Source of the DNA: a virus
Taxonomy: Duplodnaviria; Caudoviricetes
Reading direction: 5' to 3' (one strand)
Length of the DNA: 32,399 bases
IMG/VR virus record: IMGVR_UViG_3300044676_003071
Span: 1-32,399 of that record
Shown here: piece after piece, positions 1 through 32,399 of the stretch
How positions within the stretch are numbered: position 1 is the stretch's first letter
How the letters are laid out: every line of letters starts with the position of its first letter
Program-made: the position numbers and the translations under genes
Notes under the pieces: generated by a model
Database searches by the model: none
The model's input: only the letters and a program-made list of their open reading frames with translations
Told to the model about the DNA's origin: nothing

Positions 1-51
1 GCCTGAACAAGCGCAAGGCCGGGTGTTCAGGCCTGTACGGGTTTCGGCCTG

Positions 52-89
52 TTTTCACTTTAGCCGTTTGACGCTAGGATGCAAATATG
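52..89 (+). promoter_or_regulatory. Putative promoter for a leaderless mRNA (TTTTCA-17-TAGGAT, ATG 6 nt downstream)
   Basis: TTTTCA 52-57, TAGGAT 75-80, ATG at 87 with no Shine-Dalgarno in between. Confidence 0.45.
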
Positions 90-1265
90 AACATTGAAAC
101 GTGGGCAATCGAAACCTTGCGCCCTGACTCGCGTAACGCGCGGAAGCACGGCAAGAGGAATTTGGCGACGATTACGGCGTCGCTCTCTCAATTCGGTCAG
201 CGCCGCGCAGCTGTCGTGCGTTCAGACGGGACCGTTCTTGCTGGCAACGGGATGCTCGAAGCGGCTCGGCAGCTGGGTTGGACGGAGCTCAGCGTTACGG
301 TGGTCCCCGACGATTGGTCGGACGAGGAGGCGCGCGCATATGCGCTTGCGGACAATCGGACCGGGGAACTTGCGGAGTGGGACGTCGCAGTCCTCGACGA
401 GCATCTGGTCGAGTTGGAAGTTGCCGGACTAGACATCGAGGCGCTCGGTTTCGAATCTCCTAATCAGGATAATCAGTCCGTTGACGAAGAGGACGTTCCC
501 GAGCCGCCCGAAGACCCGATTTCGGTGCTTGGCGATATTTGGAGAGTTGGTCCCCACAGAATCATCTGCGGCGATGCCTCCGAACCTGCGGTCCTTGACG
601 CTCTGCTAGAAGGCGTGACTCCGGTAGCGATGTGGACTGACCCTCCTTATGGCGTCTCTTATGTCGGGAAGACGAAGGACTCACTTCGAATTAAGAACGA
701 CGGCAAAGACCAGCTTCTTCAGCTTCTTAATTCCACTCTGCCGCTTTCCTTTGGTCTGCTGGAGCCAGGTAGTCCGTGGTACGTCGCCGCGCCTGCCGGA
801 CCACAAACCGCAGACTTCGTAGAGGTCGTCAAGCATTACGGTTGGCGGCAGACGCTCGCTTGGGTCAAGAGCAGCATGGTCTTGGGTCATAGCGATTACC
901 ACTACAAGCATGAGATTATTTACTACGGCTACACCGAGGGCGGCGCGGGTAGACGCGGTCGCGGTGGTTCGTCTTGGTATGGAGACAATTCCCAGACAAG
1001 CGTTCTTGAGTTTGATAAGCCGGGGAGGAACAGGGACCACCCGACTATGAAACCAGTTGAACTTATCTCGTACTGCCTTGGGAATTCTACGGGCCGGAAT
1101 GATGCCGTGATTGACCCGTTCGCTGGTTCGGGGTCTACTCTTGTGGCGTGCGAAAGCATTGGGCGTGTCGGATATGGCGTAGAACTCGACCCTGCGTATG
1201 TAGATGTTGTTGTTCGGCGGCTCGAGGAAGCGACGGGAGAGAAGGCGGTGAGATTGAATGGGTAG
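87..1265 (+). CDS. ParB-like N-terminal domain fused to an N4/N6 DNA methyltransferase (beta class)
   Basis: N-terminal NARKH...VLAGNG...ALADNRT resembles a ParB/Srx-type domain; catalytic TDPPY precedes HPTMKP and SAM-binding DPFAGSGST. Confidence 0.9.
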   Translation: MNIETWAIETLRPDSRNARKHGKRNLATITASLSQFGQRRAAVVRSDGTVLAGNGMLEAARQLGWTELSVTVVPDDWSDEEARAYALADNRTGELAEWDVAVLDEHLVELEVAGLDIEALGFESPNQDNQSVDEEDVPEPPEDPISVLGDIWRVGPHRIICGDASEPAVLDALLEGVTPVAMWTDPPYGVSYVGKTKDSLRIKNDGKDQLLQLLNSTLPLSFGLLEPGSPWYVAAPAGPQTADFVEVVKHYGWRQTLAWVKSSMVLGHSDYHYKHEIIYYGYTEGGAGRRGRGGSSWYGDNSQTSVLEFDKPGRNRDHPTMKPVELISYCLGNSTGRNDAVIDPFAGSGSTLVACESIGRVGYGVELDPAYVDVVVRRLEEATGEKAVRLNG

Positions 1266-1761
1266 CCGAGGTCCGCTTCCGAAAGAAGAGGGGAAGCGAC
1301 AGAACCGGCGTGCCCGTAGCAATCTGAAGCTCGTGGCCCAGCACGACCCCGATACCGTTCTGATACCGGAAGCGCCGGATGGCATTTCGGAGACTCAGCG
1401 CGAAGCGTGGGTTGCTTTCTTCTCTTCGGAGCTGGCGCAGCTGGTCAAATCAACAGACCTTCCGTCTGTTCGCAGGCTATGGGGTTACTACCAGCAGCAC
1501 GAGGATTTGACGCGCATCTTTGATAAGGGTCGGATGGTCGCCGGTTCGACGGGACAGCCCAGACTCAACCCGGCGCTGGATGGAATGGTGAAGCTCGAGA
1601 CTGCCATTCATCGTTTGGAGAACGAGCTCGGATTGACGCCTGCGGCTCGGATGCGTCTCGGAATCATGACTGCCGACGCCGCGCTATCACTTGACAGTCT
1701 TAACGAGAGACTGCAAATGGCGGCAGTCGATGAGGAAGAACTGTGGTCAGAAGTTGACTAG
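1258..1761 (+). CDS. Terminase small subunit (P27-like)
   Basis: MGSRGPLPK start, GSTGQPRLNPA and ELGLTPAARMRLG motifs; directly upstream of the large subunit. Confidence 0.85.
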   Translation: MGSRGPLPKEEGKRQNRRARSNLKLVAQHDPDTVLIPEAPDGISETQREAWVAFFSSELAQLVKSTDLPSVRRLWGYYQQHEDLTRIFDKGRMVAGSTGQPRLNPALDGMVKLETAIHRLENELGLTPAARMRLGIMTADAALSLDSLNERLQMAAVDEEELWSEVD

Positions 1762-3292
1762 GCGCAGACCCAAATACAGTCTTGGCTCCGACGTGGCAAC
1801 GTTCATCGAAGCCTTTCTTGTTCATGGGCCCGGCGACGTCTTCGGCCAACCTTTCCGTCTGACGCGCGAGGAGCTGCGCTTCCTTCTTTGGGCCTACGAG
1901 GTCGATTCCTCCGGGCAAAGAATCGTCCGAAGAGGCGTCCGAGGCCTACCAAAGGGCAGCCGCAAGACTGAGTTTGCTGCTGCCGTCGCGGTCGCTGAAA
2001 TGGCAGGTCCGGTTGTCTTCTCGCATTGGGAGGAGAAGCAGGGTCGCAAGGGCGCGCGTGGGATGCGACGACATGACCCCTATGTTGTTGCCGCCGCGTC
2101 GACCTACGAGCAGGCAGACCTCCTGTTCGGAGCTGCGCGGTCGATGATTGAGAACGGTCCGCTGAAGGAGTTCTTCGACCTCTTTGACCGCGAGATTCAG
2201 CTGAAGAATGAACCCGGCGTAATGGTGCGTGTGCCTGCCGTCGCTGGCGCAAACGACGGTCTGCGTCCTACTTTCTGTGTCTTCGATGAGACCCACGAGT
2301 GGACGGGAAACAAGCAGCGCGTGCATCTTGTTTTGGAGAATGGTTTGGCGAAACGGTCAGGCGCGTGGTCGCTGTCGATTACCACTGCCGGGAATCCGAA
2401 GGTCGAATCTGTCGCTTTGTCGCAGTACCAGTATGGCAAGCGCGTGGATTCTGAGGAGTTCGAAGACGAAAGCTTTCTATTCGACTGGCGCGAACCGAAG
2501 GTCAATCTTGATGCCCTTCAGGACGAATCCGTTCTGCGCGAAACGGTAAAGCACGCCAATCCCGAGCAGTGGAAACGAGTCGATGACCTTGTCGCGCGAT
2601 TTCGAGAGATTCCTCTGCACGAGTTTTGCCGGTATCACCTGAACCTTTGGGTCGAACCCGACGAGGAGCGCTGGCTGCCACCCGGAACATGGGACGACCT
2701 CGAATCCGACCGTGTCGTTGAACCTTCCAAGGACGTCAAGATTGTGCTTGGTTTTGATGGTTCATACTCGGGCGACTCTACGGCGCTCGTTGCGGCGACG
2801 GTCGAGGAGCAGCCGCATCTTTGGTTGGTCGGCTTGTGGGAGCATCCCGGTGGGAATGTGCCGTGGCAGGTTGACATCGACGATGTTGAGGCTGCCGTGT
2901 TCCGAATGTTTGAGCAGTACGACGTGGTCGAGATGTCTGCGGACCCCCCTTTTTGGTCGCAGCAGCTTCAGCGGTGGGCTGAGCTATTTGGGGAGGACCG
3001 CGTCATTGCTTTCAATACATTCGTGAGGAAGCGCATGGGGGCAGCGTGCTCGGCCTTCTATCAGGCGGTCACGCAGCAGTCTCTCACGCAGGACGGTTCC
3101 TCAGCGATGGCACGGCATTTGGATTCCGCAGTGCTAAAGGAGACGGCGCAGGGCGCGTACATCACTAAAGAGTCAAAGCAATCACCGCGTAAGATTGACG
3201 CTGCAATCGCCTGTGTCATCGCCTACAACCGTGCCGCTTGGCATCATGCGAATCCGAAGCGGCCTGCCAACGTCGGAGTTCTCGCCCTATGA
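1754..3292 (+). CDS. Terminase large subunit
   Basis: Walker A-like LPKGSRKTE, Walker B CVFDETH, nuclease LGFDGS and KIDAAIA. Start uncertain (TTG 1754, ATG 1730 or TTG 1691, all in frame). Confidence 0.93.
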   Translation: MTRRRPKYSLGSDVATFIEAFLVHGPGDVFGQPFRLTREELRFLLWAYEVDSSGQRIVRRGVRGLPKGSRKTEFAAAVAVAEMAGPVVFSHWEEKQGRKGARGMRRHDPYVVAAASTYEQADLLFGAARSMIENGPLKEFFDLFDREIQLKNEPGVMVRVPAVAGANDGLRPTFCVFDETHEWTGNKQRVHLVLENGLAKRSGAWSLSITTAGNPKVESVALSQYQYGKRVDSEEFEDESFLFDWREPKVNLDALQDESVLRETVKHANPEQWKRVDDLVARFREIPLHEFCRYHLNLWVEPDEERWLPPGTWDDLESDRVVEPSKDVKIVLGFDGSYSGDSTALVAATVEEQPHLWLVGLWEHPGGNVPWQVDIDDVEAAVFRMFEQYDVVEMSADPPFWSQQLQRWAELFGEDRVIAFNTFVRKRMGAACSAFYQAVTQQSLTQDGSSAMARHLDSAVLKETAQGAYITKESKQSPRKIDAAIACVIAYNRAAWHHANPKRPANVGVLAL

Positions 3293-3426
3293 TTGCTAGT
3301 CTGCTTCAGGCTATCGGTATCCTGACGGTTGCTGTCGGTGTCGGCATTTGGTCGACTCCGGCTGGCGTGGTCGTGGTTGGTCTAGGACTGCTGGCGTTCG
3401 GGCTGGCGGCTGAAAGGCGCGGTTGA
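3289..3426 (+). CDS. Small membrane protein (45 aa)
   Basis: ATGA overlap with the terminase stop; two hydrophobic segments (MIASLLQAIGILTVAVGVGIW...VVVVGLGLLAFGLAA). Confidence 0.7.
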   Translation: MIASLLQAIGILTVAVGVGIWSTPAGVVVVGLGLLAFGLAAERRG

Positions 3427-4724
3427 TGCTTGGCAGGCTCCTAGAGAACCGGGCAGGTTCTTTTCAGCAACTTTGGGGTAGCGCGGCAATCTTTGACCGT
3501 GGCACCGCGTCCGGCATCTCCATCACGCAGGACAAGTCGCTGGAGATTTCGACTATCTACGCGAGCGTCCGGCTTATCTCTGACACCATCTCGACGCTGC
3601 CGGTCGACCAGTTCATCCGCGAGGATGGTGCGCGTCGTCCTTACCGTCCGCGTGAGGAGTGGGTGCAGCGTCCGAACATGATGGTGGACCGCACGACGTT
3701 TTGGCAGCAGGTGATGGTGTCGCTGCTGCTCGACGGCAACGCCTTCATCCACATTCTCCGTGACGAGCAGGGCGCGATTCTTGAACTTCACGTCCTGAAC
3801 CCGAACGATGTCGAAGTGCTGTCGGGACGCCGCTACCGGGTCGTTCATTCCAATGTGACGCTGGGACGCGACGAGATTCTCCACATCACGGAACTTCTTC
3901 TGCCCGGTCATCTGCGTGGCGTGTCGCGCATCGACAAGGCGAAGGAGTCGCTGGGACTGTCGCAGGCACTCACCGAGTTCTCCGCACGCTTCTTCGGAAA
4001 CGGAGCGTATGCAGGAGGCGTGATTGAGTATCCGGGCGACCTGACTCCCGAACAGCAGCAGATGCTCCGCGACTCGTGGGACGGCGCGCACCGTGGCGTG
4101 AACCGTTCTCACCGTCCTGCCGTTCTGTTCGGTGGCGCGAAATACACCCCGACGATGGTGAACCCGTCGGACTCGCAGTTGCTCGACGAGCGCAAGTTTG
4201 CCGTGCAGGAGATTGCACGCATCTTCCGTGTGCCTCTGTTCATGCTGTCGGTGTCGGAGCCGGGTGCCGTTTCTTACGCTTCTGTCGAGCAGCAGATGCA
4301 ATGGTTCGTGTCGACGACCATTCAGACTTACGCGCAGAAGTTGGAGACCGCTTTCTCGCAGCTCCTGACGCGCCGCGACTCTTTCATCAAGTTCAACCTG
4401 AACTCGCTGGTCCGTGCGGACCTTCAGACTCGCACCGCCGCGTATTCGTCGGCGCTGTCTGCCGGGTGGATGTCGGTGAATGACGTGCGTGGGCTGGAAG
4501 ACCTGCGTCCGGTCGAGGACGGAGACCAGTATCGGGTGCCGCTTCAGAACGTGCCGCTCACCGACGCTCCCATCATCACGATTGCGGAGAAGGCGAAGGC
4601 AGCGCAGGCGCTTACGACCGCAGGGTTCACGGGCGATTCGATTGCTCGTCTTCTTGACCTGCCGCTGGAGCACACCGGGCAGGCTTCGGTTCAGGTGCAG
4701 CCGATGATGGAAGGTGAAGGCTGA
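3426..4724 (+). CDS. HK97-family portal protein
   Basis: LLLDGNAF, ARFFGNGA, EIARIFRVP, SVNDVRGLEDL motifs; position after terminase. Confidence 0.95.
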   Translation: MLGRLLENRAGSFQQLWGSAAIFDRGTASGISITQDKSLEISTIYASVRLISDTISTLPVDQFIREDGARRPYRPREEWVQRPNMMVDRTTFWQQVMVSLLLDGNAFIHILRDEQGAILELHVLNPNDVEVLSGRRYRVVHSNVTLGRDEILHITELLLPGHLRGVSRIDKAKESLGLSQALTEFSARFFGNGAYAGGVIEYPGDLTPEQQQMLRDSWDGAHRGVNRSHRPAVLFGGAKYTPTMVNPSDSQLLDERKFAVQEIARIFRVPLFMLSVSEPGAVSYASVEQQMQWFVSTTIQTYAQKLETAFSQLLTRRDSFIKFNLNSLVRADLQTRTAAYSSALSAGWMSVNDVRGLEDLRPVEDGDQYRVPLQNVPLTDAPIITIAEKAKAAQALTTAGFTGDSIARLLDLPLEHTGQASVQVQPMMEGEG

Positions 4725-4996
4725 TGGCGATTCAGTCAGGACGGCAGACCATTGGAACTGCCGCGACAGCAATCGACGCCTCTTCCAATATGCATTGGCA
4801 ACTCATCATTCACAATGACGACAACACCGCAGATATTTACGTCGGTGGGCCAACGGTTGGGACGGCGACTGGTCTTGCGGTCAACAAGTTGGAGAACATC
4901 CAACTGAGTCTTGCACCGGGCGACCAAGTTTATGCGGTGTCTTCATCTGCGTCGCACACGATTTCGTGGTTCAAGATTGTGAATCATCCATCCTAA
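4724..4996 (+). CDS. Hypothetical beta-rich protein (90 aa), possibly virion-associated
   Basis: TGATG/TAATG coupling to both neighbours; IIHND...IYVGG..V...TG pattern. Confidence 0.7.
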   Translation: MAIQSGRQTIGTAATAIDASSNMHWQLIIHNDDNTADIYVGGPTVGTATGLAVNKLENIQLSLAPGDQVYAVSSSASHTISWFKIVNHPS

Positions 4997-6528
4997 TGCC
5001 GTACTTCATTTCTGACCAGAACCCGGATTGCTCCGGTTGGGCCGTTGAGAAGGAAGACGGCGAGGTAATCGGGTGCCATACGACGAAGCAGGAGGCGGTT
5101 GCGCAGATGGTTGCTGTTTCTATCGCTGAGGACATGGAACCGGGTGGGGAGCGTGCTGCGCCGGACGAACTTGCTGAGGGGGACTTCGTCCGCTGGAACT
5201 CGTCAGGTGGTACGGCGCGCGGTCGTGTCGAACACATCATGCGCGAGGGGACGCTTGGCGTGCCGGATTCTTCCTTCTCCATCAATGCGACCGCCGACAA
5301 TCCTGCCGCGCTCATTCGCATCTACCGTTCCGTCCGTGACGGCTGGGTCGAGACGGAGACGCTTGTCGGGCATCGGTTCTCGACGCTAACGAAGATTGAG
5401 CCGCTGCGCGAGCCGACTCCCGAGTCTGAGGACCGGCAGGTCGACCTTACGCTGCCCGACTACATTCGTGCGGCTGCGTCTCGCGGTCTAGAGTTCTACC
5501 GCGATGGTCTTGGTGGCGACGGTCTTGTCGAGCGGACGATTCGTGAGGCGCGTGCGATGGCGCGCGGCGAGGTGTCTGAAGACAAGGTGATTCGTGTCGC
5601 AGCATGGGCGGCACGGCATGAGCCTGACCTTCGTGCTGATGGTGCGAAGCCGGGTGAGGACGGGTTCCCTACTCCGGGTGCGGTCGCCCATTATCTGTGG
5701 GGGATTCCGACTGGTGATAGATACGATGACGCGCGCGCCTTTTGGGAGCGGAAGGCGACGCAGGTCCGTGAGGAAGAAGGACGCAGCATGATTGAGGCAA
5801 CGCCTGTGGAGCCGCGCAGCAAGAAGTCCGGCATCGAGTTCCGTCAGGTCGACGGCGAGATTCGCGCACTCGACGGTGAGGGCAACCGTTTCGTCGGTTA
5901 CGCGGCGGTGTTCGACTCCGACAGCGAGAACCTTGGCGGTTTCGTCGAGCGCATCCGTCCGGGGGCGTTTGCTAAGACGCTGCGGAACAAGCGCCGGGAT
6001 GTCCGCGCCTACGTCAATCACGATTCCAACATGGTGCTCGCGTCGTCGCGTTCCGGCACGCTGTCGATGTCAGAGGACGACCGTGGGCTGCGTGTCGAGT
6101 TCGACCTGCCCGATGGCGTGTCGTATGCGTCCGACCTTCGCGCCCTGATGAGTGCAGGCATCGTCGACAAGATGAGCTTTGGATTCACCATTCCGCGCAA
6201 GGGCGACGAGTGGTCTGACGACGGAACGCGGCGCGAGCTGCGCGAGGTCATTTTGCATGAGGTGAGTGTTGTGACTGGTCATCCTGCGTACACGGCGACG
6301 GCTGCGAACGTGCGGAGTCTTGACGCGCTTGCGAAGCGCACGGGTCTCGCGGTCGAAGATGTGAGTGCGACGCTCGACGCGCTTGCGGACGGTGAGGAGA
6401 TTGACGCGGAGAAGGCTGACGCGCTCATCGCCGCCATCAAGGGTTCGGTCAAGCAGCCGGAGCCGGACCTCTCGCTGCTCGGGCTGAAGGCGAAGCAGAC
6501 GGAGCTGCTGGCGAAGAAGGTCTTTTGA
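4996..6528 (+). CDS. HK97-type prohead protease with a ~265-aa multidomain N-terminal extension
   Basis: C-terminal half has FVGYAAVFD, YVNHD (His), DKMSFGF (Ser), LHEVSVV (Glu); ATG 4996 overlaps the upstream TAA. Confidence 0.9.
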   Translation: MPYFISDQNPDCSGWAVEKEDGEVIGCHTTKQEAVAQMVAVSIAEDMEPGGERAAPDELAEGDFVRWNSSGGTARGRVEHIMREGTLGVPDSSFSINATADNPAALIRIYRSVRDGWVETETLVGHRFSTLTKIEPLREPTPESEDRQVDLTLPDYIRAAASRGLEFYRDGLGGDGLVERTIREARAMARGEVSEDKVIRVAAWAARHEPDLRADGAKPGEDGFPTPGAVAHYLWGIPTGDRYDDARAFWERKATQVREEEGRSMIEATPVEPRSKKSGIEFRQVDGEIRALDGEGNRFVGYAAVFDSDSENLGGFVERIRPGAFAKTLRNKRRDVRAYVNHDSNMVLASSRSGTLSMSEDDRGLRVEFDLPDGVSYASDLRALMSAGIVDKMSFGFTIPRKGDEWSDDGTRRELREVILHEVSVVTGHPAYTATAANVRSLDALAKRTGLAVEDVSATLDALADGEEIDAEKADALIAAIKGSVKQPEPDLSLLGLKAKQTELLAKKVF

Positions 6529-6552
6529 CCGGCTCTTTCTAAACTTGCCCAC

Positions 6553-6662
6553 AATCGGCCGATATCCGCTGAACTAGGCCGCGTTTGCGACTTGACACTG
6601 CGACGCTCCTTGCTGTACCCTTCTCTTACACGGGGACGGACCCCGGAGAGGAGAACAGCAAG
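6553..6662 (+). promoter_or_regulatory. Promoter P1 with upstream conserved motif, 5' hairpin and RBS
   Basis: AATCGGC 6553, TATCCGC 6563, GAACTAG 6571, TTGACA 6592-6597, 18-bp spacer, TACCCT 6616-6621, CGGGG/CCCCG hairpin 6631-6645, GAGAGGAG RBS; same layout at 24284 and 27914. Confidence 0.85.
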
Positions 6663-7025
6663 ATGGAGACCACGACCGACACGACGGAGCAGACGGTGAC
6701 GCTCTCCGTGCCGACGATGTTCTGGGCCGACCACTACCACCGCGCTTCGGATGACGGGCAGCCGGTGGGCACGCCGGTCAAGGAGGGTCCGAAGAAGACG
6801 ACGGTCGTCTTCGACACCGCCGACGCGCTGCACAACTTCATGCAAGACGCCGCCTACTACACGGACACATGGAAGGGTGGCGAGTGGCGGCGCGACGACG
6901 ACCCGTGGCTCTACTCGCTGGGCCGCTCCGCGAACACGACCAAGGAGTTCATCCGCAAGAACCGCCCCGACCTCTGCGAGGAGTTCAACGCATCACGCTG
7001 GGCCGGTCCGTACATCCGCTACTGA
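6663..7025 (+). CDS. Hypothetical protein (120 aa), moron gene 1
   Basis: ATG 6663 after a strong RBS; C-ending codon bias; no family recognised. Confidence 0.8.
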   Translation: METTTDTTEQTVTLSVPTMFWADHYHRASDDGQPVGTPVKEGPKKTTVVFDTADALHNFMQDAAYYTDTWKGGEWRRDDDPWLYSLGRSANTTKEFIRKNRPDLCEEFNASRWAGPYIRY

Positions 7026-7084
7026 GTCGAAACCCCTTCGGGGGTCAGCCGGACCTCGCCTACCGGCTCTGATGAGACAGGCGA
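7026..7084 (+). ncRNA. Type II hammerhead ribozyme with loop I/3'-tail pseudoknot; predicted cleavage after C7046
   Basis: GUC(7026-28)-GAAA-CCCC UUCG GGGG-UC^-AGCCGG[ACCUCGCCUA]CCGGCU-CUGAUGA-GAC(7076-78); UCGCCU 7056-61 pairs with AGGCGA 7079-84; all core nucleotides canonical. Confidence 0.92.
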
Positions 7085-7103
7085 ACGAGAGGAGACAGAA
7101 ACA

Positions 7104-7400
7104 ATGAAGGCCCACCGCATCGACAACCCGAATGTCGCCATCTCCCACGATGACCCGTGGGCATACCGGATTGCGCCCGGTCTTTATGTCCTAGGCCCGG
7201 TCGCCATCAGCCGCGAGTGCCACAACTTGTCGTGCGACTGCGACCGATACTGGGTGCGTCTGCGCCTAGACGACTATGCCGGTGGCGAACTTGGGGACAG
7301 CCTCGCTGAGTTTCAGACGCTGGACGTTGCGGCAGAGTTCGCATACGCACATCTTGCCATTCACGGCACGACCGAGCAGCGCGGCCTCTACGCGCGCTGA
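7104..7400 (+). CDS. Hypothetical protein (98 aa), moron gene 2
   Basis: GAGAGGAG RBS 7087-7094; contains CHNLSCDC; followed by a terminator. Confidence 0.75.
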   Translation: MKAHRIDNPNVAISHDDPWAYRIAPGLYVLGPVAISRECHNLSCDCDRYWVRLRLDDYAGGELGDSLAEFQTLDVAAEFAYAHLAIHGTTEQRGLYAR

Positions 7401-7413
7401 AGATTCCGGCTCC

Positions 7414-7449
7414 GACGGACCTCTGCTTCGGCAGGGGTTTCGTCTTTTT
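7414..7449 (+). terminator. Intrinsic terminator closing the moron
   Basis: GACGGACCTCTGC-TTCG-GCAGGGGTTTCGTC stem followed by TTTTT. Confidence 0.85.
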
Positions 7450-7546
7450 CATGAGGTAGCATTTCTTCACGCGCCCTACCCACGGGACCGGCACACCCTT
7501 CACGGGAAGCCTCACAATCCAATCCATTCCCACAGGGAGAATCCCA

Positions 7547-8737
7547 ATGTCTCTTGAGTTCATCAAGCGGCAGCAGGAGGAGCGTGCCCGTGCGTGGGAG
7601 GAGGCCAAGGGTCTCCTCGACACCGCCGCTGGCGAGAAGCGCGACCTGACTGCTGCTGAGCAGGAGAAGTACGACGCAATCAACCGTGACCTTGACGACC
7701 GTGCCGCTGTGATTGAGCGTGTGCGTGCGGACGAGGAGCGCGAGATGCGTGCCGCTGAGATGCGTCTGCCCGAGGCTCCGGCCCCGGTCGCGAAGAGCGA
7801 GACGGACGCTGACATCCTTCGTTCGATGGTTCGTGGTGAGCGTCGCTCGCACACGTTTGAGCAGCGCGCGCTGAACACCAGCGACGACTCCTCTGTCGTG
7901 CCCGAGTCGTTCTACTCGACCCTTCAGCAACTCCTCGTCTACGAAGGCCCGATGCTTCGTGGCGATGTCGTCACGCTGCTGAACACGACCTCCGGCGAGA
8001 CCATCAAGGTTCCGACGCAGGCTTCGCGTTCGGTCGCGACCGCGACTGCTGAGGGCGCTATCTTCGGTGAGTCGGAGCCGACGTTCTCGTCCTTCGACCT
8101 GAAGGCGCACAAGTACGGCGCTCTCGTGGCGGTCAGTCGCGAGATTATCGAAGATGCGGGACTCAGCGGTCCTGACCTCATCGGTTTCATCGCGGGCCAG
8201 TTCGCTACGGCGATTGGTACTGCGGTGAACGCTGTCCTCACCACGGGGACCGGCACGGTTCAGCCGAACGGTATTGCGAACGCTGCCGGTTCTGCCCTCA
8301 CGGGTGGCACGGGCGTTGCCGGTGCCTTCACCGCTACGAACCTCATCACCCTCGCCCACAGCGTCGACTCCGCGTATGCGAGCCGTCCGGGTGCCGGGTT
8401 CATGATGCGTCGTGCGACGCTCGGCTCTGTCCGCGCTCTTCAGGACGGGTCCGGGCAGTTCATCTACTCAGTTGGCGCGCCGGGTCTGCCCGACACGCTG
8501 CTGGGTTACCCGGTCATCGAGAACCCCTACGTCCCGGCTGTTGCGACGGGCGCGAAGAGCGTTCTCTTCGGTGACTTCAAGTCGTACCACGTCCGTCAGG
8601 TTCGTGGTATTGAGATTGCCCGTTCGGACGACTACGGCTTCGCCAATGACCTTATTTATTGGCGCGCTGCGGTCAGGCTTGACGGAAATCTTGGACAGTC
8701 TGAGGCTGTCAAGGCGTTCTACGGCGCTGCGTCGTAA
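7547..8737 (+). CDS. HK97-fold major capsid protein with N-terminal delta (scaffold) domain
   Basis: Coiled-coil N-terminus (RDLTAAEQEKYD), AHKYGALVAVSREII, GTGTVQPNGI, TLLGYPV, LFGDF, RLDG. Confidence 0.95.
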   Translation: MSLEFIKRQQEERARAWEEAKGLLDTAAGEKRDLTAAEQEKYDAINRDLDDRAAVIERVRADEEREMRAAEMRLPEAPAPVAKSETDADILRSMVRGERRSHTFEQRALNTSDDSSVVPESFYSTLQQLLVYEGPMLRGDVVTLLNTTSGETIKVPTQASRSVATATAEGAIFGESEPTFSSFDLKAHKYGALVAVSREIIEDAGLSGPDLIGFIAGQFATAIGTAVNAVLTTGTGTVQPNGIANAAGSALTGGTGVAGAFTATNLITLAHSVDSAYASRPGAGFMMRRATLGSVRALQDGSGQFIYSVGAPGLPDTLLGYPVIENPYVPAVATGAKSVLFGDFKSYHVRQVRGIEIARSDDYGFANDLIYWRAAVRLDGNLGQSEAVKAFYGAAS

Positions 8738-8750
8738 TCGCCTAACATCT

Positions 8751-8804
8751 CCGGGGGAGGCCACTAGCGCAGGGGTGGTCTCCCCCGGAACCCTGCGACC
8801 TGCG
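8751..8804 (+). other. Hairpin/H-type pseudoknot candidate after the capsid gene
   Basis: Stem 8751-8765/8774-8788; loop CGCAGG 8768-73 is complementary to CCTGCG at 8792-97 and 8799-8804. Confidence 0.6.
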
Positions 8805-8823
8805 ACGACAATCGAGCCTGCAC

Positions 8824-9981
8824 ATGAAGCCTGCGATTCATTGGTGGTCGAACTCTCCACACGCGCCGACCGGCTATGGCACTCAGACGAAGGCCGTCGC
8901 GCACCGGCTGGCGAACGCCGGGTTCCCCACGTCTATCGGCGCGAACTATGGCGCGGAGACGGTTGGGATTGACGACCGGACGAAGGCCGGGAAACCGTGT
9001 CCCATCTACCCACGCGGCTTCGACCCGTATTCGCAGGACACCATCGTCGCGCATTGGCGTGATTGGGCGCGAAAGCACAAGGACCGCCCCTGCCATCTTG
9101 CGACGCTCTACGACTCGTGGGTGCTGAAGAACCCGGAGTTGCTCACGCAGGATATGGGCCACATCTTCTCGTGGACACCGATTGACCACATTACGGTCCC
9201 GAAGGATGTTGCGGCATGGTGTGCGCGTCCGCAGGTGACAGCAGTTGCAATGTCCAAGCACGGGCAGGAGGCGCTTGCCAAGCGTGACATCGACTCCGTC
9301 TACATCCCTCACACGGTTGAGAAGGTGTTCGCGCCTACGGATGGCGGCGGCGCTGTGATGCAGGTGCCGGACGACCACTTCGTTGTGATGATGAACGCAG
9401 CGAACAAGGGGATTGCCCCAACCCGAAAAGCGTTCACGGAAAATCTGCTTGCGATGTCTGCGTTTATGAAGGCGCACGATGACGTTTCTCTTTATCTGCA
9501 CACGGAGCTCCACATGAGCGGCGGCATCAACTTGCCGGAACTCATCGAGCATTGCGGTCTGCCGAAGGAACGGATTCACGCGCCGAACGCATACGCCTAC
9601 CGGATGGGCGGTTACACGGACTCAGACCTTGCCGCGATGTATTCCCGTGCGGACGTTCTGCTTGCGGTGAGCATGGGCGAGGGTTTCGGCATCCCGACGA
9701 TTGAGGCGCAGGCGTGCGGCACTCGTGTTATCGGGTCGAACGCTGCGGCTACGCCGGAGTTGCTCGCCGATGATTGCTGGGCTGTCGAGGGGCAGCCGGA
9801 GTGGAATCCGATGCAGTCGGCGTTTTGGTTCCGTCCTCACATCCGTCCGATTGTGGATGCGCTGGAGGAGGCGTACAACGCGCCGCGCGGACCTTCGCAG
9901 CAGTGCATTGAGAAGGCGAAGGAGTATGCGGCAGAGACGGTCGTGAAGCGCGACTGGTTCCCGATGTTGGAGGCGGCATGA
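8824..9981 (+). CDS. Glycosyltransferase, GT4-like (GT-B fold)
   Basis: N-terminal SNSPHAPTGYG; EGFGIPTIEAQACG (E-x7-E) signature. Confidence 0.9.
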   Translation: MKPAIHWWSNSPHAPTGYGTQTKAVAHRLANAGFPTSIGANYGAETVGIDDRTKAGKPCPIYPRGFDPYSQDTIVAHWRDWARKHKDRPCHLATLYDSWVLKNPELLTQDMGHIFSWTPIDHITVPKDVAAWCARPQVTAVAMSKHGQEALAKRDIDSVYIPHTVEKVFAPTDGGGAVMQVPDDHFVVMMNAANKGIAPTRKAFTENLLAMSAFMKAHDDVSLYLHTELHMSGGINLPELIEHCGLPKERIHAPNAYAYRMGGYTDSDLAAMYSRADVLLAVSMGEGFGIPTIEAQACGTRVIGSNAAATPELLADDCWAVEGQPEWNPMQSAFWFRPHIRPIVDALEEAYNAPRGPSQQCIEKAKEYAAETVVKRDWFPMLEAA

Positions 9982-10871
9982 GACATCTTGTGACGGGTGG
10001 GCTGGGATTCATCGGGCAGCATCTTGTCGACCTGCTGCTCGTGCGCGGCGATGACGTGCTGATTGTTGACGACAACAGGGCCGGGAATCCGGTTCGTGAC
10101 GACTGCGAGGTGCTTCAAGACACGTTCGGGTCGTGGGACTACTACGAACAGTTCGCTGCCGTGTGGCATCTTGCCAGCCCGGTCGGGCCGGTCGGGGTTC
10201 TGAATCAGGCCGGTCGCATCACGGGTGAGGTGTTCCGGGGTGCGGAGAACGCCGCGATGCTTGCGATGCGCTCTGACGTGCCGCTCATTCATGTGTCGAC
10301 GAGCGAGGTGTATGGCGGTGGGGACCGTGGCTTGTGCGCTGAGGACATGGACTGCCGGGTGTCGACGAACCTGTCTGCGCGGCTGGAGTATCAGACGGCG
10401 AAGTTGGCGGTCGAGGTAATGCTTCAGAACACGGACGGGCTAGACGCGCGCATCATCCGTCCTTTCAATGTTTCGGGTGCAGGGCAGAAGCCGGAGGGCG
10501 GTTTCGTTCTGCCACGGTGGAAGCAGCAGTTGCAGACCGGGCAGGCGCTTACGGTCTACGCGCCGGGTACTCAGCGGCGTGCGATGACCCATGTCCATGA
10601 CATTGTCGAGGGGATGTATGCCGTATGGCAGATGGGTGAGCCGGGGCTGTGGAATCTCGGCAACCCGGACAACGTCATCTCCATGGTCGACCTTGCTGAC
10701 CTGTTCGTAGATGTTGCCGGGGGACGTTGGGAAATGGTTGACCCCATCGAGCTGCACGGCGCGAAGTTTGTCGAGGCGGCAGAGAAGTTCCCTGATGCGA
10801 CGAAGGCGATGTCGCTGGGTTGGAATCCGTCGCGTTCGCTGCGCGAGATTGTCGAGGACGTGCTGCTGTGA
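9978..10871 (+). CDS. NAD-dependent nucleotide-sugar epimerase/dehydratase (extended SDR, UDP-glucuronate decarboxylase-like)
   Basis: VTGGLGFIG, HLASPVG, STSEVYG, YQTAK (YxxxK), IRPFNV. Confidence 0.9.
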   Translation: MRHLVTGGLGFIGQHLVDLLLVRGDDVLIVDDNRAGNPVRDDCEVLQDTFGSWDYYEQFAAVWHLASPVGPVGVLNQAGRITGEVFRGAENAAMLAMRSDVPLIHVSTSEVYGGGDRGLCAEDMDCRVSTNLSARLEYQTAKLAVEVMLQNTDGLDARIIRPFNVSGAGQKPEGGFVLPRWKQQLQTGQALTVYAPGTQRRAMTHVHDIVEGMYAVWQMGEPGLWNLGNPDNVISMVDLADLFVDVAGGRWEMVDPIELHGAKFVEAAEKFPDATKAMSLGWNPSRSLREIVEDVLL

Positions 10872-11566
10872 TTCCGCTGCTTGGCGTTCCGGTCCTGAAC
10901 CGTGAGGACTTGGCAGCGCGCATGGTGCGGTCGGTCGACCATCCCGTGAACGAACTCCTTGTCGTGGTGAACGCTTCCGATAAGGAGAAGGTTGTCAGCA
11001 CGATTCGCGAGGCTGCGGACGACAATCCGGCTATTCGGAACACGACATTCTCGCTACCGTCTTTCAACCTTGGGTGTGGCGGTTCGTGGAATCACATCAT
11101 CCGTCATCGTCCGGTCGGCCCTTGGTGGTTGATTGTGAACGCCGACATCGAGTTTGCACCGGGCGACCTTGACCGGCTGACAGAGACGATGGTGCCGGAG
11201 CCGATGGTCGCGACCTTGTTTGAGTTTGGTGCGTTCGCGCCGAACGCGGCGGCGGTCGACCGGGTGGGCTGGTTCGACGAGAACCTGCACCCGATGTATT
11301 TTGAGGACAATGATTACAAGCGTCGGATGTCTATTGCAGGCGTCCCCTATCTTCGGGTTGACAGCCGGACGCGGCATGACAACAGCAGCACTATCGGGTC
11401 GGACGCGCGTCTTGCTCTGCGTAATCAGGAGACGTTCGGCCTGAACGCCGTCTACTATTTGGAGAAGTGGGGTGGGCCACCCGGCAGGGAGACCTTCACC
11501 GTCCCGTTCGATGACGGTGGGGAAATCCCGGTGTCGCGTGCTCGTCTCGCAAGTCAGGCGTGGTAG
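10868..11566 (+). CDS. Glycosyltransferase, GT2-like (GT-A fold)
   Basis: GTGA overlap; VPVLNR, NLGCGGSWN, IVNAD, GWFDENLHPMYFEDND. Confidence 0.85.
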   Translation: MIPLLGVPVLNREDLAARMVRSVDHPVNELLVVVNASDKEKVVSTIREAADDNPAIRNTTFSLPSFNLGCGGSWNHIIRHRPVGPWWLIVNADIEFAPGDLDRLTETMVPEPMVATLFEFGAFAPNAAAVDRVGWFDENLHPMYFEDNDYKRRMSIAGVPYLRVDSRTRHDNSSTIGSDARLALRNQETFGLNAVYYLEKWGGPPGRETFTVPFDDGGEIPVSRARLASQAW

Positions 11567-11597
11567 GCGTGTATCCTGACGTGATTGGAGGTCGCTA

Positions 11598-12191
11598 ATG
11601 GCAGACTACGCATCGCTTTCGGAACTGAAGACTGCGCTTCGGATTACCGATTCCGTGGATGACACGCCGCTTCAGGCGGTCCTCACGTCTGCGTCGCGGT
11701 TTGTCGACCAGTATTGCCAGCGTGACTTCACGGTCGCTTCGGGTACTGCGACCCGTGACTATGTGCCGACGGGCCGGTGGGAGTCGGTTGCGATTGACGA
11801 CGCGACGAGCATCGTCTCTGTCAAGATTGACGAAGACCTTGACCAGTCCTTCGGTGTCACGCTGAACTCCGTCGACTATCAGCCGGAGCCGGTCAACCGT
11901 CTCGTTTCGGACAATGACTGGGTCTACACGCGGCTCATTCCGATTGAGGACGGCTACTGGCCCACTTGGGAGGGCCGTGCGACCGTGCGTGTGGAGGCGA
12001 CGTTCGGCTGGCCTGCCGTGCCGGAGCCGGTCAAGACCGCGACGATTCTTCAGGCGGCACGCCTTTGGACCCGTTACGACTCTCCGCTTGGCGTCGCAGG
12101 CTTTGGCGAGATGGGTGCGATGCGCGTCTCTTTCAAGGCTGACCCGGACGTACAAATGCTCCTTCAGCCGTACCGTCGAGTGCACATCTGA
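11598..12191 (+). CDS. Head-tail connector/adaptor
   Basis: YASLSELKTALRI...ASRFVDQYCQR...GWPAVPEPVKTA...LLQPYR; GGAGG RBS. Confidence 0.85.
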   Translation: MADYASLSELKTALRITDSVDDTPLQAVLTSASRFVDQYCQRDFTVASGTATRDYVPTGRWESVAIDDATSIVSVKIDEDLDQSFGVTLNSVDYQPEPVNRLVSDNDWVYTRLIPIEDGYWPTWEGRATVRVEATFGWPAVPEPVKTATILQAARLWTRYDSPLGVAGFGEMGAMRVSFKADPDVQMLLQPYRRVHI

Positions 12192-12589
12192 TGGCATCTG
12201 TCGCCGCGATTCGCACCGCGCTTGCCACGTCGATGTCGTCCATCTCTGGGCTGCGAACGTCCGCGACCGTTCCTGACGCGCCCCGACCGCCGCAGGCCAT
12301 CGTCATGCCTGACCGCATCGACTACGACCTTGACATGGTGCGTGGCGCTGACCGCTTCTATTTCACGATTATTTTGCTGGTAGCTCGTGCGGACGACCGG
12401 GCTGCTCAGAACAATCTTGATGGATACATCACCGGCGCGTCGTCCATCAAATCCGCTATCGAGTCCGACCGGACTCTTGGCGGCGTAGTTGACACGGTGC
12501 GTGTGACGCAGATGCGTAACTACGCTGCCGTCTCTGTTGGTGAAGTTCTTTATCTTGGTGCAGAGTTCGACGTGGAGGTTGTGGCATGA
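12191..12589 (+). CDS. Tail terminator/completion-like protein
   Basis: Position between adaptor and tail tube; AIESDRTLGGVV motif. Confidence 0.65.
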   Translation: MASVAAIRTALATSMSSISGLRTSATVPDAPRPPQAIVMPDRIDYDLDMVRGADRFYFTIILLVARADDRAAQNNLDGYITGASSIKSAIESDRTLGGVVDTVRVTQMRNYAAVSVGEVLYLGAEFDVEVVA

Positions 12590-12783
12590 GTTGGACGGTT
12601 ACTTCGGGCCGTCTCCGGTGGGCTGAGGGCACTCGTCTTTCGGAGTCGGACCTTGCAGGGTGTAACATTGAGGCGCTGGTTCAGGGTGGTCATCTTGCTC
12701 CGGCATCGGACAACTATAAGAAGAGGCAGCCGGTTGCCCCGGTGCCGGACATGACGGCTGACGAGCCGAAGGAGCAGGACTAA
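12586..12783 (+). CDS. Hypothetical protein (65 aa)
   Basis: Coupled to both neighbours, GGAGG RBS; NIEALVQGGHL motif. Confidence 0.65.
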   Translation: MSWTVTSGRLRWAEGTRLSESDLAGCNIEALVQGGHLAPASDNYKKRQPVAPVPDMTADEPKEQD

Positions 12784-13190
12784 TGGCGCGCATCGTTCTT
12801 ACGAACGCTGGCGTGGTTCTTGGAGGCGTTGACCTTTCGGACCACGTCGCTCAGGTCGAGGTCAATCAGACTTTCGACGAGGTCGAGACCACCGCGTTTG
12901 GTGACGGGGGCCGTACCCGTGTCGCTGGGCTGGAGGACTCTTCCATCACCCTCTCTTTCCATCAGGACTTCGCTGCTGCCAGCGTGGACGCGACCATCGC
13001 GCCGCTCATCGGTGGGACTGCGTCGTTCGACATTTACCCGAACGGCACCAGCGTCGGCGCGACGAACCCGTCCTACTCCGGCACGGTCCTTCTTACGGAA
13101 TGGTCCGGCGTCGCTGGGAGTGTGGGTGACCTCCTCGTGGTAGACGTGACGTGGCCTGTGAGTGGTCAGGTGACGAGGGCGACCGCGTGA
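12783..13190 (+). CDS. Major tail tube protein
   Basis: VDLSDHV, VETTAFGD...VAGL, NPSYSG; upstream of chaperone and tape measure. Confidence 0.8.
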   Translation: MARIVLTNAGVVLGGVDLSDHVAQVEVNQTFDEVETTAFGDGGRTRVAGLEDSSITLSFHQDFAAASVDATIAPLIGGTASFDIYPNGTSVGATNPSYSGTVLLTEWSGVAGSVGDLLVVDVTWPVSGQVTRATA

Positions 13191-13471
13191 TTTCCCTCAA
13201 CCTGCGCGTCACTACCGACAAGTCAACAGACAACTACACGGTTGGGCCGAAGATTCAGGTCGCCTTTGAGCGTGAGTTCAAGGTCGGTCTGCCGAAGGCT
13301 TTCGCCGCAGACCAAAAGATGGAGCATCTCTACTGGTTGGCGTGGAAGTGCGCCTCTGAGAGTGCCAAGTCCGGCGGTCCTGCGGTGAAGCCCTTCGACG
13401 GCTGGTTGGACACGGTCGAGTCCGTCGAGGTCGTGGGGGTAGACGAAGACCCTTTGTCCCCAACGGGATGA
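13187..13471 (+). CDS. Tail assembly chaperone (gpG-like)
   Basis: GTGA overlap with the tail tube stop; slippery heptamer near the 3' end. Confidence 0.75.
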   Translation: MISLNLRVTTDKSTDNYTVGPKIQVAFEREFKVGLPKAFAADQKMEHLYWLAWKCASESAKSGGPAVKPFDGWLDTVESVEVVGVDEDPLSPTG

Positions 13472-13608
13472 CGATGCTGGTCGCGCAGATGTCTGTCGCG
13501 ACCGGAATCGCTCCCAACGACCTGATGGACGCACCGCCCGAAGTGTTCAAGGCGATGGTGAAGGTTCTGTCTGACCGGGGAAAGAAGCAGGGTCGACGGC
13601 GTGCCTAA
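13450..13608 (+). CDS. -1 frame extension of the tail assembly chaperone (gpT-like); absent from the ORF track
   Basis: C CCT TTG at 13450-56 is in X XXY YYZ phase; the -1 frame reads FVPNGMTMLVAQMSVATGIAPNDLMDAPPEVFKAMVKVLSDRGKKQGRRRA*. Confidence 0.75.
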   Translation, partial: PFVPNGMTMLVAQMSVATGIAPNDLMDAPPEVFKAMVKVLSDRGKKQGRRRA

Positions 13609-14269
13609 TGTGTATGGCCTTGGCAGGCTTGAAGCGGACCTGAACGGCGTTCGGGTCGACAACATCCGTGCGACTATCCGTGAACTGAACCTGTTCGCTC
13701 CTGAGTTGAAGAAGGAGATGGACCGGGAAATCAAGCAGATTACGGAACCGTTCGTACAGCGTGCCCGTGGGTATGCGAAGCAGGCCGGAAGTTCCGACGG
13801 TGCTCCGCTGTCACGTTGGAATGACACGCCACGCCTTCCGGGGTCTCGCGGTTCCTACGCTCCGAATCAGGGCAAGTCTGGTGGCAAGCGGTGGGAGTAC
13901 GACCGTCTCCGTTGGAACACGGGGGCTGTGACTCGCGGCATCCGGTCGGGTCCGGGCGGCTTCAAGTTCGCGAACAATCTGAATCTTGGCACGTCGGACA
14001 AGTGGACGAGCCTGTGGTCTATCCGTAACAGCAACGCTGCCGGTGCCGTATTTGAGTTGTCAGGTTCGGGTGCTGCGTCGACGCCGATGGTTGGCAACAT
14101 TCGTTCGCGTCATGGCAGGTCGCACCGTCTTATTTGGCGTGCGTGGGACGAGCTACGCGGCGTGACCTTCGTGCCGCGCGAGGTCGAAGATGTCGTCGCG
14201 CAGTATGTCGACAACTTCAACCGGGGTCTGAAGGTTGTCAAGCCTGCCCGGTATTCCGGTAAGGCGTAG
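13601..14269 (+). CDS. Putative HK97 gp10-like tail/neck component
   Basis: Basic protein, VDNIRATIRELNLFAPELKKEMD...AGAVFE...RLIWRAW; family assignment by resemblance only. Confidence 0.55.
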   Translation: MPNVYGLGRLEADLNGVRVDNIRATIRELNLFAPELKKEMDREIKQITEPFVQRARGYAKQAGSSDGAPLSRWNDTPRLPGSRGSYAPNQGKSGGKRWEYDRLRWNTGAVTRGIRSGPGGFKFANNLNLGTSDKWTSLWSIRNSNAAGAVFELSGSGAASTPMVGNIRSRHGRSHRLIWRAWDELRGVTFVPREVEDVVAQYVDNFNRGLKVVKPARYSGKA

Positions 14270-14317
14270 TCGGCCTGTACCTTTGCTGATTATGTAGTCC
14301 GTCTGTAGGAGCGGCCC

Positions 14318-17158
14318 GTGTCAGTCAAAATCAACATTGGGGTTGCCTACAACGGTAGGAACATCAAGAAGTCGTGGGCTGACCTTCAGCGTCTAGCCCG
14401 TCAAGCGGACACCACTTCAGCGCGCATCAAGGTTCTTGGCGCGCAGATGCAGTTGGTCGGCAGGACGATGACTTCTGTGGGTCAGACGATGACCCGGAAG
14501 GTGTCGATGCCGCTGGCGCTTATCGGCGGTTATGCGGTCAAGACTGCTGCGGAGTTTGAGACTTCCTTCGCAAAGATTCAGGGTCTCGTCGGCGTGTCTG
14601 CGTCGGAGATTGGGGAACTTGAAGAGGCGGCGGCGCGTCTTGGACCGGCGACCGGGCGTTCGTCGAATGAGGCGGCTGAGGCGCTGTTCTTCATCACGTC
14701 TGCCGGTCTGCGTGGTGCGGAGGCGATTGAGACTCTTGAAGCGTCGCTGAAGGCAAGCGCTATCGGGCTGGGTGAGACGGCGGTTGTCGCGGACCTTGTC
14801 ACTTCTGCGACGAACGCTTACGGCTCTTCGGTTCTGTCTGCGACCCGTGCGACGGACACGCTGACTGCTGCTGTCCGTTACGGAAAGTTGGAGCCTGCCG
14901 ACCTTGCCGGGTCGATGGGCATGGTGCTGCCGGTCGCGTCTGCGATGGGCGTTTCGTTCGACGAAGTCGGTGCGGCGTTCGCTGCAATGTCCCGTACTGG
15001 TACGGATGCGTCGACGGCTGCGACCCAGTTGCGGCAGATTCTCGCGACCATCCTGAACCCGACGAAGGAAGCGCGTGACGAACTAGAGAAGTACGGGCTT
15101 TCGGCGCAGGGGCTTCGCCAGCAGTTGCGCGAGCGTGGGCTGCTGTCGGTTCTTCAGACGCTCACGTCGACGCTGGGCCTGAATGACGACGCCATTGCCA
15201 AGGTCTTCGGGAACATCCGCGCCCTGTCCGGTGTGCTCGACCTTATGGGGTCGAACGTGCAGGCCACGGAGCAGATTTTTGCTGACATGGCGAACACGAC
15301 GGGGATGCTTGACGATGCGTTTGCTATCACGGCTGAGACATCGGCGTTCAAGTTTCAGCGCGCCCTTTCGGAACTGAAGGAAACGCTCCGTGGCGTTGGC
15401 GAGACGCTGATGCCAATCGTGCAGCGAATCATCGACGGCGTGCAGGGGCTTATCGACCGTTTCAATGCGCTGTCCCCTGCCCAGCAGGACATCATTGTGC
15501 AGATGGCAGGGCTGGCGGCTCTGACCGGACCTGTGATGATGTTCGTCGGCAATCTGCTTTCGGGCATTGGTCTGCTGATTATCGCAATGGGCAAGATGAC
15601 TATCGCGACCGCGCTGGCAACCGGAGGTCTTTCCCTTCTCGCAGGACTTATCGGGTTGGCGATTTGGAAGTCGGCAGCAGGGGAGTCGGACAAGCGCGCG
15701 ACTGCGCTGGAACTAGAAGCGGAGGCTGCCGACCTTGCGGCTGCCGGATACCACGCGATGGCAGAGGCGCGGCTCGCGGACGCTGCGGCAGCGCGCGCTC
15801 AGGCCGACCAGTCAGACAACGAGATTCGCAGGTTCACAAATCAGGCTGAAGCGCAGCGGCGAGCGCGTGCGGAACAGGAGGCTGCTGCTGCTGCGGCGGC
15901 TGCGCTTGAAGAGGCGATGGCGTCGCTGGGTCTCGCTACCGATGACACGACGGATAGTGTCGGCGCGTCAGGCCCGAAGGTCGTTGCGCTCACCAGTTAC
16001 ATGCGCGACCTTCTGCAAGAACTCAATCAAACGCACGTTGGTGCCGGGGACGCTGGCGACGCTATCGCCCAGTTCTCCCGTGAAGTTCTCGCGATGGGCA
16101 GCATCACGGAGGAGACCGTCCGTGGCGCACAAAAGCTCGCGCAGGTCATCAAGCAGGACATCGACCGTTCGCTTGCAGATGCCAACCGTCGTCTAGAAGA
16201 GGCGACGAAGAAGTTTGAGGATTATCGCGACGCCATCGCTGAGGGCATTACGCAGGGTAACCGCCTGTCGGATGCTGCGTCTTCGCAGTCGACGGCGATT
16301 GAGCAGTTGGCGCAGGCGCAGCAGGCGTATCAGGATGCGCTTGCGTCGGAAGACCCGGAGCGTATTGCTAAGGCTGCGGAGCAGTTGGAGGACGCGAAGG
16401 ACGCTCAGGGTTCGTTCGTCGAGTTCTTGCAGACGGGTCTTACGACGGCTGAGGGTTTTGCGAATCAGATTGACACGCTGCGTCTTGCCGGTGCCTCGAT
16501 GCAGGTGGTGCAGGAGATTGCGGAACTTGGTGCGCGCACCGGGGGCCGGATTGCTGCGGAACTTCTTGCTGGCGGTGCGGCGGCGATTGAGCAGGCGAAC
16601 GCGCTGGTTGCGGCGACGGAGGCTGCGGCCCGTCGTGCTGGGGATGCTGCGGCACAGCAGTTCTACGGGGCCGGTGTGCGTGCGGCTCAGGGGTTTGTCG
16701 CTGCGGTTGAGGCTTCTATCCCAGCGTTGCAGGGTGTCCTTGACCGGATTGCCGACATGATTGAGGCGGCTTTGGGCGAGCGTCCCGATGTTCGCATCGA
16801 CGGGTCACAGGGTCCGTTCGTACAGTCGTCGCAACCGTCAGGTCCGGTCAGGAACCGGATGGGGAACTTGCCTTTCGTTCCTGACCCGTCTGCTCCGCTG
16901 CCGAAACTTCCGGCAGGTTTGGAGTGGGGCATCGGTGGACTTCCGGCGCTGGCAGAGGGCGGCATCGTGATGGGTCCGACGCTCGCGCTTATCGGTGAGG
17001 CTGGGCCGGAGGCGGTCGTGCCGCTGAGTCGTGGCATGGGTGGCGGTCAGACCATCGTGAATGTGACGGTCACGTCGGCAGACCCACAGGCGGTTGTCGA
17101 GGCGATTCGTCGTTACACCCGGTCGAACGGGCCGCTTGGTAGTTCGGTAACGCTGTGA
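14318..17158 (+). CDS. Tape measure protein (TP901-like core)
   Basis: 946 aa, Ala-rich and helical; EAAEALFFITSAG, FDEVGAAFAAM; C-terminal LAEGGIV.GPTLALIGEAGPEAVVPL. Confidence 0.95.
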   Translation: MSVKINIGVAYNGRNIKKSWADLQRLARQADTTSARIKVLGAQMQLVGRTMTSVGQTMTRKVSMPLALIGGYAVKTAAEFETSFAKIQGLVGVSASEIGELEEAAARLGPATGRSSNEAAEALFFITSAGLRGAEAIETLEASLKASAIGLGETAVVADLVTSATNAYGSSVLSATRATDTLTAAVRYGKLEPADLAGSMGMVLPVASAMGVSFDEVGAAFAAMSRTGTDASTAATQLRQILATILNPTKEARDELEKYGLSAQGLRQQLRERGLLSVLQTLTSTLGLNDDAIAKVFGNIRALSGVLDLMGSNVQATEQIFADMANTTGMLDDAFAITAETSAFKFQRALSELKETLRGVGETLMPIVQRIIDGVQGLIDRFNALSPAQQDIIVQMAGLAALTGPVMMFVGNLLSGIGLLIIAMGKMTIATALATGGLSLLAGLIGLAIWKSAAGESDKRATALELEAEAADLAAAGYHAMAEARLADAAAARAQADQSDNEIRRFTNQAEAQRRARAEQEAAAAAAAALEEAMASLGLATDDTTDSVGASGPKVVALTSYMRDLLQELNQTHVGAGDAGDAIAQFSREVLAMGSITEETVRGAQKLAQVIKQDIDRSLADANRRLEEATKKFEDYRDAIAEGITQGNRLSDAASSQSTAIEQLAQAQQAYQDALASEDPERIAKAAEQLEDAKDAQGSFVEFLQTGLTTAEGFANQIDTLRLAGASMQVVQEIAELGARTGGRIAAELLAGGAAAIEQANALVAATEAAARRAGDAAAQQFYGAGVRAAQGFVAAVEASIPALQGVLDRIADMIEAALGERPDVRIDGSQGPFVQSSQPSGPVRNRMGNLPFVPDPSAPLPKLPAGLEWGIGGLPALAEGGIVMGPTLALIGEAGPEAVVPLSRGMGGGQTIVNVTVTSADPQAVVEAIRRYTRSNGPLGSSVTL

Positions 17159-18351
17159 CCGTCCCGAAGGTTGAGGTTGGTTTCTCCGGGCCGGGGGTCG
17201 ATTCGTCGTTCAAGTTGGACTCGTCGACTCGTGGGATTCTTGGCACGGCACGTCTTGGCCCGGTCGACACGCTCGTCGACCTGTCGAACAGGCTGGTCGC
17301 GATTCAGGTTGAGCGTGGCAAGAACGAGTTGACCTCTCCGATGTCTGCCGGTCGTGCTGCTGTCACGCTCCGTAACCGTGATGGTGCGCTCGACCCTCTG
17401 AACACCGCGTCCATCTACTACCCCGGAGTTGAGCCGCGCCGGTCGGTCAACATCTACGCGGACGGGAATCAGGTGTTCGCAGGGTTCGTCGACTCTATTG
17501 ACCTCGACTACGGGCCGGGTGGTCAGGCTGACGTGACAATCGTCGCCACGGACGGTCTCGCCCGTATGGGTCAGGCCACGTTCGGCACCGCAGGACTCAC
17601 CGTATCTGCGGAGGACTCCGGCTCACGCATCGAGACGGTCATCGCTTCCGACACGTCCTACTGGTCCGGTGGCACGGCGGTTGACACGGGTGACTCGACG
17701 CTTGCCGCAGGCACGGCAACCGGGAACGTCCTGTCGTACTTGCAGCAGGTGGAGCGGTCTGAGGGTGGCCTCCTCTTCTCTGGACGGTCGGGCAACCTAG
17801 AGTTCCGCGACCGGAACTACGGTGCGGAGAACCCGACCAGCCTGACCCTGTCCGACGCTGGCAGCGGCATCCCCTACCAGTTGATGGCACGGGTGTCCGG
17901 CGACGCAGACTTCTACAACCGGGTCGTCGCCAGCATCGCAGATGTCGAGTACGAAGCAGACAACACAGATTCCCAGTCCGACTACGGGCTGCGCGTTCTC
18001 GACCTGTCCACGCTGCTTCTTGACGGCGGCGAGCAGGACCGTGTCGACTGGGAACTGGAACGGCGCGGCAGGCTCATTCCGACCGTGCGTGCGGTCGAGG
18101 TTTTTCAGACTGTGACCGCCGCGACTGCGGTTCTTCCGCTGGAGCTCGGCGACCGACTTGACATTATTTTCACGCCACCCGGCGTCTCACAGTTGACACA
18201 GGACTCTGTTGTCGTCCGTGTCGGGCACCGTTGGGTTGACGGTGAGCCGTGGAGGACCGTCATCGGCGTTCGCAGTATTGAGCAAGACCCGTTCTTCGTG
18301 TTGGACGATGCTACGCTGGGCCAAATCGGTGTCGGCAGGCTGGCCTTCTAG
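17155..18351 (+). CDS. Minor tail/tail-tip hub protein
   Basis: Follows tape measure; LRNRDGALDP, QVERSEGGLLF, LELGD. Confidence 0.75.
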   Translation: MTVPKVEVGFSGPGVDSSFKLDSSTRGILGTARLGPVDTLVDLSNRLVAIQVERGKNELTSPMSAGRAAVTLRNRDGALDPLNTASIYYPGVEPRRSVNIYADGNQVFAGFVDSIDLDYGPGGQADVTIVATDGLARMGQATFGTAGLTVSAEDSGSRIETVIASDTSYWSGGTAVDTGDSTLAAGTATGNVLSYLQQVERSEGGLLFSGRSGNLEFRDRNYGAENPTSLTLSDAGSGIPYQLMARVSGDADFYNRVVASIADVEYEADNTDSQSDYGLRVLDLSTLLLDGGEQDRVDWELERRGRLIPTVRAVEVFQTVTAATAVLPLELGDRLDIIFTPPGVSQLTQDSVVVRVGHRWVDGEPWRTVIGVRSIEQDPFFVLDDATLGQIGVGRLAF

Positions 18352-18362
18352 GGGAGGTTCCG

Positions 18363-18752
18363 GTGTCTCTTCGTGGTTACAAGGATTGGACTGTCGGTGA
18401 GGTTGTCACCGAGGCCAACTTTCAGGGCTATTTGCAGGACCAAGTCCTGTTCGTGTTTGACGATTCGACCGCTCGTGGCACGGCTATCGGTACGGCTGTT
18501 GCGTCGGAGGGAATGTTTTCGTATCTGAAGGACACGAACTCTCTGGAGTATTACGACGGTTCGTCGTGGGTTCCGTTTGCTGCCGGTGCGAAGGGTGGCG
18601 GTACGGACCAAATCTTCTATGAAAACGGGACTGCGGTTACTGCGGACTATTCGATTACGTCGGGGTACAACGCGATGACGGCTGGTCCTGTGTCGATTGG
18701 GACGGCTGCGACGGTGACGGTGCCGGTCGGCTCAGAATGGACAATCGTATGA
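18363..18752 (+). CDS. Minor tail/fibre protein
   Basis: GGAGG RBS; EGMFSYLKDTNSLEYYDGSSW and NAMTAGP...VTVPVGSEWTIV modules. Confidence 0.7.
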   Translation: MSLRGYKDWTVGEVVTEANFQGYLQDQVLFVFDDSTARGTAIGTAVASEGMFSYLKDTNSLEYYDGSSWVPFAAGAKGGGTDQIFYENGTAVTADYSITSGYNAMTAGPVSIGTAATVTVPVGSEWTIV

Positions 18753-19333
18753 GCAAGATTCGGCTGTATGGGTCTACGTCGGGGTATGTGGAACTTGCGG
18801 CTCCGGCTGTTGCGGATGATGGGACGCTGACGCTGCCTACTGCGGCTGACGGGTTCGGTCCTGCGGGTATCGGGTCGAACGTCGTACAGGCCGTCAAGAC
18901 TGACACGTTCACGACAACCTCAGACACTTACACGACCGTCACAGGCCTGTCTACCAGCATTACCCCGACCTCAAACACGTCCAAAGTCCTTGTCATCGCG
19001 CAAATCTCCGTCGGCCTGTCGAACGCTGATGCCATGGGCCACTTCAAGGTCACCCGCGGCGGGACTGAAATCTACGTCGGCGACGCCTCATCCAGCCGCG
19101 TCCAAAACGTCTTCGGCGGGTATAACTACGTCAACAACCAAGGGCTGCTTGTTTCTCAGTCCATCGTGTACCTCGACAGCCCAGCGACGACCTCGGCGAC
19201 AAACTACAGGGTCGAAGCGAGGCGAGGGAACGCGGCAGGTACGGCCCGAGTGAACCTGCCACAGGATGGAACCAACAACGCCAACTTCGGGCGAGGGGTC
19301 TCGTCCATCACCGTCATCGAGGTGGCAGCATGA
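18749..19333 (+). CDS. Tail fibre/receptor-binding-like protein
   Basis: GSTSGYVELAAPAVA, VVQAVKTDT...GLSTSITPTSNTSKVLV...YLDSPATTSATNY...SSITVIEV. Confidence 0.7.
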   Translation: MSKIRLYGSTSGYVELAAPAVADDGTLTLPTAADGFGPAGIGSNVVQAVKTDTFTTTSDTYTTVTGLSTSITPTSNTSKVLVIAQISVGLSNADAMGHFKVTRGGTEIYVGDASSSRVQNVFGGYNYVNNQGLLVSQSIVYLDSPATTSATNYRVEARRGNAAGTARVNLPQDGTNNANFGRGVSSITVIEVAA

Positions 19334-19389
19334 CCGACTACACCGCGTCGTCTCTCCGATAACATTCGTTCGACAGTAAAGGAACCCTG

Positions 19390-19716
19390 ATGGACATCCC
19401 CGCAATCCTCACCGCCCGCTGGCCCGGTGCGGCGTGGTCGCTGAATGGCGACTCGTATGAGGGGCTGGACTGGCTTGACGACGCGCCGAAGCCGACGCTT
19501 GACGAGCTGGAGGCGGCGTGGCCTGAGATTCAGTCTGACCGTGCGTGGGCGCAGGTGCGTGCCGAGCGTGACACGCTGCTTGCTGCGTGCGATTGGACGC
19601 AGGTTGCGGACGCTCCGGTGGATGCGCAGGTGTGGGCCGACTATCGGCAGGCGCTTCGTGACGTGCCACAGGACTTCTCTTCGCCTGATGAGGTCGTGTT
19701 TCCGGCGGTGCCGTGA
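19390..19716 (+). CDS. Tail fibre assembly chaperone-like protein
   Basis: RAERDTLLAACDWTQVADAP...WADYRQALRDVP...FP motif; AAGGA RBS. Confidence 0.8.
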   Translation: MDIPAILTARWPGAAWSLNGDSYEGLDWLDDAPKPTLDELEAAWPEIQSDRAWAQVRAERDTLLAACDWTQVADAPVDAQVWADYRQALRDVPQDFSSPDEVVFPAVP

Positions 19717-20189
19717 TGCCAGTCACTATTTCGGGTACCGGGTCGATTACGGGGGCTGGGTTGAATAAGAAGATTGCGGCGTTCACCGCTTCGGGTACTT
19801 GGACGGTTCCTGCCGGTGTGACCTACGCCATCGCACACATGATTGGTGGCGGCGGGAGCATCGGAGATAGCAGCACGGCTAACGCAGGAGGAGACTCCAG
19901 CGTTGCTTTCTCCGGTGGGACGGTGACAGCAAAGGGCGGCGCTCCTGACGATTACAGCAGCGTGCTGACTGCTCCGAGTATTGCTGGTCCCGATAACACG
20001 GGTCGGGGTGCTATCGGTCAAGCCGGTGCATACCCACGTCGCGGTGGGGACTCCAACTGGACCGTGGCTGGCGACGCCGTTACTCCGGCTGCGAGTGTCA
20101 CAGTAACCGTTGGTGCTGGTGGAGCAGCGGGAACAAATGGTGCTGCGGGTGGTTCCGGTTACGTCTACATCGAATACTACGCGGACTGA
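19716..20189 (+). CDS. Glycine-rich tail protein
   Basis: FTASGTWTVPAGV...GGGG...VTVGAGG...GGSGYVYIEY. Confidence 0.75.
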   Translation: MPVTISGTGSITGAGLNKKIAAFTASGTWTVPAGVTYAIAHMIGGGGSIGDSSTANAGGDSSVAFSGGTVTAKGGAPDDYSSVLTAPSIAGPDNTGRGAIGQAGAYPRRGGDSNWTVAGDAVTPAASVTVTVGAGGAAGTNGAAGGSGYVYIEYYAD

Positions 20190-20197
20190 GGTCAATC

Positions 20198-20485
20198 ATG
20201 GGTATGAAGACTGCTGCGCTCATCCGTGACGGTGTCGTCGTCAACGCTGCCGTGTACGACGAGGACACGTCCGCAGACTGGCTTGCTGCGGTCAGCCCGG
20301 AGTATGACGAGGTTCGGATTGTGGACGAGGCTGGTGTCGGCTGGACGGTCGAGGCTGAGGGTCTTCGGATGCCTGCGCCGTTCCCGTCGTGGGTGTGGTC
20401 CGGGTCTGAGTGGGAGGCTCCGATGCCGAAGCCGGACGGCGAGTTCGTGTGGGATGAGGCTGCTGGCGTGTGGGTGGCAGCATGA
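20198..20485 (+). CDS. Hypothetical tail-associated protein
   Basis: PAPFPSWVW...WEAPMPKP...WDE motif following a Gly-rich gene. Confidence 0.7.
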   Translation: MGMKTAALIRDGVVVNAAVYDEDTSADWLAAVSPEYDEVRIVDEAGVGWTVEAEGLRMPAPFPSWVWSGSEWEAPMPKPDGEFVWDEAAGVWVAA

Positions 20486-21015
20486 GCACGGTGAAGGCGA
20501 CGAACTTTCAGCATCCGTCCGCTCCGTCTCCGGCGATTACGCTTGACGCATCGGGCGGTATCACCCTTCCGTCCGACGCCTCTGTGGTCCGTCAGATTGT
20601 GTCGGCTACCAGCGCGAGTGACCAGACAACTACATCCTCATCATTCATCGACGTAACCGGGCTGTCCGTTACCCTCACTCCGACTTCGGTCGCATCGAAG
20701 ATACTCGTCGTGTCCGTGATGACCGTCTACTCGGAGCGAACAGACCAGAACAGCACGGACTCTTACTGGCAGTTGACTGATGGTTCAGACGTTGCCCTTG
20801 AAGGCGCAGAGGGAATGAGGGTCGGTTCCTATCAGACGCTCCGCGTAAGCCCGACCTTCCGCATTTATTCTCCCGTAACGCTTATCGGTCTGGCTGAGCC
20901 AGCGACAACGTCTCCCGTCACCTACAAGGCGAGGTTCAGGCGAGGTAACGATACCGCAGTGATTTTGGGCGCAACTAACACGTCCAAGATTTACGCGATT
21001 GAGTTCGCTGGCTGA
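20482..21015 (+). CDS. Tail fibre-like protein, paralog of 18749-19333
   Basis: VTGLSVTLTPTSVASKILV...PATTSPVTYK...IYAIEF matches the paralog's motifs. Confidence 0.7.
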   Translation: MSTVKATNFQHPSAPSPAITLDASGGITLPSDASVVRQIVSATSASDQTTTSSSFIDVTGLSVTLTPTSVASKILVVSVMTVYSERTDQNSTDSYWQLTDGSDVALEGAEGMRVGSYQTLRVSPTFRIYSPVTLIGLAEPATTSPVTYKARFRRGNDTAVILGATNTSKIYAIEFAG

Positions 21016-21263
21016 TGGACCCGCTGCTGATGGTCGGCGCATGGGCAGGCGCACTCCTCACCATCGCAGCCCTCCTCCGCGGCATTTACACTCTCTTCCT
21101 CAAAGCAGTCAAAGCAGCAATCCGTGAGGAGATGAGCAGAATGTGGACCGACCAAGACCAAATCGAACAGCGTCTCACCGCGCTGGAGTTGGCTCTTGCC
21201 TACGTCCGCGAACAGGTTGACACGCTGAAGACGATGATGCAGGCCCACATCGACAACGAATGA
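21015..21263 (+). CDS. Membrane protein (one TM plus coiled coil), lysis region
   Basis: N-terminal hydrophobic helix then RLTALELAL heptads. Confidence 0.65.
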   Translation: MDPLLMVGAWAGALLTIAALLRGIYTLFLKAVKAAIREEMSRMWTDQDQIEQRLTALELALAYVREQVDTLKTMMQAHIDNE

Positions 21264-21535
21264 TGGACCGCTGGAAGCACCGCAGGCGGCTCGTCTACTT
21301 CACGGTCGGCTTCGCCACCTGCATGATTCTCATCGGCGCGTTTGACATTTCTGACCGTCAAGTGTCGTCGCAGCTCGTCATTGGCGGCGTGAGTCTTGTG
21401 TCGCTTATCCTGTCCGGGTATGTGTTCGCCGCAACATTCGACGACCGATGGAGCAACTACCGTGGATTTTCTGACGAGTATTCGCAGGACCGTGGTCCCG
21501 ATGATTATGGGGTGGGTGGGGACGCTGCCCATTAG
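21260..21535 (+). CDS. Holin-like membrane protein (two TM)
   Basis: WKHRRR then two hydrophobic segments; Met-Met start. Confidence 0.6.
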   Translation: MMDRWKHRRRLVYFTVGFATCMILIGAFDISDRQVSSQLVIGGVSLVSLILSGYVFAATFDDRWSNYRGFSDEYSQDRGPDDYGVGGDAAH

Positions 21536-21695
21536 CCCGTATGTGAATGAGCCGCTGGTTGAGACGGCGCTGGTCGCCATCATCGGCGCGGTCTACTACG
21601 CCGTGATGCGTCTGCTAGAGGAGCGTGGCGTCAAGGTCGCGTCGTTCCTGATTGGGTTCGGGTTTACGGCTGCGCCGAAGTATCAGGCTGACTGA
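21462..21695 (+). CDS. Holin-like membrane protein
   Basis: GTG 21462 after GGAG; SIRRTVVPMIMG...IIGAVYYAVMRLLE; TGATG coupling to the amidase. Confidence 0.65.
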   Translation: MDFLTSIRRTVVPMIMGWVGTLPISPYVNEPLVETALVAIIGAVYYAVMRLLEERGVKVASFLIGFGFTAAPKYQAD

Positions 21696-22306
21696 TGCGG
21701 ATTGTCTCGCGTGCTGAGTGGGGTGCGGTTCCGGCGCGGTCGACGACTCCGCTGAGACCGGAGCGCGTCAACCTTTTCGTGTTGCATCACACGACTGGGT
21801 CGTATCGTGGGCAGCGGTCGGTGCAGCAGATTCAGGCGTTTCATCAGGGGCCGGAACGGAAGTGGGCCGACATCGGTTACAACTTCCTTGTGGCCCCGGA
21901 CGGCACCGTCTACGAAGGCCGGGGGTGGGGGTTTGCTGGGGCGCACGCGCGCGGCAAGAACTCCGAATCCATCGGTGTCGCCTTCATCGGTGACGGGGCG
22001 AAGGAGATGCCTGCGGCTGCGAAGGCGGCGGTGCTGGAGTTGCTTCGTCAGGCTGAGGAGCGGTTCGGTGCGTTGCGGACGGTGGGTCATCGGGACGTTG
22101 GTAAGACGGCGTGCCCCGGCGATTCGATTTACGCTTGGTGGTCTTCAGATGCGCGCAGCGCTGTCAAGTTGCCTGCGAAGGTGACCACACCGGGGAAGGC
22201 CGAAGTCTCCGCAGAGCGCACTACAGCGCGTCGTAGCCCGGTGCCTGATTTGCGTGCCGGTTGGCGTGGGTTTATTGAGCGGTCGGGCTGGCGGCGTTCT
22301 CGCTGA
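21695..22306 (+). CDS. Endolysin, N-acetylmuramoyl-L-alanine amidase (Amidase_2/PGRP-like)
   Basis: IVSRAEWGA, LHHT, WADIGYNF, EGRGW..GAH, GHRD, TACPG. Confidence 0.93.
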   Translation: MRIVSRAEWGAVPARSTTPLRPERVNLFVLHHTTGSYRGQRSVQQIQAFHQGPERKWADIGYNFLVAPDGTVYEGRGWGFAGAHARGKNSESIGVAFIGDGAKEMPAAAKAAVLELLRQAEERFGALRTVGHRDVGKTACPGDSIYAWWSSDARSAVKLPAKVTTPGKAEVSAERTTARRSPVPDLRAGWRGFIERSGWRRSR

Positions 22307-22351
22307 TTGACACGCTATTTTCCACGCCGTCGTCAACACAAAGGACGAAGG

Positions 22352-22576
22352 GTGGAAGAGTTCCTCGCCGTGCAGAAGTCCAACCGTTCGCCGGGAATGT
22401 CAGGTTGGTGGGAGCAGGTCATCCCCGAACTTGACGGGGAGCAGCATCGGTCGCTGATGGAAGCGGCAGCGTCCGACCGCATCTCACACCGGACGATTGC
22501 TGTCGTGCTTGGCAAGTGGGGTCACGAAGTCTCGCCGCAGCAGGTGGGGCATTGGAGGCGCACCCATGTCCGCTGA
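22352..22576 (+). CDS. Small hypothetical protein, possible HTH
   Basis: ISHRTIAVVLGKWGHEVSPQQVGHWRR; overlaps the next start. Confidence 0.55.
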   Translation: MEEFLAVQKSNRSPGMSGWWEQVIPELDGEQHRSLMEAAASDRISHRTIAVVLGKWGHEVSPQQVGHWRRTHVR

Positions 22577-23756
22577 CGAGTTCCTGAAAGTGCAGCGCGA
22601 CATTGAAGATGCGAAGGTTCCGAAGCGCGCCCATCCGAAGGGCTGGGAACCCGGCCTCGACAGCGAGAAGGGTGTCGTCACCCACCTGAGCGGTTCGCCT
22701 ACGCCACCGTCATCGTGGGACGGCATCATCCACGAGTTGGGTCTCGACCCGAACGAGTTCACGGTCGACCCGTCGCAGAGCGTGCAGGTCCGCACTTGGG
22801 ACACGCCGGGTGCTGATGGCGGTCGGATGTATTACTACAAGGCGTCGGTCATCCCTGCGACAAGCGTCAGCACGCAGGATGTGGACGACCTCATCCGCGA
22901 GGTCAGGCGACGCAAGCCCAAGCCCCCGAAGGACATTCTCGCTGAGCGTGCGCTCGTGGCCTGTCTTGCTGACTGGCAGGCCGGGAAAGCAGATAGCGGC
23001 GGCGTGGAGGCGCTCGTCGAACGTCTGCTTGCGCTGAAGGACGCGATACCTGCGCGCATCCGCGAGGCGCAGAAGGTCGGCAAACCCATCTCGCATTTGT
23101 ATGTCGTCACGATGGGCGACCTCATTGAGAACTGTTCGGGCCACTACCCGATGCAGTCATTTTCCGTCGAGCTCGACCGGCGACAACAGGTGAAGTTGGT
23201 GCGTCGGATGCTGACGATGATGCTTATGGAGTGGTCGAAGTTGCCGGTCAAGATTGTGGTCGGCGCGGTGCCGGGGAATCACGGTGAAAATCGCAACGCA
23301 TCCGGGAAGGCCTATACCTCGTTTGAGGACAACGATGACCTAGCGGTCGTGGAACAGGTGCAGGAAATACTGGGCGCGAATGAGGAGGCTTTTGGGAACA
23401 TCTCGTGGGTGCTGCCGGATGGGGACATGACCATCACGCTTGACATCTGTGGTCAGGTGGTCGGGTTCTTGCATGGGCATCAGGCGCGTCGGGGTTCTAC
23501 GCCGCAGGCGAAGTTGCAGGGTTGGTGGCGTGGGAAGATGGCCTCGCAGCATCCGATTGGTGACGCTGAGATTTTGGTGTCTGCCCATTACCATCATCTG
23601 ACGGTCGTGGTTGACGGGCCACGGACGTGGATGCAATGTCCTGCGAATGATGGTGGGAGCCGGTGGTTCGTCGAGCAGGGTGGCGCGACGACCGCGTGCG
23701 GCACCCTGACGTTCGTGTGCGACAAGGACGGCTGGCATGGACTCCAAGTCCTCTGA
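22566..23756 (+). CDS. Calcineurin-like metallophosphoesterase
   Basis: ADWQ (DxH variant), GDLIE, GNHG, HGH, AHYHH in canonical order. Confidence 0.85.
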   Translation: MSADEFLKVQRDIEDAKVPKRAHPKGWEPGLDSEKGVVTHLSGSPTPPSSWDGIIHELGLDPNEFTVDPSQSVQVRTWDTPGADGGRMYYYKASVIPATSVSTQDVDDLIREVRRRKPKPPKDILAERALVACLADWQAGKADSGGVEALVERLLALKDAIPARIREAQKVGKPISHLYVVTMGDLIENCSGHYPMQSFSVELDRRQQVKLVRRMLTMMLMEWSKLPVKIVVGAVPGNHGENRNASGKAYTSFEDNDDLAVVEQVQEILGANEEAFGNISWVLPDGDMTITLDICGQVVGFLHGHQARRGSTPQAKLQGWWRGKMASQHPIGDAEILVSAHYHHLTVVVDGPRTWMQCPANDGGSRWFVEQGGATTACGTLTFVCDKDGWHGLQVL

Positions 23757-23874
23757 GAATGACGACAGCGACGAGCGTGACGTGCTGCTGCATCGTGAGA
23801 TGGACCGTCTGATTGAGATGTGGGATGACGAGCCTTCGCATGAGAAGTGTCATCGGGGTTCCCGGTGGAGATAG
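23737..23874 (+). CDS. Small acidic hypothetical protein (45 aa); absent from the ORF track
   Basis: MDSKSSENDDSDERDVLLHREMDRLIEMWDD...; fills the gap between neighbours. Confidence 0.45.
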   Translation: MDSKSSENDDSDERDVLLHREMDRLIEMWDDEPSHEKCHRGSRWR

Positions 23875-24158
23875 CACTCGGCCCGTATGTCATCCGGGTG
23901 TTGACTGACGAAGCGACGGACATCCGTCTCGCGGAGGATTCGGTCGACGGGGATTCGGATGTGCGTCGGGGCGTGATTCGTGTGAGGTCGGACCTTGACC
24001 ATGCACGGTTCCGTGAGGTGCTGCTGCATGAACTGCTGCATCACATTGTCGGGCTGACGCATCTGCAAACGCGGTGGTCGGATGAGGAGCAGGAGGAAGT
24101 GATTCGTGCGCTGTCGCCTTGGTTGGCGATGGTGGCGACGGTGGGTGTGTCGGACTAA
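23847..24158 (+). CDS. Small HExxH zinc metallopeptidase-like protein
   Basis: IRVRSDL...EVLLHELLH...EE; start uncertain. Confidence 0.7.
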   Translation: MSSGFPVEIALGPYVIRVLTDEATDIRLAEDSVDGDSDVRRGVIRVRSDLDHARFREVLLHELLHHIVGLTHLQTRWSDEEQEEVIRALSPWLAMVATVGVSD

Positions 24159-24165
24159 TACGAAA

Positions 24166-24204
24166 CGCTCGCCTGCCCCGGCGTTTCCGGGCTTATGGCG
24201 AGCG
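24166..24204 (+). terminator. Hairpin at the end of the late operon (possible terminator without a U-tract)
   Basis: CGCTCGCC 24166-73 / GGCGAGCG 24197-204 with an inner CCGG/CCGG stem. Confidence 0.4.
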
Positions 24205-24283
24205 CTCCGTAGTGGTAGTTCTGGCACCCCTGCCTGTCCCTGACCACGTCGGGCACGCTAGGCGTTTTGCGGCAGGTTTCGCA

Positions 24284-24402
24284 AATCGGCCCGATTCGGC
24301 CGAAATCGGCAGAACTAGTGCGGGTTTGGTGCTTGACAGGAGCGCGCCCTCTCCTGTACCCTACGCTTACACGGGGATAGCCCCCGGAGAGAGGAGAACA
24401 AG
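24284..24402 (+). promoter_or_regulatory. Promoter P2 with upstream conserved motif, 5' hairpin and RBS
   Basis: AATCGGC 24284, ATTCGGC 24294, AATCGGC 24304, GAACTAG 24312, TTGACA 24333-38, 18 bp, TACCCT 24357-62, CTTACACGGGGA..CCCCGGAGAG leader shared with P1. Confidence 0.85.
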
Positions 24403-24624
24403 ATGAGCACCGCGACCCCCACCGACATCGACTACCGCCGCGCAAACGGAACCCTCGATGAGGCTGCCGCGCAAATCCGAGAGGCGCACGAGACCCTTCT
24501 CGCCGCATGGCAGCTGGTCCGCGAACTCAACCACGGCGCATACAACGAGCACGAGCTGGCGCTGATGGAAGCGGCAAAGTTCGCCGCGCTCGCATACAAG
24601 GCGCTCCCGAAGAACCACATCTGA
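24403..24624 (+). CDS. Hypothetical protein (73 aa)
   Basis: First gene after P2, strong RBS. Confidence 0.8.
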   Translation: MSTATPTDIDYRRANGTLDEAAAQIREAHETLLAAWQLVRELNHGAYNEHELALMEAAKFAALAYKALPKNHI

Positions 24625-24684
24625 GTCGAAACCCCTTCGGGAATCCGGTGAGGACTGACCGCCCACCGCTGACGAGACAGGTCG
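24625..24684 (+). ncRNA. Type II hammerhead ribozyme, second copy with imperfect stem III; predicted site after C24645
   Basis: GUC-GAAA-CCCC UUCG GGAA-UC^-CGGUG[AGGACUGACCGCC]CACCG-CUGACGA-GAC; UGACC 24656-60 pairs with GGUCG 24680-84. Confidence 0.8.
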
Positions 24685-24699
24685 AGAGAGGAGCAGAAC

Positions 24700-24837
24700 A
24701 TGAGCAAGCGGACGGAAGAGGCGACCAGCACAAGCGAGGCGCGCGATGCGATGAGAATGGCGCTGGCCTCTTACATCGGATGGAAGGCGCTGATGGCAGA
24801 GGCAGAGCGCCTTGCGAAGCAGGAGGTGCAGGCATGA
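24700..24837 (+). CDS. Hypothetical protein (45 aa); absent from the ORF track
   Basis: GAGAGGAG RBS; MSKRTEEATSTSEARDAMRMALASYIGWKALMAEAERLAKQEVQA*; ATGA overlap with the next gene. Confidence 0.75.
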   Translation: MSKRTEEATSTSEARDAMRMALASYIGWKALMAEAERLAKQEVQA

Positions 24838-25070
24838 GAGGCGGCAAGGAGTACCGGCCCCGGCTCCTGATGGGCGGCGATGGTTCACACGTCCTAGTGA
24901 TTCGCGGCGAGAAGGTCGCACGTATCCGCGAGAGCGGTATCGGAAGGTTCACGCTCACCATGCAGGACGGGCGCGAGCTGGGCCGCTATCGCACCCGTAA
25001 AGCGGCGGTCGAAGCGCTCCTACCGATGCTCGCGCAACTTGACGCCGGGAGCAGACTTGACGTAGCTTGA
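24834..25070 (+). CDS. Hypothetical protein (78 aa)
   Basis: AGGAGG RBS; 3' part of track ORF 24507-25070. Confidence 0.7.
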   Translation: MRGGKEYRPRLLMGGDGSHVLVIRGEKVARIRESGIGRFTLTMQDGRELGRYRTRKAAVEALLPMLAQLDAGSRLDVA

Positions 25071-25107
25071 CGCCTTGGCAGCGCGTCCGAGACCGGGCTG
25101 CGCGCCA

Positions 25108-25171
25108 CCGGGGGTAGCGGTCCCCTCTCCTCTCGCCGCTACCCCCGGCCCAACTTCCGAGGAGAGAAGGA
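25108..25171 (+). promoter_or_regulatory. 13-bp hairpin whose loop is complementary to the downstream RBS region
   Basis: CCGGGGGTAGCGG 25108-20 / CCGCTACCCCCGG 25136-48; loop CTCTCCTC 25125-32 vs GAGGAGAG 25159-66. Confidence 0.65.
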
Positions 25172-25177
25172 AGAGCA

Positions 25178-25357
25178 ATGCGGAAGACCATTGAACGTGA
25201 GTTTGAGATTCGGTCAGGCGGCGAGCCGCTGGTCCCGTGGATGTTCCAGCAGCACAACGCCGGGTCGTCCCTGCGTGTCATCGCTGACCGTCTGACGGAG
25301 ATGACCGGAGTTCGGGTGTCGCACGAGTCGGTGCGGCAATGGATGAAGGCAGGCTGA
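25178..25357 (+). CDS. Small helix-turn-helix protein (59 aa); absent from the ORF track
   Basis: GSSLRVIADRLTEMTGVRVSHESVRQWM; TGATG coupling to the next gene. Confidence 0.75.
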   Translation: MRKTIEREFEIRSGGEPLVPWMFQQHNAGSSLRVIADRLTEMTGVRVSHESVRQWMKAG

Positions 25358-25521
25358 TGGAACTGGACACCCCGTCCCTGACGACGCTGGCGACACAGAT
25401 TGCGGACCTTCGTGCCAAGGCTGAGGGTCATGCGCGTGCGCTGTCACACCTCCATGCTGAACTACGACTGCTGGAGGAAGAGATGCTGAGGATGCAGGAA
25501 GTCCCCGAAGACTGGGAGTGA
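25357..25521 (+). CDS. Small coiled-coil hypothetical protein
   Basis: Coupled start; heptad pattern. Confidence 0.65.
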   Translation: MELDTPSLTTLATQIADLRAKAEGHARALSHLHAELRLLEEEMLRMQEVPEDWE

Positions 25522-25522
25522 G

Positions 25523-25768
25523 ATGAACGAGAACCTGCGCGCAATGTTCGACACGATGGACGAGACACGGGACGGCCTTCGGGCGCAGACGAACCGTGTC
25601 GAGCAAGTCCTGTTCGCTCTGTACGAAGAAGTCGAAGACCCATTGGGGGAGGGGGAGGAACTCGTCGGGATTCTGACGGATGCCGCCCATGACCTGCACG
25701 CGCTCGCTGGCGTCGTCGCGATGCTGTCGGCGCAACTGACCGACATCGGCAAGGAGATTCTGCGATGA
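25523..25768 (+). CDS. Hypothetical acidic helical protein
   Basis: GGAG RBS; ATGA overlap with the exonuclease. Confidence 0.7.
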   Translation: MNENLRAMFDTMDETRDGLRAQTNRVEQVLFALYEEVEDPLGEGEELVGILTDAAHDLHALAGVVAMLSAQLTDIGKEILR

Positions 25769-26481
25769 CAACCCCTGCGCTCGCTGAGAACGTCAAAGGA
25801 AAGGGCAGGCACTACAAGCACCCGGTCACGGGCGAACTGCTACCAAGCATCACGAACGTGCTGGGCGCTGCGGTGAACAAGCCAGCGTTGCCTCGCTGGG
25901 CTGCCAAGGTCGTCGCTGAGCAGGCCGTCGCGATGCGCGACTCGCTCTCGAATCTTGACGAAGAGGAGGCCATCACGATTCTGAAGCAGTCGCCTTGGCG
26001 CTCGTCGACTAGGGCTGCCGACCGTGGCACAACCATCCACGCCTATCTCGAAGCAATGATGCAGGGGCTGGAGCCGCAGGAGATTTCCGGCGACGCCGCC
26101 CGGTACAGGAAGGCCGCTGACGCATGGTTGGCAGACTGGCAGCCTAAGCCTGTCGCTGTAGAACTCACCGTGTTCGGTGACGGGTATGCCGGGACTGGCG
26201 ACCTTTGGTGCATCACGAACGACGGCAAACTTGTCGTACTCGATTACAAGACGAGCAAGGCCGTCTACCCGGAAGCAGCTCTACAACTTGCCGCGCTTGC
26301 GCGTGCCACGCTCGACCCGGATGGGAACGAGCCGCCGCTTGCGGAAGAGGCATGGGTCATTCGCATCGGAGAGAAGGGCTACGAAGCAAAGCGTGTCGCG
26401 AACATCGAAGCGAACTATCAGGCGTTCCGTGCCTGCCTTCAGGTGTGGCATTGGGTCAATGGAGAGGATGTGTACGCATGA
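25765..26481 (+). CDS. PD-(D/E)XK exonuclease (RecB/Cas4-like phage recombination nuclease)
   Basis: PSITNVL...KPALPRWAA, RGTTIH, E..V, GYAGTGD, LDYKTS, LQLAA. Confidence 0.88.
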   Translation: MTTPALAENVKGKGRHYKHPVTGELLPSITNVLGAAVNKPALPRWAAKVVAEQAVAMRDSLSNLDEEEAITILKQSPWRSSTRAADRGTTIHAYLEAMMQGLEPQEISGDAARYRKAADAWLADWQPKPVAVELTVFGDGYAGTGDLWCITNDGKLVVLDYKTSKAVYPEAALQLAALARATLDPDGNEPPLAEEAWVIRIGEKGYEAKRVANIEANYQAFRACLQVWHWVNGEDVYA

Positions 26482-26894
26482 GTCAACTGCATGAACTGTC
26501 AAGGCCGTTCCCTGAGTCGCTGGTCAAGCAGAAGCCGGGGAAGTTCGCGGCAGCGTTCGTGTCCCACGCGGACGTTTGTCAGCGGGTCCTTGAAGTGCTT
26601 GGCCCGTACTCGTTTGAGGTCAAGCAGATGATTACGAACCCGGACGGGATGGTGACGGGCTGCCTCGCAACGCTGACCTGCACCGTCGACGGCAAAGAGG
26701 TTCGCATCACGGAGGTCGGGGATGTCGAACGTCCGGGCGAGTCGAACGGCTCAGCCGGAAAGACGGCGTCTTCCGACGCGCTGAAGCGCTGCGCCATGAG
26801 GCTGGGCGTTGGGCTGCACCTGTGGAGTCAGGATTCGTACTACTTGGACCGTGCGCTGGAGAAGAGGAAGAAGGATGGAGACGACGACGAGTGA
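26478..26894 (+). CDS. Rad52/Sak-like single-strand annealing protein
   Basis: FVSHADVCQRVLEVLG...KTASSDALKRCAMRLGVGLHLW; adjacent to the exonuclease. Confidence 0.8.
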   Translation: MSQLHELSRPFPESLVKQKPGKFAAAFVSHADVCQRVLEVLGPYSFEVKQMITNPDGMVTGCLATLTCTVDGKEVRITEVGDVERPGESNGSAGKTASSDALKRCAMRLGVGLHLWSQDSYYLDRALEKRKKDGDDDE

Positions 26895-27027
26895 CCCGAT
26901 GGACGACCTGCTCGACGAGATGCGGCTGATGCGTGCTGAGCTTGCGCTGCTCCGTGAGTCCATCTTCCACATGAACCGTCTTAGGATGGGTTCGGATTGG
27001 GAGCGCCGGGAAAGGTACGGCTGGTGA
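26875..27027 (+). CDS. Hypothetical protein (50 aa)
   Basis: Fills the gap; GTGA overlap with the next gene. Confidence 0.55.
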   Translation: METTTSDPMDDLLDEMRLMRAELALLRESIFHMNRLRMGSDWERRERYGW

Positions 27028-27365
27028 GCATCGAAGACTTGGCGGCAGAAGCACGTCGACTTTCCGAACTTCTCGACCGGGGCATAGGTGCCCTACGGGA
27101 TGCGGCGAAGGAATTCGCTGACGCCGAACACGCATTCCGTCTTGCTCATGCTAAGGCGTATCTTGAGACCGCTGGCACCGTGGGGGAACGGGAGGCGCAG
27201 ACCTATGTTGCGATTGGCACTCTTCGTCGCGACCGTGATTATGCGGATGCAATTCGCACGGCTGCGGTGGAGGCGGTTCGTTCGCGCCGCACGCAACTCT
27301 CTGCCGTACAGTCGCTCCTCTCAGCGCATAAAGCGGAGGCCGAGTTTGTCAGGACCGCGTCTTGA
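27024..27365 (+). CDS. Helical hypothetical protein in the recombination module
   Basis: AKAYL...GTVGEREA...AVRSRRTQLSAVQSL. Confidence 0.7.
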   Translation: MSIEDLAAEARRLSELLDRGIGALRDAAKEFADAEHAFRLAHAKAYLETAGTVGEREAQTYVAIGTLRRDRDYADAIRTAAVEAVRSRRTQLSAVQSLLSAHKAEAEFVRTAS

Positions 27366-27645
27366 CCCTTACCGGACCGGGCACGTCTCTGAGTGTCTTC
27401 GGTGCGGTGTTGAGGACATAGTTCCCCTTGCCATCTGTCGGTTCGAGCGTCACCCGTGGCGGCTGGTGTGGAACTGCCTGTCCTGTGCCGAGCAAACGTC
27501 AGCGCTCGTACACCCGGAGGTAATTCCGTTTCTTCTGCGCCATGACGTTGCCGGTGGCCTTGTCGTTTCTGCTCGCGAGGCCGCTTTTTGGGAGCGTGCG
27601 GATGCAGACGACGTGACGGAGGCGTTCGTCGAGGAGCTTCTGTGA
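27346..27645 (+). CDS. Zinc-finger protein
   Basis: GGAGG RBS then TTG 27346; CLRC and CLSC pairs. Confidence 0.6.
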   Translation: MSGPRLDPYRTGHVSECLRCGVEDIVPLAICRFERHPWRLVWNCLSCAEQTSALVHPEVIPFLLRHDVAGGLVVSAREAAFWERADADDVTEAFVEELL

Positions 27646-27914
27646 GGCAGGTGTCGCGTCGGCGTGCGAAGCGCGACCGCGTCTACGATGAGCGTCGGCG
27701 TGAGGTATGGGAGCGCGGCGGCGGCGTCTGTGAGTGGTGCCACGCTGCCGAGATGACGGACGTGCATCATCGGGCCGGTCGCGTTGGTCGCGACCCTCAC
27801 CGACTGGAGAACCTTGTCGGCCTCTGCTGGGGCTGCCATCAGCGTGTTCATGGGCATCCTGAGTGGGCGCGGTCTGTGGGGCTGATGGAGACCCGAATCG
27901 TAAAGTCGGGCTGA
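27642..27914 (+). CDS. HNH endonuclease
   Basis: CEWC...DVHH...NLVGLCWGCH. Confidence 0.85.
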   Translation: MRQVSRRRAKRDRVYDERRREVWERGGGVCEWCHAAEMTDVHHRAGRVGRDPHRLENLVGLCWGCHQRVHGHPEWARSVGLMETRIVKSG

Positions 27915-28008
27915 ATCCGCAGATATCCGCAGAACTAGGTGGGGTTTGGTGCTTGACAGACGCTCGGCGTGTCCGGTAGTTTTACGCCAGTCGAGAGGAG
28001 ACAGACAG
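27914..28008 (+). promoter_or_regulatory. Promoter P3 with upstream conserved motif and RBS
   Basis: AATCCGC 27914, TATCCGC 27924, GAACTAG 27932, TTGACA 27953-58, 18 bp, TAGTTT 27977-82, GAGAGGAG RBS. Confidence 0.85.
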
Positions 28009-28182
28009 ATGAAGACCACCAAGGTCCGCTTCACCGCCACCATCGAGATTGACATCGAGGAGTGGGCAGAGGCCTACGGCCTTGAGCCGACCGCTCGCGC
28101 CGTTCAGCAGGATGTTCGCGAGGCGGTGTTCAACCACATTCACAACATGGCGGTCGCTCCTCTTGGGGTTACCGCACGCTGA
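28009..28182 (+). CDS. Hypothetical protein (57 aa)
   Basis: First gene after P3; MKTTKVRFTATIEIDIEEWAEAYG. Confidence 0.8.
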   Translation: MKTTKVRFTATIEIDIEEWAEAYGLEPTARAVQQDVREAVFNHIHNMAVAPLGVTAR

Positions 28183-28194
28183 CCACAGACGACT

Positions 28195-28226
28195 TGGGGG
28201 CGCGTTCGGGGAAGGGCGCGCCCCCA
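28195..28226 (+). other. 13-bp GC-rich intergenic hairpin
   Basis: TGGGGGCGCGTTC 28195-207 / GGGCGCGCCCCCA 28214-226. Confidence 0.65.
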
Positions 28227-28247
28227 CCAACCTGAGAGGAGCAGCAC

Positions 28248-28409
28248 ATGACCACCACCATCAAGCAGGTCAGCCACTACGAGGTCGTTGGCGACCGTGG
28301 CGTCGCGTTCATCGCGCACCGCCCGGAGGATGCGATTGACCTGCGCGACCAGAACGGCATGGCAATCGCCCGCATCGTCTTCACCGACCGCACGACAAAG
28401 ACCATCTGA
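28248..28409 (+). CDS. Hypothetical protein (53 aa); absent from the ORF track
   Basis: GAGAGGAG RBS; MTTTIKQVSHYEVVGDRGVAFIAHRPEDAIDLRDQNGMAIARIVFTDRTTKTI*. Confidence 0.75.
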   Translation: MTTTIKQVSHYEVVGDRGVAFIAHRPEDAIDLRDQNGMAIARIVFTDRTTKTI

Positions 28410-28435
28410 CCTACCGGCCTGAGAGGAGACAGACC

Positions 28436-28630
28436 ATGAGCACCAAGACCCACACCTTCAACGAGATGTTCGGCATCGTCACCTACGAAGTTCCGTTCGG
28501 CTGCGAGTGCTGCGGCACCAAGGTCGACACCTACTACCAACTGCGCGGCGACCGCCATGGGGCGCACTCCTGCGGCGACTGTGCTGAGCAGCACGTCGAG
28601 GAAGTCAACGCCGGGATTTGGGAGTGGTGA
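28436..28630 (+). CDS. Small zinc-finger protein
   Basis: GAGAGGAG RBS; CECC and CGDC. Confidence 0.75.
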   Translation: MSTKTHTFNEMFGIVTYEVPFGCECCGTKVDTYYQLRGDRHGAHSCGDCAEQHVEEVNAGIWEW

Positions 28631-28631
28631 G

Positions 28632-28811
28632 ATGACACCGGAGACGCTCGCAGCAATCGCCAAGATGAAGCCGGGGAAGTTCGTGTGGTGCCAGTACGGG
28701 CAGACACCCGGTTCCAAGAACGACGAACATCAGGTGTGCATCGACCAAGAAGCACGCCACCGTTCCAAGGGCGGCACCTCATGGGGTTGCACCTGCAAGT
28801 GCCACCGCTGA
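28632..28811 (+). CDS. Small Cys/His-rich protein
   Basis: GGAG RBS; WC...H..C...CTCKCH. Confidence 0.7.
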   Translation: MTPETLAAIAKMKPGKFVWCQYGQTPGSKNDEHQVCIDQEARHRSKGGTSWGCTCKCHR

Positions 28812-28822
28812 GAGGACTCAAC

Positions 28823-28990
28823 ATGGAACTGACAATCGCAATCGCAGGCATCTGCTTCGCGCTTGGATGTATCGGCGGCATCATTACAGCAGGACGACAC
28901 TACGACATCGAATCAGAGCAGGCGTATCTCGCCGGTCACATCGACGGCTACAACGCCGCAATGCACGACTCAGGAGGTGCATGGGCATGA
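28823..28990 (+). CDS. Small membrane-anchored protein
   Basis: GAGGA RBS; N-terminal hydrophobic helix. Confidence 0.65.
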   Translation: MELTIAIAGICFALGCIGGIITAGRHYDIESEQAYLAGHIDGYNAAMHDSGGAWA

Positions 28991-29073
28991 GCGTTCCATT
29001 CCATCTGCTGCTTTGGGTGATGCTGCCCCTCAGCATCTACGCGAGCCTGTGGGCATACGACAGGAGCCGATAA
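28987..29073 (+). CDS. 28-aa single-TM peptide
   Basis: AGGAGG upstream; ATGA and TAATG coupling on both sides. Confidence 0.5.
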   Translation: MSVPFHLLLWVMLPLSIYASLWAYDRSR

Positions 29074-29237
29074 TGGGTTCGGGAACGAACCGAAAGTGGT
29101 GGCGTGAGAAGGGCAGCCGCACCGGGCGCAAGTCGAACACGAAGTCGGTGCGAGCACGCCGGAAGAACGATGGTGGTTGGAAGAAGATGAAGGCGTGGCG
29201 TGCTGAGGCCGCGAGGAGGTCGAACGTCCGTGGATGA
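29073..29237 (+). CDS. Highly basic 54-aa peptide
   Basis: AGGAG RBS; MGSGTNRKWWREKGSRTGRKSNTKSVRARRK... Confidence 0.55.
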   Translation: MGSGTNRKWWREKGSRTGRKSNTKSVRARRKNDGGWKKMKAWRAEAARRSNVRG

Positions 29238-29409
29238 ACATGAGATGCAGCGCAACTGGCGAATGGTCGGGCTGCACGCGCTCCGCATCAAATACGCAGG
29301 GCTGCTGTTCGCAATCGCTCAGCATCGTCGCAGCGTGCGCGAACAAATCGTGTCGCGTGAGCAGGCCGACTTAGAGCTTTGGGATTTTCTTGAGCGCGAA
29401 AAGTTCTGA
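29230..29409 (+). CDS. Hypothetical protein (59 aa)
   Basis: AGGAGG RBS, GTG start. Confidence 0.6.
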   Translation: MDEHEMQRNWRMVGLHALRIKYAGLLFAIAQHRRSVREQIVSREQADLELWDFLEREKF

Positions 29410-29420
29410 CAGGAGACAGG

Positions 29421-29588
29421 ATGATTGACGAGTTCGCTGACCTGCGTGCGGCAACGCGCCGGAAGCAGGAAGCACAGGTTGCTTGGGAGAAGGAACTGGT
29501 TCGGATGCGCCGTGCCGGTTGGTCGACGCGCGTCCTTGCGGACCCTGCCGGGGTCTCGCACATGACCGTGTGGGAACTGACCCGATGA
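29421..29588 (+). CDS. Small helix-turn-helix protein (55 aa); absent from the ORF track
   Basis: AGGAG RBS; GWSTRVLADPAGVSHMTVWEL. Confidence 0.7.
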   Translation: MIDEFADLRAATRRKQEAQVAWEKELVRMRRAGWSTRVLADPAGVSHMTVWELTR

Positions 29589-29914
29589 TGGAAACGCTCA
29601 TCGCTCTCGCTCTGATGTTCGGGATGTCGCCGGTCGAGGCGAAAGCGTGGGCGTATCTGACGCATGAGGGCCGCGAGTTTGAGTTTGTCTGCGCCTCTGA
29701 GATTATTCACGCAGAATCGTCTTGGAGGCCACACGCGGTAGGCGACGGCGGCGATTCATTCGGTCTAGCCCAGCGTCATGCACCTGTTCACGGGATGCCT
29801 GAACTGCCGTGGCCTGCCGTCGAGCAGATGGAGTGGTTCACCGATTACGCCGACGAGCGGTACGGCGATTGGTGTGAGGCGGCGCGTGTGCGTCGCATCC
29901 AAGGATGGTGGTAG
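29585..29914 (+). CDS. Lytic transglycosylase (SLT-like) with hydrophobic N-terminus
   Basis: IIHAESSWRPHA (catalytic ES), SFGLAQ, Y...RYG. Confidence 0.8.
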   Translation: MMETLIALALMFGMSPVEAKAWAYLTHEGREFEFVCASEIIHAESSWRPHAVGDGGDSFGLAQRHAPVHGMPELPWPAVEQMEWFTDYADERYGDWCEAARVRRIQGWW

Positions 29915-29924
29915 AGGAGACAGC

Positions 29925-30176
29925 ATGAGATGGCAGGACAAAGCAGCGTGCAACGGAAAGCAGAATCTCGACTGGTTCGGTGAGAGCCTGACGTTTGAGA
30001 CGGCACGGTTGTGCAACGATTGTCCGGTCAAGTTCGACTGTCTGATGGAAGCGCTTGCACGGAACGAGAATGAAGACATCGGGATTTGGGGTGGGACAAC
30101 GCTGGCTCAACGGCGCGCTATCCGCAGCAAGAAGACGACCGTCGAGCAGGTATGGCTACAGGCGGTCCTTGTATGA
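29925..30176 (+). CDS. whiB: WhiB-family transcription factor
   Basis: WQDKAAC...CNDCPVKFDC (four Cys) and GIWGG turn. Confidence 0.93.
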   Translation: MRWQDKAACNGKQNLDWFGESLTFETARLCNDCPVKFDCLMEALARNENEDIGIWGGTTLAQRRAIRSKKTTVEQVWLQAVLV

Positions 30177-30499
30177 GTGGAGCTTCGTCACGTCGGAAAG
30201 GCAACCGCGCGGAACTCGCGGTCGTCAAGACGCTGAAGGCGTGGGGCTGGCATGCGAAGACCAGCCGCGCAACGTCGGGGATGCAGAAGGGCTGTGACAT
30301 CGTGACCGACGCGCCTGTGTCTATCGAAGTGAAGGACCGGGCCGCGCTCGACCTATCCGGCTGGTTGGCGCAGGCAGAGCGCAATGCGACGGAGGACGCG
30401 CCGGGTGTCGTATGGCATAAGCGGCGCGGCAAGGCAAACCCGGAAGAGTGGTATGTGACCATGTCAGGCGAGACGCTAATGAGGCTGCTCAATGGATAA
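30173..30499 (+). CDS. Holliday junction resolvase (Hjc-like PD-(D/E)XK)
   Basis: SRRKGNRAE, CDI, IEVK, WLAQA, HKRRG. Confidence 0.8.
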   Translation: MSGASSRRKGNRAELAVVKTLKAWGWHAKTSRATSGMQKGCDIVTDAPVSIEVKDRAALDLSGWLAQAERNATEDAPGVVWHKRRGKANPEEWYVTMSGETLMRLLNG

Positions 30500-30917
30500 G
30501 ACGACGACCGGATACCACCCCGACTTCGACGTGGACTTGCGCGTCGGAGAGCTAGGCGAACATCTGTTCGGAACCTTTTGGGAAGACCTGCATCGAAGCG
30601 GAACCGTTGAAGTGAAGGTCGACCGAGGCGCTTGGAAGACCGGCAACCACTACGTCGAGACAGCCCAGTCATCAGACGGCGTCAGCTGGCGCGCGTCTGG
30701 CATCAACGTGACCAAGGCGACGTGGTGGTCGGTCGTATCCCCGGAGAACACAGGATTCATCTGCATAACCGTTGAACTCCTGAAGGCTCTTGCCGCTAGC
30801 GCACCGGAAGCTGAGCAGCCCCTCCGCAACGGGAAGACCAACGCCTCGAAAGGCAGGCTCGTCAAGATGGATGACCTGTGGCGCGCGATGATGTATGGTC
30901 GGCTGATAACCGAATGA
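30492..30917 (+). CDS. Putative PD-(D/E)XK-fold protein
   Basis: FDVDL..GELGE...VEVK.D...TGN..VE...SGI..TKA.WW. Confidence 0.6.
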   Translation: MDKTTTGYHPDFDVDLRVGELGEHLFGTFWEDLHRSGTVEVKVDRGAWKTGNHYVETAQSSDGVSWRASGINVTKATWWSVVSPENTGFICITVELLKALAASAPEAEQPLRNGKTNASKGRLVKMDDLWRAMMYGRLITE

Positions 30918-30985
30918 GTCGCGCCCCCGTCCCCCGGAGAGAAGGAGGGGACGGAGGCGCTAACCGCTACAGAGGAGCGGCTGTT

Positions 30986-31720
30986 ATGAGTCTAGAGGCA
31001 ATGAACTGGGCGTGGGAGCAACCCGTCGCCAAATCCACGAACAAGCTCGTGCTTCTCGCGCTCGCGGACCATGCGAACGCTGACGGCGAGTGCTGGCCTT
31101 CGATGAAGCGGATTGCCGAGCGGTCCGACATCTCAGCACGTCACGTCTCACGAGCCATCAACGAGCTGGTCGAACTCGGCCTTATCGAGAAGGCGTCGCG
31201 ACGCAGGTTCGGTGGCCAGTATCGAGGGTGGGACTACCGCGTACTCGTCCAGCGGACACCGGCGTCCAGTGGACACCCGAGTCCTATGACCAGCGGACAC
31301 CCACGTCCGTCACCAGCGGACACCGGCGTCCGGTCTGAACCATCAGAGAACCATCAGGAAGAACCTCTTGCGCCTACGGCGCAGAAGGCCGTCAAGAAGA
31401 GACAGCCCGACCCACTATGGGACACAATGCTCAACGTCTGCGGCATCAACCCACAGACGCTCACCGGGACAGAACGCGGACGTGTCAACCGCGCCCTGAA
31501 AGAACTTCGAGAAGTCAACGCAACCCCCGAAGACATACGCGCAAGAGCAAACGCCTACAAGACCAAGTACCCCGGCGCAGCCCTAACCCCCACAGCCCTT
31601 GCCGCCAACTGGTCGCAACTCACCCCAGCACGACATCAGAAGACGAACGTATGCCGGGACTGCGGTCAGCAGCTAGACAGGCACGACCAAGAAACCTGCG
31701 ACGCTTTCAGGAGACGATAA
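30986..31720 (+). CDS. Replication initiator with N-terminal winged HTH
   Basis: MSLEAMNWAW...KLVLLALADHAN..GECWPSMKRIAER...INELVELGLI; internal iterons. Confidence 0.85.
   Translation: MSLEAMNWAWEQPVAKSTNKLVLLALADHANADGECWPSMKRIAERSDISARHVSRAINELVELGLIEKASRRRFGGQYRGWDYRVLVQRTPASSGHPSPMTSGHPRPSPADTGVRSEPSENHQEEPLAPTAQKAVKKRQPDPLWDTMLNVCGINPQTLTGTERGRVNRALKELREVNATPEDIRARANAYKTKYPGAALTPTALAANWSQLTPARHQKTNVCRDCGQQLDRHDQETCDAFRRR
31249..31331 (+). repeat. Four iteron-like repeats, putative replication origin
   Basis: CCAGYGGACACCNNNGTCC starting at 31249, 31266, 31290, 31313. Confidence 0.8.
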
Positions 31721-32055
31721 TGGGATACCTGTGGTTCAGAACATGGCAGGACGACGCTAACCGGCTGTGGGCAGAGCGGTTCCTCGCAGGCGACCCGTCC
31801 GAAGCCAAACAGCACCACGCAGACGACCTCCGATTCGCATGGGCAAGAAGCGGCGACCGAAACCCTGCCGTATCCGACCTGACCTTTCACAACGAGACCG
31901 GCTCGACCGTCATCGTCAAAGAAGGAAAGCAGCGTGAACCGGCACGCCAGTCAGACCGGCAGGGGGATACCCCTACGCCGCAGGCGCTCGCCGCCCTGCT
32001 CATCCCCACCGCGCCAGCCCCAGTCCAACCGGACAGCAGCAATCTTCCATTCTGA
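31720..32055 (+). CDS. Hypothetical protein (111 aa) ending in LPF
   Basis: AGGAG RBS; TAATG/TGATG coupling on both sides. Confidence 0.65.
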   Translation: MGYLWFRTWQDDANRLWAERFLAGDPSEAKQHHADDLRFAWARSGDRNPAVSDLTFHNETGSTVIVKEGKQREPARQSDRQGDTPTPQALAALLIPTAPAPVQPDSSNLPF

Positions 32056-32399
32056 TGCTCAAGAAACCTTGCATTGAATGTGGGGCACCCACCCACGGCA
32101 CCCGATGCCCACAACATCATCAAGCACATCGGGCGCAGGTCAATGCCACGCAGCACGCACGACGGCAGGCCAAGGGAGGAAGACCGCAATACTCCGGCGA
32201 CTGGCGGCGGCAGGCAGCAGCCGTCCGAGCGAACGCAACCAGCTGCTGGCTCTGCGGCGAAGGCCCAAGGCCTAATGACCCGTGGCAGGCCGACCACGTC
32301 CTCCCAGCCGCAATCGCAGGAGGAGCACAGGGACCGGCCCTCCCAGCCCACCGCTCATGCAACGTCGCAAGGGCAAACCGTGCCCGTTCGGGCCGGGGA
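32055..32399 (+). CDS. HNH endonuclease (terminase-associated, HK97 gp74-like); runs off the window end and is absent from the ORF track
   Basis: MLKKPCIECG...RCPQH...CWLCG...WQADHV...AHRSCN; no stop before 32399. Confidence 0.88.
   Translation, partial: MLKKPCIECGAPTHGTRCPQHHQAHRAQVNATQHARRQAKGGRPQYSGDWRRQAAAVRANATSCWLCGEGPRPNDPWQADHVLPAAIAGGAQGPALPAHRSCNVARANRARSGRG

Follow-up and report, generated by a model that had tools for sequence, protein, structure and literature searches.

Variable small-gene slots and an optional hammerhead ribozyme linker in an uncultured actinobacterial siphophage

Introduction

Hammerhead ribozymes that flank variable prophage genes have been known since 2011 (Perreault et al., 2011, PMC3088659). 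As set out in the main-text parts of that paper, the prophage members of Rfam family RF02276 have a type II topology with a pseudoknot between loop I and the 3' tail, lie between small phage genes of inconstant identity, and were proposed to cut single-gene messages; related ribozymes were shown to cut both in vitro and in E. coli, and 4 of the 18 consensus hammerheads assayed were inactive (PMC3088659).

Repeated or inserted gene cassettes are also known from other phages. In the sections cited here, the PeSL cassettes of T4-like phages are described as placing a repeated host-sigma promoter and a Shine-Dalgarno (SD) sequence before ORFans, as bounded by an upstream stop, as sites of indels or replacements between relatives, and as lying in some cases inside virion modules (Arbiol et al., 2010, PMC2839356; Comeau et al., 2014, PMC4122927). 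Morons of HK97-like phages are, in the portion of the work drawn on, insertions between conserved morphogenesis genes that are absent in relatives and carry a promoter and a terminator of their own (Cumby et al., 2012, PMC3594210), and the start-associated sequences of Cluster K mycobacteriophages appear in the excerpted description as an extended SD motif that recurs a few bases ahead of the ATG of non-structural genes (Pope et al., 2011, PMC3203893).

The DNA analyzed here (hereafter the window) is the whole 32,399-nucleotide stretch of IMG/VR record IMGVR_UViG_3300044676_003071, from a near-complete, uncultured siphophage of Actinobacteria. Neither its arrangement nor its individual parts are new. 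The unit, moron- or PeSL-like, consists of a promoter, one or more variable genes, and a terminator or the next promoter. All the PeSL traits listed above recur, including gene replacement between relatives at the repeats, but there are 3 copies in 32 kb instead of about 50, the host phage is an actinobacterial siphophage, the second repeat is a catalytic RNA, and, in place of a terminator hairpin within the promoter, a short leader hairpin follows the -10 box in two of three copies (the only terminator-like site listed for the + strand at the promoters is a weak one of 5 pairs at 27959-27973). Slot 1 resembles a moron in its insertion between conserved morphogenesis genes, its absence from relatives and, by sequence, its own promoter and terminator; unlike morons, the cassettes show no base-composition contrast (GC 0.63-0.65, flanks 0.62-0.63) and their cargo is replaced, not only added. 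The motif equivalent to the Cluster K sequences is GAGAGGAG, in 7 copies; the 17-bp inverted repeats of that system were not seen, and the motif is associated with ribozyme linkers and with an antisense hairpin loop. Relative to the RF02276 prophage hammerheads, whose topology, pseudoknot and variable small neighbors are found here too, there is one ribozyme per cassette, inside promoter-terminator units, and one cassette lies within the head module; stop-codon fusion, a shared ribosome-binding site (RBS) and exchange of near-identical copies between loci go unmentioned in the main-text parts of the 2011 paper.

Three slots behind one promoter motif

An extended promoter, TTGACA-18-TANNNT, is present in three copies in the window, corresponding to a repeat family, D1 (6542-6617, 24283-24358 and 27903-27978), whose copies are 67-76% identical to the reference copy. 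The features of the slots and of the intervening recombination genes are as follows.

6553-6621, + strand: promoter 1, with an upstream element (GAACTAG at 6571-6577, then GTTTG), -35 box TTGACA (6592-6597), 18-nt spacer and -10 box TACCCT (6616-6621)
6631-6653, + strand: slot-1 leader hairpin (6631-6645; fold z -3.2) and GAGAGGAG RBS (6646-6653)
6663-7025, + strand: slot-1 gene 1, 120 aa, no PHROG or Pfam match
7087-7400, + strand: RBS (7087-7094) and slot-1 gene 2 (7104-7400), 98 aa, no family
7414-7449, + strand: intrinsic-terminator-like hairpin closing slot 1 (z -2.3), the best terminator-like site in 1-16500
7457-7546, + strand: the major capsid gene's conserved leader, which includes a TANNNT box (7457-7462) and lies outside the cassette; putative promoter
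24284-24396, + strand: promoter 2 (-35 box 24333-24338, -10 box 24357-24362), leader hairpin and RBS (24389-24396)
24403-24624, + strand: slot-2 gene 1, 73 aa, no family
24686-25070, + strand: RBS (24686-24693), slot-2 gene 2 (24700-24837, 45 aa) and gene 3 (24834-25070, 78 aa)
25039-25148, + strand: fourth promoter-like site (25039-25068) and leader hairpin (25108-25148; z -6.65), at the end of slot 2
25765-26481, + strand: exonuclease, PF12705 above cut-off
26478-26894, + strand: Rad52-family single-strand annealing protein, PF04098 above cut-off, with an Erf-like PHROG match
27914-28000, + strand: promoter 3 (-35 box 27953-27958, -10 box 27977-27982) and RBS (27993-28000), without leader hairpin
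28009-28182, 28248-28409 and 28436-28630, + strand: slot-3 genes 1-3, with two further RBS copies
28195-28226, + strand: slot-3 spacer, a plain hairpin (z -3.1) and not a ribozyme

That these three loci share one promoter motif and GAGAGGAG ribosome sites had been claimed in the original prediction, and the D1 repeats, a pattern scan and shuffled controls agree with it. The pattern TTGAC[AG]-N18-TANNNT has exactly 4 sites in the window (6592, 24333, 27953 and 25039), all of which are on the + strand; the one at 25039, which the prediction had missed, is without the upstream GAACTAG-N5-GTTTG element. A sigma-70 scan did not return these four sites, since agreement of their -10 boxes with TATAAT is limited to 3 of 6 positions, and the activity and timing of the cassette promoters are predictions from their motifs. 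The GAGAGGAG motif has 9 matches (1.46 +/- 1.27 expected; none of 100 shuffles as high), seven of them + strand ribosome sites 6-9 nt upstream of a cassette ATG. The 13-nt loop of the hairpin at 25108-25148 is antisense to the cassette RBS.

The cassette genes are mutually unrelated, as had been stated of the genes flanking the ribozymes (no blastp pair at E<=0.01 among window cassette genes), and the window shows no clear terminator for slot 2 or slot 3. The exonuclease and the Rad52-family protein are candidate cassette-exchange machinery. No tyrosine or serine integrase was found in the record, which is 95% complete by CheckV, so expression from a prophage is doubtful. This actinophage is lytic-looking.

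An intact and a damaged hammerhead

The elements of the two ribozymes, HH1 in slot 1 and HH2 in slot 2, are as follows.

7023-7028 and 7076-7078, + strand: HH1 stop TGA (7023-7025) and stem II (7026-7028/7076-7078)
7029-7044, + strand: HH1 GAAA (7029-7032) and stem III (7033-7044)
7047-7075, + strand: HH1 stem I (7047-7052/7063-7068) and CUGAUGA (7069-7075), behind the predicted cut after C7046
7056-7061 with 7079-7084, + strand: HH1 pseudoknot, 6 pairs
24622-24684, + strand: HH2 stop TGA (24622-24624) and type II hammerhead with damaged stem III (24625-24684); would-be cut after C24645

In both, loops close stems I and III and stem II is open. HH1 (7026-7084) has the canonical, pseudoknotted form of a type II hammerhead and matches Rfam Hammerhead_II RF02276 at 7025-7086 (37.7 bits against a gathering score of 37, E 2.4e-4). 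Its core, CUGAUGA/GAAA/GUC, fits the type II requirement (C3UGANGA9, G12AAA, U16.1, H17), stem III is fully paired beside the core (CCCC/GGGG, 15.2-16.2 and 15.3-16.3), and the pseudoknot ends 2 nt upstream of the RBS. As predicted, the ribozyme starts at the base after the stop (TGA, then GTC) and places its cut site between C7046 and A7047. By these features HH1 is a genuine type II hammerhead whose stem I and pseudoknot covary in the family, and it is very likely to cleave itself. Minimum-energy folds of the whole region were no better than shuffles for either ribozyme (z 0.54 and 0.98) and did not yield the active fold, for which the pseudoknot is required.

HH2 retains a core (CUGACGA/GAAA/AUC) that fits the type II requirement and a pseudoknot of 5 pairs, where the type II contact between loop I and the 3' tail requires at least 4. 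Its stem III is CCCC-UUCG-GGAA, so that C15.2 and C15.3 face A: beside the core, A24642 and A24643 stand opposite C24633 and C24632. Pair probability at these positions is 0.00, versus 0.67 in HH1; these two pairs are broken in HH2 alone among 6 copies, and the corresponding positions are paired in 87 of 87 distinct homologues (in an alignment fitted to the model). HH2 has no Rfam match at E<=5 and is probably an impaired, degenerate homologue. A hammerhead behind the TGA of the second locus was correctly placed (TGA-GTC, cut site between C24645 and C24646), but it is not the equivalent of HH1. The third locus is without a ribozyme, as a model-wide scan of the window with filters off found only HH1 and HH2. 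A possible eroded hammerhead remnant lies at 28407-28435 (weak, 9 bits, E 0.99).

Stems I and II are 100% paired across the 6 copies, in which 96.7% of cells are paired and 5 pairs are changed on both sides (3 in stem I, 2 in the pseudoknot), a covariation that comes from two variants and so from few events; in the 87 homologues, 99.8% are paired in the fitted alignment, and the ribozymes of relatives score 35.8-37.8 bits in Rfam. Across 73 phage hammerheads not selected for a stop, 50 have one ending within -3 to +5 nt of stem II (control 1.9%), 33 of the 73 at -1 or 0, and 58 have an SD and ATG 10-35 nt downstream (control 7.2%), as counted with a simple heuristic for ORFs and a pattern restricted to GTCGAAACCC in 80 of at least 123 loci. 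Stop-ribozyme-RBS is thus a conserved general design. The exact TGA-GTC junction, present in both window copies, is not fixed, being TGA-CA-GTC in 4 of the 5 relatives' ribozymes.

Variable cargo and mobile linkers in relatives

The relatives are short metagenomic fragments (1-23 kb). The promoter 1 motif is at the same site in L001, L195, L197 and L204, and these and the window are five distinct phages with five unrelated cargo sets. Slot 1 is empty in L003 and L004, where the capsid leader directly follows the protease stop (gap 132 nt), and its terminator-like hairpin is kept in L001 and L197 behind different genes. Slot-1 gene 1 has 4 other homologues at 70-84% identity and a 33% homologue after an HNH gene (slot 3) in L228; gene 2 has Atlas look-alikes only below 0.9. 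The promoter 2 motif is at the same slot in L021, L196 (assigned by shared upstream sequence only), L198 and L206, which with the window hold five different gene strings; unrelated genes replace slot-2 gene 1 in L021/L198, L196 and L206, and a 59% homologue of gene 3 directly follows an HH1-type ribozyme in L198. The slot is empty in L211, in which the element at 25039-25148 is present; L198 keeps that element with stem changes. At slot 3, L201 has the promoter 3 motif after an HNH gene, a leader identical to the window's slot-1 leader, and neither gene 1 nor gene 2; a 33% homologue of gene 2 (E 3.4e-6) is flanked by two hammerheads in slot 2 of L198. As this case and that of slot-1 gene 1 in L228 show, genes also move from one slot to another.

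The ribozyme is found in 5 of 12 cassettes with this promoter, and is absent from the other 7 (for L195 and L206, as far as the contig ends); a plain hairpin or a 16-42 nt spacer can take its place. Promoter-gene-ribozyme-gene is therefore not supported as one obligatory cassette. Scanning relatives did recover variable genes behind the promoter, but not a fixed association, as viral sequences contain 49 and at least 123 loci of this ribozyme subfamily, compared with 2 for the promoter pattern. Moreover, HH1 is identical at 57-58 of 59 positions to the L196 and L198 copies at another slot, with neighboring homologous DNA at 71-72%; HH2 matches the intact L021 copy at 56 of 60, versus 65-66% for the upstream gene; and L021 and L198 share an identical 122-aa gene followed by different ribozyme variants with almost exactly the same first 26-27 bases, as a crossover inside the ribozyme would leave.

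Interpretation

We favor a reading in which the three loci are hypervariable slots of recombined small genes, with an optional, mobile ribozyme linker and a transcript cut by HH1, and give it as a whole a probability of about 0.62. Each accessory-gene slot would comprise a host-polymerase (early-type) promoter, leader, strong RBS, 1-4 small genes, and either a terminator or the following promoter. Genes would be gained and lost via homologous recombination at short shared sequences (promoter/leader, intergenic linker, RBS), plausibly driven by the phage's Rad52-family annealing protein; Rad52-like phage recombinases work on short, diverged homology, according to the part of the work cited (PMC3945230). 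The type II hammerhead, fused to the upstream stop and downstream RBS, would be one kind of linker, optional and moving as a unit. Intact HH1 would most likely cut the transcript 21 nt after the stop codon, leaving the 3' end of gene 1 behind the UUCG stem and gene 2 with a new 5'-OH end and stem I and the pseudoknot before its RBS, and the two messages would then be translated and turned over separately. Shuffling of the slots by recombination is likely, use of the ribozyme linker as a crossover point has slightly better than even odds, and net stabilization of the cleavage products is doubtful. Among the ideas in the original prediction, that of a homology anchor has the best new support, from different cargo behind the same promoter and near-identical ribozyme linkers at different slots. 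Alternatively, the linkers could be near-identical because purifying selection on them is strong or because they were recently transferred as passengers, and 59 bp is short for recombination.

The central proposal of that prediction, a dedicated self-processing expression system in which cutting stabilizes both messages (a hairpin on each side of gene 1, a 5'-OH end in front of gene 2), is somewhat unlikely. Gene 1 is flanked by hairpins, with more hairpin after the cut, the distances to stop and RBS are conserved, and differential stability has been suggested for bacterial ribozymes in the portion of a review cited here (PMC6765202); but the linker is optional and replaceable by a plain hairpin or spacer, HH2 is damaged, the 3' hairpin of gene 1 has only 4 bp plus UUCG, and the premise that 5'-OH RNA resists RNase J is weak, as RNase J1 degrades the 5'-OH glmS ribozyme product in Bacillus and B. 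subtilis trims 5'-OH ends to monophosphate (PMC11780869, in the passages on these ends). The decay of HH2 and the ribozyme-free cassettes imply that the benefit of cutting is small or conditional. Translation-coupled control would have HH1 cut only at low translation, the cut destabilizing or uncoupling the message and helping early-gene shut-off. A ribosome terminating on gene 1 would cover the 5' strand of stem II, GAAA and the start of stem III, and one initiating on gene 2 would reach the 3' strand of the pseudoknot. The clustering of stops at -1 and 0 and the short distance from pseudoknot to RBS are consistent with this model; however, the conserved A-G before GTC eases embedding of TAG, TAA or TGA, compact genomes favor overlap, and the stop is shifted by 2 nt in relatives at no visible cost, so we consider it unlikely.

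It is also possible, though quite improbable, that gene conversion spreads the ribozyme-RBS linker among cassettes as a selfish or nearly neutral passenger, whose cutting is tolerated and not selected here. The optional, near-identical copies at different slots, the decay of HH2 and the weak, possible slot-3 remnant would suit a passenger, but across phages of 39-69% GC the core, the stems and the pseudoknot stay conserved, with compensatory changes, so selection for activity is needed in the family as a whole. A route by which genes would move as single-gene RNAs, cut out by pairs of ribozymes and then circularized by ligation (or reverse-transcribed), is suggested by a 57-aa gene between two ribozymes in L198, whose RNA would have 5'-OH and cyclic-phosphate ends, and by hammerhead arrays of many copies in other phages; it is highly improbable here, as the window has one ribozyme per cassette and no reverse transcriptase among the 56 window proteins scanned, and circles or spliced products were not detected in 2011, in the parts of that study cited (PMC3088659).

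Significance

A speculative extension of the preferred reading, with hypervariable slots and a mobile linker, is integrase-free gene capture. As DNA, the ribozyme linker would be a crossover point for swaps of small ORFs between slots and phages; as RNA, it would supply every captured ORF with a stop context, a processing site and the standard GAGAGGAG RBS; and a hairpin RNA from the fourth promoter, its loop antisense to the RBS, would turn down all captured genes together, regardless of their sequence. We rate this proposal low.

What self-cleaving ribozymes situated between phage genes do biologically is described as an open question in the sections cited of PMC6765202. This phage group offers a natural comparison set, in which a given promoter and slot come with an intact or a damaged ribozyme, with a plain hairpin, or with none of these, and one gene stands before either ribozyme variant. 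Simple reporter and recombination tests can therefore tell the RNA-processing and recombination-anchor explanations apart. Crossing over at the linker, if it takes place, would explain the high variability of ribozyme-flanked genes.

The phage genome and its cassette slots

The record is linear, 95% complete by CheckV at 32,399 bases, and encodes head and tail functions (terminase, portal, maturation protease, major head protein, tail and tape-measure proteins) together with an amidase, exonucleases, a Rad52-family annealing protein, an HNH protein, WhiB, a RusA-like resolvase and a replication initiator. The WhiB gene presumably marks an actinobacterial host. The 95% complete record yielded neither a tyrosine nor a serine integrase, and ARAGORN called no tRNA or tmRNA in it or in 11 loci. 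The features that bear on the small-gene cassettes are:

6553-7449, slot 1: cassette between the protease and capsid genes
7026-7084, HH1: type II hammerhead of slot 1
24284-25070, slot 2: cassette 3' of a metalloprotease-like gene
24625-24684, HH2: type II hammerhead of slot 2
25039-25148, plus strand: fourth promoter-like site and its leader hairpin
27914-28630, slot 3: cassette 3' of the HNH gene

The top repeat family of the window consists of the three cassette promoters, each with the consensus GAACTAG-N5-GTTTG-N3-C-TTGACA-N18-TANNNT, and the relaxed pattern TTGAC[AG]-N18-TANNNT has four matches in the window, all on the plus strand, namely these three and the site at 25039. The TTGACA-TANNNT arrangement is the housekeeping promoter type of Actinobacteria. 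The ribosome-binding motif GAGAGGAG occurs nine times against 1.46 expected, and each of its seven plus-strand copies lies upstream of a cassette gene, so the original prediction that three loci share one promoter motif and a common RBS is borne out. The cassette promoter pattern matched two viral loci and 12 metagenome loci; L200, L202, L203 and L227 duplicate L021, L001, L197 and L021, respectively, and two of the metagenome matches (L199 and L205), AT-rich and without a protein match, were set aside as chance matches.

Two further regions lie outside the slots. Directly 3' of the major head gene, positions 8824-11566 hold glycosyltransferase, nucleotide-sugar epimerase-like and galactosyltransferase-like genes, a possible capsid glycosylation module whose first gene, the glycosyltransferase, is kept at that place in nearly all relatives. 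Within the replication initiator gene, two 40-nt direct repeats separated by 64 nt (31231-31334) are possibly origin iterons.

Structure and predicted activity of the two hammerheads

HH1 exceeds the Rfam gathering score for Hammerhead_II and is a member of RF02276, while HH2 has no Rfam match at E<=5 and carries two C-A mismatches in stem III that adjoin the core. The proposal of two hammerheads in the cassettes therefore holds for HH1, but not for HH2 as an equal copy. The type II fold, including a pseudoknot between loop I and the 3' tail, is kept in six close copies (96.7% of cells paired, with five pairs changed on both sides), and the only stem breaks among them are the two in HH2; because these copies fall into two variants, their covariation represents few events. 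Among more distant homologues (88 model hits in 38 loci, 87 of them distinct), 99.8% of cells are paired and all 87 have C-G as pair 15.2-16.2, in an alignment that is biased towards the model, having been fitted to it. At 4 of 60 positions HH2 departs from the intact copy in L021, a related phage fragment; two of these are the stem III mismatches, and the letters of HH2 come from one sample.

Given the conserved pairing and the stem III mismatches of HH2, HH1 reads as active and HH2 is probably impaired. Two results count against activity in general: unconstrained folds of the ribozyme regions did not yield the active shape, and 4 of 18 consensus hammerheads assayed in 2011 did not cleave (PMC3088659).

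A model built from the six copies, both window copies included, found no third ribozyme in the window. A short spacer at 28407-28435, 5' of the gene at 28436, resembles the 3' half of HH1 with a weak model match (9 bits, E 0.99) and could be what is left of an eroded ribozyme. The gene preceding it has a homologue in L198, another relative, that sits between two ribozymes. On the minus strand, the slot-1 terminator looks like one half of a hammerhead but has no CUGANGA partner, and a match to mir-986 in the window (E 4.1) was attributed to chance.

Generality of the stop-ribozyme-RBS layout

A search pattern that includes TGA matched 49 viral loci of 39-69% GC, but it is unfit as a test of stop adjacency because its matches were selected for TGA. 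Without TGA, the pattern matched at least 123 viral loci, 80 of which had their DNA examined; these gave 79 distinct matches, and 73 hammerheads were left once six that could not be parsed into stems had been omitted. An ORF stop ends between -3 and +5 nt of stem II in 50 of these 73, compared with 1.9% at random anchors, and a Shine-Dalgarno motif plus ATG lies 10-35 nt 3' of stem II in 58, compared with 7.2% in the control. The commonest form is a TAG that overlaps the first G (24/73); a flush stop was seen in 9/73, and TGA followed directly by GTC, as in the window, in 2/73.

By these counts, the stop-ribozyme-RBS layout is a property of the ribozyme subfamily and independent of the cassette promoter, whose pattern matched two viral loci. 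A tie between the ribozyme and this promoter, as the original prediction had it, is thus not upheld. Arrays of 4-10 type II hammerheads within ~6 kb were also seen in five unrelated phages (L037, L045, L066, L041 and L050), with most of their members missed by the strict pattern.

Cassette content in related phages

Fragments of related phages were gathered by scans with the capsid protein, the promoter pattern and the upstream exonuclease; a search with the exonuclease at 25765 yielded no relatives. Both flanks of slot 1, the protease-to-capsid interval, are visible in 15 of 20 capsid loci. In L001 the promoter is followed by a single unrelated 93-aa gene and the same terminator as in the window, and in L003 and L004 (capsid identity 60-62%) the gap is 132 nt, with the capsid leader directly 3' of the protease stop, which constitutes an empty slot; in the remaining 12 the interval measures 180-844 nt and lacks the promoter pattern. 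Metagenome loci carry other cargo at slot 1 (61 and 73 aa around a hairpin spacer in L195, 141 aa in L197, 65 plus 163 aa in L204), and among the loci compared only the window has a ribozyme there.

At slot 2, L021 has a 122-aa gene together with an HH2-type ribozyme that is intact. L198 has the identical gene, then two HH1-type ribozymes that flank a 57-aa gene, and last a homologue of the window gene at 24834. A different gene accompanies an HH1-type ribozyme in L196, and L206 has four genes and no ribozyme. The slot is empty in L211. At slot 3, L201 has the promoter and a leader identical to that of window slot 1, followed directly by a homologue of the gene at 28436, and L228 has a 33% homologue of slot-1 gene 1 behind a related promoter and a different RBS motif. 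When 49 loci of this phage group were searched with the model, L021 (with its duplicate L227), L196, L198 and L226 were the only ones in which ribozymes were found; L226 has tandem promoter-gene-terminator units, an RBS motif of its own and a ribozyme that abuts a TGA. The relatives thus carry variable genes behind the same promoter, but of the 12 distinct cassettes that have it, only 5 contain a ribozyme.

No PHROG or Pfam family scored above cut-off for the cassette genes of the window or for eight genes of relatives, except a PHROG of unknown function for slot-3 gene 1; Atlas produced nothing usable for slot-1 gene 1, and its leads for slot-1 gene 2 were all under 0.9. From position and size, one might guess at a role of the cargo in host takeover or counter-defence.

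Probable mobility of the ribozyme-RBS linker

HH1 is identical to the copies in L196 and L198 at 57-58 of 59 positions, whereas adjoining homologous DNA is 71-72% and the promoters 72-80% identical; likewise, HH2 matches the L021 copy at 56 of 60 positions and the exonuclease gene is 65-66% identical. HH1 occupies slot 1 in the window and its near-identical copies occupy slot 2, and the gene shared without change by L021 and L198 is followed by different ribozyme variants that diverge right 3' of the cut site. This is the pattern that recent exchange with crossovers inside the linker would leave. Near-identical linkers could also stem from strong selection on their sequence or from transfer as passengers. 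The phage has its own pair of exonuclease and Rad52-family genes, and Rad52-family recombinases have been shown to act on short, diverged homologies (PMC3945230). No close ribozyme variant was found in genome_contigs. Contigs of four DNA runs compared over positions 6200-25500 showed no clear cassette swap; a joint from 24690 to 25056 was too weak a candidate, with one contig and 46 letters on its short side.

RNA processing and expression

Host polymerase would transcribe the cassettes early, the ribozyme would cleave the transcript, and the two resulting messages would meet separate fates, perhaps stabilised, perhaps destabilised, by the cut. The predicted HH1 cut is 21 nt from the preceding stop and 57 nt from the following ATG. 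The 5' product would end in a 4-bp UUCG hairpin, and the 3' product would open with stem I and the pseudoknot, which stops 2 nt short of the RBS. The premise that a 5'-OH end slows decay is, for RNase E, partly established knowledge. The glmS ribozyme contradicts its extension to RNase J in the case of RNase J1, and in B. subtilis 5'-OH ends are trimmed to monophosphates (PMC11780869). The slot-1 terminator does not have to shut off the capsid gene, because a conserved leader and a TANNNT box that is a putative promoter lie 3' of it, and both are also present in relatives with an empty slot.

Antisense leader hairpin and other non-coding elements

The leader at the fourth promoter-like site forms the most stable hairpin among those folded (z -6.65), 5' of a weakly HTH-like gene (25178-25357). 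Complementary in sequence to GAGAGGAGA, the loop is antisense to the RBS of the cassettes as well as to that of the gene downstream of it. Over 40 gene starts, the best pairing is with its own gene's RBS (-17.8 kcal/mol); next come the seven cassette RBSs and one further gene, at -15.8 to -14.1 kcal/mol, and several coding stretches outscore the RBSs. The hairpin could act by occlusion in cis or by repression in trans. L198 keeps the loop with a changed stem, and L211, L214 and L228 have C/U-rich loops at the same place, one of which, in L228, matches that phage's own cassette RBS motif; no further copy was found in viral_contigs. Hairpins with C/U-rich, anti-Shine-Dalgarno-like loops also occur on the minus strand 3' of the HNH gene in L213 and L216, where the region is inverted in both.

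A second linker type of 68 nt, with a GC hairpin, a GGGGAA loop and a shared tail into the RBS, is found at 28180-28247 of the window and at 1447-1514 of L195, where it takes the place that HH1 has in the window; the stems differ, and both pair. L228 has a similar loop 3' of a small gene. No more copies were found in viral_contigs, where 10 hairpin-spacer pattern matches were all unrelated. Upstream of slot 2, the window (24170-24260), L021 and L211-L216 share a conserved non-coding motif, CACCCCTGC...CCTGACCAC, which is preceded by a hairpin. In L021 (2739-2818) and L206 (2738-2817), an 80-nt element 3' of the metalloprotease-like gene matches both tmRNA ends (RF00023, 60.2 bits) without the message part, a tRNA-like domain alone that ARAGORN does not call; it also occurs in L198 (cut), with similar stretches in L211-L215, and is absent from the window.

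Relation to known systems

Several parts of this arrangement have precedents in the literature. Pseudoknotted type II hammerheads beside inconstant prophage genes, with transcript cleavage, were published in 2011 (PMC3088659), and processing of a polycistron into parts of different stability is a published suggestion (PMC6765202). In the PeSL model, promoter repeats serve as recombination points for ORFans (PMC2839356, PMC4122927); morons are promoter-gene-terminator insertions in morphogenesis regions (PMC3594210); and SAS elements are repeated extended Shine-Dalgarno motifs in actinophages (PMC3203893). In function the window cassettes resemble PeSL or moron units, but each of these kinds has a defining feature that the cassettes lack. 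In a search of titles and abstract openings outside subscription journals, no paper claimed that a ribozyme-RBS linker serves as an exchangeable, mobile junction in such phage slots. The cassette arrangement is a real observation that is largely explained by known kinds of element, with support for one twist beyond them, the ribozyme-RBS linker as a mobile junction.

Follow-up and report, generated by a model that had tools for sequence, protein, structure and literature searches.

A type II hammerhead motif at the junction of two small orphan phage genes: a candidate mRNA-processing site and swap point

The window analyzed in this study is the whole stretch of 32,399 nucleotides of IMG/VR record IMGVR_UViG_3300044676_003071 (Duplodnaviria; Caudoviricetes), which is the whole assembly. 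The genes found among the 51 ORFs scanned include those for a terminase, portal, protease, capsid, tail, amidase, exonuclease, Erf-like annealing protein, RusA and WhiB. This gene content is that of a tailed phage. The presence of the WhiB gene and a GC content of 58-63% suggest that the host of this phage is an actinobacterium. Seven sequencing runs contained at least half of the sampled words. All seven are labelled estuary metagenome, and four of them are possible sources.

Between the prohead protease gene and the major capsid gene, the window carries a cassette that is a two-gene moron. In this cassette a promoter-like repeat is followed by ORF1, its stop codon, a hammerhead ribozyme motif (HHR1), a ribosome-binding site (RBS), ORF2 and a terminator-like hairpin. 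The features are listed here; numbers beginning with L denote loci that we compared with the window.

4966-6528, + strand: prohead protease gene, the left flank (phrog_80, E 8.8e-66)
6568-6621, + strand: promoter-like repeat heading the cassette, a conserved upstream motif with -35 TTGACA at 6592-6597, an 18-nt spacer and -10 TANNNT at 6616-6621
6663-7025, + strand: ORF1, an orphan of 120 aa with 4 other homologues of 70-84% identity
7026-7084, + strand: HHR1, a type II hammerhead (Rfam RF02276, descriptor scan, near-identical copies in L156 and L158)
7087-7094, + strand: Shine-Dalgarno-like run (SD), 9 nt before ATG 7104, which travels with the ribozyme between phages
7104-7400, + strand: ORF2, an orphan of 98 aa with one other homologue of 83% identity
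7417-7450, + strand: intrinsic-terminator-like hairpin closing the cassette; a similar hairpin follows the slot-1 genes of L133, L157 and L163
7547-8737, + strand: major capsid gene, the right flank (phrog_10, E 1.3e-71)

The stop codon of ORF1 (7023-7025) directly adjoins the start of stem II of the ribozyme at 7026, and HHR1 fills the intergenic gap. Neither ORF1 nor ORF2 matched any PHROG or Pfam family. ORF1 gave no usable Atlas match, the Atlas matches of ORF2 were all below 0.9 and were hypothetical proteins only, and the search of viral contigs for loci encoding relatives of ORF1 or ORF2 returned none. On the other side of the capsid gene, glycosyltransferase, nucleotide-sugar epimerase and galactosyltransferase genes lie at 8824-11566, before the head-tail adaptor genes; they are suggestive of virion glycosylation.

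The elements of HHR1, all on the + strand, are as follows.

7026-7028 with 7076-7078: stem II (G-C, U-A, C-G), open
7029-7032: GAAA
7032-7036 with 7041-7045: stem III of 5 bp (A15.1-U16.1 and four C-G), with a UUCG cap at 7037-7040
7044-7046: GUC triplet, with the predicted cut after C7046
7047-7052 with 7063-7068: stem I, 6 Watson-Crick pairs
7069-7075: core CUGAUGA
7056-7061 (loop I) with 7079-7084 (3' tail): pseudoknot, 6 Watson-Crick pairs

An earlier note on this DNA had described the core, the GUC triplet, the stems, the UUCG cap and the pseudoknot, and we found every one of them where the note had placed it. It mentions neither the adjoining ORF1 stop codon nor the further copy at 24625-24684, which is described below. 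The note had also proposed a check with the Rfam hammerhead model. Model RF02276 matched 7025-7086 with 37.7 bits (E 0.00024), which is a marginal pass, with a small margin over the gathering score of 37 bits. Its statement that type II hammerheads with a pseudoknot between loop I and the 3' tail are known from phage DNA agrees with this match and with the accessible text of Perreault 2011 (PMC3088659). HHR1 was the sole gathering-level Rfam match in the window. When both strands of the window were scanned with descriptors of types I, II and III, the HHR1 site was the only one returned; in 60 Markov-shuffled windows, the same scan found 0.03 loose matches on average and zero strict ones.

The conserved residues of a hammerhead core are all present in HHR1, that is, CUGANGA at C3-A9, then G12, A13, A14 and A15.1, and U16.1 with H17. 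The pairs adjacent to the core are also all present, namely A7047-U7068 in stem I, C7028-G7076 in stem II and A7032-U7045 in stem III. Loops close stems I and III and stem II is open, which is the topology of type II. The pseudoknot, for which at least 4 bp are required, has 6 pairs, and the 59-nt motif contains no extra domain. In X5, a DNA run that is not flagged as a possible source, a contig over 6200-7994 showed 0 differences from the window.

A nested, pseudoknot-blind fold of 7010-7100 did not recover the hammerhead, and its stability was no better than that of shuffles (z 0.72). Because the pseudoknot cannot be modelled in such a fold, this result is expected, yet it does not count as support. 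The nested fold favors pairing of the last ORF1 codons (7000-7010) with both strands of stem I, at -46.2 kcal/mol; the enforced HHR1 fold without the pseudoknot had -38.0 kcal/mol, and the pseudoknot duplex alone had -8.5 kcal/mol. The competing pairing is absent from the copies in L156 and L158 and so is not conserved; for this reason we rejected a conserved anti-ribozyme pairing with the end of ORF1. We conclude that HHR1 is a real and complete type II hammerhead motif, and probably a catalytically active one.

For a wider set of such motifs, we searched viral contigs with a pattern in which stem II, the core and two bases of the tail were fixed. This gave at least 132 loci, and 146 distinct motifs among the matches listed. 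This set includes related sequences, that is, sequences and not independent events are counted. Among the matches listed, stem III had at least 5 pairs in 137 of the 146 motifs (3 or fewer in 8/146), and stem I had at least 5 pairs in 133/146. A pseudoknot of at least 5 bp was possible in 111 of the 146 motifs among the matches listed, compared with a mean of 30 and a maximum of 44 when partners were shuffled. A long ORF ended -1 to +6 nt from stem II in 123/146 motifs among the matches listed (random positions: mean 8.6, maximum 15), and an SD-led ORF lay downstream in 102/146. In those 123 stop-adjoining motifs among the matches listed, the distance from the stop codon to the cut was 20-40 nt with a median of 24; in HHR1 it is 21 nt.

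The geometry of HHR1 is found in 92 distinct 3' halves, which represent 98 of the 146 motifs among the matches listed. In this listed subset, 545 of the 552 stem I cells and 468 of the 552 pseudoknot cells were paired, and the maxima in 1000 column shuffles were 360 and 403, respectively. The three middle pseudoknot pairs, which the pattern leaves free, included G-C, A-U and C-G or U-A types among the matches listed. When a looser parser was used, 28 of 111 contigs or loci among the matches listed held at least two motifs. In IMGVR_UViG_3300008255_000242 (L025-L028), there are at least 7 pattern matches in about 6 kb, one per gene junction.

The promoter-like repeat occurs in three copies in the window, and each copy heads a block of small orphan genes. 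We call these blocks slot 1, which is the protease-capsid cassette described above, slot 2 and slot 3. The features of the latter two are as follows.

24309-24362, + strand: promoter copy 2, slot 2, heading ORFs 24403-24624 (73 aa), 24700-24837 (45 aa) and 24834-25070
24625-24684, + strand: HHR2, type II hammerhead-like, with the same stop-ribozyme-RBS layout as HHR1; an intact version is present in L153
27929-27982, + strand: promoter copy 3, slot 3, heading small ORFs, with a hairpin-plus-RBS junction at 28180-28250, short RBS junctions and no hammerhead

Searching with the promoter motif returned 2 viral loci and 10 from metagenomes, and nine of these were distinct after removal of duplicates. 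That is, L153, L159 and L165 were counted once, as were L133, L154 and L161, and L162 was treated as L157. The arrangement TTGACA-18 nt-TANNNT was present in 3/3 copies of the window and in 9/9 of the relatives' loci, TTGACA being fixed by the search pattern. Since a strict sigma-70 scan of 6300-7700 gave 0 promoters, the putative promoter function rests on the repetition and on the relatives. Between the repeat and the RBS there is usually a short leader hairpin; the repeat is kept in the relatives, and the genes behind it vary.

In HHR2 the core, a 5-bp stem I and a 5-bp pseudoknot are intact. The sequences of stem I and of the pseudoknot differ from those of HHR1, yet they pair. Because stem III of HHR2 carries two C-A mismatches beside the core (15.2-16.2 and 15.3-16.3), and with an AUC triplet in place, HHR2 of the window is predicted to be impaired in cleavage. 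Rfam does not detect HHR2 even at E 5. L153 holds the HHR2 motif with an intact stem III, which scores 35.8 bits. The listed contigs of X5 stop at 24024 and resume at 24652, and the depth drops from about 44 to about 24 over 24024-24652, which hints weakly at a variable slot 2 in the population. The RNA runs X20 and X24 gave contigs on capsid and tail genes only, with zero depth in the bins of both ribozymes, and hold no evidence on expression.

The relatives show that the ribozyme, the genes and the promoter do not stay together. In the protease-capsid slot, L133, L155, L157 and L163 share the promoter with the window and have different ORFs. No hammerhead was found by pattern or by Rfam in these four slot-1 cassettes, of which that of L155 is incomplete and the others reach the terminator; in two of the four, two ORFs are joined by a hairpin or by an RBS alone. 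L135 and L136, which are about 67-72% identical to the window, have the protease-capsid slot without a cassette. The slot-2 relatives L153, L156, L158 and L164 have four hammerheads in three loci, with none in L164, and the flanking backbone of L153, L158 and L164 is 65-72% identical to that of the window. There is no hammerhead in the slot-3 relative L160.

Three copies of the HHR1 type lie in L156 and L158, each with 1-2 differences from the window in 59 bases. The differences are confined to 7038 (loop III) and 7073 (N7), both of which are catalytically free positions. The four copies of HHR1 have four different upstream ORFs and four different downstream ORFs, and the downstream ORFs have no BLASTP match with one another. 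In L158, an ORF of 57 aa lies between two HHR1 copies. The 350 nt upstream and a 122-aa ORF have the same sequence in L153 and L158, with one loop III base differing, and the two loci diverge at the first base past the cut site, where L153 continues into HHR2 and L158 into HHR1. Near-identical copies are thus found in different slots with differing ORFs, and these results therefore indicate that the module moves between slots and that gene content changes at the module. An exact search of viral contigs with the 3' half of HHR1 gave 0 matches, and that with the 3' half of HHR2 gave 1 match, which was the L153 contig. In contigs from 4 runs, no joint at the HHR1 cassette was present among the 10 joints listed.

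Other junctions and elements were also observed in these slots. The long hairpin-plus-RBS junction of the window at 28180-28250 lies in slot 3, and that of L155 at 1473-1517, which is 87% identical to it over 45 nt, lies in the protease-capsid slot. We regard it as a second, apparently portable type of junction, which is free of a ribozyme. At 28407-28438, 9 bases after a stop codon equal 7059-7067 of HHR1 and are followed by an RBS; this junction may be the deletion remnant of an HHR1 copy, or it may be due to chance. A tRNA-like domain, an 80-nt Rfam match to tmRNA, lies at 2239-2318 of L153, at 2241-2320 of L164 and at 1751-1819 (- strand) of L158, at a distance of about 180 nt upstream from the promoter of slot 2. 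The match has 60.2 bits (cut-off 47) and spans both ends of the model, there is no tag reading frame, and ARAGORN does not call the domain. In the window, no tmRNA was found by Rfam or ARAGORN.

Our preferred reading, to which we give a probability of roughly 0.55, is that HHR1 constitutively cleaves itself after C7046, so that the message of two genes would be cut into single-gene mRNAs whose ends are structured. On the same reading, the module would also be a point at which small genes are swapped. The steps would be as follows. The host polymerase would transcribe the promoter, ORF1, ribozyme, ORF2 and terminator early, and the pseudoknot would speed cleavage, with no ligand being required. 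The 5' product is predicted to end one base past the 5-bp UUCG hairpin and the 3' product to start on the first base of stem I. That is, the ORF1 mRNA would terminate 21 nt past its stop codon, with a GC-rich UUCG hairpin and a 2',3'-cyclic phosphate. At the start of the ORF2 mRNA, stem I, whose first base would carry the 5'-OH, and the pseudoknot would form a protected leader that is independent of the upstream gene and resembles that of RiboJ. Recombination at the module would swap small genes together with ribozyme halves, neither of which would be broken. Crossovers at the cut site would keep function because stem III on one side and stem I with the pseudoknot on the other are self-contained, and only the 3-bp stem II links the halves.

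Two observations limit this reading. Cleavage itself appears to be dispensable for such cassettes, because stem III of HHR2 in the window is broken and the slot-1 cassettes of the relatives are free of hammerheads. In addition, the ability of the last codons of ORF1 to pair with stem I in nested folds counts against processing.

The first alternative is that the module is kept mainly as a handle for swapping at the DNA level, or as a hitchhiker, that is, a repeated junction of stop codon plus RBS in which cleavage is nearly neutral. The near-identical modules between unrelated ORFs in different slots fit this explanation, as do the persistence of the damaged HHR2, the presence of the hairpin-plus-RBS junction in two slots (28180-28250 and L155) and the exonuclease and Erf-like annealing protein encoded in the window. 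The PeSL cassettes in the accessible text of Arbiol 2010 (PMC2839356) are a precedent. However, the differences among HHR1 copies fall only at catalytically free positions, and the stems and the pseudoknot covary across the viral motifs among the matches listed, so that selection on the RNA fold is needed. We therefore think that this alternative is unlikely, although it is the strongest one.

Exchange of ribozyme halves can be considered from the viral motifs as follows. Among the matches listed, the 5' half was common and the 3' half was not in 14 of 102 within-contig pairs and in 25 of 3974 pairs between contigs. The reverse, a common 3' half with a different 5' half, was seen among the matches listed in 1/102 pairs within contigs and in 13/3974 between contigs. 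In these half-sharing counts one duplicate (L016) may persist among the two pairs in which both halves are the same, and L081-L132 were not grouped by contig. As the 5' halves are short, their sharing may reflect duplication instead of exchange. In the preferred reading, half-sharing would arise by DNA recombination and selection, with the exonuclease and the annealing protein of the phage as the likely agents. An exchange at the RNA level is also conceivable, in which the ribozyme halves of cleaved RNAs re-ligate via the shared stem II and the chimera is written into phage DNA. The divergence of L153 and L158 directly past the cut and the 14/102 pairs sharing only the 5' half among the matches listed are compatible with it. 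DNA recombination in the shared 21-nt 5' half with selection for an intact pseudoknot would account for the pattern equally well, and none of the 51 window ORFs scanned was seen to encode a reverse transcriptase. We consider such an exchange at the RNA level highly improbable.

It is somewhat harder to credit than the DNA handle, and on the whole rather unlikely, that cleavage serves to lower expression. In this explanation, ORF2 mRNA would undergo 5'-to-3' decay or ORF1 mRNA would lose its terminator, and a short pulse of early accessory proteins would result. Both new ends are paired in the predicted products, and exonucleases require unpaired ends. A strong SD also follows in 102 of the 146 motifs among the matches listed. 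On the other side, the accessible part of Weinberg 2019 (PMC6765202) contains the precedent of glmS, in which the 5'-OH product can be degraded and cleavage lowers expression, and this review leaves differing stabilities of the products as a possibility.

The earlier note had suggested that the proximity of the pseudoknot to the RBS could influence the translation of 7104-7400. In such a switch, the pseudoknot or the state of cleavage would decide whether the RBS of ORF2 can be reached. The last base of the pseudoknot is at -20 from the ATG, at the edge of a 30S footprint, and the probability of the SD being unpaired was 0.37 when the active fold was enforced in uncut RNA, through pairing with ORF1 coding sequence. 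However, the SD is not sequestered by any strand of the ribozyme when folding is free, as it was then unpaired at 0.91 in uncut RNA and 0.63 in the cut product; the value for the cut product was 0.55 when stem I was enforced and the pseudoknot strands were held out. The gap from the pseudoknot to the SD ranged from -2 to 25 nt across the 146 motifs among the matches listed. The predicted accessibility of the SD in 100 motifs among the matches listed was 0.54 uncut and 0.58 cut, with 21 gaining and 14 losing more than 0.1, which is no net change on cutting. That is, neither a conserved occlusion of the SD, nor a fixed geometry, nor a constant class of downstream gene was found, and the downstream genes differ from copy to copy. 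These results do not bear out the suggestion of the note. We rejected the RBS switch as the best reading on the grounds of SD accessibility, the variable gap and the changing downstream gene, and regard it as improbable. An indirect effect on ORF2 through the new 5' end is likely, and a steric effect where the 30S footprint has its edge is conceivable.

Cleavage might also be tuned by the translation of ORF1. While terminating at 7023-7025, a ribosome would occupy stem II and GAAA, and ribosomes on the last ORF1 codons would free stem I, so that cutting would report the translation of ORF1. The stop codon overlaps or adjoins stem II in 88/146 motifs (offsets -1 and 0) among the matches listed; among the matches listed, 82 have TA before stem II, and in 65 of these the resulting TAG ends a long ORF; and 7000-7010 competes for stem I in the nested fold. 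This competing pairing with upstream coding sequence is, however, not common to the L156 and L158 copies. Furthermore, an A precedes stem II in 133/146 motifs among the matches listed; because this A may be structural, the overlap with the stop codon can be an economy of space. We find coupling of this kind very doubtful.

The weakest explanation, which we consider barely credible, is that tandem modules excise single-gene RNAs that circularize into circular mRNAs through their 5'-OH and cyclic phosphate. The ORF of 57 aa between two HHR1 copies in L158 and the several motifs in many viral contigs among the matches listed would suit it, but the window cassette has one ribozyme only, and Perreault 2011, in its accessible text, sought spliced or circular products and found none (PMC3088659). 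Likewise, two ribozymes of the same polarity flanking a unit, as in retrozymes, are not found in 6568-7450 and are found only in L158.

We compared the locus with known systems. In the early operon of phage T7, RNase III sites are cut between genes of the early polycistronic message; this processing needs a host enzyme and leaves 5'-phosphate ends. The hammerhead also cuts between genes, but it needs no enzyme and leaves a 5'-OH and a cyclic phosphate.

Type II hammerheads were described in Perreault 2011, and according to its accessible text the pseudoknot is needed for fast cleavage, clusters of prophage hammerheads flank single genes that are not constant, and processing of long transcripts was proposed; three tandem prophage arrangements cleave in vitro and one in E. 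coli (PMC3088659). The accessible text of Olzog 2021 reports that three type II hammerheads of D. vulgaris near phage-like genes cleave in vivo (PMC8782182), and that of Weinberg 2019 calls the role of bacterial hammerheads largely elusive (PMC6765202). As far as the accessible description of the RF02276 hammerheads goes (PMC3088659), HHR1 resembles them in the core, the stems, the 6-bp pseudoknot, the phage context and the non-constant small genes, and shows no structural difference from them. Compared with these precedents in the same accessible text, the HHR1 module moves with 1-2 differences per 59 nt between slots of one phage group, and the window genome also holds the damaged paralogue HHR2.

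Recombination and mini-circles of PeSLs in T4-type phages are demonstrated in the accessible text of Arbiol 2010 (PMC2839356). PeSLs are alike in that repeated regulatory units flank orphan genes where relatives differ, and the three-copy promoter plays a like part here. In contrast, a PeSL as described there consists of promoter and terminator, whereas the junction here is a ribozyme plus RBS with promoter and terminator at the ends of the cassette, and recombination is shown for PeSLs but inferred for the HHR1 junction. That is, the relatives' gene content does change at the repeated unit here, and this unit does not combine promoter and terminator.

RiboJ, in the accessible text of Clifton 2018, raises protein 2- to 10-fold and transcript about 2-fold (PMC6206723). 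In both cases a self-cleaving ribozyme upstream of the RBS would fix the downstream leader whatever precedes it. As far as the same text describes it, RiboJ is engineered and placed after a promoter, whereas HHR1 is natural, lies after a stop codon and would also supply a 3' hairpin to the upstream mRNA. Searches of the literature that asked whether hammerheads act as shuffling cassettes or occur in phages of actinobacteria found nothing on point, within a coverage that leaves out most subscription papers.

In conclusion, the HHR1 locus offers no new chemistry or architecture, since clusters of phage hammerheads between variable genes have been known since 2011 in the accessible account of PMC3088659. 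What it adds is tight evidence for the portability of the junction and a pointer to Streptomyces phage Triumph (host S. lividans). This locus (OQ190479.1 43060-50135, L166), found through a weak match to the motif, has nine Hammerhead_II matches in 7 kb; seven of the nine are at or above the gathering score, and none is among the annotated features of the record there. The small genes among which these matches lie include an OCR-like antirestriction gene. Anoxybacillus phage A403 (L167 1479-1544) is a second cultured example; its type II hammerhead scores 39.7 bits, lies downstream of an antirepressor gene and is immediately followed by an RBS and a small gene. As Triumph is cultured, it offers a test system for mRNA ends, half-lives and knock-outs. 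The present loci amount to a natural comparison, in which one nearly unchanged module is found in different slots with different gene pairs on its two sides, an intact paralogue stands beside a damaged one, and sister cassettes are free of the ribozyme. This comparison fits a portable junction that would process mRNA and mark the points at which small genes are swapped.
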